In this document: one piece after another, positions 1 to 64,000 of the stretch
Layout: the number at the start of each line of letters is the position of its first letter
Numbering within the stretch: the stretch's first letter is position 1
NCBI GenBank assembly: GCA_021773055.1
Contig: JAJFKV010000044.1
Location: 20,151-84,150, forward strand
From: Woeseiaceae bacterium
GTDB taxonomy: Bacteria; Pseudomonadota; Gammaproteobacteria; Steroidobacterales; Woeseiaceae
Direction: 5' to 3'
Length of the DNA stretch: 64,000 nt
Notes under the pieces: generated by a model
Told to the model about the DNA's origin: nothing
Databases searched by the model: none
The model's input: the letters and a program-made list of their open reading frames with translations, nothing else
Program-made: the position numbers and the translations under genes

Positions 1-159
1 AACAACAGCGGTCCGAATACGATCGAAAGGCACGCTGACAGTTGCGTTGGCCCAGCGTTTTACCCACGGAGCGGCAAACAGAATAGACGTAATGACGGCT
101 ACACCTATGCCCGCAAATATCAGTTGATTACGGCGCGGATCTCGCGGTGCCAATCGCAC
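1..159 (-). CDS. 5' end of a gene running off the window: short N-terminus plus one TM helix (possibly a HlyD/membrane-fusion-type adaptor)
   Basis: Minus-strand frame from GTG (159-157) reads VRLAPRDPRRNQLIFAGIGVAVITSILFAAPWVKRWANATVSVPFDRIRTAVV with no stop down to position 1. It is absent from the ORF track because it is truncated. The family guess rests only on the N-terminal anchor pattern. Confidence 0.3.
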   Translation of the reverse strand, partial: MRLAPRDPRRNQLIFAGIGVAVITSILFAAPWVKRWANATVSVPFDRIRTAVV

Positions 160-310
160 ATCCTGCGCCGAAGTGTCGGCAATTTTCAGTTTTCTGGCCC
201 CCGGCCTCAAGTCACTTCAACAAATAACGCTTTCCTGACTACTTAGATGCGCCAAAGACGGTTTTGGTTTAATCGGGGGCCATATTGAGACGAAACGTGC
301 GGGGGCGGTG

Positions 311-1423
311 ATGAGCCGTGTGTATTTGGCCCATTTGATCCCTATAATCTCAGTCTTGAAACTTGATTCCCTGGTCCGGAACAGGAGCCGCCTGTTCTGG
401 ATTCTTAATATTGGCGGCTGGTCGGGGTACACGCTTACAGCGTGGCTGGGCGCGTTCGCCCATGAAAAGCCGGAATCGTATTTCGCCGTTATCGCCGCAA
501 CAGCGGTCGCCGGTTTTCTCATTACGGTCCCAATGCGCTATTTGTTCAGGCACTTCTGGACGCGCTCCCCGGTAGTTCTTGCCAGCGTGATGATGTTTTC
601 ATGCTATGTCTTCGGCCTTGGCTGGCGCTGGCTGCACAATGTCCTTTATTACGATTGGGTAAAGAACGATTGGCAGCCCGAGGAACTGATGGATTACGTC
701 GGTGGTGTCATGGGTTCTTTCTACATTCTGTTGTGCTGGAGCGGTCTGTATTTTGGTATCAAGTACTATCAGCAGTTGCAGGAACAAACCGAGCAGACAC
801 TGAAAGCCACCGCGGCCGCACATCAGGCTCAGCTGAAAATGCTGCGCTATCAATTGAACCCGCATTTTTTGTTCAATACGCTGAATGCAATATCAACGCT
901 GATACTTGACGGGTCCAACGACACGGCTAACAAGGCGGTTAGCCGGCTGAGTGACTTCCTGCGCTATACACTCGACAACGATCCATTGAGCCAAGTCACA
1001 TTGGGGTCCGAGTTGGCGGCGCTGGACTTGTATCTTGAGATCGAGAAGGTGCGCTTCGGTGACAGGCTGATTATCGAAAAAATCATCGAGAGCCCGGCCG
1101 AGAAGGCGTTGGTCCCAAGCCTGATACTGCAACCGTTAATCGAAAATGCCATCAAATACGCCATCTCACCCAGTGAGGCGGGAGGTACATTGCGCATATC
1201 AGCGCGGGTGCAACTTGGCGTGCTGGTCATGCAGTTGGCGGACACCGGGCCAGGCCTCGGCAATGGCAAGAGCGAACATAAATCGAGCGGTGTCGGGCTA
1301 AAAAACACCCGTGACAGATTGCTGCAGTTATACGGAGATGGTCAGGCATTCACGCTAGCCCCCAATCATCCGTCGGGCCTGACTATCACGATCAACCTGC
1401 CATTTGAGGATGGTGATGCTTAA
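311..1423 (+). CDS. Sensor histidine kinase, LytS/YehU-type (His_kinase + HATPase_c) with about 4 N-terminal TM helices
   Basis: Motifs LRYQLNPHFLFNTLN (LytS-type H-box region), LILQPLIENAIKYA (N-box), DTGPGL and GVGLKNTRDRL (G-boxes). The N-terminal half is hydrophobic. The start could be GTG 308 or ATG 311. Confidence 0.85.
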   Translation: MSRVYLAHLIPIISVLKLDSLVRNRSRLFWILNIGGWSGYTLTAWLGAFAHEKPESYFAVIAATAVAGFLITVPMRYLFRHFWTRSPVVLASVMMFSCYVFGLGWRWLHNVLYYDWVKNDWQPEELMDYVGGVMGSFYILLCWSGLYFGIKYYQQLQEQTEQTLKATAAAHQAQLKMLRYQLNPHFLFNTLNAISTLILDGSNDTANKAVSRLSDFLRYTLDNDPLSQVTLGSELAALDLYLEIEKVRFGDRLIIEKIIESPAEKALVPSLILQPLIENAIKYAISPSEAGGTLRISARVQLGVLVMQLADTGPGLGNGKSEHKSSGVGLKNTRDRLLQLYGDGQAFTLAPNHPSGLTITINLPFEDGDA

Positions 1424-2225
1424 GGCGCTCATAGTCGATGATGAGCAACTCGCAAGGCGCGGTCTTGAGATTCGCCTGCAGAAGTTCGCAGACATTGAGA
1501 TCTGCGCGCAAAGCCGCAATGGACGTGAGGCGCTGGCGGCAGTACGGGAGCATGCACCCGATATCATGTTTCTCGATGTGCAGATGCCCGGTATGGACGG
1601 CTTCGATGTGCTTCGCAATCTATCGACCAGCAATATGCCGGCCGTCATTTTCGTGACCGCCTATGACGAATTCGCTCTCAAGGCCTTTGATGCCAATGCT
1701 CTCGACTATCTCCTCAAACCGATCAACGATGACCGCCTGGCGGAGGCCATAGAGCGGGCACGTCACGATAGTGATGAGAAACAGGCTGATGAGCACCGCA
1801 CAAAACTCCTGAAGTTTGTCTGCGAGCTGACCGGTCAGGAATTGTCACTTGATGCAGCACTGCAGGCCGCGTCGGGCGATGGGCAGACCTACCCCAGGCG
1901 ACTGGCCATACGTGATGGCAGGGAGACGACCTGCGTCGATGTCGAAGCGATAGACTGGATCGATGCGGCTGGTGATTACATGTGCGTGCATGCGGAAGGC
2001 AATACGCACGTGTTACGGGGTACGATGAAACATCTCGAAGAGTTGCTGAATCCGGAAATCTTCATTCGTGTGCATCGTTCGGCGATAGTGAATCGCCACC
2101 GCGTCAAGTCGATGCGCCCGCATCGTAATGGCGAGTACTTCCTGAGCCTTGAGGGCAACACCGAACTCAAGCTCAGTCGCAAGTACAAATCCAATATTGA
2201 GCGTATCGCGCACCGTTCGTCCTGA
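1416..2225 (+). CDS. LytTR-family response regulator (receiver + LytTR DNA-binding domain)
   Basis: MLKALIVDDE...FLDVQMPGMDG receiver motifs and a C-terminal LytTR-like segment (IRVHRSAIVNRHRV). It overlaps the kinase stop by 8 nt; alternative starts are at 1404 and 1410. Confidence 0.9.
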   Translation: MLKALIVDDEQLARRGLEIRLQKFADIEICAQSRNGREALAAVREHAPDIMFLDVQMPGMDGFDVLRNLSTSNMPAVIFVTAYDEFALKAFDANALDYLLKPINDDRLAEAIERARHDSDEKQADEHRTKLLKFVCELTGQELSLDAALQAASGDGQTYPRRLAIRDGRETTCVDVEAIDWIDAAGDYMCVHAEGNTHVLRGTMKHLEELLNPEIFIRVHRSAIVNRHRVKSMRPHRNGEYFLSLEGNTELKLSRKYKSNIERIAHRSS

Positions 2226-2313
2226 TTTTTGCACGTTTCGTCGAACGCATTGCAACCAAAGGCATGTATCTCTCATCAAAGGAACATTACGTCAATGTTT
2301 TTGGGGAGACGAC

Positions 2314-4467
2314 ATGTCCCGCATTACACGAATTTCAATCGCGGCATTCTTGCTACTGTTGGCTACACCGTCCGTCGCCGCTTACACGGTTAACGGTGAG
2401 CGCAAGTCTTTTGAGATTCATCGCACGCAGTCAGCACCGGTCATTGACGGTCGTCTTGATGACAACGCGTGGAAAAATGCATCAGTCGTAGACGACTTCC
2501 AACAGACGTCACCGCTTGATGGCGCAGCCCCAACGGAATCGACTATCGTCAGGGTGACTTACGATGATGAGTTTCTGTACATCGCCGCGGACTTACGAGA
2601 CAGCAGCCCGGACCAGATCAGCGCCAAGCAGATGATCCAGGGAAAGCTGTTCTTTTCCGATGATCGCTTTTACGTGATGCTCGACAGCTTCAACAGCAAA
2701 CGAAACGACTATTTCTTCCAGGTAAACGCAAACGGTGTTCGTCGTGAGGCGTTAAGGGAAAACAATGCTCGTTTCATCGAAGAATGGGCAACGATTTGGG
2801 AGGCCGAATCAGCAATTCATGAAAATGGCTGGGCGACCGAGATAGCAATTCCGTTCAAGTCCATCTCATTTTCGCCCGACTCCGATACCTGGGGCATTAA
2901 CTTCGGGCGTGGCATTGTTCGCAAGCAGGAACACGTTCTGTGGTCTTCGCATGACCGGCAGGACTGGCCGGCATATAGCGGAGAAGTTAACGGCATCGAG
3001 AATATTGAACAGGGCCTGGGCCTTGACGTCGTACCGTCCATCAATCTCAGTCAGCAACGTGACCTGGTGTTAGGTGGGGACAGCTCGGGTTTTGAACCCT
3101 CTCTTGACGTGCGCTACCGCATTACGCCCTCTCTTAGCGCGACGTTTACGTTGAACACTGATTTTTCGACGGCGGAAGTCGATGAACAGCAGGTCGCACT
3201 CGATCGCTTTTCTCTGTTCTTTCCGGAAAAGCGAGACTTCTTTCTGCAAGACGCCGGCATATTCGAATTCGGCAATATCGACACCAACGGTCGTCCTTTC
3301 TTTTCGCGCCGTATCGGCCTGTCGGGGGACGGGGAAGCCGTTGGCGTTGATGGTGGCATCAAACTGACTGGCCGCGTTGGCGATTTCAGCGTCGGCGCGT
3401 TGGCGATACGCCAGGAAGCTATCGGGAATGTTGAGGCATCGGACCTGCTCGTCGCACGCGGGTCCTATAACGTGCTGGATGAGTCCGCGATTGGCTTCAT
3501 CATGACTCACGGCGATCCGACGTCAAATGACTCGAATTCGGTTATTGGACTGGATTTTCTCTATCGTGATAGCGATGGACCATTTGGCGAAATTTTGACC
3601 GGTAAATTTTGGGCGCAGCAGAGCCGTTCGTCGAACCTGGTTGGCGATGATCAGGCATTTGGCGCGCAGCTCGAGATTCCGAGTGACAAGCTGCAGGTTT
3701 ACGCCGGTGCACAGTTTATTGAAGAGAACTTTCACCCGGCGCTCGGATTCGTCAATCGTCCCGGTATTCGCCGTTTCGATACAGGTGCTCGATATCGCAT
3801 CCGTCCGGAAGAAGGCATGTGGCGTGCTTTGAATAGTCGCATCGACTTTACGCACATTACTGATATGAACGGCGACGTTTTGTCGCAAAAGACGAAAATT
3901 CGACCAATCAGCTTTTACTCTCACCGCGACGACTTCATTTTCATCGATTGGGAACGCAATACTGAGGTCGTACTGGATGAGTTCGATTTATTCGGACGCC
4001 TCAATGTGCCGGTTGGTGAATATAACTTCGACCGAGTGCGGGCCGAGATTGCCACCGGCATGCAACGGCCCTTGCGGGTAGTACTGTCGGTGCAGGACGG
4101 TGGTTTCTTCGGTGGTGACCGGCTTGAAAAATTCGTTGAACTTCAGTGGAATCAGTCCGCGCATTTCTCCATGGGGCTGGCGTTTACCGAGAACGTCGTT
4201 GACCTTCCCAGCGGTAGTTTCACATCGCATCTGGCAAGTTTGCGTACGGACGTAGCATTCGATTCCAAGTGGTCGTGGAGCAATTTCCTGCAATACGACA
4301 ATACGGGTGACGCCTTTGGTATCAACAGCCGATTACGGTATGAGCCCGAGGCTGGCCAGGAAATGATGCTCGTACTAAACCATGGAGGTGTTGTTGATGC
4401 GGCAAATCATCCTTCGAGTACGCAAAGCGATCTCAATCTGAAGGTGTCATACACCTTTCGCTATTAG
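2314..4467 (+). CDS. Secreted/outer-membrane-associated protein with an N-terminal CBM9-like domain (DUF5916-like)
   Basis: Signal peptide MSRITRISIAAFLLLLATPSVAA. The segment IDGRLDDNAWKNASVVDDFQQTSPLDGAAPTESTIVRVTYDDEFLYIAA resembles CBM9/DUF5916 N-termini, and the C-terminal about 500 aa is long and beta-rich. ATG 2314 is chosen over the ORF-track start at 2149 because the signal peptide begins there. Confidence 0.6.
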   Translation: MSRITRISIAAFLLLLATPSVAAYTVNGERKSFEIHRTQSAPVIDGRLDDNAWKNASVVDDFQQTSPLDGAAPTESTIVRVTYDDEFLYIAADLRDSSPDQISAKQMIQGKLFFSDDRFYVMLDSFNSKRNDYFFQVNANGVRREALRENNARFIEEWATIWEAESAIHENGWATEIAIPFKSISFSPDSDTWGINFGRGIVRKQEHVLWSSHDRQDWPAYSGEVNGIENIEQGLGLDVVPSINLSQQRDLVLGGDSSGFEPSLDVRYRITPSLSATFTLNTDFSTAEVDEQQVALDRFSLFFPEKRDFFLQDAGIFEFGNIDTNGRPFFSRRIGLSGDGEAVGVDGGIKLTGRVGDFSVGALAIRQEAIGNVEASDLLVARGSYNVLDESAIGFIMTHGDPTSNDSNSVIGLDFLYRDSDGPFGEILTGKFWAQQSRSSNLVGDDQAFGAQLEIPSDKLQVYAGAQFIEENFHPALGFVNRPGIRRFDTGARYRIRPEEGMWRALNSRIDFTHITDMNGDVLSQKTKIRPISFYSHRDDFIFIDWERNTEVVLDEFDLFGRLNVPVGEYNFDRVRAEIATGMQRPLRVVLSVQDGGFFGGDRLEKFVELQWNQSAHFSMGLAFTENVVDLPSGSFTSHLASLRTDVAFDSKWSWSNFLQYDNTGDAFGINSRLRYEPEAGQEMMLVLNHGGVVDAANHPSSTQSDLNLKVSYTFRY

Positions 4468-5450
4468 CTCCCCCAAAACCGCTCAGTCGGCAGGGTAACA
4501 ATGCCATGGTCATAGACGAGGCCGCCGTCGCGATCTTTCTTGATCAACAACGGGCCATCGATATCGACAAAGTCGCAGAGTTGCGCGATGACATGTGACG
4601 GGGCCATGGACAACGAGGTGCCGCCCATGCAGCCGATCATTACACCAAGATCTTTTTCTCTGGCTGCGCGGGCCAGCTCGAGGCCATGTGTCAGTCCGCC
4701 ACACTTGTCGAGTTTGATGTTAATCATCTGGTAACGGTCAGCTGCAGCGTCAAGTTCGCCAATATGCTGACAGGATTCGTCAGCGCAAAGTGGTGCCGTC
4801 GATTCATAACCCGCAAGCTCCTGGTCTTTACCGCGTGGCAAAGGCTGCTCGATCATGAGTACACCGAGTTCATGAAGCGCGGGAGCGAATTCCTGGAGCT
4901 CAGCGAAGCTCCAGCCCTGATTGGCGTCGACAACCATTCGCGAGTCCGGACGTGCCGTGCGAATGGCAGCGATGCGTTCCACCGGACGATCGTTACCGAG
5001 TTTGACTTTGAATAAGGACAGGTCGGACGCAGCAGTCGCTTTCGCCGCCATTTGCTCTGGCGTATCTTCGAGGCCGATCGTAAAAACAGTCTCGATCGGG
5101 CCCGCTTCAACACCGGCTGTTTGCCAGGCGCTGATACCCGATAATTGTGCCTCGAGATCCCAAAGCGCCGAGTCGGCAGCACAACGTGCTCCACCAGGCG
5201 GCAACAATTCGAGCAAAGCTTGGCGATCGGCACCGTCCGACATTGCGGCCGATATGCTCCGTAGTTGCTCTGCCATCGACTCAAGCGTCTCATTCAAGTA
5301 GTTCACGCCGAGGGCCTCGCCGCGGCCGACGACTCCGTCCTGCTCGATTTCATATACGAGGCATGGGAAGTCGTACCAAACATTAGTCGAAATGCGAAAC
5401 GGGATAATGCTGGGCCACGACTCGACCTGTATTGATAATTTTCGATTCAT
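4464..5450 (-). CDS. dgcA: Enolase-superfamily (MR/MLE) racemase/epimerase of the dipeptide-epimerase family; N-acetyl-D-Glu racemase DgcA-like by context
   Basis: 328 aa with MR/MLE landmarks KVKLG, VVDANQGW, MIEQPL and CADES. It has a 4-nt overlap with the upstream DUF1611 gene. Confidence 0.7.
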   Translation of the reverse strand: MNRKLSIQVESWPSIIPFRISTNVWYDFPCLVYEIEQDGVVGRGEALGVNYLNETLESMAEQLRSISAAMSDGADRQALLELLPPGGARCAADSALWDLEAQLSGISAWQTAGVEAGPIETVFTIGLEDTPEQMAAKATAASDLSLFKVKLGNDRPVERIAAIRTARPDSRMVVDANQGWSFAELQEFAPALHELGVLMIEQPLPRGKDQELAGYESTAPLCADESCQHIGELDAAADRYQMINIKLDKCGGLTHGLELARAAREKDLGVMIGCMGGTSLSMAPSHVIAQLCDFVDIDGPLLIKKDRDGGLVYDHGIVTLPTERFWGS

Positions 5451-6475
5451 GAGGCGTACTTCAAAAGAAAATTCGCAATAGGTGACATCCCGATTGCAAG
5501 TGGATCGACGCAGGGAAGCCCAAGCTCGCTTTGTAATTTTGACAAGTAATTGTCGCGGTCAAAGTCACTCAAAGAGGAGGTGTTCACACTTACTCCGGCA
5601 CAAAAACACTTCGGGTTGGTTCGGCGAGCCATGCGCAAGGCATCGTCAATGACTTCGTCGAGCTCGGGAGTCGGATAGTGACCCACGACGCCCTCGGTTT
5701 CAACGCGTTCGACGTCATGGCAAAGAATAATGGCGTCTGGCTGTGAGCCGTGAAGTAATCCGAGGCTGACACCAGCGTAACTCGGATTAAGCAACGAGCC
5801 CTGACCTTCGATTACATCCCAGTGATCATCGTCATTGTCGGGTGACAATATCTCTGCGGCCCCTGAAATGAAGTCGGCGACAACGGAATCGATCGGCAGG
5901 CCCTCGCCGGCGATCATGATGCCGGTTTGCCCGGAGGCTCTGAAGCTTGCTTTTACTCCTCGGCGCTGGAGTTCGCGATGTAAGGCGAGCGCACTGTACT
6001 TCTTGCCGACGGCACAATCGGTGCCTACCGTCAAAATCCGCTTTCCGGTTCGCGGGCGACCGTCTGCAATGGGAAGATCGGCAGGCGGCATCCGCACGTC
6101 GATCAGCCTGGCGCCGCTTTCGTTGGCAGCGGTAACCAATTCTGCTGTGTCGGAAAGCTTGGTGTGCAGGCCTGCGGCAATGTCGAAACCGGCGGCCGCA
6201 AGTTTGGCAAGCTGTGGGATCCAGTTTTTCGGGATCTGTCCACCCTTCGGTGCGACGCCGACTATGATTGTATTCACGCCGGCATCCTTTGCGCCTTGTA
6301 CCGTCATTTCGGGTAGATCAAGATCGACCGGACAGTCAGGCAAACGCATCTGTCCGATACAGTTTTCCGGCCGCCAGTAGGCGACTCCCGCACCCGTCTT
6401 GGCGTGGTGCATATCCGGGACATCGCCCAGGTAAATCAGGTAAGGCGGTTCAAGGCTGATCTTGGTAATTTTCAT
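5447..6475 (-). CDS. dgcN: DUF1611-family protein (N-acetyltransferase DgcN-like)
   Basis: 342 aa with the BioD-like P-loop variant ILTVGTDCAVGKKYSALAL typical of DUF1611. It is paired and translationally coupled with the enolase-family gene. Confidence 0.65.
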   Translation of the reverse strand: MKITKISLEPPYLIYLGDVPDMHHAKTGAGVAYWRPENCIGQMRLPDCPVDLDLPEMTVQGAKDAGVNTIIVGVAPKGGQIPKNWIPQLAKLAAAGFDIAAGLHTKLSDTAELVTAANESGARLIDVRMPPADLPIADGRPRTGKRILTVGTDCAVGKKYSALALHRELQRRGVKASFRASGQTGIMIAGEGLPIDSVVADFISGAAEILSPDNDDDHWDVIEGQGSLLNPSYAGVSLGLLHGSQPDAIILCHDVERVETEGVVGHYPTPELDEVIDDALRMARRTNPKCFCAGVSVNTSSLSDFDRDNYLSKLQSELGLPCVDPLAIGMSPIANFLLKYAS

Positions 6476-6513
6476 CCAGACTGATCATAAATCACTCGTC
6501 GATGAATAGTCGA

Positions 6514-7737
6514 TCAATCGGTCAGGAATATTGTTGCAGGATGCTCCAGCATTTCCCTGATGCGCTGAATCATTGCCGCCGCGTCGTAGCCATCAACAAA
6601 ACGGTGGTCAAACGACGAAGACAGATTCATCATCAGACGCACGGCGATTTGACCATTAAAAACCATGGGTCGTTCAACAGCCCGGTTAACGCCGATAATA
6701 CCGACCTCTGGCAGGTTGATGACGGGTGTTGATGCGATACCGCCGAGTTTGCCGAGGCTGGTGATCGTGATTGTGCCGCCAGTGAGCTCACTCTTCGTTG
6801 CGCTGTTATCTCGCGCCGCCTGCGTTACGCGTCGGATCTCGGCAGCGAGGCCGTCGATGTCTCTCATCTCGGCATGCCTGACTACAGGAACCTTGAGGCC
6901 ATCCGGCGTTTGCGTTGCTACACCCATATGTACCGCGGCATGTTGCAGCAACACGTTCCGGTCCTTGTCGTAGGTCGAATTACACTGCGGGAATTCCTTT
7001 ATCGCGCGTATCAAAGCGAGTCCCAGGAAAGGTAGCAGCGTTAATCGTTCTGTCGCATCGTTGCGTCGGCTGTTGAGGTGCTTGCGCAGCGCCTCAAGTT
7101 CGGTGATGTCGATTTCCTCAACGTAAGCGAAGTGCGGAATTTCCTGTTTCGCTTTCGTCATGCGCTCGGCAATGATGCGGCGCAGACCGATAACTTTGAT
7201 TTCCTTCACGTCAGTCGATGGTGTTGCCGCTTGCGCGACTGCAATGCCCATCGCCTGCGATTTCAGGAAATTATCGAAGTCCTTGCGTTGGATGCGGCCA
7301 CCCGGACCACTACCCGGTACGAGGCCAAGGTCGATACCCGCTTCTTTGGCGCGCCGGCGAACTGCTGGCGACGTAATAACGCGGCCGCGCGATTCGTCGT
7401 CAGCTGTTGCGGTGGCAACGGGTTCAGCCGCCCGGACTGGCTTTGGCTTTGATTTCTGTTCTTCTACTTTCTTCTCGGCAACCGCCGCCGCTGCACCGTC
7501 GGTTTCAAAAACAACCAGTGCGGCGCCAACTGCAACGATGTCACCTGGCTCACCAGCAAGTTTGACGACGGTACCGCTGATCGGTGAGGCCAGCTCAACC
7601 GCCGCTTTGTCTGTCATCATCGTGCTGACAATCGTTTCTTCCTCGACGAATTCGCCGACCTTTATGAACCATTCACCGATTTCGGATTCAACCGTGCCCT
7701 CACCGAGGTCCGGTAGTTTGAAAATATGTTCGCTCAT
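6514..7737 (-). CDS. bkdB: Branched-chain alpha-keto acid dehydrogenase E2 (dihydrolipoyl transacylase)
   Basis: Lipoyl domain (MMTDKAAVELASP), subunit-binding domain (SPAVRRRAKEAGIDL) and catalytic SSFDHRFVDG. The start at 7737 gives an ATGA overlap with the E1-beta stop. Confidence 0.92.
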   Translation of the reverse strand: MSEHIFKLPDLGEGTVESEIGEWFIKVGEFVEEETIVSTMMTDKAAVELASPISGTVVKLAGEPGDIVAVGAALVVFETDGAAAAVAEKKVEEQKSKPKPVRAAEPVATATADDESRGRVITSPAVRRRAKEAGIDLGLVPGSGPGGRIQRKDFDNFLKSQAMGIAVAQAATPSTDVKEIKVIGLRRIIAERMTKAKQEIPHFAYVEEIDITELEALRKHLNSRRNDATERLTLLPFLGLALIRAIKEFPQCNSTYDKDRNVLLQHAAVHMGVATQTPDGLKVPVVRHAEMRDIDGLAAEIRRVTQAARDNSATKSELTGGTITITSLGKLGGIASTPVINLPEVGIIGVNRAVERPMVFNGQIAVRLMMNLSSSFDHRFVDGYDAAAMIQRIREMLEHPATIFLTD

Positions 7738-8750
7738 TCTGTCTCCATTAATCTTTGGATACCTGCTGACATACGTTTCAGTCCGGGGAAATACTGCCAC
7801 TCGAACGCGTGCGGGTAAGGGGTGTCCCAGCCGGCAACACGAGAGATGGGTGCTTCAAGATGGTAAAAACATTCCTTCTGTAGCGTTGCAGCAAGCTCGG
7901 CCCCGTAGCCGCCGAAGCGAGTGGCTTCATGTGCAATCAGACAGCGACCGGTTTTTTTCACCGAATCAGCGAGCGTCGCGACATCCAATGGTGCCAGCGT
8001 ACGAACATCAATGACTTCGCAGTCAACGCCAGTCTCTTTTGCGGCCGCAATCGCCACATGCACGAGTGTGCCATAGGTGACTATGGTCAATTCGTCACCG
8101 CTGCGCGCGATGTCTGCCTGACCAAGCGGTACTGTGTAATAGCCCTCCGGAACCTCACCTTTCGGATGTGAATTCCAGGAGACCGCCGGTTTTTCGGGGT
8201 CGCCGTCAAACGGACCGTTATAAATGCGCTTGGGTTCGAAGAATATTATCGGATCATCAGATTCGATCGCACTGATGAGCAGCCCCTTGGCGTCGTACGG
8301 GTTGGAAGGCATTACAACCTTGATGCCACTGACGTGGGTGAAAATACCTTCTGGCGATTGCGAGTGCGTCTGGCCACCACGAATACCGCCACCGCAAGGC
8401 GTGCGAATCGTAACGGGCGAGAAAAACTCACCGCCGGTTCGATACCGTATTTTCGCGAGTTCGCTGACGATCTGGTCGAATCCCGGGTAAATGTAATCAG
8501 CAAACTGGATCTCGGCAACGGGTCGCAGACCGTTCACGCCCATGCCAATCGCCGTGCCGATAATGCCGCCCTCGGAGATGGGTGCGTCAATAACGCGATG
8601 TTCACCGTACTTGCGCTGCAGTCCATCCGTACAACGGAAAACACCACCGAAGTAGCCAACGTCTTCACCCAGTACAACCACGGTCGGATCTTTGTCCATG
8701 ACAACGTCATGGGCGGAGCGAATCGCCTCGATCATATTCATGCGCGCCAT
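7734..8750 (-). CDS. bkdA2: Branched-chain alpha-keto acid dehydrogenase E1 beta subunit
   Basis: 338 aa with a typical transketolase-like E1-beta sequence (VVLGEDVGYFGGVFRCTDGLQRKYG; IFFEPKRIY). Confidence 0.92.
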   Translation of the reverse strand: MARMNMIEAIRSAHDVVMDKDPTVVVLGEDVGYFGGVFRCTDGLQRKYGEHRVIDAPISEGGIIGTAIGMGVNGLRPVAEIQFADYIYPGFDQIVSELAKIRYRTGGEFFSPVTIRTPCGGGIRGGQTHSQSPEGIFTHVSGIKVVMPSNPYDAKGLLISAIESDDPIIFFEPKRIYNGPFDGDPEKPAVSWNSHPKGEVPEGYYTVPLGQADIARSGDELTIVTYGTLVHVAIAAAKETGVDCEVIDVRTLAPLDVATLADSVKKTGRCLIAHEATRFGGYGAELAATLQKECFYHLEAPISRVAGWDTPYPHAFEWQYFPGLKRMSAGIQRLMETE

Positions 8751-9991
8751 TACTCGCCCGCCTCGACTTCAAGCATGCGGCGGCGTTGCGACACGAGGTT
8801 CCTCGGCATTTCAGCATAGACGTCGTCGAACATTGTTGCCGGATCGAGCCAGGGACCTTCAGTCATCGTGCCGTGTTTCTGCGCTTCCTTCCACGCGGCA
8901 GTCACCTCAGTTCGCAGTTCATCGACGAGGCTCTCATGCTTTGCATCAGACCAATGGCCTTCGGCAATCATGTACTGTTTCAGCCGCTCAACAGGGTCGC
9001 CCAGTGGGAAGGAGTCCCATTCGTCTTTCGGACGGTACTTCGATGGGTCGTCGCTCGTCGAGTGCGCACCGCCGCGATAGGTCACCAGTTCGATGAGCGT
9101 CGGGCCGGCACCACGGCGTGCGCGATCGGCGGCCCAGAGAGTCGCAGAATACACTGCCAGGAAATCATTACCGTCAACGCGCAGACCAGGAATGCCGAGG
9201 CCAAGTCCGCGGGCGGCAAAGGCTCGCCGTTGTCCTGCTGCTGTGCCCTGAAATGTCGAGATAGCCCATTGATTGTTGACGATGTTTAGAATTACGGGCG
9301 CCTGATAAATGGCTGCAAACGTCAGCGCGTGATGGAAGTCTGCCTCAGAGGTTGTGCCGTCACCCACCCAGGACGCCGCAATATGATCTTCGCCTTTGAT
9401 CGCCGATGCCATCGCCCAGCCCACAGCGTGCGGATACTGCGTGCCAAGGTTGCCGGAGATCGAAAACATGTTGCCGCTCTTGCTGTGATACATGATCGGC
9501 AGCTGCCGGCCCTGGCACATATCGCGAGTATTCGACAGGCACTGGCACATCATTTCGACCAGGTTCATGCCGCGATACATATACAGACCCTGATTTCGAT
9601 AAGAGGGGAAACACATGTCGCCCGAACGCAATGCCATGCCTTGTGCGATTGAAATAGCTTCCTCACCCAACGCCTGCATGTAAAATGAGATTCGACCCTG
9701 GCGCTGGATTTGCCACATGCGCTCATCGAAAACGCGGTTCAACAGCATCCAGCGCAAACCAACCTGCAATTGAGCTTTGTCGAACCCCGGGTCCCATGAA
9801 CCCTTAGCCGTGTGGTCGTCATCCAGTACACGAATAAGGCCGCTACTCAGGTGGTGGATATCCCGGTTGCGGGCGTCGAGCGGTGGTTTTTCGACACTAC
9901 CGGCCGGCGAGAGATCGAGGTAACTGAAGTCTGGTTCCTCGCCCGGTCTCGCGGTGGGTCTCGGGATTTGCAGTCGTGATTTAGTAATCAT
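8750..9991 (-). CDS. bkdA1: Branched-chain alpha-keto acid dehydrogenase E1 alpha subunit (TPP-dependent)
   Basis: 413 aa with TPP motif WVGDGTTSEADFHHALTFAAIYQAPVILNIVNNQWAIST. It has a 1-nt overlap with E1 beta. Confidence 0.92.
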   Translation of the reverse strand: MITKSRLQIPRPTARPGEEPDFSYLDLSPAGSVEKPPLDARNRDIHHLSSGLIRVLDDDHTAKGSWDPGFDKAQLQVGLRWMLLNRVFDERMWQIQRQGRISFYMQALGEEAISIAQGMALRSGDMCFPSYRNQGLYMYRGMNLVEMMCQCLSNTRDMCQGRQLPIMYHSKSGNMFSISGNLGTQYPHAVGWAMASAIKGEDHIAASWVGDGTTSEADFHHALTFAAIYQAPVILNIVNNQWAISTFQGTAAGQRRAFAARGLGLGIPGLRVDGNDFLAVYSATLWAADRARRGAGPTLIELVTYRGGAHSTSDDPSKYRPKDEWDSFPLGDPVERLKQYMIAEGHWSDAKHESLVDELRTEVTAAWKEAQKHGTMTEGPWLDPATMFDDVYAEMPRNLVSQRRRMLEVEAGE

Positions 9992-10003
9992 GCGTGCTTC
10001 CTG

Positions 10004-11056
10004 TTATTTCCTGCCGGCGGCAATTAAACGACGCGCGTATTCGTCCGCAAGTTCGTTGGTCGGCCGGCCGGTTTCGATTGCCTCGGCGAATAGCGTCTGT
10101 AGTCGCGCAGGAATTCTCTCTACATCAGCGCGCACCTTGTCTTCCGAGCTACCGCCATAATACTCGTGCGACACGCTGATAATACCGCCAGCGTTGATGA
10201 CATAATCGGGCGCATACAGAATATCGCGTGCCGAAAGCCTTGCGCCATCTTCCAGAGTGGACAGCTGGTTGTTGGCAGCGCCGGCGATGATTTTCGCTTT
10301 GATTTTAGGAATCGTCGCCGAAGTCAGGATGTTGCCGAGTGCGCAAGGCGCAAGTATCTCAGCATTGGCATACAGAATTTCGGCGGGTGCGACGACCTCA
10401 ACCGGAATACTTTCGCCCAATGCCTTTAAGTTGTAGCCATTCACGTCCGCGACAATGAGTTTGGCACCCGCTTCGTGCAGCAACTTGCAAAGGTAAACGC
10501 CGACATGGCCAACTCCCTGAACGGCGACCGTTAATCCGGCCAGCGAGTCCTTATCAAGTCGTGCTTTGACGGCGGCTTCGATTCCCAGGAATACACCAAG
10601 CGCCGTCCATGGCGACGGGTCACCGCCAGCATTTTGTCCGCTTTGCGGCAGACCGGACACATACTCTGTCTGTTGCTGTACGTGTCGCATATCTTCAACT
10701 GACATGCCCACATCTTCGGCTGTTATGTAACGGCCACTCAAAGAATTAACGGCGCGCCCGAACGCTGCCAGCAACTCCGGGGTTTTCGGCACAGCGTCAT
10801 CACCAATAATGACAGCCTTGCCACCGCCGAATGGAAGTTCCGCCACGGCATTCTTGTAGGTCATGCCGCGGGATAAGCGCAGTGCATCGGTTAACGCGTC
10901 TGCGTCGCTCACGTAGGACCAGCGTCGACAACCGCCGGCTGCCGGACCAAGAGCCGTTGAATGCACTGCAACGATGGTGCGTAGCCCGGTTGGCTCATCG
11001 TTTATGAAGTGCAGCGATTCATGGTTGTCGAATTCGGTGTGATCAAAGACGGCCAT
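10004..11056 (-). CDS. ldh: Leucine (Leu/Val/Phe-type) dehydrogenase
   Basis: Glu/Leu/Phe/Val dehydrogenase motifs ELPFGGGKAVII and VAVQGVGHVGVYL. The start MAVFDHTEF at 11056 is preferred over the ORF-track start at 11149. Confidence 0.88.
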   Translation of the reverse strand: MAVFDHTEFDNHESLHFINDEPTGLRTIVAVHSTALGPAAGGCRRWSYVSDADALTDALRLSRGMTYKNAVAELPFGGGKAVIIGDDAVPKTPELLAAFGRAVNSLSGRYITAEDVGMSVEDMRHVQQQTEYVSGLPQSGQNAGGDPSPWTALGVFLGIEAAVKARLDKDSLAGLTVAVQGVGHVGVYLCKLLHEAGAKLIVADVNGYNLKALGESIPVEVVAPAEILYANAEILAPCALGNILTSATIPKIKAKIIAGAANNQLSTLEDGARLSARDILYAPDYVINAGGIISVSHEYYGGSSEDKVRADVERIPARLQTLFAEAIETGRPTNELADEYARRLIAAGRK

Positions 11057-11194
11057 GCGTCTCCCCTGTGAGTGTGAGCTAGGCATAGATTGACTAATAT
11101 ATCGCGGAATAAGGCTATAAAGCTTGCAAAACCTTTTACGTAAGTTCAAAACAGCGCATAATCAATGTGATTATCTATTACTGGCGACTAAATC

Positions 11195-11662
11195 ATGCAA
11201 AACGTTTCGCTCGACCATACCGACCGCAAGATTCTTGATTTGCTGCAGACCAATCCCGGCATCAATGCGACCGCGATTGGTGAGCGGATCGGGCTGTCGC
11301 AGTCTGCATGCTGGCGCCGCATTCAGCGTATGCGAGAGGAAGGCGTAATTCGCGATCAAGCCGTCATCCTGGATCGTGAGAAGGTCGGGTTGACGACGAT
11401 GGTATTTGCACACGTCAAGCTGACGTCACACGGCCGCAGTAATTTGTCTACATTTGCCGAAGACGTGAAACGCTATCCGGAAGTGATGGATTGCTACGTT
11501 GTGCTCGGCAATGTTGACTTCTTGCTGCGCATCGTCACTGAGGACATCAAGGCCTACGAACAGTTTTTCTTCGAAAAACTATCGCAGCTGCCGGGTATTC
11601 AAGAGGTTAATTCGAGCATTGTGCTTTCTGATATCAAGCACACAACGGCGCTCCCAATCTAG
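11195..11662 (+). CDS. bkdR: Lrp/AsnC-family transcriptional regulator, divergent from the ldh-bkd operon (BkdR-like)
   Basis: 155 aa with an N-terminal HTH (LDHTDRKILDLLQTNPGINATAIGERIGLSQSACWRRIQRMREEGVI) and a C-terminal AsnC/RAM domain. The divergent arrangement matches the Pseudomonas bkdR-bkd layout. Confidence 0.85.
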   Translation: MQNVSLDHTDRKILDLLQTNPGINATAIGERIGLSQSACWRRIQRMREEGVIRDQAVILDREKVGLTTMVFAHVKLTSHGRSNLSTFAEDVKRYPEVMDCYVVLGNVDFLLRIVTEDIKAYEQFFFEKLSQLPGIQEVNSSIVLSDIKHTTALPI

Positions 11663-11712
11663 CTGCGGTGACAGTGACCATAACTCCATCATGCCGGGCG
11701 AAATCATATTGA

Positions 11713-13062
11713 TTACTCGATTGGCTCATCTTCAATTTCCAGCTCCGTATCAGGCTCGGGCTCAGGCTCCGAGAGGGTTGCGAGCATTGCGGCAAACTGG
11801 GCGGGGCGATAGCGCTCATCGTTATTTAGTGTGTCCGCAATCCGGTCCAGCTGATCTTCGAGCCGGGGGTCATCAATTTCGATAACCAGCATTTGCACCG
11901 CCATGAATGCCTGCTCGGCGCTGATGTAATCAATGTAGTTACCTTCCGCTCCGGTGCCGAGAATTTCGCGCAACAACCGCATTTCATGACCGCTTGGATT
12001 TCGAGGAGACAGCTGACCTTGCAAGCGGGCCAGGACGACGTCGAGTATTGCTGCGGCCTCCCGGATGGCGTCGATATTGTCGCTGCCTGCACGATGCAAC
12101 GCGACGAGGCCGGACTCCATCGCCTCCCCATCGGACGGGGACAGGGCGCGCGCCAATGCCATCGACATTACGAGCGTACCGTCGTGTACAAACGGCACAC
12201 CGGGTCCGGCACCGCCGTGCCGCGGTAGTGGTCGCCACTGCACAGTCTTCATTGAGCGGTGACAAGCGTGGCAGTCATAAAGCCCGAGCTCCGGAAACAT
12301 TCCTTCGCCGTCGAAAAGTGGTCCATCAATCAAGCTCAGGCGATGCCGGCTTTCGGCGAGTAGTCCGGCAGCCCAGCTGTAGCTGTGGCTTACCGAGCCT
12401 TTGCGCTCGCGATAATCTGCATCGATCCGATAGTGAGGTTGGCGACCAAAAGTACGCCATAACTCCGTAAATGTATCGAGTTCAAACGCGAGGCGGGGGT
12501 GTCCTGCCGCCATGATGCGATGCGTTGCAAACTTGTCCTTTGTACCGAGATGACAAGAGAGACAAAGGTCGCCACGCTTCGATACGGATTCGGTTGGATA
12601 CAGGCCGGCCTCGAGATTCGCCGCATGCGTGACGGTCGGTTGGTTGTAATGTGTCGCCAACCAGTTTTCCGCACCACCGTGGCAGGATTCGCAGCCAACA
12701 CCATCGGAAAGGTGAAATCGCTCACCGCGCTGCTGGAGCGGGACATTATCCGCGTGGCAGTCTAGGCATATTTTCGCCGTAATTGCCGATCCCAACCCGA
12801 GTCGTGCGGCGATACCCTTCGATCGGCTATTGCTGAGAACTTCGTAGGCCAGAGAGTGTGGGTCGTCCTGCGTCCAAGTGACGTACTCATTCTGCAAGAC
12901 GTTGGAACCCTCGCGCGGTACCGCTGAGCCATGGCATTGAGAAGCAGCGCAAGTAGCAACGCCCATGTGAACATAGCCATCGTTCTCGGGTAACTCGGCA
13001 GAGGTCACGCCAGCCAGCAAGATGCCAAGCGCAGCAAGCGACGTTCTATTCATCTTCGACAT
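11713..13062 (-). CDS. Secreted multihaem c-type cytochrome (4 CXXCH + 1 CX4CH) with an acidic C-terminal tail
   Basis: Signal peptide MSKMNRTSLAALGILLAGVTSA. Haem motifs are CAASQCH, CLDCH, CESCH, CLSCH and CHACH. The tail is EPEPEPDTELEIEDEPIE. The start is 13062 or 13053, overlapping the upstream stop by 17 or 8 nt. Confidence 0.85.
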   Translation of the reverse strand: MSKMNRTSLAALGILLAGVTSAELPENDGYVHMGVATCAASQCHGSAVPREGSNVLQNEYVTWTQDDPHSLAYEVLSNSRSKGIAARLGLGSAITAKICLDCHADNVPLQQRGERFHLSDGVGCESCHGGAENWLATHYNQPTVTHAANLEAGLYPTESVSKRGDLCLSCHLGTKDKFATHRIMAAGHPRLAFELDTFTELWRTFGRQPHYRIDADYRERKGSVSHSYSWAAGLLAESRHRLSLIDGPLFDGEGMFPELGLYDCHACHRSMKTVQWRPLPRHGGAGPGVPFVHDGTLVMSMALARALSPSDGEAMESGLVALHRAGSDNIDAIREAAAILDVVLARLQGQLSPRNPSGHEMRLLREILGTGAEGNYIDYISAEQAFMAVQMLVIEIDDPRLEDQLDRIADTLNNDERYRPAQFAAMLATLSEPEPEPDTELEIEDEPIE

Positions 13063-16000
13063 ACCAGGGATTCCCCTCTGCATCGAGATACAGTTTCTGC
13101 ATCTCTTCATGAGTAAGTGGACGCGAGCCCTTGCGGCCGAATACCGCGATCTGACCGCCTGTTTCGTCGACACCGCGATCGCGATCAAGCCCTTTCGAAA
13201 GCGACAACACCGGACTTTGCGTTGGATAACTTGCGATCAGTTCGGGTTTCGGCAACGGGCTGAAGCCGTAAAAGTTTGGTTGTGAGCTCGGCGACGTCAG
13301 TTGCACAATCTTCAGGCCGTCGAAGCCATCAGCGACATAGGCGTAAAGAGATGCGTTGGTTGAGCCAACAACGACATCCCGCGAATCGCGGATCCGCCCG
13401 TTCGCATTGAAAAACTCAATGAGCTTCGGTTCTTCAGGGTTCCAGACATCGATGACAGCCAGCCCTTGTGAGCGTGCAGCTACGTAGGCATAGGTTCGAG
13501 CAACATATATGCGTTCGGCATCGTCAATCGGAACATGTGCGCCACTCATCCGTGGAGCGTCCGGGTTCGTTACATCAACAACGCGCAGCCCCGAATCGTC
13601 TGTGACAAACAGATAGCGAAATTGCAGCGCTGACGCACGACCGTTATCGAGCGGTACAATGGCCGTGATATACGGAATCATCGGCCGGTTCACATTGACG
13701 ATGATGAGTCCCCGATCCGCGACGATGTACAAATAGTGGCCGCCGATCGTGATGTGACGCGCACCGGCCAGTACGCCACCGGGGTTCCACGTCAAAGCTC
13801 GCTCGATGAAATTGTTATTCAGATCACCGTCAGAGAAGGTCGTTACATCAACCAGGATCAGCCCTTCCGTGCTGTCGGTTACAAATGCGTAGTCATAGAT
13901 CGGATGAAACGCCTGTTCCTGATTATCGATCCGCATCAGATCACCAGTATTTCGTGGCGGATGAATAGGTTGATTGGTGGGCAGTGCTACGCAGGTGGCG
14001 TACTTTGAGTTAACGTCTGAGTCGTGCCCCATTTTGCTAAAGGGCAACTCGACGATGCGCTGACTGAAGCCCTTGTTCGCAATGTTCGCAATGTCATAGA
14101 CCTGCAAACCCTTTTCGCCTTCCGCCGAATACAGATACTCTCCGCGCACTTGCACGCAACGTGCCGGTCCACCGCTATGTGTTGCGGCGGTCTGCAGAAC
14201 GCTGCCATCGTCCAGATGCTGCTGGAAATTATCCGGGTAGGCGTAACGGTGCAAATAGCTGCCGATTACCGCTTGTGGTTCGTCCCATTCGGTAACTTGC
14301 GTGCCGAGAATGCCGTCTTCCAGACCGGCCCAGGCATTGAAGCCGACAAAATTGACGAAGTTGGTACCGAACAGCAACAGTTGAGCCATCCACGCATTGT
14401 TATCACCCGCGGCGCTCAGGTGGCAATTGCTGCAGGTCTTGGTTTCAGTTTTTCGCGTCGTGTGCGGAAAGTGCGGATTCATTGCCTGTGAGCTGAAGCC
14501 ACTGGCCGCAACCGGTGCCTGTTGAACGTAGATGTGTTCGCGGTTCGCATTGGTCGACGACAAGACCAGAGCTGAAGAAGAACGTACTGGTGCAATCTTG
14601 CTATCGTTCAGTGGTCCGCGCCGACCGAGCATGAACATTTGATCGCGTGCTACCTGCGGGTTGTAGGTGGCGAAGTTACGAGATTCACCGCCGTCATAAT
14701 GATGACTCTCGGTTTTCCAGTTAGCCTCGATAGGCAAATGGCAGCCGGCACAACTTGTTATCCACGATGTGTGGCAGGTGTAGCACTCAATCTCTTCGTT
14801 TTGATGAGCGAGGTCTTCCGTCGCTACGCCCAATCCCCAGTCCTGGCTTTGTACGTCATCGCTCATCAACTTGGCGCGTGCTGCTTTTTCGTTGTACTCG
14901 GCGTGCTCGGGATTGACGCTGTCCTTGACCAGGCTCAACGCCCACTCGACGTCGGGGTCCAGTATTGATCGCTGGATGAGTTTGTCGCCTTGCCACTCGA
15001 AGCGGCGCTTGCCATTCTCATTGCGATACAGACGCATGTCTGTGCCACCCGGTGGTGCAGCGGGGCCTGATGTTCTCAAGTCCGGATACGACTGCGCTGT
15101 ACCGTGGCAATCCTTGCATTCGACTTCGACAGCACTCGCCACTTCGCCGTAAATATGCCCGTTGCCGTGATTGTCTTGCGTGAAGTGACAATCCACGCAG
15201 TGCATGCCTTTATCAACATGGATAGATGACATGTGTACAGCTTTGTCAAACTTGTCCGGATCATCGTTGGCGACGATGTTGCCATCGGCATCCAGAAGGT
15301 TGCCTCGCAAGTCGCGTTTTTGAATGGCGCGAAAATTCCAGCCGTGGCCGTGGTAATCCGCGAACTGCGTATCGTTTAGTTCGGGATTGAGATCGGTCAC
15401 GTTGCGCAGGAAATCGATGTCCGCCCACTTGCCACGAATGACCGCTCCTTCAGGGTTTCGGTCCTGGACCTCTCGCTGCTCGGCAATGCTCAGATTTTGT
15501 TGTTCCTCTGGCCACATGAAGGGCGCGTCGGACTCGTAATCCCACATCGTGTAGCCAAGATAGGAATTCATAAACATGTTGGGCTGGTGCATGTGACAAA
15601 CCATGCACTGGCTCGTCGGTATGGCGCGCGAAAACTCGTGTCGCAATGGGTGGCCTGATTCGCCTTTGGGAATAGTTGGATCAAGTGATGTTGATTCACC
15701 GTCACGGCCGAACGCAGCATAAGGGCCCGAGTGCCTCTCGTCACGGTCATTCGCGTAGACGACGTGGCAACTCGCACAGCCCGAAGATCGATAGTCGCCC
15801 GGCTGATCATTGGTGCCCATGAACCAGGTGAACGGATCGTTCAGACGAGTCTTGTGAATATTGATCAATGGCACGGCTATACGGCCGCCGGTACCAGGAC
15901 CACGATTGGACTGTCGCGTATCGGGCTTGCCCGGCTCTTCGAGTCGCTGTATTTGCCCCAGCGTATTCGGCAAACCGGTTTCCGGAAACAGGTTGGTCAG

Positions 16001-16711
16001 GTTTCTGCCGCCGTCCTCAAACACACGGAACACATCGGCTGGCTTGACACTTTCCCAGGTAGGCAATGGAAACAAGCCGGCGATGACGCCGTGTTGTTTC
16101 GCCACTTCGGGGTCGAGGTCGGACCCCGTAATTTTGGCGGGTTCGCCGTCTGCCGTATAGCCTTCACCGAGTATGTAGTTCTTGAACGGCAGTATGCCGT
16201 TATTGTATGCGGCACCACCCCAGAGCATGACGCCAGTTGCCATCATGCTGCGAATATTCGCATCGATAATTTTCTGATGGCATGCGCCGCAGGCCGTTTC
16301 AGCCACCCGATAGTCGGATGGATTGACGAAGCGGATGAACTCGGAGCTTTCGTGGTTGAGGAGCGTGTACGAGCGTTCCGGGTTGGCGCTTGACGGGAAA
16401 TGCCAGGTCTCCGGATAAAGCGGACTAACGTGCGCGCGATCAAGCGCAGATTCGTCATCCTTCTCGATCGTCGAGTCGCCGCCGTGACAATCGGTGCAAC
16501 CGAGCACCACAGACGGACTGTCATGCATGCTGCTGGCGTCGGTGGACGTGTGACAGCTTACGCAGCCGAAGCTTTTGAGCGCGGCCATTTGCTGTGACTG
16601 TCCTTCAGGCGCGGGCGGGTAGACAGGATATTCAACGTGCTGCGGTGCCTCGCCCTCCGAGGCCATCAGCATGAGCGGCAGTAGCAACAATAACGATGTC
16701 AGTTTCTTCAT
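13046..16711 (-). CDS. 1221-aa secreted decahaem c-type cytochrome fused to a C-terminal LVIVD-repeat beta-propeller
   Basis: Signal peptide MKKLTSLLLLLPLMLMASEG. There are ten CXXCH motifs in the first ~770 aa (CVSCH, CTDCH, CGACH, CASCH, CMVCH, CVDCH, CKDCH, CYTCH, CAGCH, CSNCH). The C-terminal ~400 aa carries six LVIVD-like repeats (GLQVYDIAN, GLILVDVTT, GLIIVNVNR, GLRVVDVTN, GLAVIDVWN, GLKIVQLTS). Confidence 0.85.
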   Translation of the reverse strand: MKKLTSLLLLLPLMLMASEGEAPQHVEYPVYPPAPEGQSQQMAALKSFGCVSCHTSTDASSMHDSPSVVLGCTDCHGGDSTIEKDDESALDRAHVSPLYPETWHFPSSANPERSYTLLNHESSEFIRFVNPSDYRVAETACGACHQKIIDANIRSMMATGVMLWGGAAYNNGILPFKNYILGEGYTADGEPAKITGSDLDPEVAKQHGVIAGLFPLPTWESVKPADVFRVFEDGGRNLTNLFPETGLPNTLGQIQRLEEPGKPDTRQSNRGPGTGGRIAVPLINIHKTRLNDPFTWFMGTNDQPGDYRSSGCASCHVVYANDRDERHSGPYAAFGRDGESTSLDPTIPKGESGHPLRHEFSRAIPTSQCMVCHMHQPNMFMNSYLGYTMWDYESDAPFMWPEEQQNLSIAEQREVQDRNPEGAVIRGKWADIDFLRNVTDLNPELNDTQFADYHGHGWNFRAIQKRDLRGNLLDADGNIVANDDPDKFDKAVHMSSIHVDKGMHCVDCHFTQDNHGNGHIYGEVASAVEVECKDCHGTAQSYPDLRTSGPAAPPGGTDMRLYRNENGKRRFEWQGDKLIQRSILDPDVEWALSLVKDSVNPEHAEYNEKAARAKLMSDDVQSQDWGLGVATEDLAHQNEEIECYTCHTSWITSCAGCHLPIEANWKTESHHYDGGESRNFATYNPQVARDQMFMLGRRGPLNDSKIAPVRSSSALVLSSTNANREHIYVQQAPVAASGFSSQAMNPHFPHTTRKTETKTCSNCHLSAAGDNNAWMAQLLLFGTNFVNFVGFNAWAGLEDGILGTQVTEWDEPQAVIGSYLHRYAYPDNFQQHLDDGSVLQTAATHSGGPARCVQVRGEYLYSAEGEKGLQVYDIANIANKGFSQRIVELPFSKMGHDSDVNSKYATCVALPTNQPIHPPRNTGDLMRIDNQEQAFHPIYDYAFVTDSTEGLILVDVTTFSDGDLNNNFIERALTWNPGGVLAGARHITIGGHYLYIVADRGLIIVNVNRPMIPYITAIVPLDNGRASALQFRYLFVTDDSGLRVVDVTNPDAPRMSGAHVPIDDAERIYVARTYAYVAARSQGLAVIDVWNPEEPKLIEFFNANGRIRDSRDVVVGSTNASLYAYVADGFDGLKIVQLTSPSSQPNFYGFSPLPKPELIASYPTQSPVLSLSKGLDRDRGVDETGGQIAVFGRKGSRPLTHEEMQKLYLDAEGNPWYVEDE

Positions 16712-18501
16712 CAGTACGCCAGAATCAGGTTTGCGAGTACGGAGTAGGCCGTGTCCGAGCCGAAAAGTTGTTTATAGCCATCGGCCGGGACGAGCGCGGA
16801 ACCCGCTACACGCAGAATAACGTTCTGCGATATCAGCGGCCGATAGGTAATCGCGAGCGACAGGTCCTGACCAATACTCTTGTCAATGTTGCCCTGATTG
16901 CGGGCGACTTCGAGTACTGCCGTATCGTCGAACCACAGCTGGTTTGCATTTATGGACGCGCGAATCTTCGGTGTGATTTCCATATCGACACCCACACCCG
17001 CCAGCAACAGCCCCGGGTTTGTGAAATTCGATTGCCCGTGCGCCTTGCTTGAACGCAACGAATTGAGCAGGCCGTTCTGTGACGAGAGCGTGACCCGGCC
17101 GCCACCGAGCAACGGCACCGCCTGACGAATCCAGAAACTAGTGTCGGCACCGGCGATCAGCGGATTCTCAAAAATCGCGTCGAAGCCCGTGGACTTGTCA
17201 TCATAGGGATCGTCATCTCCACTGCCATAGATGAGCGTTGCCCGGAGACGTAACCAGTCGAAATCTCGCGAGACCTCGACGGCTGCAAATGCGGCGCTGA
17301 TATCGCTCTCAAGGCCGGTAAATGTTGCGGGCTTTTCTGTGCCAAACGCGTAGTAAGCCGAAGCTGTCAGGTTCCAGCGACCGATGTGACCGTCGCCGTT
17401 ATAACCGACATATGTGACCTCATACTCGCGATTTCTCTGCACGCCGATAGCGGCAGGTCGAGCGAGAAATCCATTTGCGTCTACGAAAGGATCATCAATT
17501 TCGGAATTACGGTTGTGAACCAGCGCGATCTGTGAGGTGAAACCCAGTATCGGAAAGTCCTGTCGATAGAGATTAAAAAGTAATACGTCGTCCTCACGGA
17601 GGTCGGCGGAAATGTCGTTCAGTCCGCTGTTCGAGTCTTTCTCAAGACGGCGGAATACACCGATGTTGTATTGCCAGCGATTGTTGTTCCGCGTGCCGAA
17701 CAAGCGGATGCCCACCGGGCTGTCTTGAAACAGGAAACCCCGAAAGTCGGCCGTTATCGGCTGTATTCCGATCCTCAGACTATCGAAGTCAAAGCGATCG
17801 GAGACGTTGCGCAAATGCTTGTCGAGAAACAAGCCCTGGATGCCGACAAAGTTGTCACTTCGAGTTGTGCCCGCGGTTGGGTCGGCTCGCAAGATACCGG
17901 CTTCGCCGACTTCGACGCGTGTGAAATTAAGAACTGGCAGAATACGCAGCTCATAGTCAGGCGGCCTGAATATGGTCTCGCCTTTATAGAGCACCGCCTC
18001 AAGGAGGACGTTTTGAGTAAATGCTGTCTGATCGACGTCGCCAGGAACGTCGAGCTCACCCGGATCGGGTGATGTTGCGATCCCGACGGGTGTCGGCAGA
18101 CGGCGACCCTCAAAAGTCGAGTCCGAAATCAGATTGAAGGCGACAAACCAGTCGTTACCGAATGCGGGGCGATCACCTTTTAGAACGTTGTTGCCATGAT
18201 ACGGATCCCAAAGGCGCTCGGGATAACCGACAGCATTAACGATGCGCCAGCGATCCGGTATGGCTGCGAAATAGGGCAGGTCGCCCCAAACAGCTGGTGA
18301 AAGTCCGGGCTCATCACAGCGATGTGCTTCACGTGGCGGGTCACCAGGCCGGCGACGTAAGCGATCGAAATACTCGACGCAATCAGCACGTATGCCGGGA
18401 GCCTCCGCTTGCACAGCGTTTGACACGGACATCGCATAACACGCGACCAGTGTGGCAAGGCAAAGATGTCTATTTATTTTCACAGACATTCTGCTCGTCA
18501 C
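16711..18501 (-). CDS. Putative outer-membrane beta-barrel protein (family not recognised)
   Basis: About 590 aa with signal peptide (MSVKINRHLCLATLVACYAMSVSNAVQA-EAP). The sequence has alternating amphipathic, Gly/aromatic-rich segments throughout and a C-terminal ...SVLANLILAY ending in an aromatic residue. Its stop overlaps the next gene's ATG by 1 nt (TGATG). The start is 18501 or 18489. Confidence 0.6.
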   Translation of the reverse strand: MTSRMSVKINRHLCLATLVACYAMSVSNAVQAEAPGIRADCVEYFDRLRRRPGDPPREAHRCDEPGLSPAVWGDLPYFAAIPDRWRIVNAVGYPERLWDPYHGNNVLKGDRPAFGNDWFVAFNLISDSTFEGRRLPTPVGIATSPDPGELDVPGDVDQTAFTQNVLLEAVLYKGETIFRPPDYELRILPVLNFTRVEVGEAGILRADPTAGTTRSDNFVGIQGLFLDKHLRNVSDRFDFDSLRIGIQPITADFRGFLFQDSPVGIRLFGTRNNNRWQYNIGVFRRLEKDSNSGLNDISADLREDDVLLFNLYRQDFPILGFTSQIALVHNRNSEIDDPFVDANGFLARPAAIGVQRNREYEVTYVGYNGDGHIGRWNLTASAYYAFGTEKPATFTGLESDISAAFAAVEVSRDFDWLRLRATLIYGSGDDDPYDDKSTGFDAIFENPLIAGADTSFWIRQAVPLLGGGRVTLSSQNGLLNSLRSSKAHGQSNFTNPGLLLAGVGVDMEITPKIRASINANQLWFDDTAVLEVARNQGNIDKSIGQDLSLAITYRPLISQNVILRVAGSALVPADGYKQLFGSDTAYSVLANLILAY

Positions 18502-20443
18502 TGTTGATATAGGGAGTGGCAGGGCAATTCACATAGCGCAGGCGTGTTCCTTGCGGTACCAGCGTGTCCGCTCGCACTGCTGTCGCCGCATTGCTGAAAG
18601 TGCCGCCTTGTGCAGACTCATGTACGCCAAGGAACGCAATCATGTCGTCCTGATCGACGCCATCTCCGGAAACTCCGATGCCGCCAATGAGTTGTGAGCC
18701 ACGGTAGATCGGTACGCTGCCCGGAAAAATCTGGGTGCCGTTGGCAAGCGCCGGAATGACGCCTGCGGATACAAAGTTGTTGTCGAAGCCATCCACACCC
18801 GTGCAATTTGCAGGCACATCGGGGACCAGGCCCGCGACGAAGCCGACGTGTTGCACCAGCGCGTTATAAACGAGGTCCAGCTGCAGGCCGGTTGAAAAAG
18901 GACTCCATTGTCCGGCGGGTTTACTGAATGGACCCGGTGGATTGCCCGTCACGCCATCCGGGAAAAAAGGACGAGAGAGATTGCCACCCGCGCGGTCAGA
19001 AAACGCGATTGCGCCGTCGGTCAGTGCGTTGGGCAAGCCAAGGAAAGATTGTGCTGCGATGACGTACTGTGACAGTGGCTCTTTGCGTAGAAGAACAAGA
19101 CCGCCGTTTAAATAGGTCGCCGCCGGAACGCCATTTAGCGAGGCGGCCGCCGCGGCAGAAGAAAAGAAAGCCGCTGTTCGTGCTTTCTGCAGCGATACAT
19201 CCGTACCAAAAACCGGTGCATCTCGTGTTCTTACTATGCCGAGAATTACTCCGTTGGAGTCAACAACGGAAATCGTTACTCGGGCCTGGGTGCCACCGGG
19301 CTGGCGAATTTGTGCGCGTGAACGATTGGCCACCACCAAAGCCTGACTGAGGATGGCCTGAACTTCCGCTGCCGTTAAGGCCGAAGCGCCATCGGTGCCG
19401 GCGATCGGGCGATAGCGTTCAAGGTTGGCATTGTCGACAAGGACGAATGCGTCGAGACCGGCGTAATCGAGGGTGTCGGGACGAATGCCCGATGCGGGTT
19501 GTCCGAACGCTACGCCAGCGTTGGTTGTCGCCGCGACGTACCCGGGTACAGCGAGCAGCATTCCAGCGACGTTGTTGATGCTGGCAAATGTCGCTGCGCT
19601 GTTGGGGTCGGTAAGTAGCCCCGCTTGTGTTGCGTCTGAGAAGCGCAGGCTGCGACCGTCTACGGCGATGCGGTGAGCGCGTCGGTCATCAGGAGCCGCG
19701 AACCCGGATGCGGCAGCCAGTGCGATGAATTCATCGTTATCCTGGTCGAGGTCGGAAATATCGGGATCAAAGGAGTACAGCGCATCACTGATGACGCCAA
19801 CACCGCCGACGGGAGTGCCACCTTTATATAAAGGAAAGCCGCCAGAATCTGCGGCCAGGCCCAGTGGTGACCGGTGCGGGCCGGCGTCCGGCACGCCGCC
19901 CGCGTAGCGAGTTATGAGGTCGGAGCAGGCCAGCTGACTGAATTGCACACCGAATAACGGGCCAGCCGGCTGCAAATTATCTTGCGGATTGAAATGGTCC
20001 TGCACGATCTGGCTGGCAGTTCGTGTGCTGAACGCATTGCCTTCGGTCGAGAGGTAGGCCGCGGTTACGGCTTTGGAAATAGCGGCCATGCTGCCGGGAA
20101 TTATATTCACGCCTTCGAGGCCACCGTCTATGTTTCCGCCCGGTGATGTGATCGTTATGGCCACCGCAGCTGCGTTCATCTGAAAAACGGCGAGCACATT
20201 ACCCACACGATCAACAACAGCAATGGTACCGTCGACGTTGCGCGCTTGCGCTTCGCTGACCGCACGAGCTATGACGCTTTCGACATCTACAACACTCAGT
20301 TGCGTCGGTGTGTTCGCACAGAATCCATCGCAGCCGACTGCCGGCGTACTAACGTCAACATCTGTAGATTGCGGCCGGGAGCCACCACCGCATGCAGTGA
20401 TGAGCAGCAGAGCTGCGATCAAAAGTGGTGTGCGATGAATCAC
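18470..20443 (-). CDS. Lipoprotein with two GlcG/HbpS-like (DUF336, haem-binding/degrading fold) regions
   Basis: Lipobox LLITAC-GGG. GlcG-like segments are VESVIARAVSEAQARNVDGTIAVVDRVGNVLAVFQM, VTISVVDSNGVILGIVRTRDAPVFGTDVSLQKARTAAFF and PIYRGSQLIGGIGVSGDGVDQDDMIA. The GTG start forms a 4-nt overlap with the upstream stop. Confidence 0.65.
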   Translation of the reverse strand: MIHRTPLLIAALLLITACGGGSRPQSTDVDVSTPAVGCDGFCANTPTQLSVVDVESVIARAVSEAQARNVDGTIAVVDRVGNVLAVFQMNAAAVAITITSPGGNIDGGLEGVNIIPGSMAAISKAVTAAYLSTEGNAFSTRTASQIVQDHFNPQDNLQPAGPLFGVQFSQLACSDLITRYAGGVPDAGPHRSPLGLAADSGGFPLYKGGTPVGGVGVISDALYSFDPDISDLDQDNDEFIALAAASGFAAPDDRRAHRIAVDGRSLRFSDATQAGLLTDPNSAATFASINNVAGMLLAVPGYVAATTNAGVAFGQPASGIRPDTLDYAGLDAFVLVDNANLERYRPIAGTDGASALTAAEVQAILSQALVVANRSRAQIRQPGGTQARVTISVVDSNGVILGIVRTRDAPVFGTDVSLQKARTAAFFSSAAAAASLNGVPAATYLNGGLVLLRKEPLSQYVIAAQSFLGLPNALTDGAIAFSDRAGGNLSRPFFPDGVTGNPPGPFSKPAGQWSPFSTGLQLDLVYNALVQHVGFVAGLVPDVPANCTGVDGFDNNFVSAGVIPALANGTQIFPGSVPIYRGSQLIGGIGVSGDGVDQDDMIAFLGVHESAQGGTFSNAATAVRADTLVPQGTRLRYVNCPATPYINSDEQNVCENK

Positions 20444-22044
20444 GGATATGAGTCCTTCGCCTCAAAGTGGAAACCGTGGCACATGACGCAAGTGCTCGAA
20501 ATTTGAGTTGCTGAATTACGTCCGGACTCACCGCTGCCATGGCAATCACGACACACGCTGATGCCCGGTATCAATAGATCAGTGGCAACTTCCGACTGCG
20601 TCGCAAAGTGGCAGCTATCGCAGCCGCTCACATCAGTATCGTGGGAGGCGTGCGAGAAAACCGCGTGCGGGAAAAATATTTCCGTCAGTTGTACCGGATC
20701 AATGTGCCAGGGAACGTCACCCTCGGTGTTCGTCACCGTGTGGCAATTGATACAAGCTCGCCTCTCAAACAGGTCCTCTGCGACATTTAAAGCTTCGGTG
20801 CGTGCCTCTGCCGCCACGCGGTCCCGGTCCGCCCGCGAGAGCCTTCTTCCCGGCCGTCGTACGCGTTGATCGACTACATCGGGATCTGCGCCTAACAGGC
20901 GTGCGCTGTAATACTCGATCAATGCCTGCACGACGGCATCAGCATCACCGTGTGGGACTGTGCGTGTCGGTTCATCCGGGTCAAATGCCAGGGTATGGCA
21001 GTCGCTGCAGTGTTTATCCATCGAGATCGCCTGCATGCGCGCGCCGCCGGGATCCGGCGTATGACATTCAGCGCACTCAATGACGCGCATGCCGTCGGGC
21101 GTGATGATGCCATTTGGGTCCAGGTGAATCAGGTGATTGAAATTTAGGTTCGATACATCGGCATGTGTGGCTGATGTCAGTTCAAGCTGATCGATCAACC
21201 ATTCCGTTTCGCCGTCAGGAGACTCTGTCGGTCGCTTGAGACTGACTTCGAAATTCGGATGGTCATCGAGAAAATCTGCCGCGTTTTGCAGTTCCACACC
21301 GCTTGGCAGGTTTGCGTGACAATCAGCACACAGATCCTGATGCTGGTTAACCAGTTGCGGTGGTTCGTTGTGCTCGAGGTGGCACAACGCGCAGCGCGTC
21401 TCCCCAAGTACTGCATGTTGACGTTCCGTTGCGTGGCGTTGCACGGCGTGGCATTCGACACAGGCATCATCCGGCACGCGCTTGAACAATGTGGTGTGGC
21501 AGCTGCCGCAGTCGCTTGCGATCGACGCATGCGCGCTATTCACCGGCCCGGCCAGTAAGAAATCGTGCATGACTAATGCTGGCATGGCGAAGCCGAGAAG
21601 CAGCACGACCGCGACGAGTGTCCATGCAATCTTGCGTTTGCTCCAGCCACCAATTCCGCTTGTTGGTGTACTCCACCGGGATATCAGGTGCTCGTCGTCG
21701 GCGTCTTCGCGGAGCTCAAAGCTAATTGCGAAGTTGAAGCCGTCGGGAGGGTCGATGACGCGAATGACGTTCGCACCAACCTCAATTACATCACCTGCAC
21801 TTAGCCTGGTGCTACGTTGTGATTTTCCGTTGACAGTAACGCCTGCCATCGCGTTCGTAGTGATGTGGATCGCCCCGTCTTTCGGTTCAATCACGGCGTG
21901 TTGTAATCGCGCCCGGCGATCTTTCAGGTGCAATACCTGGTCTGTGGAGCGGCCAATCGTGATCGCCGGTGCATCGACGGGGTGGTCATGCTGTTCAACG
22001 CCACCGGCTGCATTTCTTGTGATGAATCGAATCAGATAGGCCAT
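20440..22044 (-). CDS. FHA domain - single TM - periplasmic decahaem c-type cytochrome
   Basis: N-terminal FHA-like region (ITIGRSTDQVLHLKDRRARLQHAVIEPKDGAIHITTNAMAGVTVNGKS...GDVIEVGANVIRV) followed by the TM helix WTLVAVVLLLGFAMPALV. Ten CXXCH motifs follow (CGSCH, CVECH, CALCH, CADCH, CAECH, CSDCH, CINCH, CDSCH, CRDCH, CVMCH). Confidence 0.85.
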   Translation of the reverse strand: MAYLIRFITRNAAGGVEQHDHPVDAPAITIGRSTDQVLHLKDRRARLQHAVIEPKDGAIHITTNAMAGVTVNGKSQRSTRLSAGDVIEVGANVIRVIDPPDGFNFAISFELREDADDEHLISRWSTPTSGIGGWSKRKIAWTLVAVVLLLGFAMPALVMHDFLLAGPVNSAHASIASDCGSCHTTLFKRVPDDACVECHAVQRHATERQHAVLGETRCALCHLEHNEPPQLVNQHQDLCADCHANLPSGVELQNAADFLDDHPNFEVSLKRPTESPDGETEWLIDQLELTSATHADVSNLNFNHLIHLDPNGIITPDGMRVIECAECHTPDPGGARMQAISMDKHCSDCHTLAFDPDEPTRTVPHGDADAVVQALIEYYSARLLGADPDVVDQRVRRPGRRLSRADRDRVAAEARTEALNVAEDLFERRACINCHTVTNTEGDVPWHIDPVQLTEIFFPHAVFSHASHDTDVSGCDSCHFATQSEVATDLLIPGISVCRDCHGSGESGRNSATQISSTCVMCHGFHFEAKDSYP

Positions 22045-22048
22045 ATCG

Positions 22049-22918
22049 TCACCAGTACAGGAACACGGTTAGGATATGCGCAATCAGGGCCATAAGCAGA
22101 GCGGCCGTCAACGGGACATGGGCATAAAGCCAGATCTCAATGCCAGCCTGTAATTTCAGGTCTGCGCCGACCTGTCGCAAGAGTTTGCGCTTGTTGCGAA
22201 GCAGGGCGGACAACTCCGCGATCGTCGCGGCAGAATTCGCATCAGCACGCGATTGTTGCTCGGCGAGCCAGTCCATCGCAGCTTCCTGACCCGGGTTTAG
22301 AATGGTTTCCGCCTGATTCGGTATCTGAATACGGGACCGGTCTTCGTTACGCAATCGCTGCCACAAGGTACTGCCCAGCTCAGTACGCTGAATGCCACTG
22401 GTAACGAAGTCCTGATACTCATTTGGCAGATTTTCAGCAACCCGGCGGCTGCGCCGGTCAATGTCATCCAGCTGGTCGAGCAGCTCTGAACGACTCGAGC
22501 CATCACGATTTTCACTAAGCCGTTCCGGATACTTCAAATAGATGAAAACACCGTACATGCCGCTGACGATGACCAGTGTCATGAGCGCGAAAGCCAGCGT
22601 GTGAATATTCCATCCGACCTGGAACCCGGCATGCAGAAGAACGATGACAAACAACGCGATGCCGAAATAGACGTGCGCCGACAGCCAGCCCTGCAAGGTT
22701 CCCGCGGTCGAGCTGTAGCGTCGCTTTCGCACGCCAAACCACGTTAACCAGACAATCATTAACGCTCCGAATGTTCCCAGCGTGTAGCCAAGTACTGTGC
22801 CACCGTTGGGAGGCTCCTGTGGGTCATGAATCCAGTAGGCAAGCAGACAAACAATAGTCAGTGCCGTCGCCGCCCAAAGATAGCGGTACCTCCTGAAGAC
22901 GAGTATCGATTCGTGCAT
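22049..22918 (-). CDS. Integral membrane protein (4 TM + ~130-aa soluble insert + 1 TM) with two H-x13-H helices; putative di-haem b-type electron carrier
   Basis: TM3 is SAHVYFGIALFVIVLLHAGF and TM5 is YAHVPLTAALLMALIAHILTV, each with two His separated by exactly 13 residues. No other family motif was recognised. Confidence 0.55.
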   Translation of the reverse strand: MHESILVFRRYRYLWAATALTIVCLLAYWIHDPQEPPNGGTVLGYTLGTFGALMIVWLTWFGVRKRRYSSTAGTLQGWLSAHVYFGIALFVIVLLHAGFQVGWNIHTLAFALMTLVIVSGMYGVFIYLKYPERLSENRDGSSRSELLDQLDDIDRRSRRVAENLPNEYQDFVTSGIQRTELGSTLWQRLRNEDRSRIQIPNQAETILNPGQEAAMDWLAEQQSRADANSAATIAELSALLRNKRKLLRQVGADLKLQAGIEIWLYAHVPLTAALLMALIAHILTVFLYW

Positions 22919-22919
22919 C

Positions 22920-25301
22920 TCAGCTCGCCTTCTTGGTTAGATTGACGAACTCGGCAGGGCTCATTCGCAATGCCGCGCCGGTAGGGCACGCTCGTACGCA
23001 GGCCGGCCCGCCAGAAAGGTCTTTGCACATGTCGCATTTGACGGCTTTCTTGATGGCCGTCTTGCTGGCATCGGGACTACCTATGGCCTGACGTTCACCG
23101 GGCGCGGCGCCTTTGCCCGTCAGCAGCCAGTTCAACAGGCTCGGTGCCGCTTCTTTTTCGCTCGCCATTTGGATAACGCCATACGGGCAGTTGCGCTCGC
23201 AATTACCACAACCGATGCAACTGTCTTCAATATAAACTTCGCCATTGGGGGCGCGACGGATGGCGTCGGGCGGGCAGTCCTTCATGCAATGCGGATCTTC
23301 GCAGTGACGACACGAGGTCGGTACGTGAACCTGTGCATAGGACGGCCCGGCAGCGCGGTCGAGTCGTGATGTGCCGCCGTGGGTCTCCGCACAGGCTTTC
23401 TCGCAATTGTCGCAACCGACACACAAGGACTCGTCAATCAGCAGCACATCAGTTGCTTCACCCAGACCTTGTTGCATCAGGAATGAAATCAGGTCACCCG
23501 CATCCGGAGCGGCCTCCATGCGCAGGTTCTCACTGATGCGCTCTTTCACTTTTGTCTGGATGCGTTCACGCAGCCCGGTGTTGCGCAGCAGCATGGTCTG
23601 AAAAACGTCGGCGCGCAGGAAGACCGACTCTGTTGCCACAGTCGCCGTGACGGTCGCCGATCGACGCGTTTCTCCAACCAGGCCCATCTCGCCGACGTAG
23701 TTGCCCGCTGCCACGTAAGTCGTGACGATGTCGCGGCCACCGATATGGCGCGACACTGAAACCGAACCATTGCGTATCAGGTGCAATCCGTCTGCCTCAT
23801 CACCTTCTTTGAAGAGAACGTCATTAGCTCGAAATGAAATAAGCTCTGCCGTTGCAGCGACGGCTTCGAGCTCGCCCAGGGGTGAGTCCGGTACGAGATC
23901 AGCCTGCAAAGTGCGCACGATAAAGTGCTGATCGATGACCTGCCGCACCGGTTCGTAGCTGTTCATCAGCTTGATCATTTCGCGGCGCGGTGTTTCCAGT
24001 AACACGCAGTCCGCTGATGCACGCACAGTCGCTGAACGCCTGCGACCCGACAGTAAACTCATTTCGCCGAAGAACTGACCCTGACCCAGGCCGATAAACT
24101 GGCCATCATCCGTTTCGACCTCCACTTCGCCTTCGACGATGGATATGAACGAGTTGGTGTAATCATTCTTGTGGAAAATAACGTCGGCGCGCTTCGGCGT
24201 GAGCAATTCACTCGCGAGAACAAGTTCACGCAACACGAGACCATTAACGTTTTCAAACAGCGATACGTTGCCGCGAATCAACGCCAGTGTGTCATCGACA
24301 CCCTTGCCATACGGCAAGTGCCGGAACTTATCTTCGAGTATGCCGTGATCGGCCGGCAAAATATCGTTGCCCTTAATGAACTCAACGACTTCGTAGCCCT
24401 GGTTCATCGCCTGTTTGATAAGGGGGTAGCCCCCCAGTGCACCGATGACATACAGACCGGGCACATTGGATTCATAATGACCTGAAAGCTCGGGCAAGGT
24501 TGTTGGCTCATCACTCGGAAAAGTAATGCCAGTGGATTCCACGAAGCGACGCGGTGGGATGGCACCAACACGAGCGATCACGCGGTCGCACTCAACACGA
24601 GTCTCACCGGTCTCAGTGTTCAGGTTGATGGCTTTCGAGACTTCGATCGATGCGACACCTGTGTTGAAAAAACAGCTGATCGAACCATCTTCAATGGCGC
24701 GGGTAATCAGCGTCAGGTTGCCTTCTTTCGCGCGCGCAAACTCATCCCGGCGATTAACGATGACAACGGCGTTATTGCGCGCCAGCGCCACAGCATTTTC
24801 GATAGCCGCATCGCCAGCACCAACGATGGCGATAGTTTCATTCTTGTATTCATCGGGGTCGTCCAGCGTGTATTGCACACTTGAGTCACTCTCCCCGTCG
24901 ACGCCCATCTTGCGTGGATTACCCTGCAACCCTATGGAAAGAACGATTGTTTCCGCCTGTAAGGTTTCACCGTCGGCAAGTTGCAGTTCGAATTCAGGTC
25001 TGGAGCCCGTAATGGCGGTTACTTCCGCGTTGTAACGAATATTGACCTCAAGATCGTCGAGTCCGGATTGCCAGCTGCTGAGAATCGCCTCGCGCGTGCC
25101 TGCCGCAAATCCAAGATCACTTCGCAGTGGCACGACAGACGGTTCGGCCATGACGTGCTTGCCTTTCTGGTAGCGCTGGATCGTATTGGCGGGCGCGGCG
25201 CTGCTTTCCAGCAGCAGGTATTTCAGCCCGAGCACTTGCGCGCGTGCAGCCGCACTTAATCCCGCCGGCCCCGCACCGACGATGACGAGCTCAAGACTCA
25301 C
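22920..25301 (-). CDS. Cytoplasmic FAD/NAD(P)-dependent oxidoreductase (thioredoxin-reductase-like) fused to two cyclic-nucleotide-binding domains and a 4x[4Fe-4S]-motif ferredoxin domain
   Basis: Dinucleotide folds LVIVGAGPAGLSAA and IAIVGAGDAAIENA. cNMP phosphate-binding cassettes FGEMSLLSGRRRSATVRA and VGEMGLVGETRRSATVTA. Cys clusters CVGCDNCEKAC, CRHCEDPHCMKDCP, CIGCGNCERNCP and CDMCKDLSGGPACVRACP. There is no signal peptide and the start is GTG. Confidence 0.85.
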   Translation of the reverse strand: MSLELVIVGAGPAGLSAAARAQVLGLKYLLLESSAAPANTIQRYQKGKHVMAEPSVVPLRSDLGFAAGTREAILSSWQSGLDDLEVNIRYNAEVTAITGSRPEFELQLADGETLQAETIVLSIGLQGNPRKMGVDGESDSSVQYTLDDPDEYKNETIAIVGAGDAAIENAVALARNNAVVIVNRRDEFARAKEGNLTLITRAIEDGSISCFFNTGVASIEVSKAINLNTETGETRVECDRVIARVGAIPPRRFVESTGITFPSDEPTTLPELSGHYESNVPGLYVIGALGGYPLIKQAMNQGYEVVEFIKGNDILPADHGILEDKFRHLPYGKGVDDTLALIRGNVSLFENVNGLVLRELVLASELLTPKRADVIFHKNDYTNSFISIVEGEVEVETDDGQFIGLGQGQFFGEMSLLSGRRRSATVRASADCVLLETPRREMIKLMNSYEPVRQVIDQHFIVRTLQADLVPDSPLGELEAVAATAELISFRANDVLFKEGDEADGLHLIRNGSVSVSRHIGGRDIVTTYVAAGNYVGEMGLVGETRRSATVTATVATESVFLRADVFQTMLLRNTGLRERIQTKVKERISENLRMEAAPDAGDLISFLMQQGLGEATDVLLIDESLCVGCDNCEKACAETHGGTSRLDRAAGPSYAQVHVPTSCRHCEDPHCMKDCPPDAIRRAPNGEVYIEDSCIGCGNCERNCPYGVIQMASEKEAAPSLLNWLLTGKGAAPGERQAIGSPDASKTAIKKAVKCDMCKDLSGGPACVRACPTGAALRMSPAEFVNLTKKAS

Positions 25302-26932
25302 GGATTGCCGAATGCGGCTGCGCCGGAAACTGTTGTTCCGCTTTGCGGGTCCTGCAGGCTGTAGGTCATACCAACGCCCGCAGGAATCGCAGGATCCGAA
25401 GTGTCGCCGGGCTCACTGAAGAAACCGGAGAAAGTACCACTGCCACCCGTGGCCCCACCCACCACGACCGCGTTGTAGAAGCCTTCGAACAAGTGGGCCG
25501 GCAAGCCGATCTCCATTCCCATATCGCCGTTGCCTGAAGCGCTCCACGTTACACCGCCGATATCGATGACCAGTGTGCTGCTCACAGCAAGGTTGGTGAA
25601 GTCGGCCAGGAACGTTGCGCTGCCGAGTACGCCAGTATTACCCCGGTTGTCTGTCGGTGATGTTGCACCGATTAGTGAGTAGGAGGCTGTGCCTGTGATC
25701 GGCATGACCGGTGGCGCCTCTGCCGCACTGCTAATCCAGTGCAGGCTTTGACTGCCGAGGTCTTGGCTGACGTCGCTGCCATCACTAAGCAGCGTGCCGC
25801 TGGCAACCCCACCCGACCAACGCCCCCAACGCAACACGGTCATGGTATCGAAGCCCGTATCGGTATTGGTTGAGGTGCCGATGTTCCATGCCGCTGGCTC
25901 GCTGGCTACTCTGCCGGGGTATGGGCCGATAAAGCCTTCGAGATTGTTGCCGCCATCAAGTTGCAGCGACGCAGGATCATTAACTTGCATACCGCTGAAG
26001 GCTGTTCCAATAGCACCGAGCGGACCGGTTGAGTAACTAATCGTACGACCGGCCGTTGCTCGCGGTGATTCACCCGGCGTGATGTCGATCGGCGTGCCGT
26101 CCGGATCGATACCGATCACGGGTTGTCGCGGCGTTTCCGGATTAGCGCTGTCCTTCGGATCGGTTTCCTGAGAGTCCGGAGCACCCGAAGCCGGGTTGCG
26201 ACGAAGACCAAGTTTGTCGTCAAAGCCAGCCCTTACCGGTGTGCCATTGGCATCGAAGCGCAAGTCGTTGTCATCGATCAATACGGAAGGCGGTGCGTCG
26301 AGCCTTTCGGGAACGCGCGACGCCATCGGAATGAAGGCGTATTCGCCAGCGCGAACCACTATCTCACCACCCGGGGCGCGAAATACTATTACTCCTGCTG
26401 TTACTCCGATGTATAAACCGTCTTCAATGGGCTCGCCCGGATTCACATTAGGCGCCCAGTCGCAGTCACCACTACAAAGTAATATCGCGAAATTGGTGCC
26501 GCGAATACCGAGCGTCCCAACTGGTGTGCGGACCTCGTAGTTCGCACGGTTTTCCTCTCCAATGGCACCCGTGATGGTGCGTAAGCCGCCCTTCACCAGC
26601 GAGATGACGCTCTTGTCCTGTGATGTTTCAACAATCGTTGGCGACGCAGCCGCGTAAACATATTCGTCGATGCGTATTTCACTGTTTGGCCGAACAGCGA
26701 TTTTCGCACCATCGATCATCAGCAGTTGCGCACGAGATGCATCACCGGTGCTAATCGTATCGGTAGCCAGGACACCGTCGCCTTTCGCCAGTGCGACCAC
26801 GGCGTCACGCTGTGCGGTGACAGAACCTTTGCTGAATAACACCGAGCCGGCATCGTCAGCGCTCGCCTCAGCAACGAAAAAAAGTGCAACTACAAGCGAT
26901 GCCTGTGTGCATACTTTGAAAGAATTAATCAT
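25298..26932 (-). CDS. Secreted FecR-domain protein with a C-terminal TbpB/Slam-cargo-like 8-stranded barrel domain
   Basis: Signal peptide MINSFKVCTQASLVVALFFVAEASA with no lipobox. FecR-like region KGSVTAQRDAVVALAKGDGVLATDTISTGDASRAQLLMIDGAKIAVRPNSEIRIDEY. The C-terminus (MPITGTASYSLIGAT...GSATFLADFTNLAVSSTLVI...GSGTFSGFFSEPG...VGMTYSL...VSGAAAFGN) follows the TbpB-handle/HpuA/hemophilin barrel pattern. ATG 26932 forms ATGA with the upstream stop; GTG 26944 is an alternative start. Confidence 0.65.
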   Translation of the reverse strand: MINSFKVCTQASLVVALFFVAEASADDAGSVLFSKGSVTAQRDAVVALAKGDGVLATDTISTGDASRAQLLMIDGAKIAVRPNSEIRIDEYVYAAASPTIVETSQDKSVISLVKGGLRTITGAIGEENRANYEVRTPVGTLGIRGTNFAILLCSGDCDWAPNVNPGEPIEDGLYIGVTAGVIVFRAPGGEIVVRAGEYAFIPMASRVPERLDAPPSVLIDDNDLRFDANGTPVRAGFDDKLGLRRNPASGAPDSQETDPKDSANPETPRQPVIGIDPDGTPIDITPGESPRATAGRTISYSTGPLGAIGTAFSGMQVNDPASLQLDGGNNLEGFIGPYPGRVASEPAAWNIGTSTNTDTGFDTMTVLRWGRWSGGVASGTLLSDGSDVSQDLGSQSLHWISSAAEAPPVMPITGTASYSLIGATSPTDNRGNTGVLGSATFLADFTNLAVSSTLVIDIGGVTWSASGNGDMGMEIGLPAHLFEGFYNAVVVGGATGGSGTFSGFFSEPGDTSDPAIPAGVGMTYSLQDPQSGTTVSGAAAFGNP

Positions 26933-28278
26933 TGCGGCACCCACTGTAGCTGGAGACCGACTTCCGTGCGGTCATAGTCATAAAGTGCAATATTTGAATC
27001 GTTGTCTATGTAGCGAATTCTCGGCGTTAATGACAAACCGTCAGACCAGACATCGCTGAAGGTTACCTGCAATAGTGTTGAGACTTGTGTGTCCTCTCGT
27101 GATGTTCCGAAAAAGACACCGTCGTAGTCACTGGTCAGGCTACCTGCTGAGGCGAATAACTGTCCTTTGTTGCCAACCGCCATGTGCAGCGTGAGACGCC
27201 CGCCAATTTTCGAATTACCGTACGGAGAGCCGCTGTTACGTTCAGAGTCGTTGCCACCGATCACCTCAAAGCCGAGCTTGCCGGGAGATTCGAATTGATA
27301 GGTCAGGCCGCCGCTGTAAAGAATACGATCAACATCGAGCGTATCGATCAGGTCATCGTGTCGAATGGCACCACCGCGAAGGCTGAGCGTGATATCCCAG
27401 TTAGAAGCGATTCGACTTCCAAGTAATGCATCCAGTCCGAGATAGCTCTGATTCGGGTCTCCATCGCGTGTGGCCCAGTAACCATCGGCACCGGCCCGCC
27501 CAAAAAATGGGCCGCGCTGCCAGGTCACCCCGGTATTGCCGCTCAGGACACCAGAATCGACGAAACTGGCGTCCGGGTTGTGCCGGTAGCTGGCGCGGCC
27601 ACCGGTATACCAGCCAAATTGCGTGCTTTTCGGGTTATTCCAGTTAAAGCTGGCGCCGGCCTCGACGAACGATGTTTCAGTCTGCAGATTGTCCGGGCTG
27701 AGGATGAAGCCCATGAACTGCTGGTCGTCGGTCGAGCCGTTGGCGTTGTCATCGTAACCACCGGCCACATCGAACGAAAAGCGGAGACTACTCTTGGGAG
27801 GTGATGGTGTTGCGTCGATGGATGCAATGTAATCACTAATAATCGTGCGTACAGGCGCTGATGGCCCCTCATCCAGCAAACGTATGAACAACGGACGTGC
27901 CAGTGCTGCATTGCCGCTGTCGAAGTATGCGCGGGCGAGTTCCATTCGGGCCCCTGAAAATTCAGGGGAAACGGCCAGCGACCGGCGCAGGCTGAATATC
28001 GCATCACTGTGGTGTCCGGAATCCAGCGCGGCAACACCGAGGAGGTAGTCGAAATACGGATTACCGGCCAGTTCTACTTCACGCGTACTCAACAGGGTAA
28101 ATGCCGCGCCACTTTGGCCTGTGGCCAGCAACGACTCCGCATCTTGAAGAAACTGCCGTTGTTCAGCGCTGGCAGCGATTCGAAATGTGTCCTGAGCGAT
28201 GACCTCGGTTGTGAATACACAAAACCACACGGTGAGCGCCAGGATAGATACTTTCTTGATATTCGGTACGGGTAGCAT
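26929..28278 (-). CDS. TPR + C-terminal beta-barrel outer-membrane protein, Slam/DUF560 (type 11 secretion)-like
   Basis: Signal peptide MLPVPNIKKVSILALTVWFCVFTTEVIAQ. TPR-like N-terminal ~170 aa (GNPYFDYLLGVAALDSGHHSDAIFSLRRSLAVSPEFSGARMELARAYFDSGN) followed by a ~280-aa barrel-like region ending ...DSNIALYDYDRTEVGLQLQWVPQ. The size and architecture match Slam proteins. Confidence 0.6.
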   Translation of the reverse strand: MLPVPNIKKVSILALTVWFCVFTTEVIAQDTFRIAASAEQRQFLQDAESLLATGQSGAAFTLLSTREVELAGNPYFDYLLGVAALDSGHHSDAIFSLRRSLAVSPEFSGARMELARAYFDSGNAALARPLFIRLLDEGPSAPVRTIISDYIASIDATPSPPKSSLRFSFDVAGGYDDNANGSTDDQQFMGFILSPDNLQTETSFVEAGASFNWNNPKSTQFGWYTGGRASYRHNPDASFVDSGVLSGNTGVTWQRGPFFGRAGADGYWATRDGDPNQSYLGLDALLGSRIASNWDITLSLRGGAIRHDDLIDTLDVDRILYSGGLTYQFESPGKLGFEVIGGNDSERNSGSPYGNSKIGGRLTLHMAVGNKGQLFASAGSLTSDYDGVFFGTSREDTQVSTLLQVTFSDVWSDGLSLTPRIRYIDNDSNIALYDYDRTEVGLQLQWVPQ

Positions 28279-28325
28279 TTTTTTTATTTTCCCGCGATCC
28301 AAATCTTGAGCAGTGCTGTGCGGTA

Positions 28326-30467
28326 TTACTTGCTCAGGTGGTCGAAAACCCCATCCCAATCCGCCGGCGGTGGCTCTTGTTTGAACCGCTCTATCCGATC
28401 AAGGTACGCATTATATAGAAGCTCGCCCTTCTGTTCTGTCAATTTTTCGAACAACTGGCGTGAGATTTCCCAATCACAGCGCCGATACCCTGCCAGCGCT
28501 TTTTCATAATCTGCCAGCGTCGAAAGTTCTTTTTCGTCGAGCGTCCTTGTCTCACCTATTGGTTCGAATATTGCGACCGGTTTCGTCTTTCCTTTAACGC
28601 GAACGAGATCTAGCTCTCTAAACGTAAATTCAGGGATATCTGCCACGGTGCCTTCATTGACGATGATGTCGACACCGTATTGTTTGGTGAGCCCCTCAAG
28701 CCGCGAACCAAGGTTCACCGTATCGCCCATAACCGTATAGGCAATACGAAACTCTGAACCCATGTTGCCGACATTCATGTCGCCACTTGCGATGCCAACG
28801 CCAACACGAATGGGTGGCCAGCCTTTTGCTGCGAATGCCTCATCCAGTGATTCGACAGCTTGCAACATGCCGAACGCGGCGAGCAGGGCGTGCCTTGCGT
28901 GGTTTTCGTCCTGCAGCGGGGCGCCCCAAAACGCCATTACACAATCACCCATATACTTATCGATGGTGCCGCGGTGTTCTTGTATGACGCGAGTAAACGG
29001 CGTTAGAAACTCGTTCATCATTTGCGTCAGCTCACGTGCATCCAGCCCTTCCGAGATCGTAGTAAACCCTCGAACGTCCGAGAACAGTACCGACATTACC
29101 CGTGTTTCGCCTTCCAGAGACACTTCGGCGCCGCTGGCGTCGATTTCTTCTACAACGCCGGGTGGAATGTACTGACCAAAGATTTGTGACAAGTGCCGTT
29201 TGTTTCTTTGCTCGACAAAAAAACCATACGTGATTTGCAGTAACCCGGCGACCAGCGTGAATCCAATGATCGATGCGATTGGAATGACGAGATTGAATGA
29301 TGTCCAAAGCCAAAGGTTAGTTGTCATCGTCAGCGCAAGTATCGCCGCGACCATCAATAGTGATGACTGCGGTGAAAGTTTTGGCAACAATAGCGCAACG
29401 AGTGCGCCGATCAGGAATAACAAAGTGAACTCAAGGCCATTCGACCAGGCAGGTTGCCGGCGGATAGTTCCGTCGAGCAAACCCGCGACGAGATTCGCGT
29501 GCACCTCGACACCTATGTACCGCTGACCAACAGGGGTCGAGCGCAAGTCGAGCAGACCGGCTGCGCTTGCCCCGACCAGTACGATCTTGTCAGCCAGCCA
29601 TTCACGGGGTGCCGTCTTGTTGACGATGTCGCGAGCTGGAATGAAGCGGAAGCTTTCCTGCGGGCCGCGGAAGGGAATGAAAACAGCGGCTTGTTCGTTG
29701 ACGGGTATTTCTTTATCACCGATGCGGAACGACTCAAGATCGATTCCGCGTCGTTCGCTGCCGGCAAATTTGAAGCCAACAGGTGGCGCACCCATAGCCG
29801 AATGCGTTAGCGCCAGCGCCAGCGCCGGATAAAGGTCACCCCGGTAGCGTTGCACTAGTGGCGTGCGCCGGAATACCCCGTCGGAGTCAATTAATGGCGA
29901 GTCGAAAAAACCGCCACCAGATGCATTTTCCTGCAGCGCTTGCAGGCTGCCGGCATAGCCGGCCGCTGTGACAAAGGGCACGGAGATATCGGTGAGATCT
30001 GCGGCAGGAATGAATGCTGTGGGTAGTACGCCTGTGAATTCAGGTTCGTTTTGGCTGAGTGAGTCTTTGAATACGAAGCCTGTGACAATATTGCGGGCGA
30101 TAAACGACTCCGCAAAGGTTTCATTGCCACCGCCACGACCTGCTTCGGCGAACAATACATCAAAGCCCAACACATTGACGCCATAGTCATCAAACAGAAT
30201 ATCGAGAATGCCGGCGAGCGTTTCCCGTTCCCAGGGCCATTGCCCCAATTGCACCTGGCTGGCCTCGTCGATATCGACGATGACAATGCGATCATCGATA
30301 CCGCCCGGCATCGTAGTACGAACGCGTACGTCGTAAAGGTAGTTCTCCATGCGGTCGATCGCCTCGAACCGCGGCTTGCCGGCAACGTGCATAGAAAAAA
30401 TGATGAGCACGACCGTACTTATCAGGAGGCGTATCAGCAGTCGGGCCGTGCGAGTGGCGAGAGGCAT
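28326..30467 (-). CDS. CHASE2 sensor domain - TM region - class III adenylate/guanylate cyclase
   Basis: N-terminal TM plus a periplasmic CHASE2-like region (IVIVDIDEASQVQLGQWPWERETLAGILD), three further TM helices, then the cyclase core VLFSDVRGFTTISE, KYMGDCVMAFWGAP and YTVMGDTVNLGSRLE. Confidence 0.88.
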   Translation of the reverse strand: MPLATRTARLLIRLLISTVVLIIFSMHVAGKPRFEAIDRMENYLYDVRVRTTMPGGIDDRIVIVDIDEASQVQLGQWPWERETLAGILDILFDDYGVNVLGFDVLFAEAGRGGGNETFAESFIARNIVTGFVFKDSLSQNEPEFTGVLPTAFIPAADLTDISVPFVTAAGYAGSLQALQENASGGGFFDSPLIDSDGVFRRTPLVQRYRGDLYPALALALTHSAMGAPPVGFKFAGSERRGIDLESFRIGDKEIPVNEQAAVFIPFRGPQESFRFIPARDIVNKTAPREWLADKIVLVGASAAGLLDLRSTPVGQRYIGVEVHANLVAGLLDGTIRRQPAWSNGLEFTLLFLIGALVALLLPKLSPQSSLLMVAAILALTMTTNLWLWTSFNLVIPIASIIGFTLVAGLLQITYGFFVEQRNKRHLSQIFGQYIPPGVVEEIDASGAEVSLEGETRVMSVLFSDVRGFTTISEGLDARELTQMMNEFLTPFTRVIQEHRGTIDKYMGDCVMAFWGAPLQDENHARHALLAAFGMLQAVESLDEAFAAKGWPPIRVGVGIASGDMNVGNMGSEFRIAYTVMGDTVNLGSRLEGLTKQYGVDIIVNEGTVADIPEFTFRELDLVRVKGKTKPVAIFEPIGETRTLDEKELSTLADYEKALAGYRRCDWEISRQLFEKLTEQKGELLYNAYLDRIERFKQEPPPADWDGVFDHLSK

Positions 30468-30554
30468 GGCGCCAATTTACACGAATTCGCGCACGATACG
30501 GAATCAGCTTTCAACATGAAGCTGCTGCAGCGTCATTTCGACGCAGCGGCTCTC

Positions 30555-30647
30555 TTCGAAAAACTTTCGCAACTACCTGGCATCCAGGAGGTCACTTCTA
30601 GCATAGTGCTGTCCGACATCAAACACACGACGGCATTGCCTATTTAA
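30555..30647 (+). pseudogene. Orphan 3' fragment of an Lrp/AsnC-family gene (last 30 codons + stop)
   Basis: It translates to FEKLSQLPGIQEVTSSIVLSDIKHTTALPI*, which is 29/30 aa identical to the C-terminus of the intact regulator at 11570-11662. By hand alignment it is only 71/93 nt identical. There is no N-terminal HTH part. Upstream it lies opposite the start of the cyclase gene. Confidence 0.8.
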
Positions 30648-30696
30648 CTAACGCCGAAAGTCGCGACTTGCGGTTTATCGCAGAGGGAGAAATTAG

Positions 30697-31197
30697 ATGT
30701 CAAAGTTGATGACCAGAGAAACGAGCGCGTGCTTTGGGATACTTTTCGGCATAGGTCTTTTGTTCGTCGCGACATCGCTCCGTGCTGACGATGGAAATTG
30801 TGATGAGTTGCGTCGTTGTAGTCTGATCGAAGATTCAGCGGCGCGCCTGGCCTGCTACGACACCCAAAGTGGCCGGCAGCAATCAGGACCGATAGCGCCT
30901 GATAACGATCTTGAGTCGGCGACAAATGGCTCGCTCGATGACCTGGGGTCGGAGTCGGTAGAACGGGAAAAGGGTGAGGCGCCAACGCGACGGGCGACAG
31001 TAACGCGCTGCCGCAAGGACGGAAACGACAAGTATCACTTCTATTTTAAAAATGGACAGGTCTGGAAGCAAACCGACCGAAAGCGACTGAAGTACAAAGT
31101 CTGTGAGTTCGAAACTACAATCAGCAAGGATTTCTTCGGATACAAAATGAAACCCGATGGCGGTACAAGCCGTATTCGAATCACGCGCGTGAAATAG
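30697..31197 (+). CDS. Small secreted Cys-containing protein of unknown function (paralog of 43680-44177)
   Basis: Signal peptide (FGILFGIGLLFVATSLRADD), conserved Cys positions and the C-terminal block RC.KD...KY.FY...GQVWKQ...L.....C.F...I.KDFFGYKM shared with the second copy. Confidence 0.7.
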   Translation: MSKLMTRETSACFGILFGIGLLFVATSLRADDGNCDELRRCSLIEDSAARLACYDTQSGRQQSGPIAPDNDLESATNGSLDDLGSESVEREKGEAPTRRATVTRCRKDGNDKYHFYFKNGQVWKQTDRKRLKYKVCEFETTISKDFFGYKMKPDGGTSRIRITRVK

Positions 31198-31374
31198 CGG
31201 CTGATAAGCCCTTGGTTTTGAACATAATATAAATACTAATATTCTATTTGTTGTATTTTTAATACAAATAATTCGATATCTGCACACGGTCTCAACGCGC
31301 ACAGAATGGCTAAACTTAGCCGTTATAACCAGATGTTCCTAAACTTTTCTGTTTTCGCCAGTCGAAGCCCCCAC

Positions 31375-31398
31375 GCGTTGTGAGAAAAATACAACGTG
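31375..31398 (+). promoter_or_regulatory. Conserved inverted-repeat leader/operator motif upstream of TonB-dependent receptor 1
   Basis: gcgttgtgagaaaaatacaacgtg has arms CGTTGT-N9-ACAACG and ends 27 nt before the ATG. A 20/24-identical copy sits at the same relative position upstream of the second receptor. Confidence 0.5.
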
Positions 31399-31425
31399 TC
31401 ATTTTTCAATCAAGGGGATATTGCC

Positions 31426-34400
31426 ATGAACAGATACCAAGCAACACGCGGCATTCTGCGTTCAGCAATTATAGCGGGGACAATTTCAGCACTTTGTATG
31501 CCCGCTTTTGCGCAGGATACCGACGAGGACGAAGAGAGCCTCGAAGAGATCATCACTACTGGTACACGAATCCGTAATCAAAACGTGATTGCGGCGAGTC
31601 CGGTGACTTCAATAGGTATTGAAGAGATCGAAGCTAAGCAGACACCGAACATCGAGCGTATCTTCCGCGATTTGCCGATCACCATCCCAGGCGATGGTGA
31701 GAACGTAAATAACGGTACGTCTGGTCAGGCAACACTTGACCTTCGAGGTCTTGGACCCGAGCGTTCACTCATCATGATCGACGGCAAGCGTCTGGCTCCA
31801 TACGATATCAACGGTATCGTGACAACTGACGTTATTCCTATCAACATGCTTCAGCGCGTCGACGTTGTTACTGGTGGAGCTTCAGCGGTATATGGATCCG
31901 ATGCTATGTCCGGCGCGGTCAACTTTATACTCAAGCAAGGCTTTGAAGGCGTTGAACTTGACTTCGGTTATTCTGATACCGATTCAGGCAAAGCAATCTT
32001 AGGCGGCGGTGGTCACACCGAGTACATCGGTGCATTGTTCGGCGTTAACACAGGCGACGACCGAGGCAACATCACCCTCGGTGTGAGCAAAACCAGTCGC
32101 GGTAGCATCTTGCTTGCCGAGCGCCAATTCGGAGAGTTCGGTGTTTCGTCGGCTACTGGTTCAGGCCTGGGCTCAGCACCCGATACGCCTGCTGCAGGTT
32201 GTACCGGTGGCGAAGGCGCGTTCACCACGTCCTTTGCATCGGGTGTCGGTTCGACAACATCGATTCCGGGAACACTGGATCTTCGCAGCGGCAACTCCTA
32301 TCAGTTCCAGGATGACGGATCGCTGGGAACCACGCGATGTGCACGATTTAACTTCAACCCGTTCAACTATTATCAGACGCCTCAGGAGCGCTTTCAGGCA
32401 ACTACGGTCGCATCCTACGAAGCCAACGATAATATGGAGTTTTACGGTCGTGCAACATGGTCGTCCAACGAGTCAAACTTCCAGATCGCTCCGTCAGGAA
32501 CCTTCGGAACCGCATTCACGATTCCTGTTATGAATCCGTTCTTCGACACGGCTGCACGCACGACGATCATTGATGATCTGAATTTGGGTGCTGTTGCGTT
32601 TGTCGATGCGCAGAATCAGACGATCGCTGACTTGATGGCTCTGCCGAACCCAACTCAGGATGATCTGGATGCACTGACTGCAACTCAGGCAGCACTGGCG
32701 GCGGATCCGACTGGATTTAACTCAGTGGGTATTCAGGACTTCAATAGCGACGGAGTATTTGATGAGAATGACGCATTCACATCAACCGCTCGCCGTCGTA
32801 CGCTTGAGCTTGGACCGCGATCAGGTAGTTTCAAGACTGACTTTGCGCAGTATCTGGTTGGCCTTCGTGGCGAGCTTCCCGGTGCAATGGAAGGCTGGAA
32901 CTACGATGTCTCCTACCAGTTCGCGAAGTCTGACTTCATCGAAACCCGTGATGGCTTCACTAACGTCACCAATCTGGCTCTCGGTATTAACACCGTAAGC
33001 GCAACAGAATGTCGTGATTTGAATGGCAACGTCACTGCATCGCCGTGTTCGCCGATCAACGTCTTCGGACCGTTGGGATCGATCACCGAGCAGCAACGTG
33101 CAGATGGCTTCTTCATCGCCATTGCCAGCGACCTTCGCAGAACAACGCAGACGATTTGGGCCGCTTCTATCGACGGCACATTTGACGACGTTTCGCTGCC
33201 TTGGGCTGACGATGGTCTGTCTGTCGCGTTCGGTGCAGAGTTCGGTGAATTGACGGCAAGTTCGTCGCCGGATGAGTGCTTGAAACTGGCTCCGACCAGC
33301 TGTCAGGGTGGCGCTGGTGGTAACCGTCTGCCCGTCAATGGTAGCTACACGTCGGATGAGTATTTTGTAGAAGCAGTTCTGCCGTTGATTCAGGGCAAAA
33401 GCGGTGCTGAAAACGTCAGCCTCGAGTTAGGCTTCCGCGGATCAGACTTCGATCCGCAGGGCACAACCGAATCGTGGAAGTATGGACTCAGTTGGGAAGT
33501 GCTTGATGGCTTCCGACTTCGCGCTATGCAGCAACAGGCTGTTCGTGTCGCGAACATCGGCGAACTGTTCCGCCCGGTCACGACCGGACTGGACAATGCA
33601 ACTTCGGATCCATGCTCAATCGGCAATCCGAATCCGCCGGCCGCAGGTAGCACACTGTTCAATCTGTGTGTTCAGACCGGTCAGCTTCCGAGTCAGGTAG
33701 GTACGACCCAGGACATCATTTCGGGTCAGATCAATGTCTTTACGGGAACCAATCCGCTTGCCGCACCTACACCGGAAGAAGCGACAACACTGACGCTGGG
33801 CTTCGTTTGGGAACCAACATTCCTGGACAACTACCCAACGACGATCTCTGTTGACTACTACGATATCGATATCGAGAACTACATCGATACTCCGACGGGT
33901 CAGGAAGCACTTGATTTGTGTTACGTGCTTGAAGATCCAGTGGCTTGTGGCGGAATCGTTCGAATCGGTGGCGCGTTCACTGAAACAGGAACTGGCGTTC
34001 CGGCGTTCTTCACGAACTTCACGTCATTCCATGCTGAAGGTATTGACCTCGCAGTGAGCACGGCCGTTGATATTGGTGCCGCTGGCGATCTGTCTTTCGG
34101 ACTGGTCGCTCACAAGTACCTGACGAACGAGTTCCAGACGACAGCAGCATCCGCAGTTGTTGACTGTAACGGTTTCTACGGTACGTCTTGTGATCCGGTT
34201 CCTGAGTTCCGTTCAACATTGCGTGTTAACTGGGCTCGTAACGACTATGACGCATCATTGTTGTGGCGTCATATCGGCGAAATGGATGCACAGACCAACG
34301 AAGCAAGTCAGCTGTTCTCGGCGTTCCAAAGTGTTGATTCGTTCGACTACTTTGATTTGTCGTTCGGTTACACCTACAACGATTGGGCTCGCTTCTCACT

Positions 34401-34545
34401 TCTGTTGAGCAACGTCGCGGATGAAGATCCTCCGATTCTTGGTAACGAGACGGGTTCAACATCGTTCAACTCGGGTAATACATTCCCAAGCTTGTTCGAT
34501 ACCGTCGGCAGAATGTATGCTCTTAACGTGAAAATTAGCTTCTAA
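31426..34545 (+). CDS. TonB-dependent receptor
   Basis: Signal peptide ending CMPAFAQD. Plug motifs EEIITTGTRIR, DLRGLGPERSLIMIDGKR and VVTGGASAVYGSDAMSGAVNFILK. A long barrel ends ...YALNVKISF. Confidence 0.92.
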   Translation: MNRYQATRGILRSAIIAGTISALCMPAFAQDTDEDEESLEEIITTGTRIRNQNVIAASPVTSIGIEEIEAKQTPNIERIFRDLPITIPGDGENVNNGTSGQATLDLRGLGPERSLIMIDGKRLAPYDINGIVTTDVIPINMLQRVDVVTGGASAVYGSDAMSGAVNFILKQGFEGVELDFGYSDTDSGKAILGGGGHTEYIGALFGVNTGDDRGNITLGVSKTSRGSILLAERQFGEFGVSSATGSGLGSAPDTPAAGCTGGEGAFTTSFASGVGSTTSIPGTLDLRSGNSYQFQDDGSLGTTRCARFNFNPFNYYQTPQERFQATTVASYEANDNMEFYGRATWSSNESNFQIAPSGTFGTAFTIPVMNPFFDTAARTTIIDDLNLGAVAFVDAQNQTIADLMALPNPTQDDLDALTATQAALAADPTGFNSVGIQDFNSDGVFDENDAFTSTARRRTLELGPRSGSFKTDFAQYLVGLRGELPGAMEGWNYDVSYQFAKSDFIETRDGFTNVTNLALGINTVSATECRDLNGNVTASPCSPINVFGPLGSITEQQRADGFFIAIASDLRRTTQTIWAASIDGTFDDVSLPWADDGLSVAFGAEFGELTASSSPDECLKLAPTSCQGGAGGNRLPVNGSYTSDEYFVEAVLPLIQGKSGAENVSLELGFRGSDFDPQGTTESWKYGLSWEVLDGFRLRAMQQQAVRVANIGELFRPVTTGLDNATSDPCSIGNPNPPAAGSTLFNLCVQTGQLPSQVGTTQDIISGQINVFTGTNPLAAPTPEEATTLTLGFVWEPTFLDNYPTTISVDYYDIDIENYIDTPTGQEALDLCYVLEDPVACGGIVRIGGAFTETGTGVPAFFTNFTSFHAEGIDLAVSTAVDIGAAGDLSFGLVAHKYLTNEFQTTAASAVVDCNGFYGTSCDPVPEFRSTLRVNWARNDYDASLLWRHIGEMDAQTNEASQLFSAFQSVDSFDYFDLSFGYTYNDWARFSLLLSNVADEDPPILGNETGSTSFNSGNTFPSLFDTVGRMYALNVKISF

Positions 34546-34572
34546 GCTTTTCGCTTGGTATGCAACGAGAAC

Positions 34573-34599
34573 GGCGACCTTCGGGTCGCCGTTTTTTTT
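34573..34599 (+). terminator. Rho-independent terminator after TonB-dependent receptor 1
   Basis: GGCGACC-TTCG-GGTCGCC perfect 7-bp stem followed by GTTTTTTTT. Confidence 0.8.
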
Positions 34600-34606
34600 G
34601 CCACCT

Positions 34607-35506
34607 TCACTGCGTCTCGGTAAAAGTGGCGACTTGCAGAGATTGACGGCTCGAGACCGATGCTCGCTTCATGCCGTCGGAGTTATACAGCGTCGCGATT
34701 TCCGAATCCCGGGTAACCGCGATAACGCCTGCATCGCCGCCGAGGCGTTTTACTTCGTCGAGCATATCGTTGATGGCGGCATCGAGCGTCGTCCCGGACT
34801 TGTAAGCGCACGCGATGGTGATGGCGCCACCGGCGCGAATGATGTGTTCTCCGGTACCTGTACATGAGATCGCGATATCGTCGTCAGCCCAGGTCCCGGG
34901 CCCGATGAGCGGTGTGTCACCGACACGGCCCTCGAGTTTGCCGAAAGTACCACCCGTTGAAGTTGCTGCGGCGAGCGCACCGGACTGATCGCGTGCAACC
35001 GCACCGACTGTTCCGTGAGCGTTGCTGTCCATGAGTTCCTCTTTCGTAACGCCAACGGGCAACACGTAGTAATTTTCCGGTTCGTCGACTTCGGCAAAAC
35101 CGTTACCGCGCGCGAAGGCTCGCGCGCCAGCACCAGCGAGCAGGACATGGTGTGTTTTTTCCATGACCCCACGAGCGACTTGTATCGGGCTTTCAAAACC
35201 GGGCAAGGCCGCGACGGCACCAGCTTCACGAGACGGTCCGTGCATTATCGATGCGTCCAGCTCAACATAGCCTGCCGTATTGGGGGCTGATCCGCGGCCG
35301 GCAACATACATTCCAGATCTTTCCAGCTCTAGCACCGCGAATTCGACGGTGTCGAGAGCATGAGCACCCTTTGCGAGCAATGTTGCGCATTCCGCCGCCA
35401 GTTGCTGGAGGTGCTCTTCGACGGCGCTGTAATTGCGGCCTGCAACCGCACCGGCGCCACCGTGCAATGCAAACGCATAGTGAGTGTTCGTAGCTGTCAT
35501 CGTCAA
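34607..35506 (-). CDS. iaaA: Isoaspartyl peptidase / L-asparaginase (Ntn-hydrolase, plant-type asparaginase family)
   Basis: 299 aa with ALHGGAGAV and the autoprocessing site HGTVGAVARD (Thr nucleophile). Confidence 0.85.
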   Translation of the reverse strand: MTMTATNTHYAFALHGGAGAVAGRNYSAVEEHLQQLAAECATLLAKGAHALDTVEFAVLELERSGMYVAGRGSAPNTAGYVELDASIMHGPSREAGAVAALPGFESPIQVARGVMEKTHHVLLAGAGARAFARGNGFAEVDEPENYYVLPVGVTKEELMDSNAHGTVGAVARDQSGALAAATSTGGTFGKLEGRVGDTPLIGPGTWADDDIAISCTGTGEHIIRAGGAITIACAYKSGTTLDAAINDMLDEVKRLGGDAGVIAVTRDSEIATLYNSDGMKRASVSSRQSLQVATFTETQ

Positions 35507-35935
35507 ATTCCGGGTCAGGATTGGTCGTCTCGATCAATTGCGACAATCTACACCAATCAGAGACAAATTCTTGTCTGCGAGAATAACTAGCCCCGGGCGC
35601 AAATTTTTCCAGTCGCGCAATTGGCGCCCTTGTACCGGGTTGATTCCCAAAAGTTATAAGGCTGTTTGTTTTCTGCCTGTTTCGCTGCGTTTTGCCGACT
35701 TCAGTGGCTGGATAAGCAAGACTGATTGAAAAACGCTCATTTCGAGCGCGTGAAACTAAGTGATTTCACATGTTTTTAACATAATGCATGTATCATTTTC
35801 GCATCCGTTGTATTTATGACACAAGTCATCGGGCGATAAGGAAAACCAGGTATTAACGCTGTAGCCCTTATTCTGCGAGCATTTACGGTCCACCCATTTT
35901 ACTGTTCTGGGCATTGGTGGTATAAACCCCGGCAT

Positions 35936-35959
35936 GCGTTGTGCGATAAATGCAACGTT
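35936..35959 (+). promoter_or_regulatory. Second copy of the conserved inverted-repeat motif, upstream of TonB-dependent receptor 2
   Basis: gcgttgtgcgataaatgcaacgtt has arms CGTTGT-N9-GCAACG (one G-T/U wobble) and ends 29 nt before the ATG at 35989. Confidence 0.5.
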
Positions 35960-35988
35960 TCTTTAAAAACAGCATAAGGGGAACATCA

Positions 35989-38900
35989 ATGTTTTCGAAC
36001 CATAAACTGCAGACGGCAATTCGTCTTAGCCTAGGTATAGGCGCGGGCGCTTTTGCAGTCGGCTTTGCACCGGGTGCTTTGGCACAGGATGCAGGCGCAG
36101 ACGAGCCATTAGAAGAGATTATCACTACGGGTTCACGCATTAAGCGTGCTGACCTTGATAGTGCGAGCCCGGTAACAGTAATCGATCGAGAAGTACTTCT
36201 CGCTCAGGGTATTACTGATGTCGGTAGCCTTTTGCAGCGCATGCCTTCAATGTCTGGTTCGCCTATCGGCACCACGACAAATAACGGCGGTAACGGCTCT
36301 GTACAGATCGATCTGCGTGGCATGGGTGTTGACCGCACGTTAACGCTCGTAAACGGCAAACGTACCGTTGACGGTGGTGACTACCAGACGATTCCAGCCA
36401 ACATGATCGAACGTGTTGAAATCCTGAAAGATGGCGCATCTGCTGTCTACGGTGCTGATGCAGTTGCTGGTGTTGTAAACATCATCACACGTCGCGACTT
36501 TGAAGGCCTGGAATTCACGCTTCAAAACGCTGACTACTTCGACATGGACGACGGCGCGCAAAACGCTATTGGTGTGATCGCGGGTAAGACGTTTGAAGGC
36601 GGCAACGTTATGTTCGGCGCTGAGTTTGTAGATCAGAAACAAGCTTTCCAAAGCGATGCTCCATGGGACTTCTTCCAGAATGGTTTTTACATCTATCCTG
36701 AAGGTTGTGAGGCACAGACTGCTGCTGCGTATGATGGCACTGCGTCAGGTGGCTGCTATCCACTGGGTTCTTCACGTATTCCAGAAAGTCGTTTGCAGTT
36801 CTTCAGCGTCCGCGATATCAATGACAACGGCACACCGGCTGACACGACGGATGATTTCTCAAATCCTGGTGATCATCCCGGAAACGGCCGCTTCCTGATT
36901 GGCACGCCAGCAGGTCAGGCGTACGAAGTTGGTACGATGATCCCGCATGACAACCGTACTTATAACTACTCGCCTGTTAACTACATCCAGACGCCGTATG
37001 AGCGTACCAATTTGTTCATGGAAGCCAATTTCGAAATCACGGAAACGGTTCAGTTCAATGTTGGCCTGCGCGGTAACTTCCGCCAGTCGAAGCAGGAACT
37101 GGCGCCAATGCCATTCACTGGCGGCGACCCGATGCATGATGGTTTCTTCGTCAATCCGACCACAGGCGTAAATACGCCTTACACTGGATTGTCAGAGAAC
37201 AACTACTATCTGCGTCGAGCAATCGATTCGTACAATGTGGCTAACGGCACCACACTTGGTTATGAGCCACTTGTTGGGCCGCGTCGTCGTATGATTGAGA
37301 CGAAACGCGATTTCACGCAGGACATCACCCAGATCCAGGCGGTAGTTGGTTTTGAAGGAACCTTCAACGATCTGGATTGGGAAGTTAGCTACAACCGTGG
37401 CTATCGTTCTCGCGAAGACGTTGACGGCGGCCAGTTCTCTGGCGCGCGCCTGCACAATGCCATGGGCCCATCTGCGGACCTCGACGGCAACGGACAGCCT
37501 GAGTGCTACGCTAGTCCGGGAACCGACGCTGGCGGTGTAGATGCGTCAACCCTGATCACGGGCTGTGTACCGCTGAACTTCTTCGGTGGTGGTGTAGTTG
37601 ATCCGGTTACGAGTCAGCCAGTCACGGGCACTCTTACGCAGGACATGATCGACTACGTTGCTGTTGACCTGATCGACACTTTCCTGACGACCATGGATAC
37701 GGCAAGCGCCAGTATCGCCGGGTCGGCGATGGAATTGCCGGGCGGTGATATGCAGTGGGCAGCAGGCCTCGGTTACTGGGGACAGTCGTACACCTACAAC
37801 CCTGATTCGGGTAAGCAGACCGGAGCGGTTACAGGTAACGTCGGCGCTGGAACGGACGGTTCGCTGTACAACACCAGTGTCTTTGGTGAATTGTTGCTGC
37901 CGGTCATGGACAACGGTACTCAGGCTTTGGACCTCAAAGCTGGCGTTCGTTACGATGACTGGAATGCGTTTGACGGTGATACGACCTGGCAGGTTGGTGT
38001 AGAATTTCAGGCGTTAGATTCTCTGAAATTCCGTGCCACTTCCGGAACTATCTTCCGCGCGCCGACAGTTAGTGACCTCTTCGGCGGTCAGGTTGATAGC
38101 TTCCCGACCTTTGTGGATCCTTGCGCTGCAGGGCAGATCGCTAACTCACCAGGATGTGCACAGATTGCTCCGCAATTTGATACTCAGGTGAACTCAAAAG
38201 TTGGTGGCAACTCGAACCTGATTCCTGAGACCGGTGATACCTTCACTGCTGGTCTGGTCTGGAGTCCTGAGTTTGGTGATTCGACAACAACGGTTACGTT
38301 GGACTACTGGCAGGTTGATATCGAAGACGGTATTAGCTCGCTGGGCGTCGACTTCACGTTGAACGATTGCTACGTAAACCAGGTTGCTTCATCCTGTGCT
38401 TTGATTACACGTAACGCTGACTACACCATCAATAATATTATTGATGGCAGCATCAACGTTGCGGATCAAGGCGCGCAGGGTATCGATACGGAAGTCCGCT
38501 GGGCTGCTGATACTGACATGGGTCAGTTCGAAGCGGCATTGCTGTGGTCTCACCTGCTGGAACGCACGAAGACAGCACAGCCAGGCGCAGGCGAGATTGA
38601 CCTATCCGGTCGTCATACGGACCCGACAGCTGAAGACGGTGGCGCTTATGCAACCGACAAATTCAACTACTCTATTCAGTGGTCGAATAACAGCGGTCTA
38701 TCCGTCGGTTACCTGGGTGAGTTCATCAGTGAGCTGGATTCCGATACTTTCTGCAACTGTGGTGCCGGTAACCAACCTGATGGCTCGTACCTTCAGGCCA
38801 TCGATTCTGTCCTGTACCACGATATCGTCGTGAACTACTCGTTCGAAAATACGGGTACGAACATCGCGGCTGGCATTACCAATGTCACGGACGAAGAACC

Positions 38901-39000
38901 GCCGTTCATCGAAACTGGCTTCAACGCCGGTACCGATCCGTCGACCTATCGTCTGTTCGGCGTGGGCTACTACGTGCGATTCACGCAAACGTTCGAATAA
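35989..39000 (+). CDS. TonB-dependent receptor (paralog of 31426-34545)
   Basis: RBS-like aagggga upstream and a signal peptide ending APGALAQD. Plug motifs EEIITTGSRIKR, DLRGMGVDRTLTLVNGKR and ILKDGASAVYGADAVAGVVNIITR. ATG 35989 is preferred to the ORF-track start at 35950. Confidence 0.92.
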   Translation: MFSNHKLQTAIRLSLGIGAGAFAVGFAPGALAQDAGADEPLEEIITTGSRIKRADLDSASPVTVIDREVLLAQGITDVGSLLQRMPSMSGSPIGTTTNNGGNGSVQIDLRGMGVDRTLTLVNGKRTVDGGDYQTIPANMIERVEILKDGASAVYGADAVAGVVNIITRRDFEGLEFTLQNADYFDMDDGAQNAIGVIAGKTFEGGNVMFGAEFVDQKQAFQSDAPWDFFQNGFYIYPEGCEAQTAAAYDGTASGGCYPLGSSRIPESRLQFFSVRDINDNGTPADTTDDFSNPGDHPGNGRFLIGTPAGQAYEVGTMIPHDNRTYNYSPVNYIQTPYERTNLFMEANFEITETVQFNVGLRGNFRQSKQELAPMPFTGGDPMHDGFFVNPTTGVNTPYTGLSENNYYLRRAIDSYNVANGTTLGYEPLVGPRRRMIETKRDFTQDITQIQAVVGFEGTFNDLDWEVSYNRGYRSREDVDGGQFSGARLHNAMGPSADLDGNGQPECYASPGTDAGGVDASTLITGCVPLNFFGGGVVDPVTSQPVTGTLTQDMIDYVAVDLIDTFLTTMDTASASIAGSAMELPGGDMQWAAGLGYWGQSYTYNPDSGKQTGAVTGNVGAGTDGSLYNTSVFGELLLPVMDNGTQALDLKAGVRYDDWNAFDGDTTWQVGVEFQALDSLKFRATSGTIFRAPTVSDLFGGQVDSFPTFVDPCAAGQIANSPGCAQIAPQFDTQVNSKVGGNSNLIPETGDTFTAGLVWSPEFGDSTTTVTLDYWQVDIEDGISSLGVDFTLNDCYVNQVASSCALITRNADYTINNIIDGSINVADQGAQGIDTEVRWAADTDMGQFEAALLWSHLLERTKTAQPGAGEIDLSGRHTDPTAEDGGAYATDKFNYSIQWSNNSGLSVGYLGEFISELDSDTFCNCGAGNQPDGSYLQAIDSVLYHDIVVNYSFENTGTNIAAGITNVTDEEPPFIETGFNAGTDPSTYRLFGVGYYVRFTQTFE

Positions 39001-39028
39001 GTCAGACCTGGTCTGATAGCAGTAAATC

Positions 39029-39058
39029 GAAGGGCCGCGAAAGCGGCCCTTCTTTTTT
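39029..39058 (+). terminator. Rho-independent terminator after TonB-dependent receptor 2
   Basis: GAAGGGCCGC-GAAA-GCGGCCCTTC perfect 10-bp stem with a GNRA-like loop followed by TTTTTT. Confidence 0.85.
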
Positions 39059-39067
39059 GTCCGGATT

Positions 39068-39463
39068 TCAATCCGACCAGAAGCGGTCGTCTTCGCTCAG
39101 GTCATACAACAGCTCCGCTTTCTGAACTAAGCTCGCGGATTCGTCTGCCCCGGCCTGATCGGCGTCCAACTGCCACTTCATGGCGAAGTGTCGCAGGGCT
39201 TCACGCGGTGTTGCGGCAGCCGCAGACTGGATGTGGTCGAACGGCAGGTCGCCACAAATAAACCACCGATACGAAATTGGATCGCTTTGAGCTCTGGCCT
39301 TACCAAGCAGGATTTGCATCGGTAGTACCCAGGCGGGTTTGGATTCGATAAAGGCGTCTTCGAAGACCTGCAAATGATCTAACGTCTGCACTGCAAGGTC
39401 CAGCTGTTCACGAATCCACGGCTTAAGGTCAACATTGATCGTGTTGTTGTCATTACTTGACAT
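39068..39463 (-). CDS. Small cytoplasmic protein, possibly DUF4826 family
   Basis: 131 aa. The segment WFICGDLPFDHIQ...REALRHFAMKWQL resembles what I remember of DUF4826; this is unverified. Confidence 0.45.
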   Translation of the reverse strand: MSSNDNNTINVDLKPWIREQLDLAVQTLDHLQVFEDAFIESKPAWVLPMQILLGKARAQSDPISYRWFICGDLPFDHIQSAAAATPREALRHFAMKWQLDADQAGADESASLVQKAELLYDLSEDDRFWSD

Positions 39464-39465
39464 GC

Positions 39466-40440
39466 TTAGCCTCGTTGCTTGTTTGCGATGAGTACCCAGG
39501 CTAACGGCAGGTCCTGGTCATTTGGCGTTAGCGGACCAGCCCGCTGCACAGCGAAGCCATTTTTCTCCAGCCTGCGACAGACCTTCTCAAATGTATGTTG
39601 ATCTATAGCCGCATTGGTCATTGACGACATGCGTTCGGCATAGGCATCGAGCTCACCATTCATGGTGTCGAGCCAGCTCAGTACATCGGCTGGCTCGTAT
39701 CGCGGCATTGCGCTGTGGATACGACCGACATCATTGTACAGCCTCGCAATTGTATCGCCGGCAACGTGTTCCCCGTATTCCGTCATTATCGCTTCGGCTT
39801 CCTGTACAGCAGATGCAAGCTTCCGCCCTGCAGCGTCGTACGGGGCACGGTCGGCACCGCGAACAGCCGCGAAACCAGACTTGAATAACTCAATCGCGTG
39901 AGAAACGAAGCGAGCGTCTCGCAACCGGCGAATAGCGTTGAGGCTGTCATCACACTCTTTGAAGATGACGCCTCCTTCCACGTGCAACAACATCGCCAGT
40001 TGTCCGTCCGGAGCCAGCAGCCGGGCCGCCTCGTAAATCGCGTCGATACCGGCGTACTCGACGCCGAACTGACTGGTGGCGAGGTCGAATCCACTGTCTT
40101 TCAAGGGAACGGCGAGCGCGTCGGCGACGACGCCGCTGACGCCAGGGAATCGTAGCTCAACGTTCTCGATCGCCGCCGCGGAGATATCGACACAGGTGAT
40201 GGCGGTGCTCTCGATGCCCGGCACAGCAATCGCGGCTTCTACTACGGCGCCATTACCCGTGGCGAGATCGATCATCCCGGGCGCACCGGAACTTGTCGGG
40301 ATAGATGCAAAAAAATCTGTCCAGAACCCGGTTATTGTCGGATGGTTCACCCCGCCGCTGGAAAACGCCGCGACATCACCTGTGCCGCGCCAGTAGGCAT
40401 CCCAACTTTCGCCGCTCGATGGCAGATCGATTTTCGTCAT
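39466..40440 (-). CDS. Class I SAM-dependent methyltransferase
   Basis: Motif I is MIDLATGNGAVV within a Rossmann-like core. The start MTKIDLPSS at 40440 is chosen; the ORF-track extension to 40683 overlaps the divergent sulfotransferase gene start. Confidence 0.75.
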   Translation of the reverse strand: MTKIDLPSSGESWDAYWRGTGDVAAFSSGGVNHPTITGFWTDFFASIPTSSGAPGMIDLATGNGAVVEAAIAVPGIESTAITCVDISAAAIENVELRFPGVSGVVADALAVPLKDSGFDLATSQFGVEYAGIDAIYEAARLLAPDGQLAMLLHVEGGVIFKECDDSLNAIRRLRDARFVSHAIELFKSGFAAVRGADRAPYDAAGRKLASAVQEAEAIMTEYGEHVAGDTIARLYNDVGRIHSAMPRYEPADVLSWLDTMNGELDAYAERMSSMTNAAIDQHTFEKVCRRLEKNGFAVQRAGPLTPNDQDLPLAWVLIANKQRG

Positions 40441-40521
40441 GCAAATTCCGTAGAATGAGTGATGTTGCGCGGCAGTATAACGCCAATTGATTCGTGGGCC
40501 GAACAGTGTCAGATTAGCTGG

Positions 40522-42096
40522 ATGAATACAGAAATAACGAACCTGAGTACGGCGGGTAGAAAAGCTGCTGCAATGCAGGATTGGGCGACCGTACATCTTT
40601 GCGCCAACGGAATACTCAGCCGTGCGGCGGAAGAACCCGAAGGACTCTTTCTCCTCGGCCTCGTAGAAAAGGCCTCTGAGCATCCGAAGAAAGCGGTCGA
40701 GGCGTTCGAGTCTGTGCTGCGTCTGGATCCGGATCGCTACGATGCTGCTGTTGAGCTGGCCAGCCAGTATTCAATGGCACGCCGTAATGGCGAGGTCGAC
40801 GCTTTGCTAATGCGTTACGAAGAAGCGCTGGCCAACAGCCCGAAATATCTGGACATGGCCGGGACTGTCTATACCGAGATTGGCAGACCTGAGAAGGCCT
40901 GGCCGCTGTACAAGAAAGCCTGTGAGCTACAGCCGGAAATCAGTCTGTTTCAGGCCAACCTGGCGTCGTGTGCGGTTTATGTCGGCGAGATCGAAGTTGC
41001 CAGGAAAACCTATTCCAGCTTGCTTGAGCAAAATCCAGCGCATCAAAGAAACCATTATCAATTGGCGCGTCTTGAGCGGGCGAAAGATTCGCAGCATATC
41101 GAACAAATGGAAGCAGTTCTGCGCGAAGCGAAGCTGCCTGCGGACCGCAACATATTCTTGCATTATGGTTTAGGGAAAGAGTACGAAGACCTGCAACAGT
41201 GGGACAAGGCCTTCGAGCATTTCCGCCAGGCTGGCGACGCGGCGTACAGCATCGCGAATTATGATGTTGCCGACGACGTAGCGATCATCGATTCCATAAT
41301 CGAGACGTGTAGTAGCGACTGGTTGCAGTCAAGCCCTGTATCTCCTGCAGACGACAAGAAACCCCTCTTCATCGTCGGTTTGCCAAGAACAGGTACGACT
41401 CTGACAGAGCGAATTATTGCCAGCCACTCCAAAGTACACAGCGTTGGTGAGACAGAGTTTATCCAGATGGTGATGCGCCGCGAAAGTCAGGTGCCGGCCG
41501 TTGACAAGATGACACCGGCGATGATCCGCTCAATCGCCGGGAAAGATATTTCCCTGATAAGAAACGGTTACCTCGACACCATTCGTTATCGGCTACAGCA
41601 AGAACCTATATTCATCGACAAACTGCCATTCAATATTCTTTATCTTGGCTTCATCGCCAAGGCGTGGCCGGATGACCCGATCGTCTTGATGAAACGCAAT
41701 CCGATGGATGCCTGTTTTTCAATGTATAAGCAGGTATTTACCTGGGCTTACAAGTATTCCTACGACCTGGGAACACTGGCGAAATACTACATTGCGTACG
41801 ATCGCTTATGTCAGCACTGGCGTGAGGTCCTGGGTGAGCGCCTGGTTGAGGTTCAATACGAAGAACTGGTGTCCGACCAGGAGGCGCAAACGCGTAAACT
41901 TCTCGACGGGCTGGGACTTGAGTTTGAGGATGCCTGTCTTACGTTTGAGAAGAACGCGGCGCCGAGTGCGACCGCGAGTTCTGTTCAGGTCAGAGAAAAA
42001 GTTCATACAGGATCTGTTCACCGTTGGAAAAAATACGAAGAACAACTGGAGCCGTTGCGAGCGCAGCTTGAAGCTGCCGGTATAGCAACTGACTGA
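40522..42096 (+). CDS. TPR-repeat-containing sulfotransferase
   Basis: N-terminal ~270 aa of TPR-like repeats. The C-terminal sulfotransferase has the 5'-PSB loop FIVGLPRTGTTLTERIIASHS and the conserved block RNPMDACFSMYKQ. There is no signal peptide. Confidence 0.85.
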   Translation: MNTEITNLSTAGRKAAAMQDWATVHLCANGILSRAAEEPEGLFLLGLVEKASEHPKKAVEAFESVLRLDPDRYDAAVELASQYSMARRNGEVDALLMRYEEALANSPKYLDMAGTVYTEIGRPEKAWPLYKKACELQPEISLFQANLASCAVYVGEIEVARKTYSSLLEQNPAHQRNHYQLARLERAKDSQHIEQMEAVLREAKLPADRNIFLHYGLGKEYEDLQQWDKAFEHFRQAGDAAYSIANYDVADDVAIIDSIIETCSSDWLQSSPVSPADDKKPLFIVGLPRTGTTLTERIIASHSKVHSVGETEFIQMVMRRESQVPAVDKMTPAMIRSIAGKDISLIRNGYLDTIRYRLQQEPIFIDKLPFNILYLGFIAKAWPDDPIVLMKRNPMDACFSMYKQVFTWAYKYSYDLGTLAKYYIAYDRLCQHWREVLGERLVEVQYEELVSDQEAQTRKLLDGLGLEFEDACLTFEKNAAPSATASSVQVREKVHTGSVHRWKKYEEQLEPLRAQLEAAGIATD

Positions 42097-42103
42097 TACG
42101 CAC

Positions 42104-43666
42104 TTGGCCGCGGATACCCGACAACTCAGCAATTCCGCACGGCAGGCGGCGGCGGCCCAGGACTGGGCGCGTGTTGGTGCTTGTGCGATGGAAATTGGTC
42201 GTCAAGCACCCGCTGATGCGGAAGGTCCCTTTTTAATGGGCCTGGTACACAAGGCAGCGCGCAGAGCAGATGCCGCGATAGAGTCTTTTGAGCACGCACT
42301 AACTTTGGATGATCGGCGCTACGATGCAGCAATCGAGTTGGCCAGCCAGTGCATGTTGTTGAATCGTTATGACGAAGCACGCAGCCTGTTGCTGCAATAC
42401 CGGGGTCGCCTGGTCGACAACTCCCTGTATCTGGACATGGCCGGCCAGACATACTTCGACATGGGGCACTACGAAGAGGCATGGTCCCTGCTTGAGCAAG
42501 CCTGTCATCTGCAACCTGAAGTCGAGACCTACCAGGCACATTTGGCGTCCTGTGCCGTTTATCTCGGCAACGTAGATGCGGCAAAATCGATTTACGTGAA
42601 GCTCCTGAAAAGACATCCGCGGCACCAAAAGACCCATTATGAGCTGGCGCAACTTGGTCGCGCTCGCAATGACGGTCATATCAAGCAGATGCTGAAGGTT
42701 TTGAGAAAAGGTGACCTCAAGCCGGAGAGCAATGTTTATCTCTACTACGCGCTGGGTAAAGAGTACGAGGATCTCGGTAAGTGGAGCGAGTCATTCCGTT
42801 ACTACGAGATGGCGGGTAGTGCTGTCAAAACCGTCGCCAATTACGACGTCGTTAGCGACGTTGGTCTGATGGACAGGATCGTCGCGACATGTTCTGCATC
42901 ATGGTTGCAGGATTCGCCAGCGAAGATCATCACCGCCAGGACACCGATTTTTATCGTAGGCCTGCCGCGTACGGGAACCACGTTGACTGACCGCATAATA
43001 TCGAGCCACTCGCAGGTGCAGAGTGTGGGCGAGTCGCAATTGCTCCAGATGGTATTGCGTGACGGTTCACACGCCGGAAATCAGATTGGCATAACCCCCT
43101 CGCAGATTGAGGCAGCGTCGAGGCGAGATCCAAAATCTATCGCTGAAGCCTATAGCAACGCAGTCGCGCACCGACTTGGCGACGAGCCGTACTTCATCGA
43201 GAAATTTCCGGAGAATGTGCTGTACCTGGGCTTGATCGCCAAAGCGTGGCCGGATGCGAGGATAGTTCATTTGCGCAGACACCCGATGGACGCCTGTTTC
43301 GCCGTATTCAAGCAGTCGTTCTTTCGTTTCGCATACTCTCTCGATGATCTCGCCGAGTACTATCTGGCTTACGACCGCTTGAGCAGGCATTGGCGCGAAA
43401 CGCTTGGCCCACGCATGTTGGAGCTCAATTACGAAGATCTGGTCGCCAATCAGGAAACGCAAACACGGCAGCTTCTTCAAAATCTGGGACTGGAATTTGA
43501 GGAAGACTGCTTGCATTTCGAACAGAATGCCGCACCCGTCGCGACCGCCAGCTCAGTTCAGGTTCGGGAAAAAGTGCACACGCGTTCTGTTGGAAAGTGG
43601 AAAAAATTTGAAAAACAATTGCGACCTCTGAGGGAACGCCTTGAGCAAGGTGGGGTCACAATTTAA
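42104..43666 (+). CDS. TPR-repeat-containing sulfotransferase (tandem paralog)
   Basis: It is colinear with the upstream gene along its whole length (FIVGLPRTGTTLTDRIISSHS; RHPMDACFAVFKQ). The N-terminal alignment to the paralog supports the TTG start at 42104. Confidence 0.85.
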   Translation: MAADTRQLSNSARQAAAAQDWARVGACAMEIGRQAPADAEGPFLMGLVHKAARRADAAIESFEHALTLDDRRYDAAIELASQCMLLNRYDEARSLLLQYRGRLVDNSLYLDMAGQTYFDMGHYEEAWSLLEQACHLQPEVETYQAHLASCAVYLGNVDAAKSIYVKLLKRHPRHQKTHYELAQLGRARNDGHIKQMLKVLRKGDLKPESNVYLYYALGKEYEDLGKWSESFRYYEMAGSAVKTVANYDVVSDVGLMDRIVATCSASWLQDSPAKIITARTPIFIVGLPRTGTTLTDRIISSHSQVQSVGESQLLQMVLRDGSHAGNQIGITPSQIEAASRRDPKSIAEAYSNAVAHRLGDEPYFIEKFPENVLYLGLIAKAWPDARIVHLRRHPMDACFAVFKQSFFRFAYSLDDLAEYYLAYDRLSRHWRETLGPRMLELNYEDLVANQETQTRQLLQNLGLEFEEDCLHFEQNAAPVATASSVQVREKVHTRSVGKWKKFEKQLRPLRERLEQGGVTI

Positions 43667-43679
43667 GGGGGATAGAAAT

Positions 43680-44177
43680 ATGAATCAGTCAATCGAATCA
43701 GCAGCGCGACTACTCCGCGCCGTTCTGCTCGTTATGCTTGTGATCGGCGTGCCATCTTTATCATTTGCTGAGGACGATATTCACGACGAGATACGACGAT
43801 GTGCCGCTATCACTGAGGCATCCGAACGCCTTTCTTGCTACGACAAAATCAGCGTGCGCCAAAGCAAGGCGTCTGAACCCGCCAGCGAGCAGGCAGTCGC
43901 AATCAGTACGCCTCCGGTAGTCCCACCCGAAGACCTTGGCGCTAACAAGAAGGTCGAAGTGCCGTCAGTGAACGCGAGAGTCAATCGGTGCAGCAAGGAC
44001 TCGCGCAAGAAATACATTTTCTATCTCGACGGTGGCCAGGTATGGAAGCAAATAAGTGATAAGAAATTGAATTTTAAAGACTGCAACTTCAATGTTTCAA
44101 TTCGGAAAGATTTCTTCGGCTACAAAATGCAGGCAGAGGGTAGCAAGTCGAAATTCAGGGTTTCACGCGTTCGATAG
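43680..44177 (+). CDS. Small secreted Cys-containing protein of unknown function (paralog of 30697-31197)
   Basis: RBS aaggggg precedes ATG 43680 and the signal peptide is LLRAVLLVMLVIGVPSLSFAEDD. The C-terminal block RCSKDSRKKYIFYLDGGQVWKQISDKKLNFKDCNFNVSIRKDFFGYKM matches the other copy. Confidence 0.7.
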   Translation: MNQSIESAARLLRAVLLVMLVIGVPSLSFAEDDIHDEIRRCAAITEASERLSCYDKISVRQSKASEPASEQAVAISTPPVVPPEDLGANKKVEVPSVNARVNRCSKDSRKKYIFYLDGGQVWKQISDKKLNFKDCNFNVSIRKDFFGYKMQAEGSKSKFRVSRVR

Positions 44178-44200
44178 GCGTCGTCAAACGTGCGATCGCC

Positions 44201-45307
44201 CTAGCCATCCTTCGCTGCTACATCCGTCGTTGTCGAATCTGAAACCATAATTTTCACTGCGGTGCCCTCACTCAGATTCTCCGCGCCACGAACCGCAACA
44301 CGATCGCCCTCGTGCAATGGCCCTGTTACGGCGATGAGTTCGCCGGACGAATCCCCTAACTCAACTGCCACGCGCTCGGCGACATTATCGTCGTTAACTC
44401 GAAAGACGAAGGTGCCCTCGTTGCGGAGGACTAGCGCATCGCGTGGCACGGCCAAGGAAATCCTTCGCGCGCGGATCGGTACTGCTACGCTAACGAGTTG
44501 CCCTACAGTCCAATTCGCCGAGGCACTTTGCGGCAAGTCGATACGAGCCTCAAAGGTTTGCGAACGAATATCACCGGTCGGTATTAACGCTCTTATGCGA
44601 CCTTCAAACCGAGTGCCGGTCGCGAAAACCTCGATGGCGTCGCCCGCAGTGGTGCGTGACAAGTGTTTCAAAGGTACGAATGCACGAACCTCCATGTTTT
44701 GAATGTCGGTCATCTGCGCCAGGATTTCGCCACGCGCAACGTCTTCGCCGGCACGATGGACTCGGTTGATAACTACCCCGGAAAATGGAGCACGAATATT
44801 GGCACGTCGAATCTGGTCGTCGATTTGGCGAATACGGACTTTCGTAATAGTCGTATCGCTGATGGCCAGATCACGGTTTGCTTCAGTTTGCTCGAGCTCA
44901 AACTCCGAAACAAGATTGGAGCCCTCCAATTCACGTTGACGACTTAGCTGGCTTTCAAGTTGCCGCACGTTAATTTCCGCACGTTTTAAAAGCGCTTCCT
45001 GCTCGGCCCGCTGCAATTGCAATGGGCCGCTGTCGATTCGAGCAATGGAGTCACCTTTTTCAATAAAGGTACCGGGTTCTGCGACCCCGATTAACTGGCC
45101 AGTAACGCCCGCGGTTACCTGAACATCATTGCGACTGTAAATCGTTCCGGGGACTGCCACTGTCGGCGCCAGTTCTGTCCTTGAGACGCTGGCGACCTGC
45201 ACAACACTCGCGGGAGCTTGCTGCTGTGCGAGAACGGGCGTTGCCAATAACAGTGGCAATAATAGTAGCCGTAAACGGAGTGCCAGATAATCGGAATTAT
45301 GCATCAA
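44201..45307 (-). CDS. Efflux RND transporter periplasmic adaptor (membrane fusion protein)
   Basis: 368 aa with a signal/anchor, lipoyl-hairpin-barrel organisation (coiled-coil segment LQLQRAEQEALLKRAEINVRQLESQLSRQREL), and an overlap with the upstream RND permease gene. Confidence 0.85.
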   Translation of the reverse strand: MMHNSDYLALRLRLLLLPLLLATPVLAQQQAPASVVQVASVSRTELAPTVAVPGTIYSRNDVQVTAGVTGQLIGVAEPGTFIEKGDSIARIDSGPLQLQRAEQEALLKRAEINVRQLESQLSRQRELEGSNLVSEFELEQTEANRDLAISDTTITKVRIRQIDDQIRRANIRAPFSGVVINRVHRAGEDVARGEILAQMTDIQNMEVRAFVPLKHLSRTTAGDAIEVFATGTRFEGRIRALIPTGDIRSQTFEARIDLPQSASANWTVGQLVSVAVPIRARRISLAVPRDALVLRNEGTFVFRVNDDNVAERVAVELGDSSGELIAVTGPLHEGDRVAVRGAENLSEGTAVKIMVSDSTTTDVAAKDG

Positions 45308-48300
45308 CAGTTGCTCCCTGAACTTTGTTTGATGGCGATCGCCTGCCGAGCAATTGCGCTAGAGATAGCGGCGCCAATCGCAAGATGGCAGGCATCAGAA
45401 TAAGTGTGAACACGGCGCTGACAAACATGCCACCAATAATGACGGTCGCGAGGCCCCGATAAATTTGTGAGCCGACGCCTGGTACCAGCATCAGCGGCAA
45501 CATGCCGAAAATACTGGTCAGCGTACTCATATAGATGGGCCGTGCTCGTACACGTACCGCTGCGGCGACCGCCTGACTGCGTTCGAGTCCATTTCTTTGC
45601 CCAACGCGTGTTTGCATGACCAGCAAGATCGCATTATTGACGACCAGGCCCAGCAAGATGAGAAAGCCAATTGTGGTCAGGAGGTCCATGGCCTGTGCTG
45701 TAAACAGGTTGAGTACGCGCAGAGCAATTACGCCACCCGCGATTGCCAGTGGCATAGAAAGCATGACAAGGAACGCGTCCCAGATCGAGCGGAACATCGC
45801 TGCCAGAATTAGTAGCAAGACAATGGCGGCAATGCCGAGATTGGTTTGCATGGTACTAAATGCACCTTCGAGTCGATCTGCCGTACCACTATAAGCGACG
45901 CTAACCTCGTCCGGCATGATGTCATTTAATTTCGGTCCAGCGACATCGCGCAATTGCTCAAGCGCTTCCTGAACCGTCATATCGGGCGGTGGGGTCACCG
46001 ACAGCGTTAGTGTTCGCTGACCGTTGACGCGGCGTAGCTGTGATGGTCCGACGGTGCGCCGTATATCGGTCAGTTCGCCAATACTCTGAATTCCTGCCAA
46101 CGGTGTTGCGACAGGAATCGCCGCGAGCGCTTCAGGTGAGTCCCACGTCGGGCCACGCAGAATCATATCCATACGGTCATTACCGTCAAAATACTCACCG
46201 ACAAATGTGCCACTGGTCATTGCTCGAACGATGTTTGCGACGGTAGCGCGATCCAGTCCAGCAGCCGTGATACGCCGGTCATTCGGAACCAGTTGTAGCT
46301 CTGGCTCGGCGATCGCGAGTCCGGGAATCGGACGAACCTGCGCGCCGGGTACAGCCTCGTCAATAATTCCCATCGCAGAGGTGGCGACCTCTGACAGGAC
46401 ATAAATATCCGGACCCTGGAGATCAACATTGATGCTGCGCCCGCCATCGAATCCGAAATTCAGTAGTGATGACCGCTGTACAAATGCGCGTGTGTCCGGC
46501 AGGTCCACAAGCACCTCATCTCGAACGATACCCATCATTTCGTCAATGCGAGCAGGGTTTTGTGGGTACAGGAATAACATGTTAAATGCGCCAAAAGCAG
46601 AGAGGTTGTAGCCACGAATGAACGGTTCTTTCTCGTGATCCATATAGGGTTTCAGACGCTCAACGATTGTCCCGGCGATTTCCGTTTCCATCAGTTCGAC
46701 GGTGCCGCCCGGCGGCATGCTGAAAAAGGCATTTAGCGAGTCGGATGGTGCCTGCGGTAACAAATTAGCTTTGGGTACGAGCAGCATAACGGTGAGTATT
46801 GAAGCGCCCAGAATGCCGACGATCCAGGCAACGCAAAGTGCGGGCGTTCGGGTAGCCTTCATGATGAAACTGGAGATATTCGTCCACCAGTGTTCACAAG
46901 GGTCGCTTTCTTCTTTCTTCAGCAAGAAGGAGGCCGCGACAGGTAATACCGTTATGGCGATGAAGAAAGATGCAGAGACGGCAACAGCGATAGTTAACGC
47001 CAGGTCCTGAAACAACTGACCCTCCATACCATCCATAAACAGAACAGGTACGAAAATAGCGACGCTGGTTACCGTGGACGCGAACAAAGCTCCGGTAATC
47101 TGACGAGTGCCAGTTGCCACCGATTCGCTTAATCCCGCCCCGTTCTGGCGGCACCTGACAATATTCTCCAGAGTGACAATCGCCGCGTCCATGACAAGGC
47201 CGACCGAAAATGCGAGCCCCGCAAGCGAGATAACATTGAGTGACTTGTCGAACATACGCAATGCGACAAAGGCAACGAGTACTGACAGAGGCACTGTAGC
47301 GGTGACCAGGAATGTCGCCATACGGCTGCGCATCAGGAAATAGAGAACGGCTACCGCGAGCAGCAAGCCGATACCCAGGTTACCCTGAACGAGCGATATC
47401 GCGCGTCGAATATGAATCGATGCGTCGAAACTCAGGTCGATCGCCAGACCGGCGTCCGCCAGTGGGCCCTCATTTAACTCAACGACCACTTTATTGATTT
47501 CGTCAAGAATGGTTACCGTGTTGGCATCGAACTCGCGTTGAACCGTAATGTAGTAGGACGGAAAACCGTTACGCAGAGTGAAGCCATCTTGCTTGCGCGG
47601 TACGATTTCGACGTCAGCGACTTCGCTCAAATAGATGGGCCGATCGTTGCTCCAGCCCACAATGAGTTCGTTGAGTTGCTCGGGTTCGAATTGCCCGACG
47701 AAGCGCACAGTGTACTGGCGCCGGCCTACGTCAGCAAAACCACCCGACGAATCTGTGGCGCGGGAAACGGTGGAGATGATGTCGTTGATCTGTATGCCCA
47801 GTGCTGCAGCGCGGTAGGAGTCGAATGTAATATGGAGTTCTCGTGGCTGTTCGCCGGCGAGAAAAACCTGTGAAACGCCCGGAATTCGAGCGAGACGCGG
47901 CTGTACTTCGTCTTCAATGAGCTTCTGATAGCTCGCGAGCTCTCTGACCGGGTTATCGGGCAAGACCCGCACCAGCAATGATGCCGCGCCGGGCGTTTGC
48001 GGTCCGCCACCGGCACGCACTTGTGGCTCGATCGCATCATTGGGGCGCGGCGGCGCCTGCGTCAGGTTATTGATAACATCGAGCTTCGCGGTCTGCATGT
48101 CAGTACCGACAGCAAATGTCAGATTAACAAAGCCTTGCCCGCGCCCAATAAAGGAGTTGATATCGGTAAGTCCAGGCGTGTTTCGTAACACGTTTTCCTG
48201 TGGCTCGACGATATTGGCTTCCATTTCCTCGGGGGCCGCAGCGCGCCAGAAGTTGGCGACCGAGATCTGTGGCTGCTCGATGTTCGGCAGCAACTGTATC

Positions 48301-48398
48301 GGTAACGAGGAGATAGAAGTCAGGCCAAATAACGCAACCAACGCCACCGCGACAGCAACCGAAGGCCACTGTCGGGTACTGAGTTCTGTGAGATTCAT
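45297..48398 (-). CDS. Efflux RND transporter permease (AcrB/AcrD/AcrF family)
   Basis: 1033 aa with 12-TM RND architecture and two large periplasmic loops. The N-terminus is the typical MNLTELSTRQWPSVAVAVALV. Confidence 0.9.
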   Translation of the reverse strand: MNLTELSTRQWPSVAVAVALVALFGLTSISSLPIQLLPNIEQPQISVANFWRAAAPEEMEANIVEPQENVLRNTPGLTDINSFIGRGQGFVNLTFAVGTDMQTAKLDVINNLTQAPPRPNDAIEPQVRAGGGPQTPGAASLLVRVLPDNPVRELASYQKLIEDEVQPRLARIPGVSQVFLAGEQPRELHITFDSYRAAALGIQINDIISTVSRATDSSGGFADVGRRQYTVRFVGQFEPEQLNELIVGWSNDRPIYLSEVADVEIVPRKQDGFTLRNGFPSYYITVQREFDANTVTILDEINKVVVELNEGPLADAGLAIDLSFDASIHIRRAISLVQGNLGIGLLLAVAVLYFLMRSRMATFLVTATVPLSVLVAFVALRMFDKSLNVISLAGLAFSVGLVMDAAIVTLENIVRCRQNGAGLSESVATGTRQITGALFASTVTSVAIFVPVLFMDGMEGQLFQDLALTIAVAVSASFFIAITVLPVAASFLLKKEESDPCEHWWTNISSFIMKATRTPALCVAWIVGILGASILTVMLLVPKANLLPQAPSDSLNAFFSMPPGGTVELMETEIAGTIVERLKPYMDHEKEPFIRGYNLSAFGAFNMLFLYPQNPARIDEMMGIVRDEVLVDLPDTRAFVQRSSLLNFGFDGGRSINVDLQGPDIYVLSEVATSAMGIIDEAVPGAQVRPIPGLAIAEPELQLVPNDRRITAAGLDRATVANIVRAMTSGTFVGEYFDGNDRMDMILRGPTWDSPEALAAIPVATPLAGIQSIGELTDIRRTVGPSQLRRVNGQRTLTLSVTPPPDMTVQEALEQLRDVAGPKLNDIMPDEVSVAYSGTADRLEGAFSTMQTNLGIAAIVLLLILAAMFRSIWDAFLVMLSMPLAIAGGVIALRVLNLFTAQAMDLLTTIGFLILLGLVVNNAILLVMQTRVGQRNGLERSQAVAAAVRVRARPIYMSTLTSIFGMLPLMLVPGVGSQIYRGLATVIIGGMFVSAVFTLILMPAILRLAPLSLAQLLGRRSPSNKVQGATVDA

Positions 48399-48511
48399 GC
48401 ATCGTTAGATGCAGTAGCGCCGGATTTAGTTGCGCTGCTTGCGTCCGTTGTGGTCCTTTACTTATGCCACATTAGAATATGGGTGACCGTCAGTCAGGGT
48501 CGGACGCAGCG

Positions 48512-50281
48512 CTAGTCTCCTTGCCGTGGAATGGCCTCGTTAAGCATCAGCGCACGCACGTACCGGACAGGCGGTGAACCGTAGGACAGTGCCTGATCGT
48601 GGTAACGACGAAGCGTGAATTCATCACCCCATGCCTTCTCTACGGCAGCACGCAGTTCAATGTGTTCCTGGTAGCCAACGAAGTAGGTCGAGAGCTGCGC
48701 GGAGCTGAGCTGCGCGCGCACCCACTTGAGTGCAGCCTCTCTTTCTTCCTGAAATCCGCCTTCGATCATCAGGTTCATCGCGGAATCTCGTGTCATCCCG
48801 TCAACATGAATGGCCGAATCGATAATTGCGTTCGTAATGCCGCGCAAATACCACTTCAGGTTGATGAGTTTCATGAGCGGATCGTGATCGAGGTACCCTG
48901 CGGCGATCATCATTTGCTCAGCATAAACACCCCAGCCCTCGACGAACGGTCCCGACCACAGCACCGAGCGCAAAGCGGAGGGGTATCGATTGCTCAAAGC
49001 GAGTTGCAGATAATGTCCGGGAACACCTTCGTGGATGGTCAGGTCCTGAATCGAATACAGATTGTATTCGCGAAGAAATGACTGAACTTGCTCCTCTGAC
49101 CAGTCTTCTGGCAACGGGGCGACCGCATAGAACGCAGGCTGATCACGGTCAAGAGGTCCCGGCGGGTCGAGATAGGCAATGCTTACGCCACGCTGGAACT
49201 CGGGCATGATGATAATCTCAACCGGCACATCCGGCATCGTGACGATATTATTCTCAATGACGAAGTCTGTCGCTTGCTGTAGCTGTTGTTTCGCGACCGC
49301 TACGATACCGTCACGGGGCGGCAATACCGCGTATGCCTCCTCAAGCGCCGAGCGGATAATTGACTGTTTGTACGCCTCGTCCGGGTTGTCCGGGAATGCT
49401 GTGAACGGATGTTTGCCGAGGTATACCGTTTTTGCGACGGTGTACATCTCATTGCGTACGACCGCATATTCCTGCTCGGCCCGGGCGGTGATTTCCTTGC
49501 GACTCAGAGGCGAGTTGAGGGCAAACGCGAGCTTCGTGTCATAGAGTTCTGCGCCTACTCGAAAGTTGCCGGTGGCACGAGGTAGCAGGTCTTCTTCGAG
49601 CCAGGTTTGGTGATCGGCGACAGCATCTTTGGCTAATTCAATCGCAGCGGTCAGCTGCACCTGCTCCTTAGCCGACAAAACACCCATCTGAGGAACGATC
49701 AAGGTATCGATGATCGACGCCAGGCCCGGGTTCTGTTTGATCGCAGTCTCGCCGTGAATTTTCGGCACACGTTCGGGTTGCAGCGCTGCCCGTGACTGTT
49801 CGAGAAAGCGTGGTATCTGCCGGAGTCGTGCGGCGGCACTTGCAAGGCGAGTTTCAATGGGCGCGAAATCTCGCGCAAGCAGTGAGTAAATCGAGCTACC
49901 CGATATCTCGATGTAGTACAGCGGATTCCAGGCCCACTCTTGTAGCTCATCCAGGGACCATAGATCGGACTTGAGCTTATTCATTAGAATCTCAGCATCA
50001 ATCTGATTGGCACGAGCGAGATCATCAAAATCCAGCGCGTCCAGCGCCGCAATGTAGTCGAGGAGTAACTCGCGACGATCTGCACGCGCCGCAGCGCCAA
50101 CATCATCAAGCTTGTGATCGGCGCTGTGGTCGCCAATGTAGGTCGCAAAAACGGGCGAAAAACTACTCAGATCACTGACGTATTCGTCGGCGAGATTCTG
50201 AAATGCCTCGTCGGTATTACTGGCGGCGAATGCGGTCACGCCCGGAAATAGAAGTACGACTAGAAGGAAAGCTCGTTTCAC
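48512..50281 (-). CDS. DUF885-family secreted protein (putative metallopeptidase-like)
   Basis: Signal peptide MKRAFLLVVLLFPGVTAFAA. The HEGVPGHYLQ motif and overall length are typical of DUF885. Confidence 0.7.
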   Translation of the reverse strand: MKRAFLLVVLLFPGVTAFAASNTDEAFQNLADEYVSDLSSFSPVFATYIGDHSADHKLDDVGAAARADRRELLLDYIAALDALDFDDLARANQIDAEILMNKLKSDLWSLDELQEWAWNPLYYIEISGSSIYSLLARDFAPIETRLASAAARLRQIPRFLEQSRAALQPERVPKIHGETAIKQNPGLASIIDTLIVPQMGVLSAKEQVQLTAAIELAKDAVADHQTWLEEDLLPRATGNFRVGAELYDTKLAFALNSPLSRKEITARAEQEYAVVRNEMYTVAKTVYLGKHPFTAFPDNPDEAYKQSIIRSALEEAYAVLPPRDGIVAVAKQQLQQATDFVIENNIVTMPDVPVEIIIMPEFQRGVSIAYLDPPGPLDRDQPAFYAVAPLPEDWSEEQVQSFLREYNLYSIQDLTIHEGVPGHYLQLALSNRYPSALRSVLWSGPFVEGWGVYAEQMMIAAGYLDHDPLMKLINLKWYLRGITNAIIDSAIHVDGMTRDSAMNLMIEGGFQEEREAALKWVRAQLSSAQLSTYFVGYQEHIELRAAVEKAWGDEFTLRRYHDQALSYGSPPVRYVRALMLNEAIPRQGD

Positions 50282-50352
50282 AGTGGCGCCCTGAGCGTTA
50301 TTGATATGCGCAAGACCTTAGCATGGCTGCGGCATCGCTGTAATATCCTCCT

Positions 50353-51258
50353 ATGCCCCGAGTCCTGCGAATGTTACTAATGGCAACCGCACTTGCTGCG
50401 CCGCCGATGTCGCTGGCGGACATGGCTCTCCCGTTGTCGCTTGTTCGAGTTCCGGAGTCGGTCAAAACGGTGTTCGTAGCGGAAACTTCGACTTCCAGGT
50501 TCCATCGCTTCCTGCGGTCGGACACTGGCATGGTTCACAGTGGCAGTTTTTACATGTCGATCGGTGAGGACGGACCGGGAAAGGAGAGCTCGGGCGACAA
50601 ACGCACGCCTCTAGGGGTGTATTTCATTACCGAGCAACTCGATACCACCAAGCTGCATGAAAAGTACGGCGCCACCGCATTTCCTCTCGATTACCCCAAT
50701 GCCTGGGATCAGCGAGCCGAGCGTGATGGTGACGGTATCTGGGTACACGGCGTTCACCCGGAGGGTGGGCAGCGTCCTGCAAGGGATACAGACGGCTGCA
50801 TAGCGCTTGGCAATGAAGACCTGATCATGTTGACGCCCGAGTTCGTGGACAATGTGACGCCGGTGCTGGTTACGAGAGAGGTCGACTGGGATGAAACCGC
50901 GACCAATGACGAATTGCGGATCGAACTGGAAAGCCGCGTCGCCGAGTGGGCAAGCAGCAAAGCAAGCGGCGACCTCTTTGGGTTCCTGTCGCTCTACGCC
51001 GATGACTTCGGGCGCTGGGGAATGGATAAGACACAATGGTCGTCTGTTTATCTGAGTGCCGCCCGCGAGCAACCGATAAGCGCGGTAGCACTTGATGATC
51101 TGCTATTGCTGGCTTACCCGGGCGAAGATAATCTGTACCTCAGTCGGTTTCGACAAACAGTCAAAAACGATGAGCGCGAAATTGTTTCTACAACCAGACT
51201 GTACTGGCGCCGAAATAGTCACGGCGCCTTGAAAATCATTGCCGAAGATGAGGGCTAA
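50353..51258 (+). CDS. L,D-transpeptidase (YkuD) family protein
   Basis: Signal peptide plus the catalytic region WVHGVHPEGGQRPARDTDGCIALGNEDL (His...Cys of the YkuD fold). Confidence 0.75.
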   Translation: MPRVLRMLLMATALAAPPMSLADMALPLSLVRVPESVKTVFVAETSTSRFHRFLRSDTGMVHSGSFYMSIGEDGPGKESSGDKRTPLGVYFITEQLDTTKLHEKYGATAFPLDYPNAWDQRAERDGDGIWVHGVHPEGGQRPARDTDGCIALGNEDLIMLTPEFVDNVTPVLVTREVDWDETATNDELRIELESRVAEWASSKASGDLFGFLSLYADDFGRWGMDKTQWSSVYLSAAREQPISAVALDDLLLLAYPGEDNLYLSRFRQTVKNDEREIVSTTRLYWRRNSHGALKIIAEDEG

Positions 51259-51279
51259 GCCTCTTTAGCAGTGAGGCAA

Positions 51280-52134
51280 CTAGCGCAGCCCTTCACGAAC
51301 AGTGAGCTCGTCAATCAATTCGATTAACTTCGGATAACTGCCGGCTGAGCCCGCGTCGGTGCGGTACTTGCCGTTGACGACGATCATCGGAACACTGGCA
51401 ACGCCGTAACGACGGGCAAGATCCTGAGCGACGCGCAGCGCCTGATTGACCTCGAAAGAGCTCCAGGTTCGCTGGAAATCGTCTTCGCTTACACCCGCAC
51501 GAACAAATAGCCGCTGGATAGCTGCTTCTGACGTTAATCGGTTGCCGCGGCGATGAAATTCCTCAAACACCATGTTGCGAAATGCGATTTGATCCTTGAG
51601 CTTGCCCGACTCGGTCAGGTAATACTCGGTGTAATAGAGCTGGCCGTGCAGCACCGCCAGCTGATTGAACATTGCAGGGATTCGAACCAGGCGGACATTA
51701 GGATCTTTGCTTTCCGCCCATCGATTTATGAAGCCCTCGAGATCGTAACAATGCGGGCAGCTGTACATGAATATTTCAGCGACCTCGATCTTGTCGGCGC
51801 CGCCAACAGTCCCCTGCGTCGGAATCAGGCGGGTGAAGTTCTGACCCTCCTTGTACTGCCAGGTCCTCGGGGGTGTGGCAGTATCAGCTTGCGCCAGGAC
51901 GATAGCCCGGTCTTCGGGCTCGGCTTCGGCCGCCGATTCCTCGACAACTTCAAGAGGAACCGAGGCGGGGGCCGGGCTTTCAGCGGTTTCGGCCTCCGGT
52001 GCAGTGGTTTCAGCCGCCACGACTGCAGTGTCTGCTGTCGGCGGCTCGCTTACTTCTTCTTTGCTGCAACCTGCGAAAAAGAGGCCCAGTATGGCCAGTG
52101 CGGCTAATGCCGCAACGCGATTTAGTTTTTTCAT
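51280..52134 (-). CDS. dsbA: Thiol:disulfide interchange protein DsbA-like, lipoprotein form with a low-complexity linker
   Basis: Lipobox LFFAGC-SKEE, an acidic Ala/Glu/Pro-rich linker, and a thioredoxin fold with active site YSCPHCY. Confidence 0.85.
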   Translation of the reverse strand: MKKLNRVAALAALAILGLFFAGCSKEEVSEPPTADTAVVAAETTAPEAETAESPAPASVPLEVVEESAAEAEPEDRAIVLAQADTATPPRTWQYKEGQNFTRLIPTQGTVGGADKIEVAEIFMYSCPHCYDLEGFINRWAESKDPNVRLVRIPAMFNQLAVLHGQLYYTEYYLTESGKLKDQIAFRNMVFEEFHRRGNRLTSEAAIQRLFVRAGVSEDDFQRTWSSFEVNQALRVAQDLARRYGVASVPMIVVNGKYRTDAGSAGSYPKLIELIDELTVREGLR

Positions 52135-52136
52135 GC

Positions 52137-52766
52137 TTACTTGAGACCCTGCATATAGGAAGAAAGTGCCGCAATATCGTCTTTATCGAGATTTGCCGCA
52201 ATGTCTCTCATGATACGGGTCTTGCCGTCGGTAGTACGTGCAGCGTTCGCATAATCATTTAATTGCTTGGAAGTATAAGCAGCGTGTTGCCCGTTCAGGG
52301 CCGGATACTTCGCCGCAGGATTGCCGCGCCCAGTGGGACCATGGCAAGCAAGGCAAGCGGCAGCCTCTTCTTCCAAGTTGCCGCCGCGGTACAGTGCTTC
52401 ACCGCGATCAAGCAGGCTTTCATCAGCAACAGCCTGCGCCGCGGCCGGAAGGCTCTCGAAGTAGACCGCGAGGTTCGCCATATCGGTGTCAGACAGCATC
52501 ATCGCTTGTCCGGTCATCAAAGGGTCCGAACGCTCGCCATTCTTAAAGGCCTGTAACTGGGCCAAAATATACGGCGCGTTTTGCCCTGCGAGATTCGGCC
52601 ACATCGGGCTTGCACTGTTGCCGTCAGCACCGTGGCAGGCGCTACACGTCAGTGCTCGTGCCTTGCCGGCGTCAGCCGACCCGTCGACGAGACTTTCTGC
52701 ATGAATTTGGGTATTTGCCAGCGCGAGGCCGACCAGTGCGAATAGCGATGAGAGCTTCATTTTCAT
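52137..52766 (-). CDS. Dihaem cytochrome c4
   Basis: Signal peptide and two class I haem sites, CSACHG and CLACHG, each followed by a distal Met region. It sits beside dsbA and engB, as in pseudomonads. Confidence 0.88.
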   Translation of the reverse strand: MKMKLSSLFALVGLALANTQIHAESLVDGSADAGKARALTCSACHGADGNSASPMWPNLAGQNAPYILAQLQAFKNGERSDPLMTGQAMMLSDTDMANLAVYFESLPAAAQAVADESLLDRGEALYRGGNLEEEAAACLACHGPTGRGNPAAKYPALNGQHAAYTSKQLNDYANAARTTDGKTRIMRDIAANLDKDDIAALSSYMQGLK

Positions 52767-52838
52767 ATCGTGTAACCGTTACTTCCCTGCGTTGGGTATT
52801 ATCCTAAAATTATACACGTTATCCGCAGGGCATACCCC

Positions 52839-53435
52839 ATGTCGCAATACCCAGAAGCCCATTTCATAAAGAGCGCTAATGCGCTGCGCCAGTTCGTCCC
52901 GGATACGGGTGCGGAGGTGGCCGTTGCCGGGCGATCGAATGCCGGCAAGTCGAGCGCAATCAATATTATTGTCAATCGCCGCCAGTTTGCTCGTACCAGC
53001 AAAACGCCGGGCCGCACGCAGCTCGTGAACTTTTTTGGTCTTCGGGATGAGCAGCGGCTGGTTGATCTGCCGGGCTACGGCTTCGCAAAGGTCTCTACAA
53101 AATTGCGTGCGCACTGGCGTGATTTGATGGCCGACTATTTCGAGGCGCGGAAGAGCCTGCAAGGACTGTTCCTGATTGTCGACATAAGGCGCCAGATCAC
53201 GGAATTTGACAAGCAAATGCTGGCATTTGCGGAACAGGTTTCACTGCCAACTCACGTGTTGCTGACGAAAACGGACAAACTGAAGCGCGGTCAGGCTGCG
53301 ACGGCATTGCTCGAAGTGCGTCGTGACCTCGGCGAAATTGCCAGCGTGCAACACTTCTCAGCCCTGACACGCCTGGGAGAAGACGAGGCCCGCGCAAAGC
53401 TCGATGAGTTTCTGTCGCTGGAGGGTCGGGAATAA
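52839..53435 (+). CDS. engB: Ribosome biogenesis GTP-binding protein YihA/YsxC (EngB)
   Basis: G1 motif VAVAGRSNAGKSSAIN, G3 motif DLPGYG and G4 motif LTKTDK. Confidence 0.92.
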   Translation: MSQYPEAHFIKSANALRQFVPDTGAEVAVAGRSNAGKSSAINIIVNRRQFARTSKTPGRTQLVNFFGLRDEQRLVDLPGYGFAKVSTKLRAHWRDLMADYFEARKSLQGLFLIVDIRRQITEFDKQMLAFAEQVSLPTHVLLTKTDKLKRGQAATALLEVRRDLGEIASVQHFSALTRLGEDEARAKLDEFLSLEGRE

Positions 53436-53630
53436 AATGACCCCGAAGCATCAGTTGTAGCCGATACCCCGGGGCCAGAAGAAGCAAGCGACTTGGGGTT
53501 GTCGCGTTGCACGCCTGTTTAGGGAGGTAAACAGGCGAGTGACTATTGCACTCAAAAGATTAGAGTAAACAATTTGTATTCGGTTCAAAAAAAATACAAG
53601 CTATTGAATAATAAGATTTAATTTCTTCAA

Positions 53631-56321
53631 TTAATGTGCTTCGTCCCAATTTTCTCCAACACCCGCATCGACGCGAAGGGGCACAGAGAGGGTTGCGGCG
53701 GCGTTCATCAATTCGATAACGCGCTCGCGAACAGCGTCGATGTTGTCCTGCTCGACCTCGAAGACCAGTTCATCGTGGACCTGCATGATCATGCGGGCGC
53801 CGGGGCGTTCTTCGTTCAACCAGTGGTGCACCGAAATCATCGCTCTCTTGATAATGTCAGCGGCCGTTCCCTGCATCGGCGCGTTGATGGCGGTGCGTTC
53901 CGCGTATTGGCGTCGATTGGCGTTGCGAGCATTTATCTCTGGCAAATACAGGCGCCGACCAAACACTGTTTCAACAAAGCCATTTGCACTGGCTTGCTCG
54001 CGAATATCATCCATATACGCTTTGACGCCAGGATAGCGGTCGAAGTAGAGATTGACGTATTCCTGCGCTTCACCACGAGCGATACCGAGCTGCTTGGCAA
54101 GCCCGAAGGCGGACATGCCATACATCAAGCCGAAGTTGATCGCCTTGGCTGAGCGTCGTTGGTCGTCAGTCACTTCGTCCAGCGCCATGCCGAACACTTC
54201 AGCCGCGGTGGCGCGATGCACGTCCTGCTCCTCGGCAAACGCTTTCATGAGTCCCGGGTCGGCAGACAGGTGAGCCATGATGCGCAATTCAATCTGGGAA
54301 TAGTCGGCCGCGAGCAGTACCTGGCCTGCTGGTGCCACGAACGCCTGCCGAATGCGGCGGCCTTCCGGCGTGCGGATCGGAATGTTCTGCAAGTTGGGGT
54401 CTGTAGACGACAGTCGCCCGGTTGCCGCTACCGCCTGATGATAGGAGGTATGAATGCGTCCGGTGCTGGACGCGATCTGTAGCGGCAACTTGTCGGTGTA
54501 GGTGCTCTTGAGCTTGCTAACACTGCGGTAGTCAATGATTACGGCCGGCAACTCGTAATCGCCCGCAAGCTCCGCCAGCACGTCCTCGGCGGTTGACGGC
54601 TGGCCCTTTGGGGTCTTGCGGATAATGGGCAGGCCGAGTTGCTCGAACAAGATTTGTTGAAGCTGCTTGGGCGAACCAAGGTTGAACGGGCCGCCAGCCA
54701 GCTCGTGCGCCCTGGCTTCCAGCTCGATCATCTTCCTGGCGAGTTCGCCACTTTGCGTCAAGAGCATGTTGCGATCGACAAGGACGCCGGTCTCTTCCAT
54801 TTCGAGCAAGATGGGAACCAGCGGTTGCTCGATATCTTCGTAGATACTTTTCAGTGTCGCTATCTCGCCTAACTGTTGCCACAGCGTCTGATGTAACTGC
54901 AGCGTAACGTCGGCATCTTCGGCGGCGTAGGGTGCCGCGACTTCGAGATCTATCTGATTGAACGTCAGCTGCTTGGCACCCTTGCCCGCGACATCAGTGT
55001 AGTGAATGGTCTCTCTACCAAGGTACTGGCGCGCAACCGAATCCATGTCATGCCGGGTAGCCACGCTGTTTAAGACATAAGACTCGAGCATCGAATCGAA
55101 CTGTATGCCGGCCAGTGAAATGTCGTAACGGGCCAGTATGTGGGCGTCGTATTTGAGGTGGTGGCCGACTTTCTTTTTGTCGTCGTCTTCCAGCCAGCCA
55201 CGCAGCTTCTGTAATACCTCGTCACGCGGTAGCTGCTCTGGTGCGCCCATGTAGTCATGCGTGAGCGGTATGTAGGCAGCCTCATTTGCGCTAACACAAA
55301 GCGACAGGCCGACGATTTCAGCTTGCATGTAGTTGATGCTGGTTGTCTCGGTATCGAATGCTGTGAGCTCAGCGGTATCGATTTTTTCAAACCAGCGATC
55401 GAAGGCGTCCCAGGTCAGGACGGTTTCATAATCTGATTCTTCAGTAGCCGTTGCCGGCGCGGCAGGCTGCTCATTTTCCTCGTCGAGCTGGCCGAGCAAA
55501 GAGCGCAGTTCGAAATGGCCATAGAGCTCTCGCAATCGATCAGTATCGGCCGCTGTCGGGGACAGCTCGGCGATACCGGCGTCGAGCTTGAGATTCCTGC
55601 GGATGGTCGCCAGCTCCTGCGACAGTCGTAACTGTTCTATATTTTCACGCAGACTGTCGCCTACCTTGCCCGCGATCTCGTCTACGTTCTCGACAATACC
55701 CTCGGCGCTGTCGTAGAGGTTTAACCACTTGGCCGCTGTCTTGGCACCGACTTTGGGCACACCAGGAATGTTGTCCGAGGTGTCACCGACAAGAGCAAGG
55801 TAGTCAACGATCTGCTCGGGATATACATCGAACTTGGCCTTCACACCATCACGATCCATTCTTGAGTCGTTCATGGTATTGATCAACGTGACCCTGTCAT
55901 TAACCAGTTGCGCCAGATCCTTGTCGCCGGTCGATACAAGCACGTTAAGACCCGCATCCGCAGCTACGTCGCACAAGGTGCCAATTACGTCGTCGGCCTC
56001 AACTCCCGCCACTCGCAGGAGCGGCAATCCCATCGCTTCTACAGCGTCCAGAATGGGCTGCACCTGCGAGCGCAGTTCGTCAGGCATAGGCGGACGGTTA
56101 GCTTTGTATTCCGAATAAAGGTCGTCACGAAAGGTCTTGCCCGGCGCATCGAACACGACCGCAACATGTTGCGGTTGTTCTTCACGAAGCAATTTCTGGA
56201 TCATCGACAGAACACCGTGCAGCGCTCCGGTTGGCTCACCGTTTGAATTGGTGAGCGGCGGCAACGCGTGAAAGGCGCGGTAAAGATACGATGACCCGTC
56301 GATCAGGACGAGGTCGGTCAT
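53631..56321 (-). CDS. polA: DNA polymerase I
   Basis: 896 aa with a 5'-3' exonuclease N-terminus (LIDGSSYLYRAFHA), a 3'-5' exonuclease domain and polymerase motifs (LLAADYSQIELRIMAHLS; QVHDELVFE). Confidence 0.97.
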   Translation of the reverse strand: MTDLVLIDGSSYLYRAFHALPPLTNSNGEPTGALHGVLSMIQKLLREEQPQHVAVVFDAPGKTFRDDLYSEYKANRPPMPDELRSQVQPILDAVEAMGLPLLRVAGVEADDVIGTLCDVAADAGLNVLVSTGDKDLAQLVNDRVTLINTMNDSRMDRDGVKAKFDVYPEQIVDYLALVGDTSDNIPGVPKVGAKTAAKWLNLYDSAEGIVENVDEIAGKVGDSLRENIEQLRLSQELATIRRNLKLDAGIAELSPTAADTDRLRELYGHFELRSLLGQLDEENEQPAAPATATEESDYETVLTWDAFDRWFEKIDTAELTAFDTETTSINYMQAEIVGLSLCVSANEAAYIPLTHDYMGAPEQLPRDEVLQKLRGWLEDDDKKKVGHHLKYDAHILARYDISLAGIQFDSMLESYVLNSVATRHDMDSVARQYLGRETIHYTDVAGKGAKQLTFNQIDLEVAAPYAAEDADVTLQLHQTLWQQLGEIATLKSIYEDIEQPLVPILLEMEETGVLVDRNMLLTQSGELARKMIELEARAHELAGGPFNLGSPKQLQQILFEQLGLPIIRKTPKGQPSTAEDVLAELAGDYELPAVIIDYRSVSKLKSTYTDKLPLQIASSTGRIHTSYHQAVAATGRLSSTDPNLQNIPIRTPEGRRIRQAFVAPAGQVLLAADYSQIELRIMAHLSADPGLMKAFAEEQDVHRATAAEVFGMALDEVTDDQRRSAKAINFGLMYGMSAFGLAKQLGIARGEAQEYVNLYFDRYPGVKAYMDDIREQASANGFVETVFGRRLYLPEINARNANRRQYAERTAINAPMQGTAADIIKRAMISVHHWLNEERPGARMIMQVHDELVFEVEQDNIDAVRERVIELMNAAATLSVPLRVDAGVGENWDEAH

Positions 56322-56323
56322 TA

Positions 56324-56512
56324 TTATTCAGTCTCGGATGAATCGCTGCTGCCGTCTTGTTCTTCCTGGTCTTCCTCGCTGGCGGTGTCACGGGATGGTG
56401 GAACAGCCATCTGGCTTGGATTGCCGGGAACGTACAGTGGGCCGCTTTGGCCGCAACCGGAAAAAGGAACTGTGAATGCGATTACGGAGATTAAGAACGT
56501 CAGGCGTTTCAT
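56324..56512 (-). CDS. lptM: Small lipoprotein, LptM (YifL)-like
   Basis: 62 aa with lipobox FSGC followed by GQSGPLYVP, the LptM/YifL signature, and an acidic tail. Confidence 0.6.
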   Translation of the reverse strand: MKRLTFLISVIAFTVPFSGCGQSGPLYVPGNPSQMAVPPSRDTASEEDQEEQDGSSDSSETE

Positions 56513-56580
56513 GTGATTGACCTTTGAATTGCGTCTTTGGCGAGCGATTGATTATAGAGACACGGCGCCGGAAAAGGGCA

Positions 56581-57765
56581 TCATTTTGCGTATCGTTTCG
56601 CGACCTGTCGGTACGCATCACGAAACGGAATGCCATCTTCGCGGACCAATCGATAAGCTTCGGAGGTAGCGAAAATACCGTCGTCGAGAGTGATGTTGGC
56701 GGGTTGAAACTGAAGGCCCTCGAGGACGTAGGCCATGATGTCGACGCTGTCGATGGCGAGATCGATGGAGCGAAACAGTGGCGACTTCAAGCGCTGCAGA
56801 TCGCGGTGGTAGCCGGACGGCAATTTGGCGGTGATCATCAAGGACTCATCAAGACAGGCTTGTGACGTTGCAGAGGACGCACGCAATAATTCCAGCACAT
56901 CCGGATTACGCTTTTGCGGCATGATCGATGAACCGGTAGTGACGTCTGCAGCCAGTGAAATGTAGGCGAACTCCTGCGTGTAGAACATCAAGAGATCGCT
57001 GGCCATGCGACTCAGGTCCTGCAACAACAGCGTTATCTCAAATAGCAGGGCGCTCTCAGCCTTGCCACGCGACAATTGCGCTGCAGTCACCGGGTTTTGC
57101 GTCGAGTCGAAATCGAGTTTTGCCGTAGTCGAGTCGCGGTCCAGTGGCAGACCGGGCGTGCCATAGCCGGCCGCACTGCCCAGCGGGTTCTTGTTAATGC
57201 GTTTTTGCACGAGGTGCAAGCCGTCGCAAGCATCGGCGAAGCCCTCATCGAATCCGCCGCACCATAGCGCAACCGACGAGGGCATCGCATGTTGCATGTG
57301 GGTGTAACCCGGGAGCTCAACCTCGCCCTGGCGATCGCTTAAGGAGCTGATCGAGCCGCGCAATTCGGTGACTCGCGACGCCAGGTCGCTGGCCGCGTCG
57401 CGAAGATACATTCTGAGCGCGGTAAGAACCTGATCGTTTCTGGAGCGACCAAGATGCAGACGCCCACCGGCCGGGCCGATAGCGTCCGTCAACCGGGTTT
57501 CGAGCGCCGTGTGAGCGTCTTCGTCCTCAAGGCTGATGTGCCAGTCGCCGGCGGCGAAGCTGTCATTGAGCGTGCTCAGGCCGTCGCAGATCGCGTCGCA
57601 GTCTTCATTGCTGATCAAATCTTGCTCGGCGAGCATTTGTGCGTGTGCGATTGAGCCGCGCACATCATAAGAGACGAGCCTGGCATCGAGCAGGTGGTCC
57701 TCACCAGCCGTGTAGCGCAATACTCGTTCATCGAGTGGCAGGCCTTTTTCCCAAAGCCGGTTCAT
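56581..57765 (-). CDS. argH: Argininosuccinate lyase (short form)
   Basis: Fumarate-lyase signature GSSIMPQKRNPDVLE and an ArgH-like N-terminus (LWEKGLPLDERVLRYTAGEDHLLD). At 394 aa it is shorter than the ~460-aa enteric enzyme. Confidence 0.88.
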   Translation of the reverse strand: MNRLWEKGLPLDERVLRYTAGEDHLLDARLVSYDVRGSIAHAQMLAEQDLISNEDCDAICDGLSTLNDSFAAGDWHISLEDEDAHTALETRLTDAIGPAGGRLHLGRSRNDQVLTALRMYLRDAASDLASRVTELRGSISSLSDRQGEVELPGYTHMQHAMPSSVALWCGGFDEGFADACDGLHLVQKRINKNPLGSAAGYGTPGLPLDRDSTTAKLDFDSTQNPVTAAQLSRGKAESALLFEITLLLQDLSRMASDLLMFYTQEFAYISLAADVTTGSSIMPQKRNPDVLELLRASSATSQACLDESLMITAKLPSGYHRDLQRLKSPLFRSIDLAIDSVDIMAYVLEGLQFQPANITLDDGIFATSEAYRLVREDGIPFRDAYRQVAKRYAK

Positions 57766-58691
57766 GACGCGGTACTTTGCTCGGCCGGCGTCAGGCCGCC
57801 GATATCGTCAACGACGAGTGTGCCGGTACCTTCATTGGTGAAGACCTCGAGCAGAATGCTGTCGGGAAGTTTGCTGGATATGACGTGTACGCGTTGCACC
57901 CCATTCGCAATGGCTGCGTCGATAGCAGCAGCCTTTGGCAACATGCCGTCCGCCAGGCTCCCGGACTCACGCAACTTCCTGAGCGCGGCTCGGTCGATGT
58001 AACTGATCAATGAGCCAGGATCATTGACGTCCTCGAGGATGCCTGGCGCGCCAGTTGCGAGCAGCAGCTTTTCCGCATTGAGTTCGGCTGCAATTGCGGC
58101 GGCGACCGTGTCGGCATTGATATTCAATATCGTGCCGGACTCATCGCAGGACAGGGGGCTGACGACAGGCATGAGTCCATTGTCGAGCTGTTTCTTCAGG
58201 ATGTCCGTGTCGACAGAATCGATATCACCAACAAATCCATAATCCACTGCTGACTCGCCGGCCCGCTCAACTGGCGGTCTTTTGTGCGCTCGAATCAGGC
58301 CTGCATCAACGCCGCTGATACCAACGGCCGGAATTTGCAGGTCGCGACAGGTTGCAAGAATGCGGGTATTGACTTGACCGTTCAAAACCATCGTTGCGAC
58401 GTCCAGCGATTCACTATTTGTGACGCGGCGGCCATCGACAAAAGTTGTATTCAGCCCGAGAGCGGAGGCCAGTTCCGTCGACTGTGGTCCACCACCGTGG
58501 ACCAGAACCACGCGAATTCCGACCTGGTACAAAATGCCGACCTGCTCCATCAAAGCGGTGGTCTTCTCACGGTCTGCGAAGACCTCACCGCCCGCTTTAA
58601 TTACAAAAACCTTGCCCTTGAAAAGCCGAATGTACGGTGCGGCGTGTTTTAGTGCCGACACCACAATCGCACGATCTTTTTTTACGCTCAT
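57762..58691 (-). CDS. argB: Acetylglutamate kinase
   Basis: Motifs FVIKAGGEVF and VLVHGGGPQ. At 309 aa it has no fused acetyltransferase domain. Confidence 0.9.
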   Translation of the reverse strand: MSVKKDRAIVVSALKHAAPYIRLFKGKVFVIKAGGEVFADREKTTALMEQVGILYQVGIRVVLVHGGGPQSTELASALGLNTTFVDGRRVTNSESLDVATMVLNGQVNTRILATCRDLQIPAVGISGVDAGLIRAHKRPPVERAGESAVDYGFVGDIDSVDTDILKKQLDNGLMPVVSPLSCDESGTILNINADTVAAAIAAELNAEKLLLATGAPGILEDVNDPGSLISYIDRAALRKLRESGSLADGMLPKAAAIDAAIANGVQRVHVISSKLPDSILLEVFTNEGTGTLVVDDIGGLTPAEQSTAS

Positions 58692-59695
58692 GTCTGGCCA
58701 CCGAGCATCTGGTGCAGTACAGCCATCTGCGCCAGCATGCGATTGCGCGCCTCTGGAATCACCACGCTCCGTGGTCCGTCGAGGATGTCATCTGCAACAA
58801 CAACGCCGCGGCGTACCGGCAAACAATGCATGAAACGACAGTCGTTTTTCGCATTAGCAAACCAGGGCTCGTCCACACACCAGTCCAGATGTTGCTCGCG
58901 CAGCTTCTGGTCATTGATCTTGTCGCCATAGTGCCGGGTAGATGACCACGACTTCGCATAAATAATATGGGCGTCTTCCATCGCTTCACTGCGCTGGTCG
59001 GTTTGGGTAACCGACCCACCAGCCGTTTCTGCTGCGGTCGCAGCCTTCTGCATTATCGCTTCCGGCAACTCAAACCCTTCGGGTCGCAATACCGTCACAT
59101 CCATGCCGCGCTTAGCTGCCATGTGCAGCGTCGACGCCGGCACCGCCAACGGCAATGCGCGTGGATGATAGGCCCAGCTCAGGACAAATTTGCCACCATT
59201 GGCTGGCACACCAAGATCATCCATGGTCTTCCAGTCCGCGAGGTTCTGGCAGGGATGGTTCATCGCAGACTCCATATTGATGTACGGCGTGTCGATGAGA
59301 TCAATGAGTGACGAAAATTCTTTTTCCCGCATATCGGAAGCAATGTCTTTTCGCTCCGCGAAGGCGCGTATGCCGATAGCGTCGCCGTAAGAGGCGATCA
59401 CGGGAACGGCTTCGCGTATGTGTTCCGCTGCTACACCGTCCATTACGATACCGGGCCGGGTTTCAAGTCCGTGGATGGACATGTCCGGAGAGATGACGAA
59501 CGAGCCACCGCCAAGACGTACCATCGCCGCCTGAAATGAGGCGAGCGTTCTGAGGGACGGGCTCAGGAATAAAAGTGATAGCACTTTTCCCTTAAGGGCT
59601 TCAGGCTCGGGATTTGAGTCGAGGCGGCTGGCCAGCTCAACAAGTGACCGGATTTCTTCGTTCGAAAAGTCTGCGAGATCGTTAAACGCTTTCAT
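58688..59695 (-). CDS. argF: N-acetylornithine carbamoyltransferase-type transcarbamylase (argF')
   Basis: The carbamoyl-phosphate site reads SPSLRT rather than the canonical OTC STRTR, together with HCLPVRRG. Arginine-operon context supports the call. The acetyl versus succinyl specificity cannot be decided from sequence. Confidence 0.7.
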   Translation of the reverse strand: MKAFNDLADFSNEEIRSLVELASRLDSNPEPEALKGKVLSLLFLSPSLRTLASFQAAMVRLGGGSFVISPDMSIHGLETRPGIVMDGVAAEHIREAVPVIASYGDAIGIRAFAERKDIASDMREKEFSSLIDLIDTPYINMESAMNHPCQNLADWKTMDDLGVPANGGKFVLSWAYHPRALPLAVPASTLHMAAKRGMDVTVLRPEGFELPEAIMQKAATAAETAGGSVTQTDQRSEAMEDAHIIYAKSWSSTRHYGDKINDQKLREQHLDWCVDEPWFANAKNDCRFMHCLPVRRGVVVADDILDGPRSVVIPEARNRMLAQMAVLHQMLGGQT

Positions 59696-59706
59696 TCATT
59701 TGTCCT

Positions 59707-60897
59707 TCAGTTTGTTGAGGGCGCAATATCTCTTAGCGCCTCAGCAAGGTGATCAATGTGACCGGGTTCGAGTACCAGCGGCGCAAGTATGCGGAGTATC
59801 TCCGGGTCGCTACTGGTTCCCGTCAAGATATCGTGATCGAGTAGCGCGTCGCGTACTTCAACAGCGGGGCGATCGCATATGAGTCCAAGCAAAAGGCCCA
59901 TGCCCTGAATTTTTTTGATCGGCCCGACCACGCACTGCTCACGGATCGCTGCCTCGGCACGACGAACATTCATAAGCAGGCCTTCGGTTTCGATGGCATC
60001 GATTGTGGCGGTGATAGCGGCTGCCGCGATGGGGCCACCGCCGAATGTTGAGCCGAGGTCACCCGAACCGAATTTCGCTGCGGTCGCATGGCTGCACAAT
60101 ACTGCTCCACAGGGAATACCGCCGCCGAGCGCTTTTGCGCTGGTCAGGATATCAGGCCGGGTCTCATGCGCCTGAATTGCGAAAAACTGTCCACAGCGTC
60201 CAACGCCGGATTGCACCTCGTCGGCAATCAACACGACACCGTGTTTTTCAGTTGCGGTGCGCAATGCGTGAATAAATTCAGTCGACAGATCGTAGGCGCC
60301 TGCGATGCCCTGCACCGGCTCGAAAATAATCGCGGCGATATCGTCACCGATCATCCTATGGGCTGCTGCGATGTCATCGCGTGGAATGAAGTCAACCTCG
60401 AAAGGCCTGCTCGGGAAGCCGTACCAGCGACCGGAGTTCCAGGTCACGGCGGCGGCAGCGGCGGTGCGCCCATGAAAGCCCCCGGTGAGGGCTAGAATTT
60501 TCTTACGGCCAGTCGTTATGCAGGCCATCCGCAAGGCATTCTCGTTCGCTTCAGCGCCCGAATTAACGAAAAACACCCGATCCAGACCGTCTGGCGCAAC
60601 ATTGACTAGCTTCTCGGCGGCTTCGGCACGAATATCCAGAGCAACGGCATTGCTTTGGAACAGCAATTTGTTGCTTTGCTCTGTTATGGCTTTGACCAGC
60701 CGGGGATGTCCGTAACCGAGTGCGGCAACCGCGTGACCGCCGTAGAGATCGAGTATACGCCGGCCATCCTTAGTGAAAATGTCGCAGCCGCTGGCTCGCT
60801 CCGGCACGAACGGCAACTGGCCATATACTGGAATAGTGACGCTGGCTTCGCGAATTCGCGGGTCGGACATGACCATCTGATCATTAATCGTCGGCAT
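59707..60897 (-). CDS. argD: Acetylornithine aminotransferase (class III PLP aminotransferase)
   Basis: Motifs LIADEVQSGVGRCG and PDILTSAKALGGG (PLP Lys). The start at 60897 gives an ATGA overlap with the argC stop, and the ORF-track extension to 61059 is rejected. Confidence 0.88.
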   Translation of the reverse strand: MPTINDQMVMSDPRIREASVTIPVYGQLPFVPERASGCDIFTKDGRRILDLYGGHAVAALGYGHPRLVKAITEQSNKLLFQSNAVALDIRAEAAEKLVNVAPDGLDRVFFVNSGAEANENALRMACITTGRKKILALTGGFHGRTAAAAAVTWNSGRWYGFPSRPFEVDFIPRDDIAAAHRMIGDDIAAIIFEPVQGIAGAYDLSTEFIHALRTATEKHGVVLIADEVQSGVGRCGQFFAIQAHETRPDILTSAKALGGGIPCGAVLCSHATAAKFGSGDLGSTFGGGPIAAAAITATIDAIETEGLLMNVRRAEAAIREQCVVGPIKKIQGMGLLLGLICDRPAVEVRDALLDHDILTGTSSDPEILRILAPLVLEPGHIDHLAEALRDIAPSTN

Positions 60898-61958
60898 CAG
60901 GTCCACCCCGGCGTGGCGGCGGTAAGGCCAGTAGTTTCCGGGAGGTCCCAGAGCCGGTTCATCCACTGTATAGCGCCACCGGCAGCGCCTTTGACTAGAT
61001 TGTCGATGGCGCTCATTACCACGACCGACTCGCCATCCGTCGCAACGCCCAGATGACACATGTTGCTGGCGACTACATTCTTGATTTTGGGCGTACCGCC
61101 GACGACTTCGACAAATGGCGAGTCCGCATAGGCTTTGGCGAAAACATCGCGTAGTTGATCATCGCTAACCGGGGCATTCACTTTCGCCTGCAATGTAACG
61201 TGTATACCTCTCGAGAAGGGACCCGAATGAGGTACGAAATGAACTCTTGTATCGCGGCCACTTGCCACGCTTGCAAGCCCGGCGATCTCCGGTGAATGAC
61301 GGTGTGCGAGAGGCTTGTACGCATACATATTACTATTGCGTTCCGGGTGATGCGTGCCGACCTGCGGATTTCTCCCGGAGCCAGTGCTGCCCGTAACTCC
61401 AGAAATATATATTTCGCTTTCCGTTAATCCTGATTGCATCAGAGGTACGGCGGCCAGCAACGACGCCGTCGCAAAGCAACCGGGATGTCCTACATGTGGC
61501 GTTGTGATCGTATCTGCATGCTCCGGGACAGCGCAGGTGAAATCCTGCAACAGCTCCGGTGCTCCGTGCTCGCCTCCGTAGACAGCCTCCCAGGAAGATT
61601 GCTCGGCGTAGCGAAAGTCAGCGGATGAATCGACGACGTGAATGTTGAGGTCCTTATCGTCAGCGACGCTCAATGCCGCTTTGATGATTTCAGCCGAAGC
61701 ACCGTGCGGTGCGGCCGAGAACAACGCGACGTTGCTGCCATTGCCGACGACATTCAGCCATTCATCATGCGCAATGAAGGACTTGCCGGCCAGCATTTGT
61801 GACAGATGAGGAAACGTATCGCCAATCATAAGATGCGCGCGGCTAGCGGACACAGCAGCCGCCATATCGAAGTTCGGATGAGCTGCGAGCAGTCGCAACA
61901 ACTCTCCGCCGACGTAACCGCCGGCACCAAGGACGACGGCCTGTATTTGTGAGCTCAT
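60897..61958 (-). CDS. argC: N-acetyl-gamma-glutamyl-phosphate reductase
   Basis: NAD fold VLGAGGYVGGELLRLL and catalytic Cys region GHPGCFATAS. Confidence 0.9.
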   Translation of the reverse strand: MSSQIQAVVLGAGGYVGGELLRLLAAHPNFDMAAAVSASRAHLMIGDTFPHLSQMLAGKSFIAHDEWLNVVGNGSNVALFSAAPHGASAEIIKAALSVADDKDLNIHVVDSSADFRYAEQSSWEAVYGGEHGAPELLQDFTCAVPEHADTITTPHVGHPGCFATASLLAAVPLMQSGLTESEIYISGVTGSTGSGRNPQVGTHHPERNSNMYAYKPLAHRHSPEIAGLASVASGRDTRVHFVPHSGPFSRGIHVTLQAKVNAPVSDDQLRDVFAKAYADSPFVEVVGGTPKIKNVVASNMCHLGVATDGESVVVMSAIDNLVKGAAGGAIQWMNRLWDLPETTGLTAATPGWT

Positions 61959-63010
61959 GCAGCCCCCTTGTCGAGCAGGTCAGCGATCTTGTCGCCGAGC
62001 GCGACACCGCTGGACAGCGCATTGATTGCGGGCAATGCAGTGCGCTCTCCTATCTGTTGTACGCCGACATCGTTATCCGTTGCAGGCCCCGTGACTACGG
62101 CCGGTTCGATGCCGTACTCGTCGCGCAATATTTTCGCACCGCCCCAGGCGGAGACCGGATCATTCGCACACAACACAACCGCAGTGAAGGCGTCGCGAAT
62201 CTGTTCATCGCCGAGTATGGCGGCAACGCCGTAAGCACCAAGCAATCCATCGCCGAGCTCGAGTACGATGACATCCGGTTTATTGGCACCGAGACCGGTC
62301 AGCAACGACCGGGTTAATGCCGGACCGTTTTCAGCGGTCGTTGTAACAATGCCGAGGTCGGAAAAAATCATGGTATCGATTGCGCCGGCGTCCTCCATCG
62401 CCAATACGTCACGTCGCAAGGAAACGCCGGTCGCCTTGCACGCTGCTACATTCAATCCCAGGTGCCGTAATCGCCCGACGATCGCGCAGGCCGCTGCGGT
62501 TTTGCCGGAATCCATGCAGGTTCCAGCCATCGCGACTACAGGTACGCCGTTCATTTTCAGTGGGGCATCCGGGTCCAAAGTTGCGGAGCCAACGCGGGCG
62601 GGCACCCCGATACGCTCGCCCAGGTAGGGGAACTCGAGAACCGTACCCAGTACCTCACAGTCGAACGGCGCCCCAACGTCCGGGTTCGCAGAGTCACATA
62701 TTCCAATGACGCCACCGATATTCAGAATCTGCACTTTGTCTCCCTGGCCTAACTCGGTCGGCAGGTGTCCGGAATAACCGCGCAGGGCGTTGCGATGTCC
62801 AAGCGCGCCGACGACGATGTCGCCCATTGTGACCGTCGCCATGCGACCCGATGTCAGCTCGAGCTGGTTATAACGAGATTTGTTATTTAGAACCCGTACC
62901 GCAATGAGTACACCTTCCTCACAGGGAATGTCCGGAGACAGTCGCAGTTCGGAAGCAAGGTCATTGTGTTGTGCAACCGAGGCGACTTTATCGACAACGA
63001 CATTCTTCAT
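61955..63010 (-). CDS. Uncharacterised protein with a BioD/DUF1611-like P-loop, embedded in the arginine operon
   Basis: About 351 aa from MKNVVVDK (ATG 63010, 1 nt after the argG stop), with a 4-nt overlap with the argC start. The P-loop-like VVAMAGTCMDSGKTAAACAIVGRL resembles the dethiobiotin-synthase GTDT.VGKT motif and the DUF1611 VGTDCAVGKK motif. I recognise no other family. Confidence 0.6.
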   Translation of the reverse strand: MKNVVVDKVASVAQHNDLASELRLSPDIPCEEGVLIAVRVLNNKSRYNQLELTSGRMATVTMGDIVVGALGHRNALRGYSGHLPTELGQGDKVQILNIGGVIGICDSANPDVGAPFDCEVLGTVLEFPYLGERIGVPARVGSATLDPDAPLKMNGVPVVAMAGTCMDSGKTAAACAIVGRLRHLGLNVAACKATGVSLRRDVLAMEDAGAIDTMIFSDLGIVTTTAENGPALTRSLLTGLGANKPDVIVLELGDGLLGAYGVAAILGDEQIRDAFTAVVLCANDPVSAWGGAKILRDEYGIEPAVVTGPATDNDVGVQQIGERTALPAINALSSGVALGDKIADLLDKGAA

Positions 63011-63011
63011 C

Positions 63012-64000
63012 TCAATCTCCCGCCGCCCGGGTTTGCAGTGAACCCGGCAATGAAAGGATTCGCGCGTAACCGAGGGCGTCGCCCGCTGTCCACTCTCCTG
63101 CGGCTTCACCGTAGATACCTTTGGTGGCGGCCAGTAGAGAGTGTGGTGAGCTTGTGCCTTCGATGAATAGCTGTCCGGGACGCAGACGGAATTTAACCGA
63201 ACCGGTGACGCGTTTTTGCGATGAGGCGAGCAACGCTTCCATATCGTCGCAGGCCAGGTCCAGCTGCTTGCCTTCGTGTACGAGATCGCCATACACCGCA
63301 GACACACTATCCTTAATTCGAATTTGCTGTCCGCTGAGGACCAGCTTCTCAAGTTCACGGTGCGCTGTAATCAAGGTTATCGCTGCAGGTGCTTCAAAGG
63401 CAACGCGGCCCTTGGTGCCAAGTACCGTATCGCCGAGGTGGATGCCGCGACCGATTCCGTAGCTGCCCGCGAGTTGCTCGAGCTCTTCGATCAGTTTGAC
63501 CGGCGCAAGCGCTTTTCCATCCAGCGCAACCGGCACACCTGCCTCGAACTGCAGCGTATGGGTGGAGGAAGGTAGCGGTTTTGAGAATGCATCGGCCGAC
63601 AATACCCAGGCCTCGTCAGGGATCGAGCTATCAGATGTCAGTGTTTCCTGTCCACCAATCGTGATTCCCCACAGGCCACGATTAATTGAGTAGGTCGAAC
63701 CTTGCGATGGCAGCGGCAATCCGTGCTTCTCAAGGTAGGCAAGCTGTTCGTCGCGCACCCAGTTGTTATCGCGTACTGGCGCCAACACTTCGAGTCCGGG
63801 GTTCAACGTCCGCAGAGCAACCTCGAAACGAACCTGGTCGTTTCCTGCTGCGGTGCAACCATGAGCGACCGTCGTAGCGCCGCGTTGTGTTGCGATCTCA
63901 GCCAGTCGCTCAGCCTGAAGCCCGCGCTCAGCACCAACGCAGAGCGGATACGCCTGGCCTCGAAGTACATTGCCGGCGATCAGGTGTTTGATGACGGAGT
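63012..64000 (-). CDS. argG: Argininosuccinate synthase (3' part; the gene continues beyond the window)
   Basis: The minus-strand frame is open to position 64000. It contains VAHGCTAAGNDQVRFE (63830-63880) and an ArgG-like C-terminal oligomerisation region. The ORF-track M at 63806 is an internal TTG. Confidence 0.9.
   Translation of the reverse strand, partial: SVIKHLIAGNVLRGQAYPLCVGAERGLQAERLAEIATQRGATTVAHGCTAAGNDQVRFEVALRTLNPGLEVLAPVRDNNWVRDEQLAYLEKHGLPLPSQGSTYSINRGLWGITIGGQETLTSDSSIPDEAWVLSADAFSKPLPSSTHTLQFEAGVPVALDGKALAPVKLIEELEQLAGSYGIGRGIHLGDTVLGTKGRVAFEAPAAITLITAHRELEKLVLSGQQIRIKDSVSAVYGDLVHEGKQLDLACDDMEALLASSQKRVTGSVKFRLRPGQLFIEGTSSPHSLLAATKGIYGEAAGEWTAGDALGYARILSLPGSLQTRAAGD

Follow-up and report, generated by a model that had tools for sequence, protein, structure and literature searches.

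A displaced lrp 3' end beside a ten-gene cytochrome operon in a Woeseiaceae bacterium: a probable scar of recombination between lineages

The last 30 codons and the stop codon of an intact Lrp-family regulator gene (lrp) recur as an orphan fragment beyond a ten-gene operon in a 64,000-nucleotide stretch of DNA (the window) from a member of the Woeseiaceae, a marine-sediment bacterial family. The orphan is probably the displaced tail of a second, orthologous lrp allele, standing at the joint of two versions of an island that would have been spliced from different Woeseiaceae lineages. It is best read as an ordinary recombination scar, with no mobile-element footprint. A first-pass annotation had taken the operon for a discrete cassette inserted at the lrp 3' end between attL/attR-like ends; its view of the two copies as diverged orthologous tails and its prediction of an empty site are upheld, but the cassette insertion is not.

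Two diverged copies of the lrp 3' end

10004..11065, minus strand: leucine/Glu-type dehydrogenase (ELFV), first gene of the divergent LeuDH-BCKDH cluster (synteny with L004, L090 and L140-145; Pfam labels of the genes called there)
11195..11662, plus strand: intact Lrp/AsnC-family (BkdR-like) regulator of 155 aa, with HTH_AsnC-type and AsnC_trans_reg domains
11570..11662, plus strand: copy A, last 30 codons and stop of the intact lrp (sequence comparison)
30555..30647, plus strand: copy B, orphan lrp 3' end, codons 126-155 and stop (sequence comparison)
30517..30647, plus strand: ATG-initiated ORF of 43 codons that reads into the orphan (translation)

By synteny, the dehydrogenase gene is the conserved core to the left of lrp, and lrp is identified as a conserved regulator adjoining LeuDH/BCKDH genes: its orthologues are 85-97% identical across Woeseiaceae and always stand beside LeuDH-BCKDH. 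The stretch from LeuDH to lrp has 88.8% nucleotide identity to L136 and 83.3% to L003.

Copies A and B are identical at 71/93 nucleotides and 29/30 amino acids (30 residues plus stop), the same figures as in the first-pass annotation. Twenty of the 22 nucleotide differences are at third codon positions, including the stop (TAG/TAA); one is a first-position change within Leu codons (CTC/TTG), and the single non-synonymous one is a second-position change exchanging N and T at segment codon 14, as expected from the earlier description of mostly third-position, synonymous changes with one exception. Nei-Gojobori counts give 20 synonymous differences at 22.2 sites (pS 0.90, saturated) and one non-synonymous difference at 67.8 sites (pN 0.015). 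The similarity is beyond chance (blastn E = 2e-15, tblastn E = 5e-13), and the longest direct repeat within 11-51 kb of the window is 11568-11664/30553-30649. The local alignment of the copies begins at 11568/30553. Further upstream, the sequence before the orphan has no significant similarity to the preceding part of lrp (shuffle p = 0.15), and the weaker similarity formerly suggested to extend to about 30516 is not sustained. The 5' edge of both copies is a 13-nt identical stretch, TCTTCGAAAAACT, and 13 nt is also the longest exact word that they share. This stretch is also compatible with a short recombination core.

The orphan peptide is the commonest family variant (19/120 of the Lrp homologues listed); copy B has no private amino-acid change and retains its stop codon. 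Of the roughly 25 lrp 3' ends collected, it alone is an orphan. The saturated pS, the pN of 0.015, the lack of private changes and the intact stop indicate a divergence older than a recent truncation. These data support the proposal, made in the first-pass annotation, that the copies are orthologous lrp tails which diverged under purifying selection in separate lineages and were then joined. The closest 3' end to copy A is that of L136, which has the operon layout (78/93), and the closest to copy B is that of L138 (80/93); with margins of 2-6 nt over only 93 nt, these affinities are not statistically significant.

The synonymous-only pattern would also be explained if the 43-codon ORF, in frame with the orphan and with neither a private change nor a lost stop, encoded a micro-protein made up of the final strands of the Lrp ligand/oligomerisation domain and able to modulate Lrp assembly. 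Such a function is very improbable: neither a promoter-like site on the plus strand nor, by eye, a Shine-Dalgarno sequence was found upstream of the ORF, the fragment is present in one lineage only, and divergence before a recent truncation fully accounts for the pattern. The zero private changes bound neutral decay only to less than about 4%, as estimated from site counts. The orphan tail is most likely inert. Direct-repeat geometry might also come from within the genome, as the remnant of a local lrp duplication or of an lrp paralogue. This is an extremely unlikely source of copy B, since saturated synonymous divergence with an unchanged peptide needs long separate evolution as functional genes, and the peptide belongs to the BkdR-type orthologue and not to a paralogue. 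In addition, the asparaginase remnant and small-protein gene that flank the orphan (see below) correspond to what follows the orthologous lrp in L138.

The operon and its left junction

11667..11687, plus strand: solo REP-like element GGTGACAGTGACCATAACTCC (motif found 3' of the lrp stop in relatives)
11690..11729, minus strand: asparaginase 5' remnant of 13 codons, MSQSSNQYDFARH (alignment to L136)
11713..30467, minus strand: ten-gene operon (Pfam, CXXCH counts and gene order in relatives)

In transcription order, the operon encodes a CHASE2 cyclase, a TPR/Slam-like protein, a FecR-domain protein, a cNMP-binding flavoprotein-ferredoxin fusion, a cytochrome-b-like membrane protein, an FHA-decahaem cytochrome, an HbpS-like protein, a 596-aa protein of unknown family, a 1221-aa LVIVD decahaem cytochrome and a c554-like tetrahaem cytochrome, the haem cytochromes having 10, 10 and 4 CXXCH motifs. 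The ten genes fill 11713-30467, in line with the earlier claim that only the operon lies between the copies, but the REP-like element and the asparaginase remnant are also present there. The stop of the last operon gene is 50 nt from the lrp stop (11663-11712), and the CHASE2 start codon (30467) is 87 nt from the fragment, in agreement with the 50 and about 90 nt given before.

The same gene order is repeated in L010, L011, L014, L016, L017, L090 and L145. GC, GC3 and tetranucleotide usage of the operon equal those of the core, and the compositional check proposed in the first-pass annotation gave no foreign signal. Protein identities to the relative OFTM327 are 58-87% for the operon and 71-90% for core genes, with overlapping ranges. 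As reported previously, integrase and transposase genes are absent, both from the operon interval and from the whole 38.6-kb island; no tRNA and no Rfam match were found.

At the left junction, the REP motif that follows the lrp stop is also found in L003, L136, L145, L090 and L004; the window contains no other exact copy of it. In relatives, a Y1_Tnp (RAYT-like) gene lies just downstream of lrp, bracketed by REP copies, those on its far side being inverted in L003 and L136. A complete asparaginase gene starts at the matching site in L136, L090 and L145, and its 5' remnant in the window overlaps the final codons of the operon's terminal cytochrome gene. Window 11690-11909 is 91.8% identical to L136 3403-3622, and the order of REP and then 13 asparaginase codons is the same as in L136; L136 bases 1797-3402, containing Y1_Tnp and asparaginase, are missing from the window. 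Because the REP and the 13 codons are retained as in operon-bearing relatives, the left boundary is read as inherited synteny plus a 1.6-kb deletion, and not as the end of an element.

This bears on site-specific integration, in which a circular cassette of the operon and a replacement lrp 3' end would have recombined at a core inside lrp, producing attL (copy A) and attR (copy B), with the integrase since lost or acting in trans. The direct, partly diverged duplication of a gene 3' end, the 13 nt that copies A and B share at their 5' edges and the existence of an empty site (L138, L139) are all features of such an event. It is nevertheless unlikely here: the left end is no element boundary, its REP, asparaginase remnant and operon being syntenic with relatives in which the operon is resident; the 38.6-kb island has no recombinase gene; operon composition equals that of the core; and no other genome compared has an orphan at this site.

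Island layouts in relatives and the right-hand joint

30468..30512, minus strand: operon upstream region with conserved motif TCGTGTAAATTGGCGCC abutting the ATG (motif conservation, alignment)
30513..30554, no strand assigned: 42-nt stretch between promoter region and orphan, with the putative illegitimate joint at its right edge
30648..30675, minus strand: alpha, orphan asparaginase 3' remnant (C-terminus comparison)
30697..31197, plus strand: small secreted-type protein, first gene of the right-hand layout (homologues beside lrp in L138 and L139)
31396..34545, plus strand: TonB-dependent receptor of 1049 aa (Plug domain)
34607..35506, minus strand: intact asparaginase (Asparaginase_2) of the right-hand layout (Pfam)
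48512..50281, minus strand: DUF885 gene, right edge of the variable island
50353..51258, plus strand: ykuD, right edge of the variable island, where the core resumes

Comparison with relatives shows that lrp and ykuD enclose a variable island, 11674-50314. In L004, lrp is joined directly to ykuD (window 11673 adjoining 50315), and in L140-144 the order is lrp, asparaginase, DUF885, ykuD. OFTM327 (= L090/L011) has lrp, REPs, Y1_Tnp, asparaginase, the ten genes and a TonB receptor; L136 has, up to its contig end, lrp, REPs, Y1_Tnp, asparaginase and the 3' end of the terminal cytochrome gene; and the L145/146 locus has lrp, REP, asparaginase and the first four operon genes. The operon layout downstream of lrp thus occurs in at least three lineages, and regular residence 3' of lrp in OFTM327, L136 and L145/L146 is inconsistent with a discrete cassette. 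In OFTM327, where the CHASE2 side is readable, the operon is at this locus and the orphan is absent, an arrangement that the first-pass annotation itself had named as refuting its cassette. Likewise, the 10 kb upstream of CHASE2 contain no lrp fragment in any of L010-L018 and L023.

The empty site that had been predicted is found on two short contigs, L138 and L139, as non-truncated lrp followed by alpha and the small-protein gene. In L138, homology to the window sets in at exactly 30555 and continues at 83.9% nucleotide identity; homology to L139 also starts at 30555. The small-protein homologues there are 81% and 70% identical and directly downstream of lrp (the protein itself has no Pfam family), and orthologues of the TonB receptor, 66-87% identical, adjoin asparaginase, the small gene or lrp in L092-L096. 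Comparison of gene orders shows the window to be a chimera of the operon layout and the small/TonB layout, and both parental layouts to be present in relatives. The window asparaginase is closer to L003 (85.6%) than to L136 (78.2% nucleotide identity) and the LeuDH-lrp stretch is closer to L136, so the two sides have different histories.

On the operon side of the joint, the TCGTGTAAATTGGCGCC motif precedes the first ATG by 6 nt in L010, L011, L016-18 and L023, and is also found upstream of asparaginase in the operon-less L093, L096, L137 and L003; the 45 nt of the operon upstream region align with L093/L096. The motif is probably an extended -10 promoter for a leaderless or near-leaderless mRNA. 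The adjacent 30513-30554 does not significantly resemble the L093/L096 intergenic region (p about 0.2), and no homology crossing the joint at 30554/30555 was found.

On the other side, the reverse complement of alpha encodes QVATFGVS, comparable to asparaginase C-termini such as ..LKVATFSVS* and ..LQVATFTETQ*, and its stop codon overlaps that of lrp. The remnant also follows lrp in L136 and L138, whose place is taken in L092, L137 and L140-144 by an entire asparaginase gene that adjoins the lrp stop or overlaps it. By this comparison, alpha is a second scar of the same kind as the orphan lrp tail, directly after it.

Both layouts occur in nature and the assembly is metagenome-derived, so that an assembler might have misjoined two co-occurring populations, one per layout. 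An artefact of this kind is exceedingly improbable: the identical junction of CHASE2, fragment and small gene is present in an independent second assembly of the run (Logan contig L002, SRR15505515), which differs by 8 SNPs over 2018 nt, the joint links the promoter region to lrp codon 126, sequences without homology, and a k-mer chimera via shared lrp would yield a hybrid full-length lrp. The 13 nt shared between the copies at the joint are too short for a graph chimera of this shape.

Proposed recombination between lineages, and known systems

In the favoured reading, DNA exchange between two lineages would have combined a homologous crossover in common flanking genes with an illegitimate joint on the other side, at lrp codon 125/126, fusing the operon upstream region to codon 126. 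To the left of the joint is the operon layout, with lrp, REP, Y1 transposase and asparaginase (both deleted later), the ten-gene operon and its promoter; to the right is the small/TonB layout, with lrp, the asparaginase 3' remnant, small protein, TonB receptor and asparaginase, on to DUF885 and ykuD. Either the operon side or the small/TonB side may be the incoming DNA, and the exchanged segment would be at least 19 kb in the former case or at least several kb in the latter. Strain-level relatives were found for neither parent. Where the layout is simplest, the lrp and asparaginase genes overlap tail to tail, so that an insertion between them must cut one gene; surviving events would bring a replacement copy too, each leaving an orphan tail, which would explain both the lrp tail and the adjoining asparaginase tail.

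We infer this mechanism from structure alone. It would correspond to homology-facilitated illegitimate recombination, for which no integrase is necessary (de Vries and Wackernagel, 2002; Prudhomme et al., 2002; Meier and Wackernagel, 2003, as cited in PMC5361080; also PMC3240628). There, too, one end lies in conserved sequence common to the parents and the other joint lacks homology, and foreign genes are gained with a truncated recipient or donor gene left over, without need of a recombinase gene. Unlike in those experiments, the event here is read from a natural product in uncultured bacteria, and the segment is large.

Strings of orphaned 3' regions and homology-facilitated illegitimate recombination are known at other loci (PMC5361080; PMC3240628), and orphaned 3' modules occur at Rhs, CDI and T6SS effector-immunity loci (Kirchberger et al., 2017, PMC5361080, and references therein). 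At these loci, as proposed here, the resident allele loses its 3' end to an arriving one and the lost end persists downstream as an orphan, and repeated events give nested or serial orphans, comparable to the lrp tail followed by the asparaginase tail. However, their 5' part is constant, their 3' part is hypervariable, toxic and accompanied by immunity genes, and their orphans are selectable, whereas the lrp 3' end is highly conserved (29/30 aa) and does not form a polymorphic module.

Islands, ICEs and prophages in the 3' ends of tRNA or protein genes similarly have a diverged direct 3'-end duplication that brackets accessory genes, and a replacement end that keeps the gene intact. Unlike those, the present locus has no integrase, its left repeat does not mark an element boundary, its cargo is resident in relatives, and the site is not recurrent. 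REP/RAYT (Y1 transposase) units differ in that the window lacks a RAYT gene and the orphan joint lacks a REP. Relatives do have Y1_Tnp between lrp and asparaginase, flanked by inverted GGTGACAGTGACC-type repeats, and the one repeat retained in the window is exactly at the deletion edge, where it would have had at most a role in the secondary 1.6-kb deletion.

The duplicated lrp tail and its joint

The 3' end of lrp is present twice in the window, and the first-pass annotation was right that the two copies bracket the ten-gene operon. The window is a chimera in which the operon layout (lrp, a REP-like element, in some cases a Y1_Tnp gene, asparaginase and the ten-gene operon) is fused, starting at lrp codon 126, to the small/TonB layout (lrp, the asparaginase remnant alpha, a small gene and a TonB receptor gene). 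The window features are as follows.

11195-11662: intact lrp, encoding a 155-aa BkdR-like Lrp/AsnC protein; Pfam labels of the identical product are N-terminal HTH_AsnC and C-terminal AsnC_trans_reg
11570-11662: copy A, last 30 codons and stop of the intact lrp
11667-11687: REP-like element right after the intact lrp stop, GGTGACAGTGACCATAACTCC
11690-11729, minus strand: asparaginase 5' remnant, first 13 codons, MSQSSNQYDFARH
11713-30467, minus strand: filled by the ten operon genes, which end 50 nt from the lrp stop and begin 87 nt from the orphan fragment
30517-30647: 43-codon ATG ORF reading into the orphan
30555-30647: copy B, orphan lrp 3' end
30648-30675, minus strand: alpha, asparaginase 3' remnant, the 28 nt after the orphan stop, encoding QVATFGVS

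Copies A and B are identical at 71/93 nt and 29/30 residues, and no direct repeat in the 11-51 kb interval is longer (blastn E = 2e-15; tblastn E = 5e-13). Their 22 nucleotide differences comprise 20 at third positions, one first-position Leu change and one second-position N/T replacement, giving a saturated pS of 0.90 and a pN of 0.015. At the 5' edge of both copies lie 13 identical nucleotides, TCTTCGAAAAACT, which would suit the core of a site-specific crossover, but the sequence codes for the conserved FFEKL and such identity is expected anyway. The repeat begins abruptly at 30553/30555; when the copies were aligned and tested, the weaker similarity that had been suggested before 30553, to about 30516, was not significant (p = 0.15 for 30513-30554 against the sequence upstream in lrp).

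The joint at 30554/30555 (lrp codon 125/126) fuses non-homologous sequence, and the identical junction is present in L002, an independent Logan contig from a second assembly of the same sequencing run (SRR15505515; 8 SNPs in 2 kb); an assembly chimera is therefore unlikely. Copy B has no private amino-acid changes and retains its stop, so it was truncated recently compared with the time since the two alleles diverged; its neutral divergence since truncation is estimated at under ~4% from synonymous and non-synonymous site counts. It lacks the HTH, retaining just the final 30 residues, and is therefore no regulator. For the 43-codon ORF, a scan of the upstream plus strand gave no promoter-like or terminator signal suggesting expression, sequence inspection revealed no ribosome-binding signal, and the ORF is conserved nowhere beyond this strain.

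The 87 nt upstream of the CHASE2 gene consist of a conserved promoter region (30468-30512) followed by 30513-30554, which has no assigned origin. The promoter-to-small-gene intergenic region of the relatives' contigs L093/L096 was compared to see whether the fragment might be a short piece inserted into an otherwise continuous spacer; only 30468-30512 aligns, and 30513-30554 shows no significant homology (p ~0.2).

The operon side in relatives

Homologues of Lrp with 85-97% identity all come from Woeseiaceae or unclassified Gammaproteobacteria of marine sediments, and the C-terminus is near-invariant among 120 homologues. In every context recovered, lrp lies divergently beside a leucine-dehydrogenase (LeuDH)/branched-chain keto-acid dehydrogenase (BCKDH) cluster, and it is therefore a conserved BkdR-like core gene. 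In contig L004 and its relatives, lrp is directly followed by ykuD-dsbA-cytochrome c-engB-polA, which corresponds to window 50315 onward. In L140-144, only asparaginase and a DUF885 gene lie between lrp and ykuD, with a 4-nt overlap at the lrp and asparaginase stops. Because the lrp-ykuD content differs among these loci and the window, window 11674-50314 (38.6 kb) is a variable island, the simplest layout of which is lrp and asparaginase placed tail to tail. The flanks common to both parental layouts, BCKDH-LeuDH-lrp and DUF885-ykuD, are 76-89% identical in nucleotide sequence.

In Woeseiaceae, this island regularly houses the ten-gene operon. In OFTM327 (GCA_021773115.1; contigs L090 and L011), lrp is followed by REP copies, Y1_Tnp, asparaginase and the same ten genes (both minus strand) and a TonB receptor gene; the 3.9 kb preceding its CHASE2 gene contains no lrp fragment. 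An OFTM327-like lrp (L091) also occurs in the sister run SRR15505512. The TARA loci L145/146 carry lrp, REP, asparaginase and then the first four operon genes. L136 runs through lrp, REPs, Y1_Tnp and asparaginase and breaks off in the terminal cytochrome gene, of which it keeps the 3' end; it is the closest relative found (88.8% nt identity over LeuDH-lrp and 91.8% over the end of the last cytochrome gene). In about 10 further operon-bearing genomes, no lrp fragment was found within 10 kb of the CHASE2 gene. Identity to OFTM327 is 58-87% for the operon proteins versus 71-90% for neighbouring core genes. The compositional difference from the flanks that would mark the operon as foreign was ruled out, since GC profile, per-gene GC3 and tetranucleotide usage all match the core (tetranucleotide z-score correlations are 0.62-0.66 for operon versus core and 0.61 for core left versus core right).

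The left side of the operon is shared with these relatives as well. Between copy A and the operon, the REP-like element and the 13-codon asparaginase remnant have the same order as in L136, L090 and L145, in which the operon is resident. The same REP-like element occurs 3' of lrp in L003, L136, L145, L090 and L004, and in L003 and L136 its copies are inverted around the Y1_Tnp gene. In the window the copy at 11667 is single, with no further exact copies, including at the orphan joint, and Y1_Tnp is absent throughout the 64 kb. Asparaginase in L136, L090 and L145 starts exactly at the position of the remnant, overlapping the cytochrome gene end, and L136 bases 1797-3402 (Y1_Tnp and most of asparaginase) are missing from the window. 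Given this synteny, copy A is not at the end of an inserted cassette, and the left 'boundary' is inherited synteny plus deletion. Y1_Tnp and the left asparaginase would have been lost by a separate deletion, which might be tolerable once a second asparaginase was present.

The small/TonB side and proposed recombination at the joint

Both parental arrangements are found in relatives: the operon layout in L090/L011, L136 and L145/146, and the small/TonB layout in L138 and L139. The genes downstream of the orphan encode a small secreted-type protein and a TonB receptor. The small protein has its nearest homologues (81% and 70% identical) on contigs L138 and L139, where 50-66 nt separate the small gene from a preceding non-truncated lrp; of that lrp, at least 137 and at least 69 codons, respectively, are present before the contig edge. 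The alignment of L138 to the window begins exactly at 30555 and reaches 31199 (83.9% nt identity), and the L138 lrp is 85.1% identical to the intact window lrp. In contigs L093/L096, which bear TonB1049 orthologues, the upstream context is an alkylsulfatase-like gene, not lrp. The complete asparaginase of the window (34607-35506) is 85.6% identical to L003 and 78.2% to L136 in nucleotide sequence, whereas LeuDH-lrp ranks oppositely (83.3% to L003 and 88.8% to L136); the left and right sides of the joint have different histories.

Alpha corresponds to the conserved asparaginase C-terminus (compare ..LKVATFSVS and ..LQVATFTETQ, each ending at a stop), and its stop overlaps the lrp stop. This remnant is present 3' of lrp also in L138 and L136, and a complete asparaginase is present there in L092, L137 and L140-144, suggesting that earlier events split asparaginase at its 3' end and supplied a new copy. 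In one layout the small/TonB genes would have done the splitting, in another the REP/Y1 unit. L136 itself has a diverged pair (~22/29 nt by hand count) made up of the asparaginase 3' remnant (1701-1730) and the real 3' end (2552-2581). It mirrors the window's lrp pair and suggests that events of this kind have recurred in the island.

The duplication had been interpreted as an attL/attR-like scar of an operon cassette inserted at the lrp 3' end. The joining of two lineages and the predicted empty site, found in L138 and L139, stand; cassette ends of the att type do not, and the operon is resident in the family. In attL/attR-type integrative elements, an integrase is encoded in or beside the element and both repeats are ends of the insert, whereas here the scanned genes encode no integrase and only the right repeat abuts the joint. 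Pfam scans of the ten operon genes and 10 further island genes detected no recombinase or transposase domains, no tRNA, tmRNA or Rfam elements were found as integration targets, and a survey of about 25 lrp loci and about 10 operon loci revealed no other occupied site that carries an orphan.

The joint unites sequences without extended homology, and no homology crosses it. As recombinase, transposase and tRNA are also absent, the simplest mechanism would be homology-facilitated illegitimate recombination, a process of general recombination and not of a mobile element. DNA of two Woeseiaceae lineages would recombine by a homologous crossover in shared flanks and an illegitimate joint at the other end; the crossover would lie either in BCKDH-lrp, to the left, or in DUF885-ykuD and further shared genes, to the right. 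As lrp and asparaginase would originally overlap tail to tail, an insertion between them must cut one and would survive only if it brought a replacement copy, which would account for both orphan tails. The same process has been invoked for strings of orphaned 3' regions at Rhs and T6SS loci (PMC5361080; PMC3240628). Orphan arrays of Rhs/CDI/T6SS loci differ from the lrp locus in joining a polymorphic 3' toxin module, with its immunity gene, to a 5' part that stays constant.

Either the operon side with the intact lrp entered an empty-site genome, which is in substance the scenario of the first-pass annotation, or the small/TonB side, starting within a donor lrp, was placed beside a resident operon. 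The sequences do not decide the direction because the relatives at hand are 8-25% diverged (those closest to each parent are 84-92% identical in nucleotide sequence) and the 93-nt comparison is underpowered: among the tails, that of L138 comes nearest to copy B (80/93) and that of L136 to copy A (78/93), with small margins. Adding the identities of lrp codons 1-125 to L136, L138 and L003 was likewise underpowered for naming the native copy; L136 and L138 are nearer each other than either is to the window.

A more far-reaching reading is that the convergent, overlapping ends of lrp and asparaginase form a preferred entry point at which multi-gene modules (the respiratory operon and TonB/sulfotransferase sets) are repeatedly swapped in Woeseiaceae, leaving an orphan tail each time, that the nested tails record the order of acquisition, and that the 43-codon orphan ORF, next to the operon promoter, is expressed and interferes with Lrp oligomerisation; taken together, this is very improbable. 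The joint adds one more case to a type of recombination scar already known, with no new mechanism. It is a clean natural example of a 19-kb multihaem cytochrome/signalling operon shuffled between lineages at a conserved regulator gene, in a family of abundant, almost uncultured marine-sediment bacteria for which metagenomes supplied both parental layouts. Such orphan tails help to retrace how islands were assembled, and annotators should not equate a bracketing direct repeat alone with an integrative element.

Further features of the operon and the island

At 30468-30488 (minus strand), a conserved motif, TCGTGTAAATTG(G/T)CGC(C/G), abuts the ATG of the first operon gene; it looks like an extended -10 promoter that would give a leaderless or near-leaderless transcript. 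The motif is found also in L010, L011, L016-18 and L023, and in L093, L096, L137 and L003. Behind it lies the CHASE2 gene in operon-bearing loci and asparaginase in loci lacking the operon, implying that the ten genes were gained or lost precisely between promoter and asparaginase.

The operon combines a signalling trio (CHASE2 adenylate/guanylate cyclase, FecR-domain protein and TPR/Slam-like barrel) with redox proteins; its CXXCH motifs number 24 altogether. Among the redox proteins are a cNMP-binding flavoprotein-4Fe4S fusion, an FHA-domain decahaem cytochrome and a 1221-aa LVIVD-repeat decahaem cytochrome; a tetrahaem c554-like cytochrome and a 596-aa protein without Pfam match are also encoded. 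Relatives of the CHASE2 gene are widespread in Betaproteobacteria, e.g., Polaromonas and Rhodoferax. The stretch of the last cytochrome gene that codes for its acidic, PEPEPD-rich C-terminus (11698-11796) matches L003 7552-7644 on the same strand (74.7% nt, E = 1e-10), the end of a short ORF weakly labelled TonB-barrel; this similarity may be a low-complexity effect.

REP-like palindromes of the GGTGACAGTGACC type lie directly after the lrp stop in many lineages and flank Y1_Tnp (RAYT-like) in L003, L136 and L090. Their positions in relatives are:

L003 641-700
L136 1730-1790
L090 10480-10560
L145 10480-10500

The second TonB receptor gene (35950-39000) starts close downstream of lrp/small in L139 and of lrp/asparaginase in L137 (L139 1282-1365 and L137 2504-2650 match window 35898-36043, the upstream region and start), indicating further alternative orders of the same island genes. 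Tandem paralogous TPR-sulfotransferase genes lie at 40459-42096 and 42104-43666 (direct repeats D2 and D8; 1582-nt spacing), and similar genes are near TonB receptors in L003 and L010. Paralogous small secreted-type proteins without a Pfam family (166 and 178 aa) are encoded at 30697-31197 and 43641-44177, and match the same L003 ORF with 41% and 75% identity; among distant small-protein homologues, one is labelled 'type VI secretion protein' at NCBI and one has PF11319.

Follow-up and report, generated by a model that had tools for sequence, protein, structure and literature searches.

What kind of system is encoded by ten tightly packed genes in a Woeseiaceae genome? In the window, the whole analysed stretch of 64,000 nucleotides, ten consecutive ORFs (G1–G10) lie on the minus strand between 11713 and 30467, and an earlier note had read them as a self-contained electron conduit of unrecognised type. 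The reading preferred here, to which we give an even chance, is that a redox core and a sensing cassette are joined in a cAMP-gated system that would export electrons from NAD(P)H to the periplasm or outer membrane. It is supported by tight gene coupling, strict synteny, a natural fusion of two core proteins (G4+G5, P0464) and conserved haem counts.

The ORF and junction check confirmed the ten genes with all the overlaps and gaps given earlier: an ATGA overlap between G2 and G3 (26929–26932), GTGA overlaps between G3 and G4 (25298–25301) and between G6 and G7 (20440–20443), a TGATG at G8/G9 with nucleotide 16711 common to both ORFs, gaps of 1 nt between G4 and G5 (22919) and 4 nt between G5 and G6 (22045–22048), and a widest gap of 47 nt between G1 and G2 (28279–28325). 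Further overlaps, absent from the earlier note, were found at G7/G8 (20 nt) and G9/G10 (8–17 nt). Public gene calls gave the same protein lengths for G1 and G4–G9, seven genes out of ten. Since about 25 full-length Woeseiaceae loci share one and the same G1–G10 order, the arrangement is not a matter of chance, and spacing and synteny predict transcription as a single operon.

The order G4–G10 is kept more widely, in Woeseiaceae, Halieaceae, Cellvibrionales and many soil, freshwater and sludge metagenome contigs (it is shared by L039, L044, L045 and about 20 metagenome loci), with the FHA-decahaem gene G6 and the LVIVD-decahaem gene G9 occurring together across these groups. G4–G5–G6 are adjacent wherever a locus has enough flanking sequence, while among the loci compared G1–G3 stand ahead of the core in Woeseiaceae only. 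Judged by gene order, the unit is a composite of a seven-gene redox core, G4–G10, and a sensing cassette, G1–G3. The earlier claim of a self-contained ten-gene system is borne out as to its tightness but not as to its indivisibility, since G4–G10 occurs without G1–G3 in other orders and in metagenomes.

Pfam recovered every domain named earlier (CHASE2, Guanylate_cyc, TPR, a weak SlipAM, FecR, Pyr_redox, cNMP_binding, Fer4, FHA, cytochrome c, HbpS-like and LVIVD). The first core protein, G4 (22920–25301), is a cytoplasmic flavo-FeS protein with matches to Pyr_redox_3 (1.8e-33), cNMP_binding (3.5e-39, two stretches) and Fer4 families. Its flavin domain conserves the FAD and NAD(P)H motifs GxGxxG and GxGxxA; no CxxC was found in this TrxR-fold domain, and the protein resembles an FNR-like flavoprotein. 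The ferredoxin module contains 16 invariant Cys, corresponding to four [4Fe-4S] motifs, and the pair of cNMP domains lies between the flavin and FeS modules. These motifs support a cytoplasmic NAD(P)H-type flavo-FeS protein as the entry point, as had been proposed. G4 would oxidise NAD(P)H at its FNR-like FAD domain and relay electrons through the four clusters to G5.

G5 (22049–22918) has five TM helices and a cytoplasmic helical loop of about 130 aa. The two H-x13-H pairs seen earlier were located at H82/H96 and H267/H281, on parallel helices. These residues and H106 are invariant in an alignment reaching 41% identity, and the same five His remain so down to 31% identity, where invariant columns total just 15. 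The family comprises 2299 representative clusters; weak Pfam matches among 24 members were to Ni_hydr_CYTB (12), DUF4405 (5) and Ferric_reduct (1), and a PDB sequence search found no relatives of G5. We infer that G5 is a remote, haem-loaded di-haem cytochrome b, whose two bis-His haems would move electrons across the inner membrane.

G6 (20440–22044) combines an FHA domain (1.2e-8), one TM helix and ten CXXCH motifs, with further matches to Cytochrome_C7, Cytochrom_c3_2 and Paired_CXXCH_1; the motif count is kept in 38 of 39 homologues. KRK stands just ahead of the TM helix and the first CXXCH about 20 residues past it, and the predicted topology has the FHA domain in the cytoplasm and the decahaem part in the periplasm. 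The membrane-anchored G6 would thereby bring electrons into the periplasm. Its FHA domain might be a second control point, either phospho-dependent or scaffolding. G31, R32, H49 and N72 are invariant in this domain, but the canonical phosphate-binding Ser is replaced, a point against the preferred reading.

The G5–G6 pair could also draw on the quinone pool, working as a quinol:cytochrome c oxidoreductase in the manner of CbcL from Geobacter or of CymA, with G4 as an auxiliary input, a cAMP-responsive regulator or a quinone reductase working through G5, and not as the obligatory entry. The weak Ni_hydr_CYTB and DUF4405 matches point this way, characterised members of these types being quinone-reactive di-haem b proteins (FdnI, HyaC, CybB). 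Di-haem b families resembling G5 usually bind quinones, a point against the export chain, in which the quinone pool would be bypassed. CbcL, an inner-membrane di-haem b and multihaem c protein of extracellular electron transfer (EET), is counted among quinol oxidoreductases (PMC11492766), and a preprint on Ferrigenium leans towards a quinone link for the FHA-nonahaem protein described there (bioRxiv 10.64898/2026.01.22.701106). With CbcL, CymA and ImcH, the pair shares an inner-membrane di-haem b and a multihaem c feeding a periplasmic chain. It differs in that b (G5) and c (G6) are separate proteins, that no quinone-site motif was identified, and that the cytoplasmic NAD(P)H/FeS partner G4, sometimes fused, appears obligatory: G4 always stands ahead of G5, is joined to it in P0464, and has a four-cluster ferredoxin module of the kind that docks on membrane anchors. 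On this evidence, a quinol-fed entry was considered unlikely.

In the preferred NAD(P)H-driven chain, G6 would hand electrons on to G10, a soluble pentahaem protein, and to G9, which joins a decahaem part to a propeller. G10 (11713–13062, alternative start 13053) has a signal peptide, a Cytochrome_C554 match (9.7e-9), four CXXCH and one CX4CH, and a helical, non-haem C-terminal half; its motif count is kept in all 24 homologues. Its place varies, being upstream and divergent in L100 and L111, and right after G6, without G7–G9, in L104 and L105. G9 (13046–16711) consists of a signal peptide, a decahaem part of about 780 aa and a C-terminal LVIVD beta-propeller (7.8e-24). The LVIVD fusion noted before was thus recovered, but not its six repeats: two repeats alone pass individually, and the AF2 model, which covers the propeller region, has about 7–8 blades with pLDDT of about 90. 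Foldseek returned generic propellers only, a PDB sequence search found no relatives of G9, and NCBIfam gave a weak partial match to ExtM (73.8 bits, cut-off 800). The motif count is kept in 22 of 24 G9 homologues. The 24 CXXCH and one CX4CH counted earlier were recovered as ten in G6, ten in G9 and five in G10.

The lipoprotein G7 (18470–20443) has a lipobox, LITAC, with Gly at +2, and two HbpS/GlcG-like domains (HbpS-like 8.2e-20, two stretches); among PDB sequences its matches are EfgA/GlcG family members together with a putative extracellular haem-binding protein. Conservation in the set is highest in G9, G8 and G7, G9 leading with 59–68% identity across orders and G7 showing 55–63%.

G8 (16711–18489) had been proposed as an outer-membrane barrel (given as 16711–18501), which is supported by an AF2 model with 18 long strands, of low confidence (pLDDT 56, pTM 0.54), and by Foldseek, with AlgE on top (5e-14) plus Occ/OprD porins. 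Alginate_exp matched weakly in 3 of 17 family members and MtrB_PioB in none of them. The C-terminal Tyr is invariant, and an N-terminal extension of about 90 aa with two Cys, a 70 aa acidic insert (DDDPYDD..., strongly so) and lumen-type polar residues are conserved. The family has more than 7700 homologue clusters, none named. By its model, G8 is an outer-membrane barrel of AlgE/OprD type rather than MtrB type, and a barrel of 18 strands would be a tight sheath for a multihaem domain. Given this fold and the missing MtrB_PioB match, a cytochrome-sheathing conduit leading electrons to the cell surface is a candidate at most. In the proposed export system, G9 would cooperate with G7 and G8 at the outer membrane, and the final acceptor would lie at or beyond it.

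It could instead be that no protein-borne electron passage over the outer membrane takes place, G8 being a specific channel for an oxidant, dissolved or colloidal, that G9 with G10 and G7 would reduce in the periplasm; a metal chelate, Mn(III), a chalcogen oxyanion and a shuttle of humic or quinone type are the candidates. The substrate channels found by Foldseek, the weak Alginate_exp and absent MtrB_PioB matches, the acidic insert and the polar lumen residues of G8 all fit this, as does the distant kinship of G9 to ExtM from the selenite/tellurite-associated ext cluster of Geobacter (PMC5877670). The high conservation of G9, G8 and G7 also fits. G9 has no lipid anchor, and its identity between orders, about 65%, would be expected of a periplasmic enzyme sooner than of a surface cytochrome. 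However, there is no obvious open catalytic haem in G9, because all ten motifs are canonical CXXCH and invariant His suffice for bis-His ligation; Pfam annotates LVIVD propellers as modules that typically lie on the cell surface, and the G8 model has low confidence. A purely periplasmic reduction is regarded as an unlikely but serious alternative.

The sensing cassette starts with G1 (28326–30467), which matched CHASE2 (1.3e-51) and Guanylate_cyc (1.8e-20). The substrate-specifying positions, read from the sequence, are the Lys of DKYMGD and the Thr of YTVMGD, which we take to be an adenylate-type pair from textbook knowledge of class III cyclases; G1 is probably an inner-membrane CHASE2 adenylate cyclase. 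G2 (26929–28278) is a predicted Slam-like outer-membrane protein with an N-terminal TPR part and a DUF560-type barrel. Its matches are weak in the window protein (SlipAM 8e-4, 19.4 bits, cut-off 22; TPR_Slam 3.5e-3), and among 14 orthologues SlipAM matched in 11 (best 6.4e-6) and TPR_Slam in 13. G3 (25298–26932) is a secreted FecR-domain protein (9.1e-11), with a signal peptide without lipobox and a variable Pro/Asp-rich linker leading to a C-terminal TbpB-like (Slam-substrate-like) beta-barrel domain, where the orthologue alignment shows the pattern ...GSATFxADFTN..V.STL.I...G.FSGFFS...VSGAAAFGNP. Weak matches among the 14 orthologues were to NCBIfam slam_lipo in 7 (best 1e-3) and to Lsa33 in 12.

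Cassettes of CHASE2 cyclase, FecR and TPR proteins are recurrent signalling units in other bacteria (PMC9239204, PMC5498481, PMC13001267). Those of Campylobacterota, S. meliloti (CyaD1/SMc02177/NsrA) and Burkholderia (BiofilmReg) have the domain trio and envelope arrangement of G1–G3 (PMC9239204, PMC5498481, PMC13001267, PMC5192318). In contrast to them, G2 is a Slam-like outer-membrane partner, G3 has a TbpB-like barrel, and translational coupling ties the cassette to a redox operon that opens with G4, a protein bearing cNMP receptor domains. The earlier pairing of cNMP-binding domains with a co-encoded class III cyclase gains from the intact phosphate-binding cassettes of G4 (GEMSL...RRSAT and GEMGL...RRSAT). 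Because the cNMP pair lies between the flavin and FeS modules, a cyclic nucleotide could gate electron entry at G4; and because G1–G3 are translationally coupled ahead of the core, an envelope or surface signal could act through cAMP. In Woeseiaceae, G3 would be the probable surface-exposed substrate of the Slam-like translocon G2, and the signal would turn the pathway on through cAMP made by G1.

G1 was found in all full-length Woeseiaceae loci and is missing from Halieaceae/Cellvibrionales loci. The G4 cNMP domains are retained even in loci without a co-encoded cyclase, and the second cassette is altered in lineages whose core lacks G1–G3, so gating by G1 may be lineage-specific. The cAMP link is supported by a second lineage, L114, with a CHASE2 cyclase, 30% identical to G1, two genes upstream of G4.

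The earlier note had also allowed the reverse direction. In that case an inward chain would take its electrons from extracellular Fe(II), sulfur species or a cathode-like donor, and G4 would reduce NAD(P)+. In principle electrons can run either way through multihaem chains, the Fe(II) oxidiser Ferrigenium has a related FHA-cytochrome trio (bioRxiv 10.64898/2026.01.22.701106), and there are facultative lithoautotrophs among Woeseiaceae (PMC12175321). But inward transfer via two b haems opposes the membrane potential, NAD(P)+ (about −320 mV) lies far below Fe(II) or S donors, on bioenergetic grounds a proton-motive-force-coupling subunit appears to be absent, and the module is also present in heterotroph-like soil and sludge contigs; with NAD(P)+ as the end point, flow this way is implausible on energetic grounds and was given hardly any weight. 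It is equally hard to credit a redox-sensing device whose cytochromes report the periplasmic or extracellular redox state through the FHA and cNMP domains: signalling parts are many (CHASE2 cyclase, FecR, FHA, two cNMP domains), with a PP2C adjoining the module in L044 and, in L104 and L105, a CHASE4-GGDEF-EAL protein, but a sensor would hardly need 25 haems, four FeS clusters plus a flavin, and the core is not accompanied by any conserved output domain of DNA-binding or kinase type.

As had been claimed, the component set has no counterpart among characterised EET systems. MtrCAB of Shewanella and Pcc/Ext of Geobacter (including extHIJKLMNOPQS) likewise co-encode multihaem c cytochromes with an outer-membrane barrel and a lipoprotein, and the predicted locations step across the envelope as in these conduits, in line with the earlier note; the G9–ExtM match adds a weak, partial likeness. 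Unlike them, G8 has about 18 strands and is AlgE-like, not MtrB/PioB, the lipoprotein G7 is of GlcG/HbpS type and not a cytochrome, the large cytochrome G9 has a beta-propeller, and entry would be by the NAD(P)H flavoprotein G4, not by CymA or Cbc complexes. The three layers of cytoplasmic FeS (G4), di-haem b (G5) and periplasmic multihaem c (G6) recall Tmc/Hmc of sulfate reducers, and window proteins gave weak NCBIfam matches to TmcA and HmcA/HmcB. However, G4 is an FNR-like flavoprotein bearing cNMP domains instead of an HdrD-like CCG protein, G5 forms a 5-TM family of its own, G6 is membrane-anchored with an FHA domain, and the expected direction is outward. NOX, ferric-reductase-domain and MsrQ exporters also lead from NAD(P)H over flavin and two bis-His b haems (H-x13-H, parallel helices) to an acceptor outside the cytoplasm, and one G5 family member matches Ferric_reduct; yet G5 has five TM helices against six, the path from flavin to haem includes FeS clusters, and the acceptor is a multihaem cytochrome instead of O2, Fe(III) or MsrP.

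The claim of an unrecognised type was nearly right, an FHA-multihaem/5-TM/FeS trio having already been flagged in Ferrigenium straubiae. This FHA-nonahaem/5-TM/[4Fe-4S] trio was called novel, of unknown function (bioRxiv 10.64898/2026.01.22.701106, section 6.3.2). Likened by description, not by sequence, its three-gene architecture and predicted topology match G4–G5–G6, while it has nine haems against ten here and lies next to nirK and an SHP-like gene instead of G7–G10. The preprint identified no redox motif in its 5-TM protein and says nothing of flavin or cNMP domains.

The part noticed previously is thus the inner-membrane trio only, in a 2026 preprint that leaves its function unknown (bioRxiv 10.64898/2026.01.22.701106). 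G4–G10 is a real, uncharacterised and ecologically widespread gene set with a predicted redox function, and its Woeseiaceae hosts are abundant marine-sediment bacteria.

Ten minus-strand open reading frames follow one another between positions 11713 and 30467 of the window, encoding a CHASE2 cyclase (G1), a Slam-like barrel (G2), a FecR-domain protein (G3), a flavoprotein with cyclic-nucleotide-binding (cNMP) and iron-sulfur domains (G4), a protein with five transmembrane helices (G5), an FHA-decahaem cytochrome (G6), an HbpS/GlcG-like lipoprotein (G7), a barrel (G8), a decahaem cytochrome with an LVIVD propeller (G9) and a pentahaem cytochrome (G10). Using the best-supported start codons, the junctions were as described in the earlier note: an ATGA overlap at 26929-26932 (G2/G3), GTGA overlaps at 25298-25301 (G3/G4) and 20440-20443 (G6/G7), a TGATG at G8/G9 with nucleotide 16711 in common, and gaps of 1 nt at 22919, 4 nt at 22045-22048 and 47 nt at 28279-28325. 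The same count of haem motifs was obtained (10 + 10 + 4 CXXCH, plus one CX4CH), and each domain named in that note was recovered by Pfam and NCBIfam. Two additional overlaps were found, of 20 nt at G7/G8 and of 8-17 nt at G9/G10, and public gene calls agree on protein length for G1 and G4-G9, seven of the ten.

The unit is clearly delimited: on its 3' side it borders on an Lrp/AsnC gene of the plus strand and an operon for branched-chain keto-acid dehydrogenase (BCKDH), and on its 5' side on a divergent TonB-dependent receptor, the remainder of the window being ordinary chromosome (PolA, an RND pump, sulfotransferases). Since the scan for promoters and terminators gave counts at or below those of shuffled sequence, the operon call rests on spacing and synteny. 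An Rfam search of the whole window returned no RNA element. Between G1 and the divergent receptor lies a plus-strand ORF of 166 aa (30697-31197) with a signal-peptide-like N-terminus and no Pfam match. Further along the plus strand, two tandem genes (40459-42096 and 42104-43666), each with TPR repeats fused to a sulfotransferase domain, are bordered by TonB-dependent receptors at 31396-34545 and 35950-39000.

The locus had been described as one ten-gene system; its gene order is real, but it actually consists of two modules joined. A scan with a G6 profile, taking one genome per species, gave 45 loci in which the genes were then mapped by tblastn. All of the approximately 25 full-length Woeseiaceae loci carry G1-G10 in identical order, and loci from a Halieaceae (L044), a Cellvibrionales (L045) and an unclassified gammaproteobacterial genome (L039) hold G4-G10 only, in unchanged order. 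A metagenome scan with the G5 family profile added about 30 long contigs of 59-66% GC, one of them labelled activated sludge; G4 to G9 or G10 are present in about 20, the bare G4-G5-G6 trio in some (L076, L078, L080), and the trio with a G10-like pentahaem cytochrome, without G7-G9, in L104 and L105, while G10 is divergent and upstream in L100 and L111. From this varying gene content, the locus is modular, comprising an inner-membrane trio (G4-G6), an outer-membrane/periplasmic trio (G7-G9), an accessory G10 and a Woeseiaceae-specific G1-G3 cassette. G4-G5-G6 are contiguous in every locus with sufficient sequence. Across orders, G9 (59-68% identity), G8 (50-60%) and G7 (47-64%) are the best conserved and G6 (30-38%) the least. 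At 90% identity the homologues of G9 fall into more than 7,800 clusters, those with names being Woeseiaceae MAGs, and the homologues of G8 into more than 7,700, none of them named or with a Pfam domain. One locus with G4-G8 (L026, BFAU01000204.1) belongs to 'Bacterium MnTg04', a name that suggests a manganese-related enrichment.

G4, which lacks a signal peptide, begins with a domain of TrxR/YpdA-like fold in which GxGxxG and GxGxxA are conserved. A thioredoxin or bacillithiol disulfide reductase was nevertheless discarded, since CxxC is absent from residues 1-320, where Cys210 is the sole conserved cysteine, and scores fall far under the cut-offs (TIGR01292, 75.5 against 343). The sequence of G4 fits instead an FNR-like enzyme of this fold, as in the thioredoxin-reductase-fold ferredoxin:NADP+ reductases. 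The flavin domain is followed by two cNMP-binding domains with intact phosphate-binding cassettes (GEM[SG]L...RRSAT in both), judged by the conserved Gly-Glu and Arg-[ST]-Ala of CAP/PKA-type cassettes. Beyond these lie 16 invariant cysteines in four motifs, predicted to bind four HydN/DmsB-type [4Fe-4S] clusters. We know of no precedent for cyclic-nucleotide domains inside a respiratory entry enzyme.

G5 contains five transmembrane helices and a helical loop of 130 residues that is predicted to be cytoplasmic by the positive-inside rule. Five histidines, H82 and H96 on TM3, H267 and H281 on TM5, and H106, are invariant in orthologues down to 41% identity and again when 24 family members are aligned, where identity falls to 31% and only 15 columns are invariant. 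The arrangement of four His on two transmembrane helices with a spacing of about 13 residues is that expected of a di-haem cytochrome b. Ni_hydr_CYTB was matched weakly by 12 of the 24 family members (best 2.4e-5), DUF4405 by five and Ferric_reduct by one; these three Pfam families belong to one clan of di-haem transmembrane cytochromes b. PDB searches with the single sequence and the profile found no relative of G5, the profile matches being coiled-coil noise. The family comprises 2,299 representative clusters, and the window protein itself scores 17.5 bits against a family-profile cut-off of 30.1. G5 would represent a new di-haem b family. One representative of the library, P0464 (1,110 aa), unites in one chain a complete G4-like flavo-cNMP-FeS protein and the C-terminal helices of G5. 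As Rosetta-stone evidence, this fusion suggests that G4 and G5 form one complex, although it was seen in this single representative, which may be a gene-calling artefact. A quinone site, as in CbcL-like proteins, may also exist in G5.

In G6, a cytoplasmic FHA domain is followed by KRK, one transmembrane helix and, from 20 residues beyond the helix, ten periplasmic haem motifs. The domain scores 35.7 bits with Pfam FHA (cut-off 20.7) and also matches Yop-YscD_cpl. G31, R32, H49 and N72 are invariant, but Arg46 takes the place of the canonical Ser. YscD-type FHA domains serve as scaffolds and, since the Gly-Arg, His and Asn are kept but the Ser is lost, the G6 domain may act in this manner. In the Halieaceae locus, a gene for a PP2C-type Ser/Thr phosphatase (L044:20607-21626) overlaps the end of the G10 homologue, which fits phospho-dependent control via the G6 FHA domain.

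Of the outer proteins, G7 bears the lipobox LITAC of a lipoprotein (Gly at +2) and two HbpS/GlcG-like domains but no CXXCH, and G10 is a secreted pentahaem protein. The product of 16711-18501, G8, had been proposed as an outer-membrane barrel. An AF2 model from a 35-sequence alignment (pLDDT 56, pTM 0.54) shows about 18 long antiparallel strands, a number that is approximate because of the low model confidence, and in the PDB Foldseek matches it best to AlgE, an alginate exporter of 18 strands (E 5e-14), and to OprD/Occ channels. The protein ends in an invariant Tyr. An acidic insert of G8 is strongly conserved as well, and the N-terminus is extended by a stretch that contains two Cys. The window protein has no Pfam match, and Alginate_exp was weakly matched by 3 of 17 family members. 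The MtrB/PioB sheath is a large 26-strand barrel enclosing a decahaem cytochrome; none of the 17 members matches MtrB_PioB even at E<=10 and about 18 strands are predicted rather than 26, so that an MtrB/PioB porin was rejected. The barrel assignment therefore survived, but not as a barrel of the cytochrome-sheathing kind.

G9 has a type I signal peptide without lipobox, ten canonical haem motifs and invariant His ample for bis-His ligation. AF2 gave a confident model of the C-terminal LVIVD propeller, but pLDDT was below 50 for the cytochrome domain, the alignment being too shallow (50 sequences at 75% identity or more). Foldseek with the propeller found generic propellers only, and PDB searches with single sequences and profiles gave no relatives of G8 or G9. 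The sole family signal for G9 was NCBIfam ExtM (NF040943), which matches weakly in two short stretches and reaches 73.8 of the 800 bits required for the whole protein, so this assignment was dismissed; the Geobacter ExtM has 12 haems and 68 kDa (PMC5877670), unlike the ten haems and propeller of G9. Since G9 could sit at either the cell surface or the periplasm, an alternative in which G8 is a substrate channel acting with a periplasmic reductase was kept, but we regard it as rather improbable beside the electron-export chain.

Concerning the possible control of that chain, G1 is a class III cyclase that scores above the Pfam cut-offs for both CHASE2 (176.1 bits) and Guanylate_cyc (73.8 bits); Lys of DKYMGD and Thr of YTVMGD, read by eye, would be the pair that marks an adenylate cyclase. 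G2 has a predicted layout of TPR plus a SlipAM-like barrel; its own scores are under cut-off (SlipAM, 19.4 bits against 22; TPR_Slam, 18.2 against 35.2), and among 14 orthologues SlipAM is matched in 11 (best 6.4e-6) and TPR_Slam in 13. G3, which is not a lipoprotein, has a FecR domain after its signal peptide, and a variable linker rich in Pro and Asp leads on to a C-terminal domain whose sequence pattern resembles TbpB-type barrels, with a weak match to slam_lipo (17.3 bits, cut-off 80) shared by 7 of 14 orthologues. Clusters of a CHASE2 cyclase, a FecR-domain protein and a TPR protein are on record in Campylobacterota (PMC9239204), the CHASE2 cyclase CyaD1 of S. meliloti lies beside a FecR protein and depends on the outer-membrane barrel NsrA (PMC5498481, PMC13001267), and a CHASE2 kinase occurs with a LysM-FecR protein in Burkholderia (PMC5192318). 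By analogy with these sets, G1-G3 belongs to an already known kind of envelope sensor. The new feature is its translational coupling, at the GTGA overlap, to an operon that opens with a protein bearing two predicted cNMP receptors.

The cNMP domains of G4 are retained also where no cyclase is nearby, and in lineages without the cyclase the second cassette (residues 545-551, window ~23650-23670) is altered to RRDT or RKET. It reads RRSAT in the lineages with the cyclase cassette and in most others, and RRDT, RKET or RRET in L044, L045 and L102. These three are the nearest to Halieaceae, and their substitutions point to a changed ligand. In L114, an unrelated metagenome lineage (GC 0.60) with no G2 or G3 homologues, a gene with CHASE2 and Guanylate_cyc domains (L114:527-2707), 30% identical to G1, lies two genes upstream of a G4-G9 module. 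Taken together, the retained domains, the altered cassette and the L114 cyclase support, but do not prove, a functional link between cyclase and G4. A different second-messenger system adjoins the same redox core in L104 and L105, where a CHASE4-PAS-GGDEF-EAL gene (L104:13086-15809, L105:14205-16931) comes after the G10-like cytochrome.

The combined features of G4, G5 and G6 suggest a path in which electrons would pass from NAD(P)H to FAD, through the four FeS clusters to a cytoplasmic-side and then a periplasmic-side haem b, and on to the G6 haems. The earlier note had claimed a conduit between NAD(P)H and the cell surface running in either direction. That claim is supported in part: we read the locus, with as much doubt as conviction, as a chain that exports electrons from NAD(P)H, probably under cAMP gating, and that may reach the cell surface. 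Inward flow ending at NAD(P)+ is unlikely, as it would run against the membrane potential and the redox span without a coupling subunit. More tentatively, and with the balance against it, G4-G5-G6 could be an uncharacterised class of respiratory enzyme, a transmembrane NAD(P)H:multihaem-cytochrome oxidoreductase that bypasses quinones, is gated by a second messenger and, with the likewise uncharacterised G7-G9, forms an unrecognised extracellular electron transfer system in Woeseiaceae and many soil and freshwater bacteria, switched in Woeseiaceae by cAMP from a surface-exposed, Slam-delivered sensor. The trio would then be a bacterial 'NOX with a haem wire', exporting reducing equivalents straight from the pyridine-nucleotide pool.

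As previously proposed, no characterised system matches G1-G10, and the nearest ones (porin-cytochrome conduits, Tmc/Hmc, CbcL and NOX-like exporters) each differ in defining features. Tmc/Hmc complexes are parallel to the G4-G5-G6 trio in architecture, and NOX/MsrQ-type exporters in function. MtrCAB/Pcc-type conduits are encoded as a periplasmic multihaem cytochrome, an outer-membrane barrel and a surface lipoprotein cytochrome. A barrel and two secreted multihaem cytochromes are present here, and the only lipoprotein, G7, lacks CXXCH; membership of MtrCAB was rejected on the family and strand number of the porin. The Uet cluster of Tenderiales, considered because of LVIVD, was also discarded, since LVIVD is there a separate non-cytochrome protein; the uet genes (undecahaem, c7-type trihaems, NHL, cupredoxin) show no match to G1-G10. 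The only earlier mention found in the literature is a 2026 preprint on Ferrigenium straubiae, where an FHA-nonahaem cytochrome, a 5-TM protein 'without redox motifs' and a [4Fe-4S] protein form a novel trio whose function was left open (bioRxiv 10.64898/2026.01.22.701106). We class G1-G10 as a multihaem trans-envelope redox system assembled from several uncharacterised protein families.

Genes for NAD(P)H-generating amino-acid dehydrogenases of the Glu/Leu/Phe/Val type recur by the redox module in varied arrangements (window 10004-11149, L002, L017, L023, L031, L032, L040, L080, L044:5210-6628 and L114:2638-4113). Downstream of the module in Woeseiaceae there are a LeuDH-like gene, Lrp and BCKDH (window 10004-11149, with 11195-11662 and 6514-9991), in L080 the bare trio also has a LeuDH-like gene downstream, and in L044 and L114 GDH-type genes with 67% mutual identity lie immediately upstream of G4. 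These neighbours may reflect a link to amino-acid catabolism, or chance.

Woeseiaceae are among the most abundant bacteria of marine sediments. Their metal reduction has so far been credited only to mtrCAB detected by FeGenie (PMC12175321), and the cluster described here is a multihaem system distinct from mtrCAB and far better conserved. Its importance lies in its abundance in Woeseiaceae and beyond and in the cyclic-nucleotide domains within a respiratory entry enzyme; cNMP domains in an electron-transfer protein, a putative new di-haem b family and an FHA-cytochrome represent new biochemistry. If the proposal is true, it would be the first case of a cyclic nucleotide directly controlling a respiratory electron entry point, and it would give a function to the enigmatic FHA-cytochrome trio of iron oxidisers. 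If electrons are exported, the system may constitute a large sink, so far overlooked, in the redox cycling of sediment, soil and sludge.

Follow-up and report, generated by a model that had tools for sequence, protein, structure and literature searches.

The window analysed here is a 64,000-nucleotide stretch of DNA from a member of the Woeseiaceae, and on its minus strand lies a tight run of genes that includes a predicted outer-membrane beta-barrel and a very large multihaem cytochrome. In the direction of transcription, the features are as follows.

25298-30467, minus strand: FecR-domain protein, TPR protein and CHASE2 adenylate/guanylate cyclase (Pfam), in abutting or overlapping ORFs of the same tight operon
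22920-25301, minus strand: cytoplasmic flavoprotein, 793 aa (Pfam and NCBIfam matches)
22049-22918, minus strand: five-helix membrane protein, 289 aa, a predicted dihaem cytochrome b (conserved His, hydropathy and charge topology)
20440-22044, minus strand: inner-membrane FHA-decahaem cytochrome (Pfam FHA, c3 and c7 matches)
18470-20443, minus strand: lipoprotein with the lipobox LITA-C and two HbpS/GlcG-like domains (PF03928, E 8e-20)
16711-18501, minus strand: predicted outer-membrane beta-barrel, 596 aa from a GTG or 592 aa from an ATG four codons in
13046-16711, minus strand: cytochrome, 1221 aa and about 130 kDa, with signal peptide, decahaem region and LVIVD propeller
14342-16711, minus strand: signal peptide (aa 1 to about 21) and decahaem region (aa 22 to about 790) of this cytochrome, from its CXXCH motifs
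13046-14341, minus strand: its LVIVD beta-propeller (aa about 791-1175, about seven blades; PF08309, AF2, Foldseek), conserved C-terminal tail (aa 1176-1221) and stop codon
11713-13062, minus strand: c554-like pentahaem cytochrome with a signal peptide (Cytochrome_C554)

The TGA of the barrel gene and the ATG of the cytochrome gene share the A at position 16711 (...CTGATGAAG...), just as the initial annotation had described. This overlap is not itself conserved, being replaced by a 6-nt spacer in a related Woeseiaceae genome, but the adjacency is: the barrel gene lies directly upstream of the cytochrome gene in about 77 of 82 genome loci and in all 77 of the distant metagenome loci with enough flanking sequence. 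The pair is found across Alpha-, Beta- and Gammaproteobacteria, Acidobacteriota and soil metagenomes, and its family is both large (at least 597 species representatives) and unusually conserved, with hosts that are mostly aerobic Proteobacteria and in many or most cases aerobic heterotrophs. Because the two genes stand side by side in essentially every flanked locus, synteny supports the view that barrel and cytochrome form a true functional pair. Judged by sequence, both are unlike any solved structure or curated family.

The ten CXXCH motifs first counted in the initial annotation lie at residues 50, 72, 141, 312, 369, 505, 532, 643, 654 and 760 of the cytochrome, and each is at least 95% conserved among 83 orthologues; in more distant relatives motif 3 is often absent, which leaves nine haems. 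Fourteen further His residues reach the same level of conservation (63, 94, 354, 358, 375, 454, 456, 493, 498, 515, 636, 747, 750 and 832), sufficient for each of the ten haems to be bis-His ligated, and a motif scan found zero CXXCK or long-spacer haem motifs. The haems thus appear to be bis-His ligated, although individual ligands are not assignable in a region whose fold AF2 does not resolve (pLDDT below 50). The remainder of the protein is better defined. It matches the LVIVD family PF08309 at 83.2 bits against a cut-off of 20.2 (E 7.8e-24), and AlphaFold places a confident propeller of about seven blades at mature residues of about 770-1155 (pLDDT 85-93), for which Foldseek returned beta-propellers as the sole matches, among them BtuG, a propeller lipoprotein that caps the BtuB barrel. 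Five motifs fit the pattern GL-x-[IV]-[IVY]-[DNQ]-x (868, 1001, 1041, 1083 and 1132) and a relaxed sixth, GLILVDV, begins at 950 with G950-L951-I952 conserved in the 83 orthologues; the six repeats reported earlier can therefore be recognised, but their spacings of 82, 51, 40, 42 and 49 aa are more variable than the 45-60 aa given for them.

Conservation of the cytochrome is high throughout, with 410 of 1221 positions at least 95% conserved across classes, a pattern that seems unlike that of surface cytochromes. The propeller is about 60% identical between bacterial classes and contains two Cys residues (C852 and C907) that are at least 95% conserved in the 83 close orthologues; there is no invariant His or Cys in the propeller in a wider alignment of 15 sequences. 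A propeller this similar between classes is more readily reconciled with a partner or ligand that is itself conserved than with mineral surfaces, which vary. Nearly all orthologues carry a plain type I signal peptide without a lipoprotein anchor, the N terminus resembles a lipobox in a few distant homologues, and there is a weak NCBIfam match to choice-of-anchor B.

Sequence comparisons place the cytochrome apart from known enzymes. A single-sequence search found no PDB chain at E below 0.01, a profile search of all PDB chains gave as its best result a local NrfA-like dihaem motif around NrfA haems 4-5 (E 0.011), and neither search matched MtrC, OmcA or UndA. The best curated family is ExtM (NF040943, E 9e-21), with a similarity confined to two stretches around haems 6-7; at 73.8 bits, against the 800 or more needed for this full-length equivalog, the cytochrome cannot be called an ExtM. 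An NrfA, HAO or octahaem enzyme (Otr, MccA, ONR) was rejected for want of haem-core sequence homology, an MtrA/DmsE-type decahaem because there is no TIGR03508 match and the protein has 1221 aa rather than a compact 300-350, and an MtrC/OmcA surface decahaem on account of the type I signal peptide and the absence of a PF22113 match. By these measures the cytochrome is a homologue of no characterised reductase; close homology to one would, according to the initial annotation, have refuted its reading.

The upstream protein, previously given as 590 aa, is close to that length: 596 aa from the GTG, whereas identical database entries begin four residues later and have 592 aa. After a signal peptide comes an N-terminal stretch of about 85 aa placed in the periplasm, then a region predicted to form 18 strands, and the chain closes with ...LILAY. 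In the AF2 model, 18 long antiparallel strands are joined by turns of 2-9 aa that alternate with loops of 4-69 aa, although confidence is low (mean pLDDT 52), such that strand and loop numbering, and hence the parallel drawn below for loops L3 and L7, could be off. The top Foldseek matches are all outer-membrane barrels, AlgE (E 6e-13) followed by Occ/OprD porins, and the earlier suspicion of a beta-barrel is thereby upheld, the model supporting this class rather than a soluble periplasmic protein. Searches of Pfam, NCBIfam and the PDB gave no sequence match, and the likeness to AlgE is one of fold alone (TM 0.34-0.47); with no Pfam Alginate_exp match and with redox proteins as neighbours, an alginate exporter was rejected. 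In an alignment of 75 orthologues, 139 residues are at least 93% conserved. Lumen-facing residues are more conserved than lipid-facing ones (0.62 versus 0.43), and the conserved loops are L3, L4 and L7, the last of 69 aa (residues 429-497). The orthologues have no conserved Cys and a single conserved His, which argues that the barrel has no haem of its own, and the ORF contains no CXXCH.

It has 18 strands in the model, and its conserved L3 and L7 correspond to the loops whose inward folding creates the constriction of Occ/OprD channels (PMC3260308); on these grounds the barrel looks like a substrate-specific channel rather than an MtrB-like sheath. Known OprD/Occ and AlgE proteins are monomeric 18-strand channels, and the comparison is one of fold class and loop-conservation pattern drawn from a low-confidence model, with no detectable sequence similarity; the barrel here also differs in its much longer L7, its N-terminal extension and its obligate cytochrome partner. 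The MtrB barrel has 26 strands, and a barrel of about 18 would not be wide enough to enclose a wire of haems in the way that MtrB does. Given this strand number in the AF2 model and the lack of a Pfam MtrB_PioB match, an MtrB/PioB porin was rejected. The idea of a porin-cytochrome-like pair of different architecture is supported for the invariant pairing and the barrel; the anatomy looks like that of a channel.

The pair usually forms the end of a six- or seven-gene module that begins with a cytoplasmic NAD(P)H flavoprotein and whose order (flavoprotein, b-type protein, FHA-decahaem, lipoprotein, barrel, cytochrome, pentahaem) stays the same from one bacterial class to another. This module does not figure in the initial annotation. 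The flavoprotein combines a TrxR/FNR-like FAD and NAD(P)H domain, with two GxGxxG motifs and without a CxxC disulfide, with two cNMP-binding domains; it has no signal peptide or transmembrane helix, and the 16 Cys conserved in its orthologue alignment predict four [4Fe-4S] clusters. In the five-helix protein, His82/His96 and His267/His281 are conserved in 56 orthologues, each pair 14 residues apart on two helices, and hydropathy and charge topology put the two His of a pair near opposite faces of the membrane, the four-His, two-helix arrangement of a putative dihaem cytochrome b. Its weak likeness to the quinone-reactive cytochromes b (PF01292, E 0.004) means that quinol input is possible, while Pfam and NCBIfam revealed no NapC/CymA/NrfD-type quinol dehydrogenase in the module. 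In the FHA-decahaem, a single transmembrane helix (aa 139-157) separates an FHA domain in the cytoplasm from a periplasmic portion of about 360 aa that holds ten CXXCH, the N terminus thus lying inside and the haems outside. Each of these motifs is conserved in 58 orthologues, and against the TIGR03508 cut-off of 192 the protein scores 22 bits.

The lipoprotein, whose gene is directly upstream of the barrel gene in most genome loci, has 132 residues at least 93% conserved in 61 orthologues and weak matches to PDB chains of the EfgA/GlcG type. At the other end, the pentahaem gene adjoins the pair in most genome and metagenome loci; its product (Cytochrome_C554, E 1e-8) likely starts at MSKMNR..., overlapping the end of the decahaem gene, and was called as 442 aa in the related genome, with one CX4CH and four CXXCH conserved in 58 orthologues. 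The flavoprotein, b-type and FHA trio lies within 8 kb of the pair in about 25 of 80 distant loci, so the pair may also use other electron inputs.

The reading we favour, though tentatively and with something less than even confidence, is that barrel and cytochrome are the constant outer-membrane terminus of a regulated chain that exports electrons without recourse to the quinone pool, with the cytochrome in the periplasm. Cytoplasmic NAD(P)H would reduce the FAD of the 793-aa flavoprotein, from which electrons would pass through its four [4Fe-4S] clusters, cross the inner membrane via the pair of b haems in the 289-aa protein, traverse the periplasm along the FHA-decahaem and probably also the pentahaem, and arrive at the decahaem region of the 1221-aa cytochrome. 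This last protein probably docks on the periplasmic side of the barrel, the propeller holding it at the outer membrane through the barrel and/or the HbpS-like lipoprotein, and it would there reduce a diffusible oxidant that arrives through an 18-stranded, substrate-specific channel constricted by L3 and L7. Observation covers synteny and conservation, the anatomy of the genes, their cofactor motifs and membrane topology, and the fold class of the barrel; that electrons flow outward, that the cytochrome docks and is periplasmic, and that a diffusible substrate exists are deductions. Since an outward flow of electrons from NAD(P)H dissipates membrane potential, a regulated service reductase is more likely than a respiratory pathway; metal mobilisation, detoxification and production of reactive oxygen species are possible roles.

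Several known systems resemble parts of this chain. MtrCAB, MtoAB and PioAB likewise set an outer-membrane barrel gene beside a decahaem gene and use further multihaem cytochromes to link to the inner membrane, but here the barrel has about 18 strands rather than 26 and no MtrB/PioB Pfam match, its partner is a 130-kDa cytochrome-propeller fusion rather than a compact MtrA of about 330 aa, and the input is apparently an NAD(P)H flavoprotein with a dihaem b rather than a CymA-type quinol dehydrogenase. The pair may be nearer to Cyc2, in which a small barrel (16-18 strands) and a c-type cytochrome let substrate reach the haem through a pore, than to MtrAB, in which a haem wire runs through a wide one. 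However, Cyc2 is one polypeptide with one haem, an oxidase that feeds electrons inward, whereas here there are two proteins, ten haems and a propeller, with flow probably outward; identity with Cyc2 (an N-terminal monohaem domain fused to a 16-strand barrel) was rejected because the barrel ORF lacks CXXCH and the cytochrome is a separate gene. Tmc/Hmc and the NOX/MsrQ-type exporters share the logic of a cytoplasmic FeS or flavin protein, a dihaem b and a periplasmic acceptor, with quinone-free membrane crossing, but the parts here are not homologous to theirs above family thresholds, the flavoprotein bears cNMP-binding domains and an FHA-anchored decahaem serves as acceptor. The extHIJKLMNOPQS selenite/tellurite cluster of Geobacter also has a porin-like ExtI, a cytochrome b and an FeS protein along with the 12-haem, 68.3-kDa ExtM (PMC5877670); ExtM, however, holds its 12 haems in 599 aa (profile length), against ten in 1221 aa here, and its partners are a Rieske protein, a rhodanese-like protein and the ExtI porin. 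Finally, NHL-repeat propeller proteins of Desulfovibrio ferrophilus and Geobacter are associated with outer-membrane multihaem cytochromes (cited in bioRxiv 10.1101/2022.05.06.490989), the propeller there being a separate protein, whereas here cytochrome and LVIVD propeller form one fused protein, accompanied by a real barrel.

The most serious alternative, which takes up the model of the initial annotation and which we consider doubtful, is that the cytochrome is exported, for example by type II secretion, to form a true trans-outer-membrane conduit for extracellular electron transfer, with the propeller on the outer loops of the barrel or on a mineral or partner, and a haem segment or the pentahaem lodged in the barrel to cross the membrane. 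LVIVD repeats are typical of surface proteins, which counts against a periplasmic position, as does a chain of 2 b and 25 c haems, the latter more than a periplasmic reductase usually needs. The conserved L3, L4 and L7, here taken as part of a channel, could equally dock a cap from outside, as BtuG does on BtuB, and the outer-membrane lipoprotein of the module, the choice-of-anchor B match, the lipobox-like N termini of a few distant homologues and a weak Slam-like barrel match in the TPR protein of the operon all point the same way. Nevertheless, the barrel, with 18 strands in the model, is much narrower than MtrB, it has no conserved haem ligands, a lipid anchor is absent from nearly all cytochrome orthologues, conservation is far above that usual for surface-exposed proteins, no secretion genes are among the recurrent neighbours of the module, and many hosts are aerobic heterotrophs. 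It is the narrow, channel-like barrel, the conserved propeller and the plain type I signal peptides that lead us to judge surface exposure slightly less likely than a periplasmic position.

Electrons could also run the other way, the pair oxidising an external or periplasmic donor (Fe(II), reduced sulfur, a cathode) as in Cyc2, MtoAB or Tmc/Hmc, the last of which is thought to carry electrons inward. The combination of periplasmic multihaem c, membrane cytochrome b and cytoplasmic FeS protein is the Tmc/Hmc layout, TmcA, HmcA and HmcB are matched weakly and below threshold, and chemolithoautotrophs occur among the Woeseiaceae (PMC6850669), but uptake is distinctly improbable given an NAD(P)H-type flavoprotein at the cytoplasmic end, hosts that are mostly aerobic heterotrophs, and a reduction of NAD(P)+ from bis-His c haems that, we infer, would be uphill and against the membrane potential. 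Harder still to credit is that the cytochrome itself is an enzyme of a new kind, catalysing its reaction in the propeller or at an unusual haem, with the module feeding it electrons and the barrel serving as no more than its substrate porin. The joining of haem to propeller is characteristic of periplasmic enzymes, cd1 nitrite reductase and the quinohaemoprotein dehydrogenases among them, and the enzyme-level conservation (including YHGHGWNFR, CMVCHMHQPN and polar clusters in the propeller) and the NrfA-like dihaem motif are in keeping with this; yet the conserved His suffice to ligate every haem, the propeller has no invariant His or Cys in the wider family and no known enzyme family matches, and such an enzyme would in any case overlap with the electron-export chain, differing solely in the site of chemistry. 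Least credible is a dedicated export or anchoring device in the style of two-partner secretion, since, despite the invariant pairing and a gene order of barrel first and large signal-peptide protein second, the barrel lacks POTRA or Omp85 features and secretion-family matches (Pfam, NCBIfam), and a folded, haem-bearing protein of 130 kDa could not pass through 18 strands.

A broader proposal, that aerobic Alpha-, Beta- and Gammaproteobacteria widely possess a cNMP- and phosphothreonine-gated machine running from NAD(P)H to the outer membrane for non-respiratory, on-demand reduction at or outside the envelope, is speculative and on balance unlikely. Were it true, the barrel-cytochrome pair would deliver electrons to the outer membrane in a new way, distinct from Mtr, and candidate roles would be extracellular superoxide generation, a process whose bacterial enzymatic source has, to our knowledge, still not been identified, or reductive mobilisation of Fe(III)/Mn(IV) or organic oxidants. 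The cNMP and FHA domains suggest control through second messengers and phosphothreonine. The FecR, TPR and CHASE2 cyclase genes of the operon are probably regulatory and lie outside the conserved core; at least 11 and 5, respectively, of 80 genome and 80 metagenome loci have the CHASE2 cyclase close to the module, and it recurs among the neighbours of the module together with a PP2C phosphatase and extra FHA proteins.

Ten minus-strand genes, lying head to tail from 30467 to 11713 and separated by gaps of a few bases or overlapping, form the operon as delimited by ORF calling; a promoter and terminator scan across it returned no more sites than shuffled sequence did.

Genes of the operon, in order of transcription
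28326-30467, minus strand: CHASE2 adenylate/guanylate cyclase, operon head
26929-28359, minus strand: TPR protein, 476 aa, with a weak, sub-threshold Slam barrel match (PF04575, E about 1e-3)
25298-26944, minus strand: FecR-domain protein, operon head
22920-25301, minus strand: flavoprotein
22049-22918, minus strand: b-type membrane protein
20440-22044, minus strand: FHA-decahaem protein
18470-20443, minus strand: lipoprotein
16711-18501, minus strand: barrel, 596 aa (592 aa from the ATG of database entries), with a signal peptide and no CXXCH
13046-16711, minus strand: cytochrome, 1221 aa, with a type I signal peptide, ten CXXCH between residues 50 and 764 and a C-terminal LVIVD region
11713-13062, minus strand: pentahaem cytochrome

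The initial annotation had singled out the barrel and the cytochrome as a porin-cytochrome-like pair. Its count of ten haem motifs in the 1221-aa protein was correct, as was the start-stop coupling of the two genes, the TGA of the barrel ORF and the ATG of the cytochrome having one A in common. The LVIVD repeats were likewise recovered (family match E 7.8e-24, in the C-terminal third), small details of their reported spacing excepted.

The AlphaFold model of the cytochrome resolves a propeller of about seven blades (pLDDT 85–93) and a haem region with pLDDT below 50, and Foldseek with the propeller returned generic propellers. Sequence and profile searches against all PDB chains gave nothing beyond a local resemblance to NrfA around its haems 4–5 (E 0.011). 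Of the curated families Geobacter ExtM came closest, with 74 bits where the cut-off is 800. These results argue that the cytochrome is not a homologue of MtrC/OmcA, and they refute the homology to known sulfite, nitrite or tetrathionate reductases on which the initial annotation would have given way. Among 83 orthologues, conservation reaches 95% or more at 410 of the 1221 positions, including the ten motifs and fourteen further histidines; the latter would suffice for bis-His ligation of all the haems, a sign of a role in electron transfer and not in haem catalysis. The propeller is about 60% conserved across classes.

The partner protein has no sequence match in Pfam, NCBIfam or the PDB, profile search included. 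Its AlphaFold model, built with 31 homologues, is of low confidence (mean pLDDT 52); the secondary structure consists of 18 long antiparallel strands, in which turns of 2–9 aa alternate regularly with loops of 4–69 aa, and the chain ends in ...LILAY. Foldseek ranked AlgE (E 6e-13) at the top with the OprD/Occ family next, and the best matches were outer-membrane barrels only, bearing out the barrel that had been proposed. Conservation is higher at lumen-facing than at lipid-facing strand positions (0.62 versus 0.43), and the conserved loops are, by strand count, L3, L4 and the 69-aa L7, the last being the most conserved stretch of the protein. Occ channels are monomeric 18-strand barrels whose constriction is formed by L3 and L7 folded inward (PMC3260308). 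Since the conserved residues include no cysteine and only one histidine, the barrel would carry no haem of its own.

A protein search with the cytochrome returned more than 7800 clusters, the best 120 of which were all full length, with the named ones from Woeseiaceae, and an all-against-all library held 1851 family representatives below E 1e-30. Identity among full-length relatives falls to about 40%, and most have 8–10 haems; one member, P0252 (1648 aa), has 28 CXXCH, with about 19 extra N-terminal haems preceding the conserved core and propeller. A second family protein, P0331, was rejected as a barrel-cytochrome fusion because frameshift-like low-complexity sequence throughout marks it as an assembly artefact. 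In a scan of one genome per species, the family was present in at least 597 species representatives, several cultured isolates among them, of groups that include Woeseiaceae, Halieaceae, Methylococcales, Steroidobacteraceae, Burkholderiales, Sphingomonadales, Caulobacterales, Rhodospirillales, Acidobacteriota and Myxococcales. The genome loci conserve the order flavoprotein, membrane protein, FHA-decahaem, HbpS-like lipoprotein, barrel, cytochrome and pentahaem, which is rearranged in Sphingomonadales and Caulobacterales. Of 80 metagenome loci that are more distant, 77 have an upstream flank, and in every one of these the barrel gene immediately precedes that of the cytochrome; the other module genes are seen less often within 8 kb, so the pair is the invariant core. 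It is, as far as sequence comparison goes, without a characterised homologue, is represented in metagenomic protein clusters by the thousand, and shows the degree of conservation usual for enzymes; source annotations read "hypothetical protein" or "multiheme c-type cytochrome".

The 793-aa flavoprotein, which lacks a signal peptide, combines two cNMP-binding domains with a TrxR/FNR-like FAD and NAD(P)H domain that has no redox-active CxxC; its 16 conserved cysteines would be enough for four [4Fe-4S] clusters. The 289-aa membrane protein has five hydrophobic helices and two histidine pairs, His82/His96 and His267/His281, each with the 14-residue spacing of the classic dihaem b motif, and each membrane face lies near one histidine of each pair; a large charged loop is on the cytoplasmic side. 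The 534-aa protein joins a cytoplasmic FHA domain through a single transmembrane helix to a periplasmic part of about 360 residues in which ten CXXCH are conserved, the 657-aa lipoprotein has two HbpS/GlcG-like domains, and the final gene encodes a c554-like pentahaem protein. The TTG start of its 491-aa ORF is probably wrong; the gene most likely begins at an ATG (MSKMNR...) within the last codons of the decahaem gene (13046-13062, minus strand). Pfam and NCBIfam searches of the module turned up neither a NapC/CymA-type nor an NrfD-type quinol dehydrogenase.

Electrons would thus pass from NAD(P)H through FAD, four FeS clusters and two b haems to 10 + 5 + 10 c haems, along a chain that would begin in the cytoplasm and end at the outer membrane. 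Thermodynamics favours the outward direction: electrons moving inward to NAD(P)+ would have to go uphill and against the membrane potential, making electron uptake a less likely role for the pair. Outward flow driven by NAD(P)H would dissipate the membrane potential, which suits a service function under regulation better than a role in energy conservation. The anatomy of the outer end speaks for a channel-coupled arrangement. A narrow barrel, predicted to be constricted by its loops, and a very conserved cytochrome without a lipid anchor lead us, tentatively and with a little under an even chance, to place the cytochrome on the periplasmic side, where it would dock through its propeller and reduce a substrate arriving via the barrel. 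A serious rival, to which we give a distinctly smaller share of belief, is the surface exposure envisaged in the initial annotation: LVIVD proteins are mostly surface proteins, the conserved barrel loops could be a docking site, and the haem chain is very long. A lipoprotein anchor was considered and rejected, since type I signal peptides were found in most of 160 loci inspected and signs of lipidation are confined to a few distant representatives. That the barrel serves secretion is less likely, as is a catalytic propeller. A metal centre in the propeller like that of NosZ or TcDH was considered and rejected: no His or Cys there is invariant family-wide.

Several recurrent neighbours, namely a CHASE2 cyclase, a PP2C phosphatase and further FHA proteins, bear on regulation. 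In at least 11 genome loci the cyclase is found close to the module, in accord with the two cNMP-binding domains of the flavoprotein, and PP2C-type phosphatase and stand-alone FHA genes adjoin the module in 13–14 loci (e.g., 9054-11000 of module locus L005), which suggests phosphothreonine control via the FHA domain of the inner-membrane decahaem. The Slam-like TPR gene (Slam being the surface lipoprotein assembly modifier) shares the operon with the HbpS-like lipoprotein and has just one further occurrence beside the module, at locus L112; if it encodes a real Slam, the lipoprotein could reach the cell surface by flipping.

Outer-membrane electron transfer is known mainly from the Mtr/Pcc complexes and Cyc2 of specialist metal respirers and iron oxidisers. 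The pair and its module would work in a manner like that of porin-cytochrome modules, but the pair has the defining features of none of MtrAB/MtrC, Cyc2 and ExtM, and the cytochrome lacks sequence homology to octahaem enzymes; the only established memberships are the LVIVD repeats and the dihaem b motif. The searchable literature yielded no description of the barrel-cytochrome system, and for Woeseiaceae multihaem cytochromes nothing more specific than general references to MtrCAB-like or Tenderia-like genes. The family is undescribed in three surveys that relied on known markers, one using FeGenie and BLASTp to an MtrAB-like cluster, another screening by Pfam PF09699, and a third reporting mtrCAB. 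Within the literature searched, LVIVD is paired with multihaem proteins only in the paper on the Uet cluster of Tenderiales, a different system with a 28-strand barrel and a separate LVIVD protein that is not a cytochrome. The electrode-associated cluster of Methylobacter is a classical MtrA/MtrB-like set of another family, and the Methylococcus surface cytochromes (MCA0338 and relatives) belong to the unrelated c553O family with PKD domains.

The interest of the module rests on its breadth, its conservation, the unusual NAD(P)H input and the isolates at hand. The hosts of the pair include the abundant marine-sediment Woeseiaceae, Halieaceae, methanotrophs, Sphingomonadales and Caulobacterales, and if NAD(P)H-driven electron export under second-messenger control is real, envelope redox chemistry, which could be metal reduction, production of reactive oxygen species or detoxification, would be far commoner in aerobic heterotrophs than gene screens report. 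The presence of the module in several cultured isolates, with Stagnimonas aquatica THS-13, Tsuneonella rigui KCTC 42620 and Zavarzinia sp. CC-PAN008 as candidates, makes the question directly testable.

Further features of the window
31396-34545 and 35950-39000, plus strand: two large TonB-dependent receptors, divergent from the operon
52137-52766, minus strand: small dihaem c-type cytochrome ORF, away from the operon

Downstream of the module, 4464-11662 holds an AsnC-type regulator, a Leu/Glu-type dehydrogenase, DUF1611 and enolase-superfamily genes and a branched-chain 2-oxoacid dehydrogenase operon (E1 alpha, E1 beta and E2), genes that are unrelated to the module and whose order is kept in related Woeseiaceae genomes.
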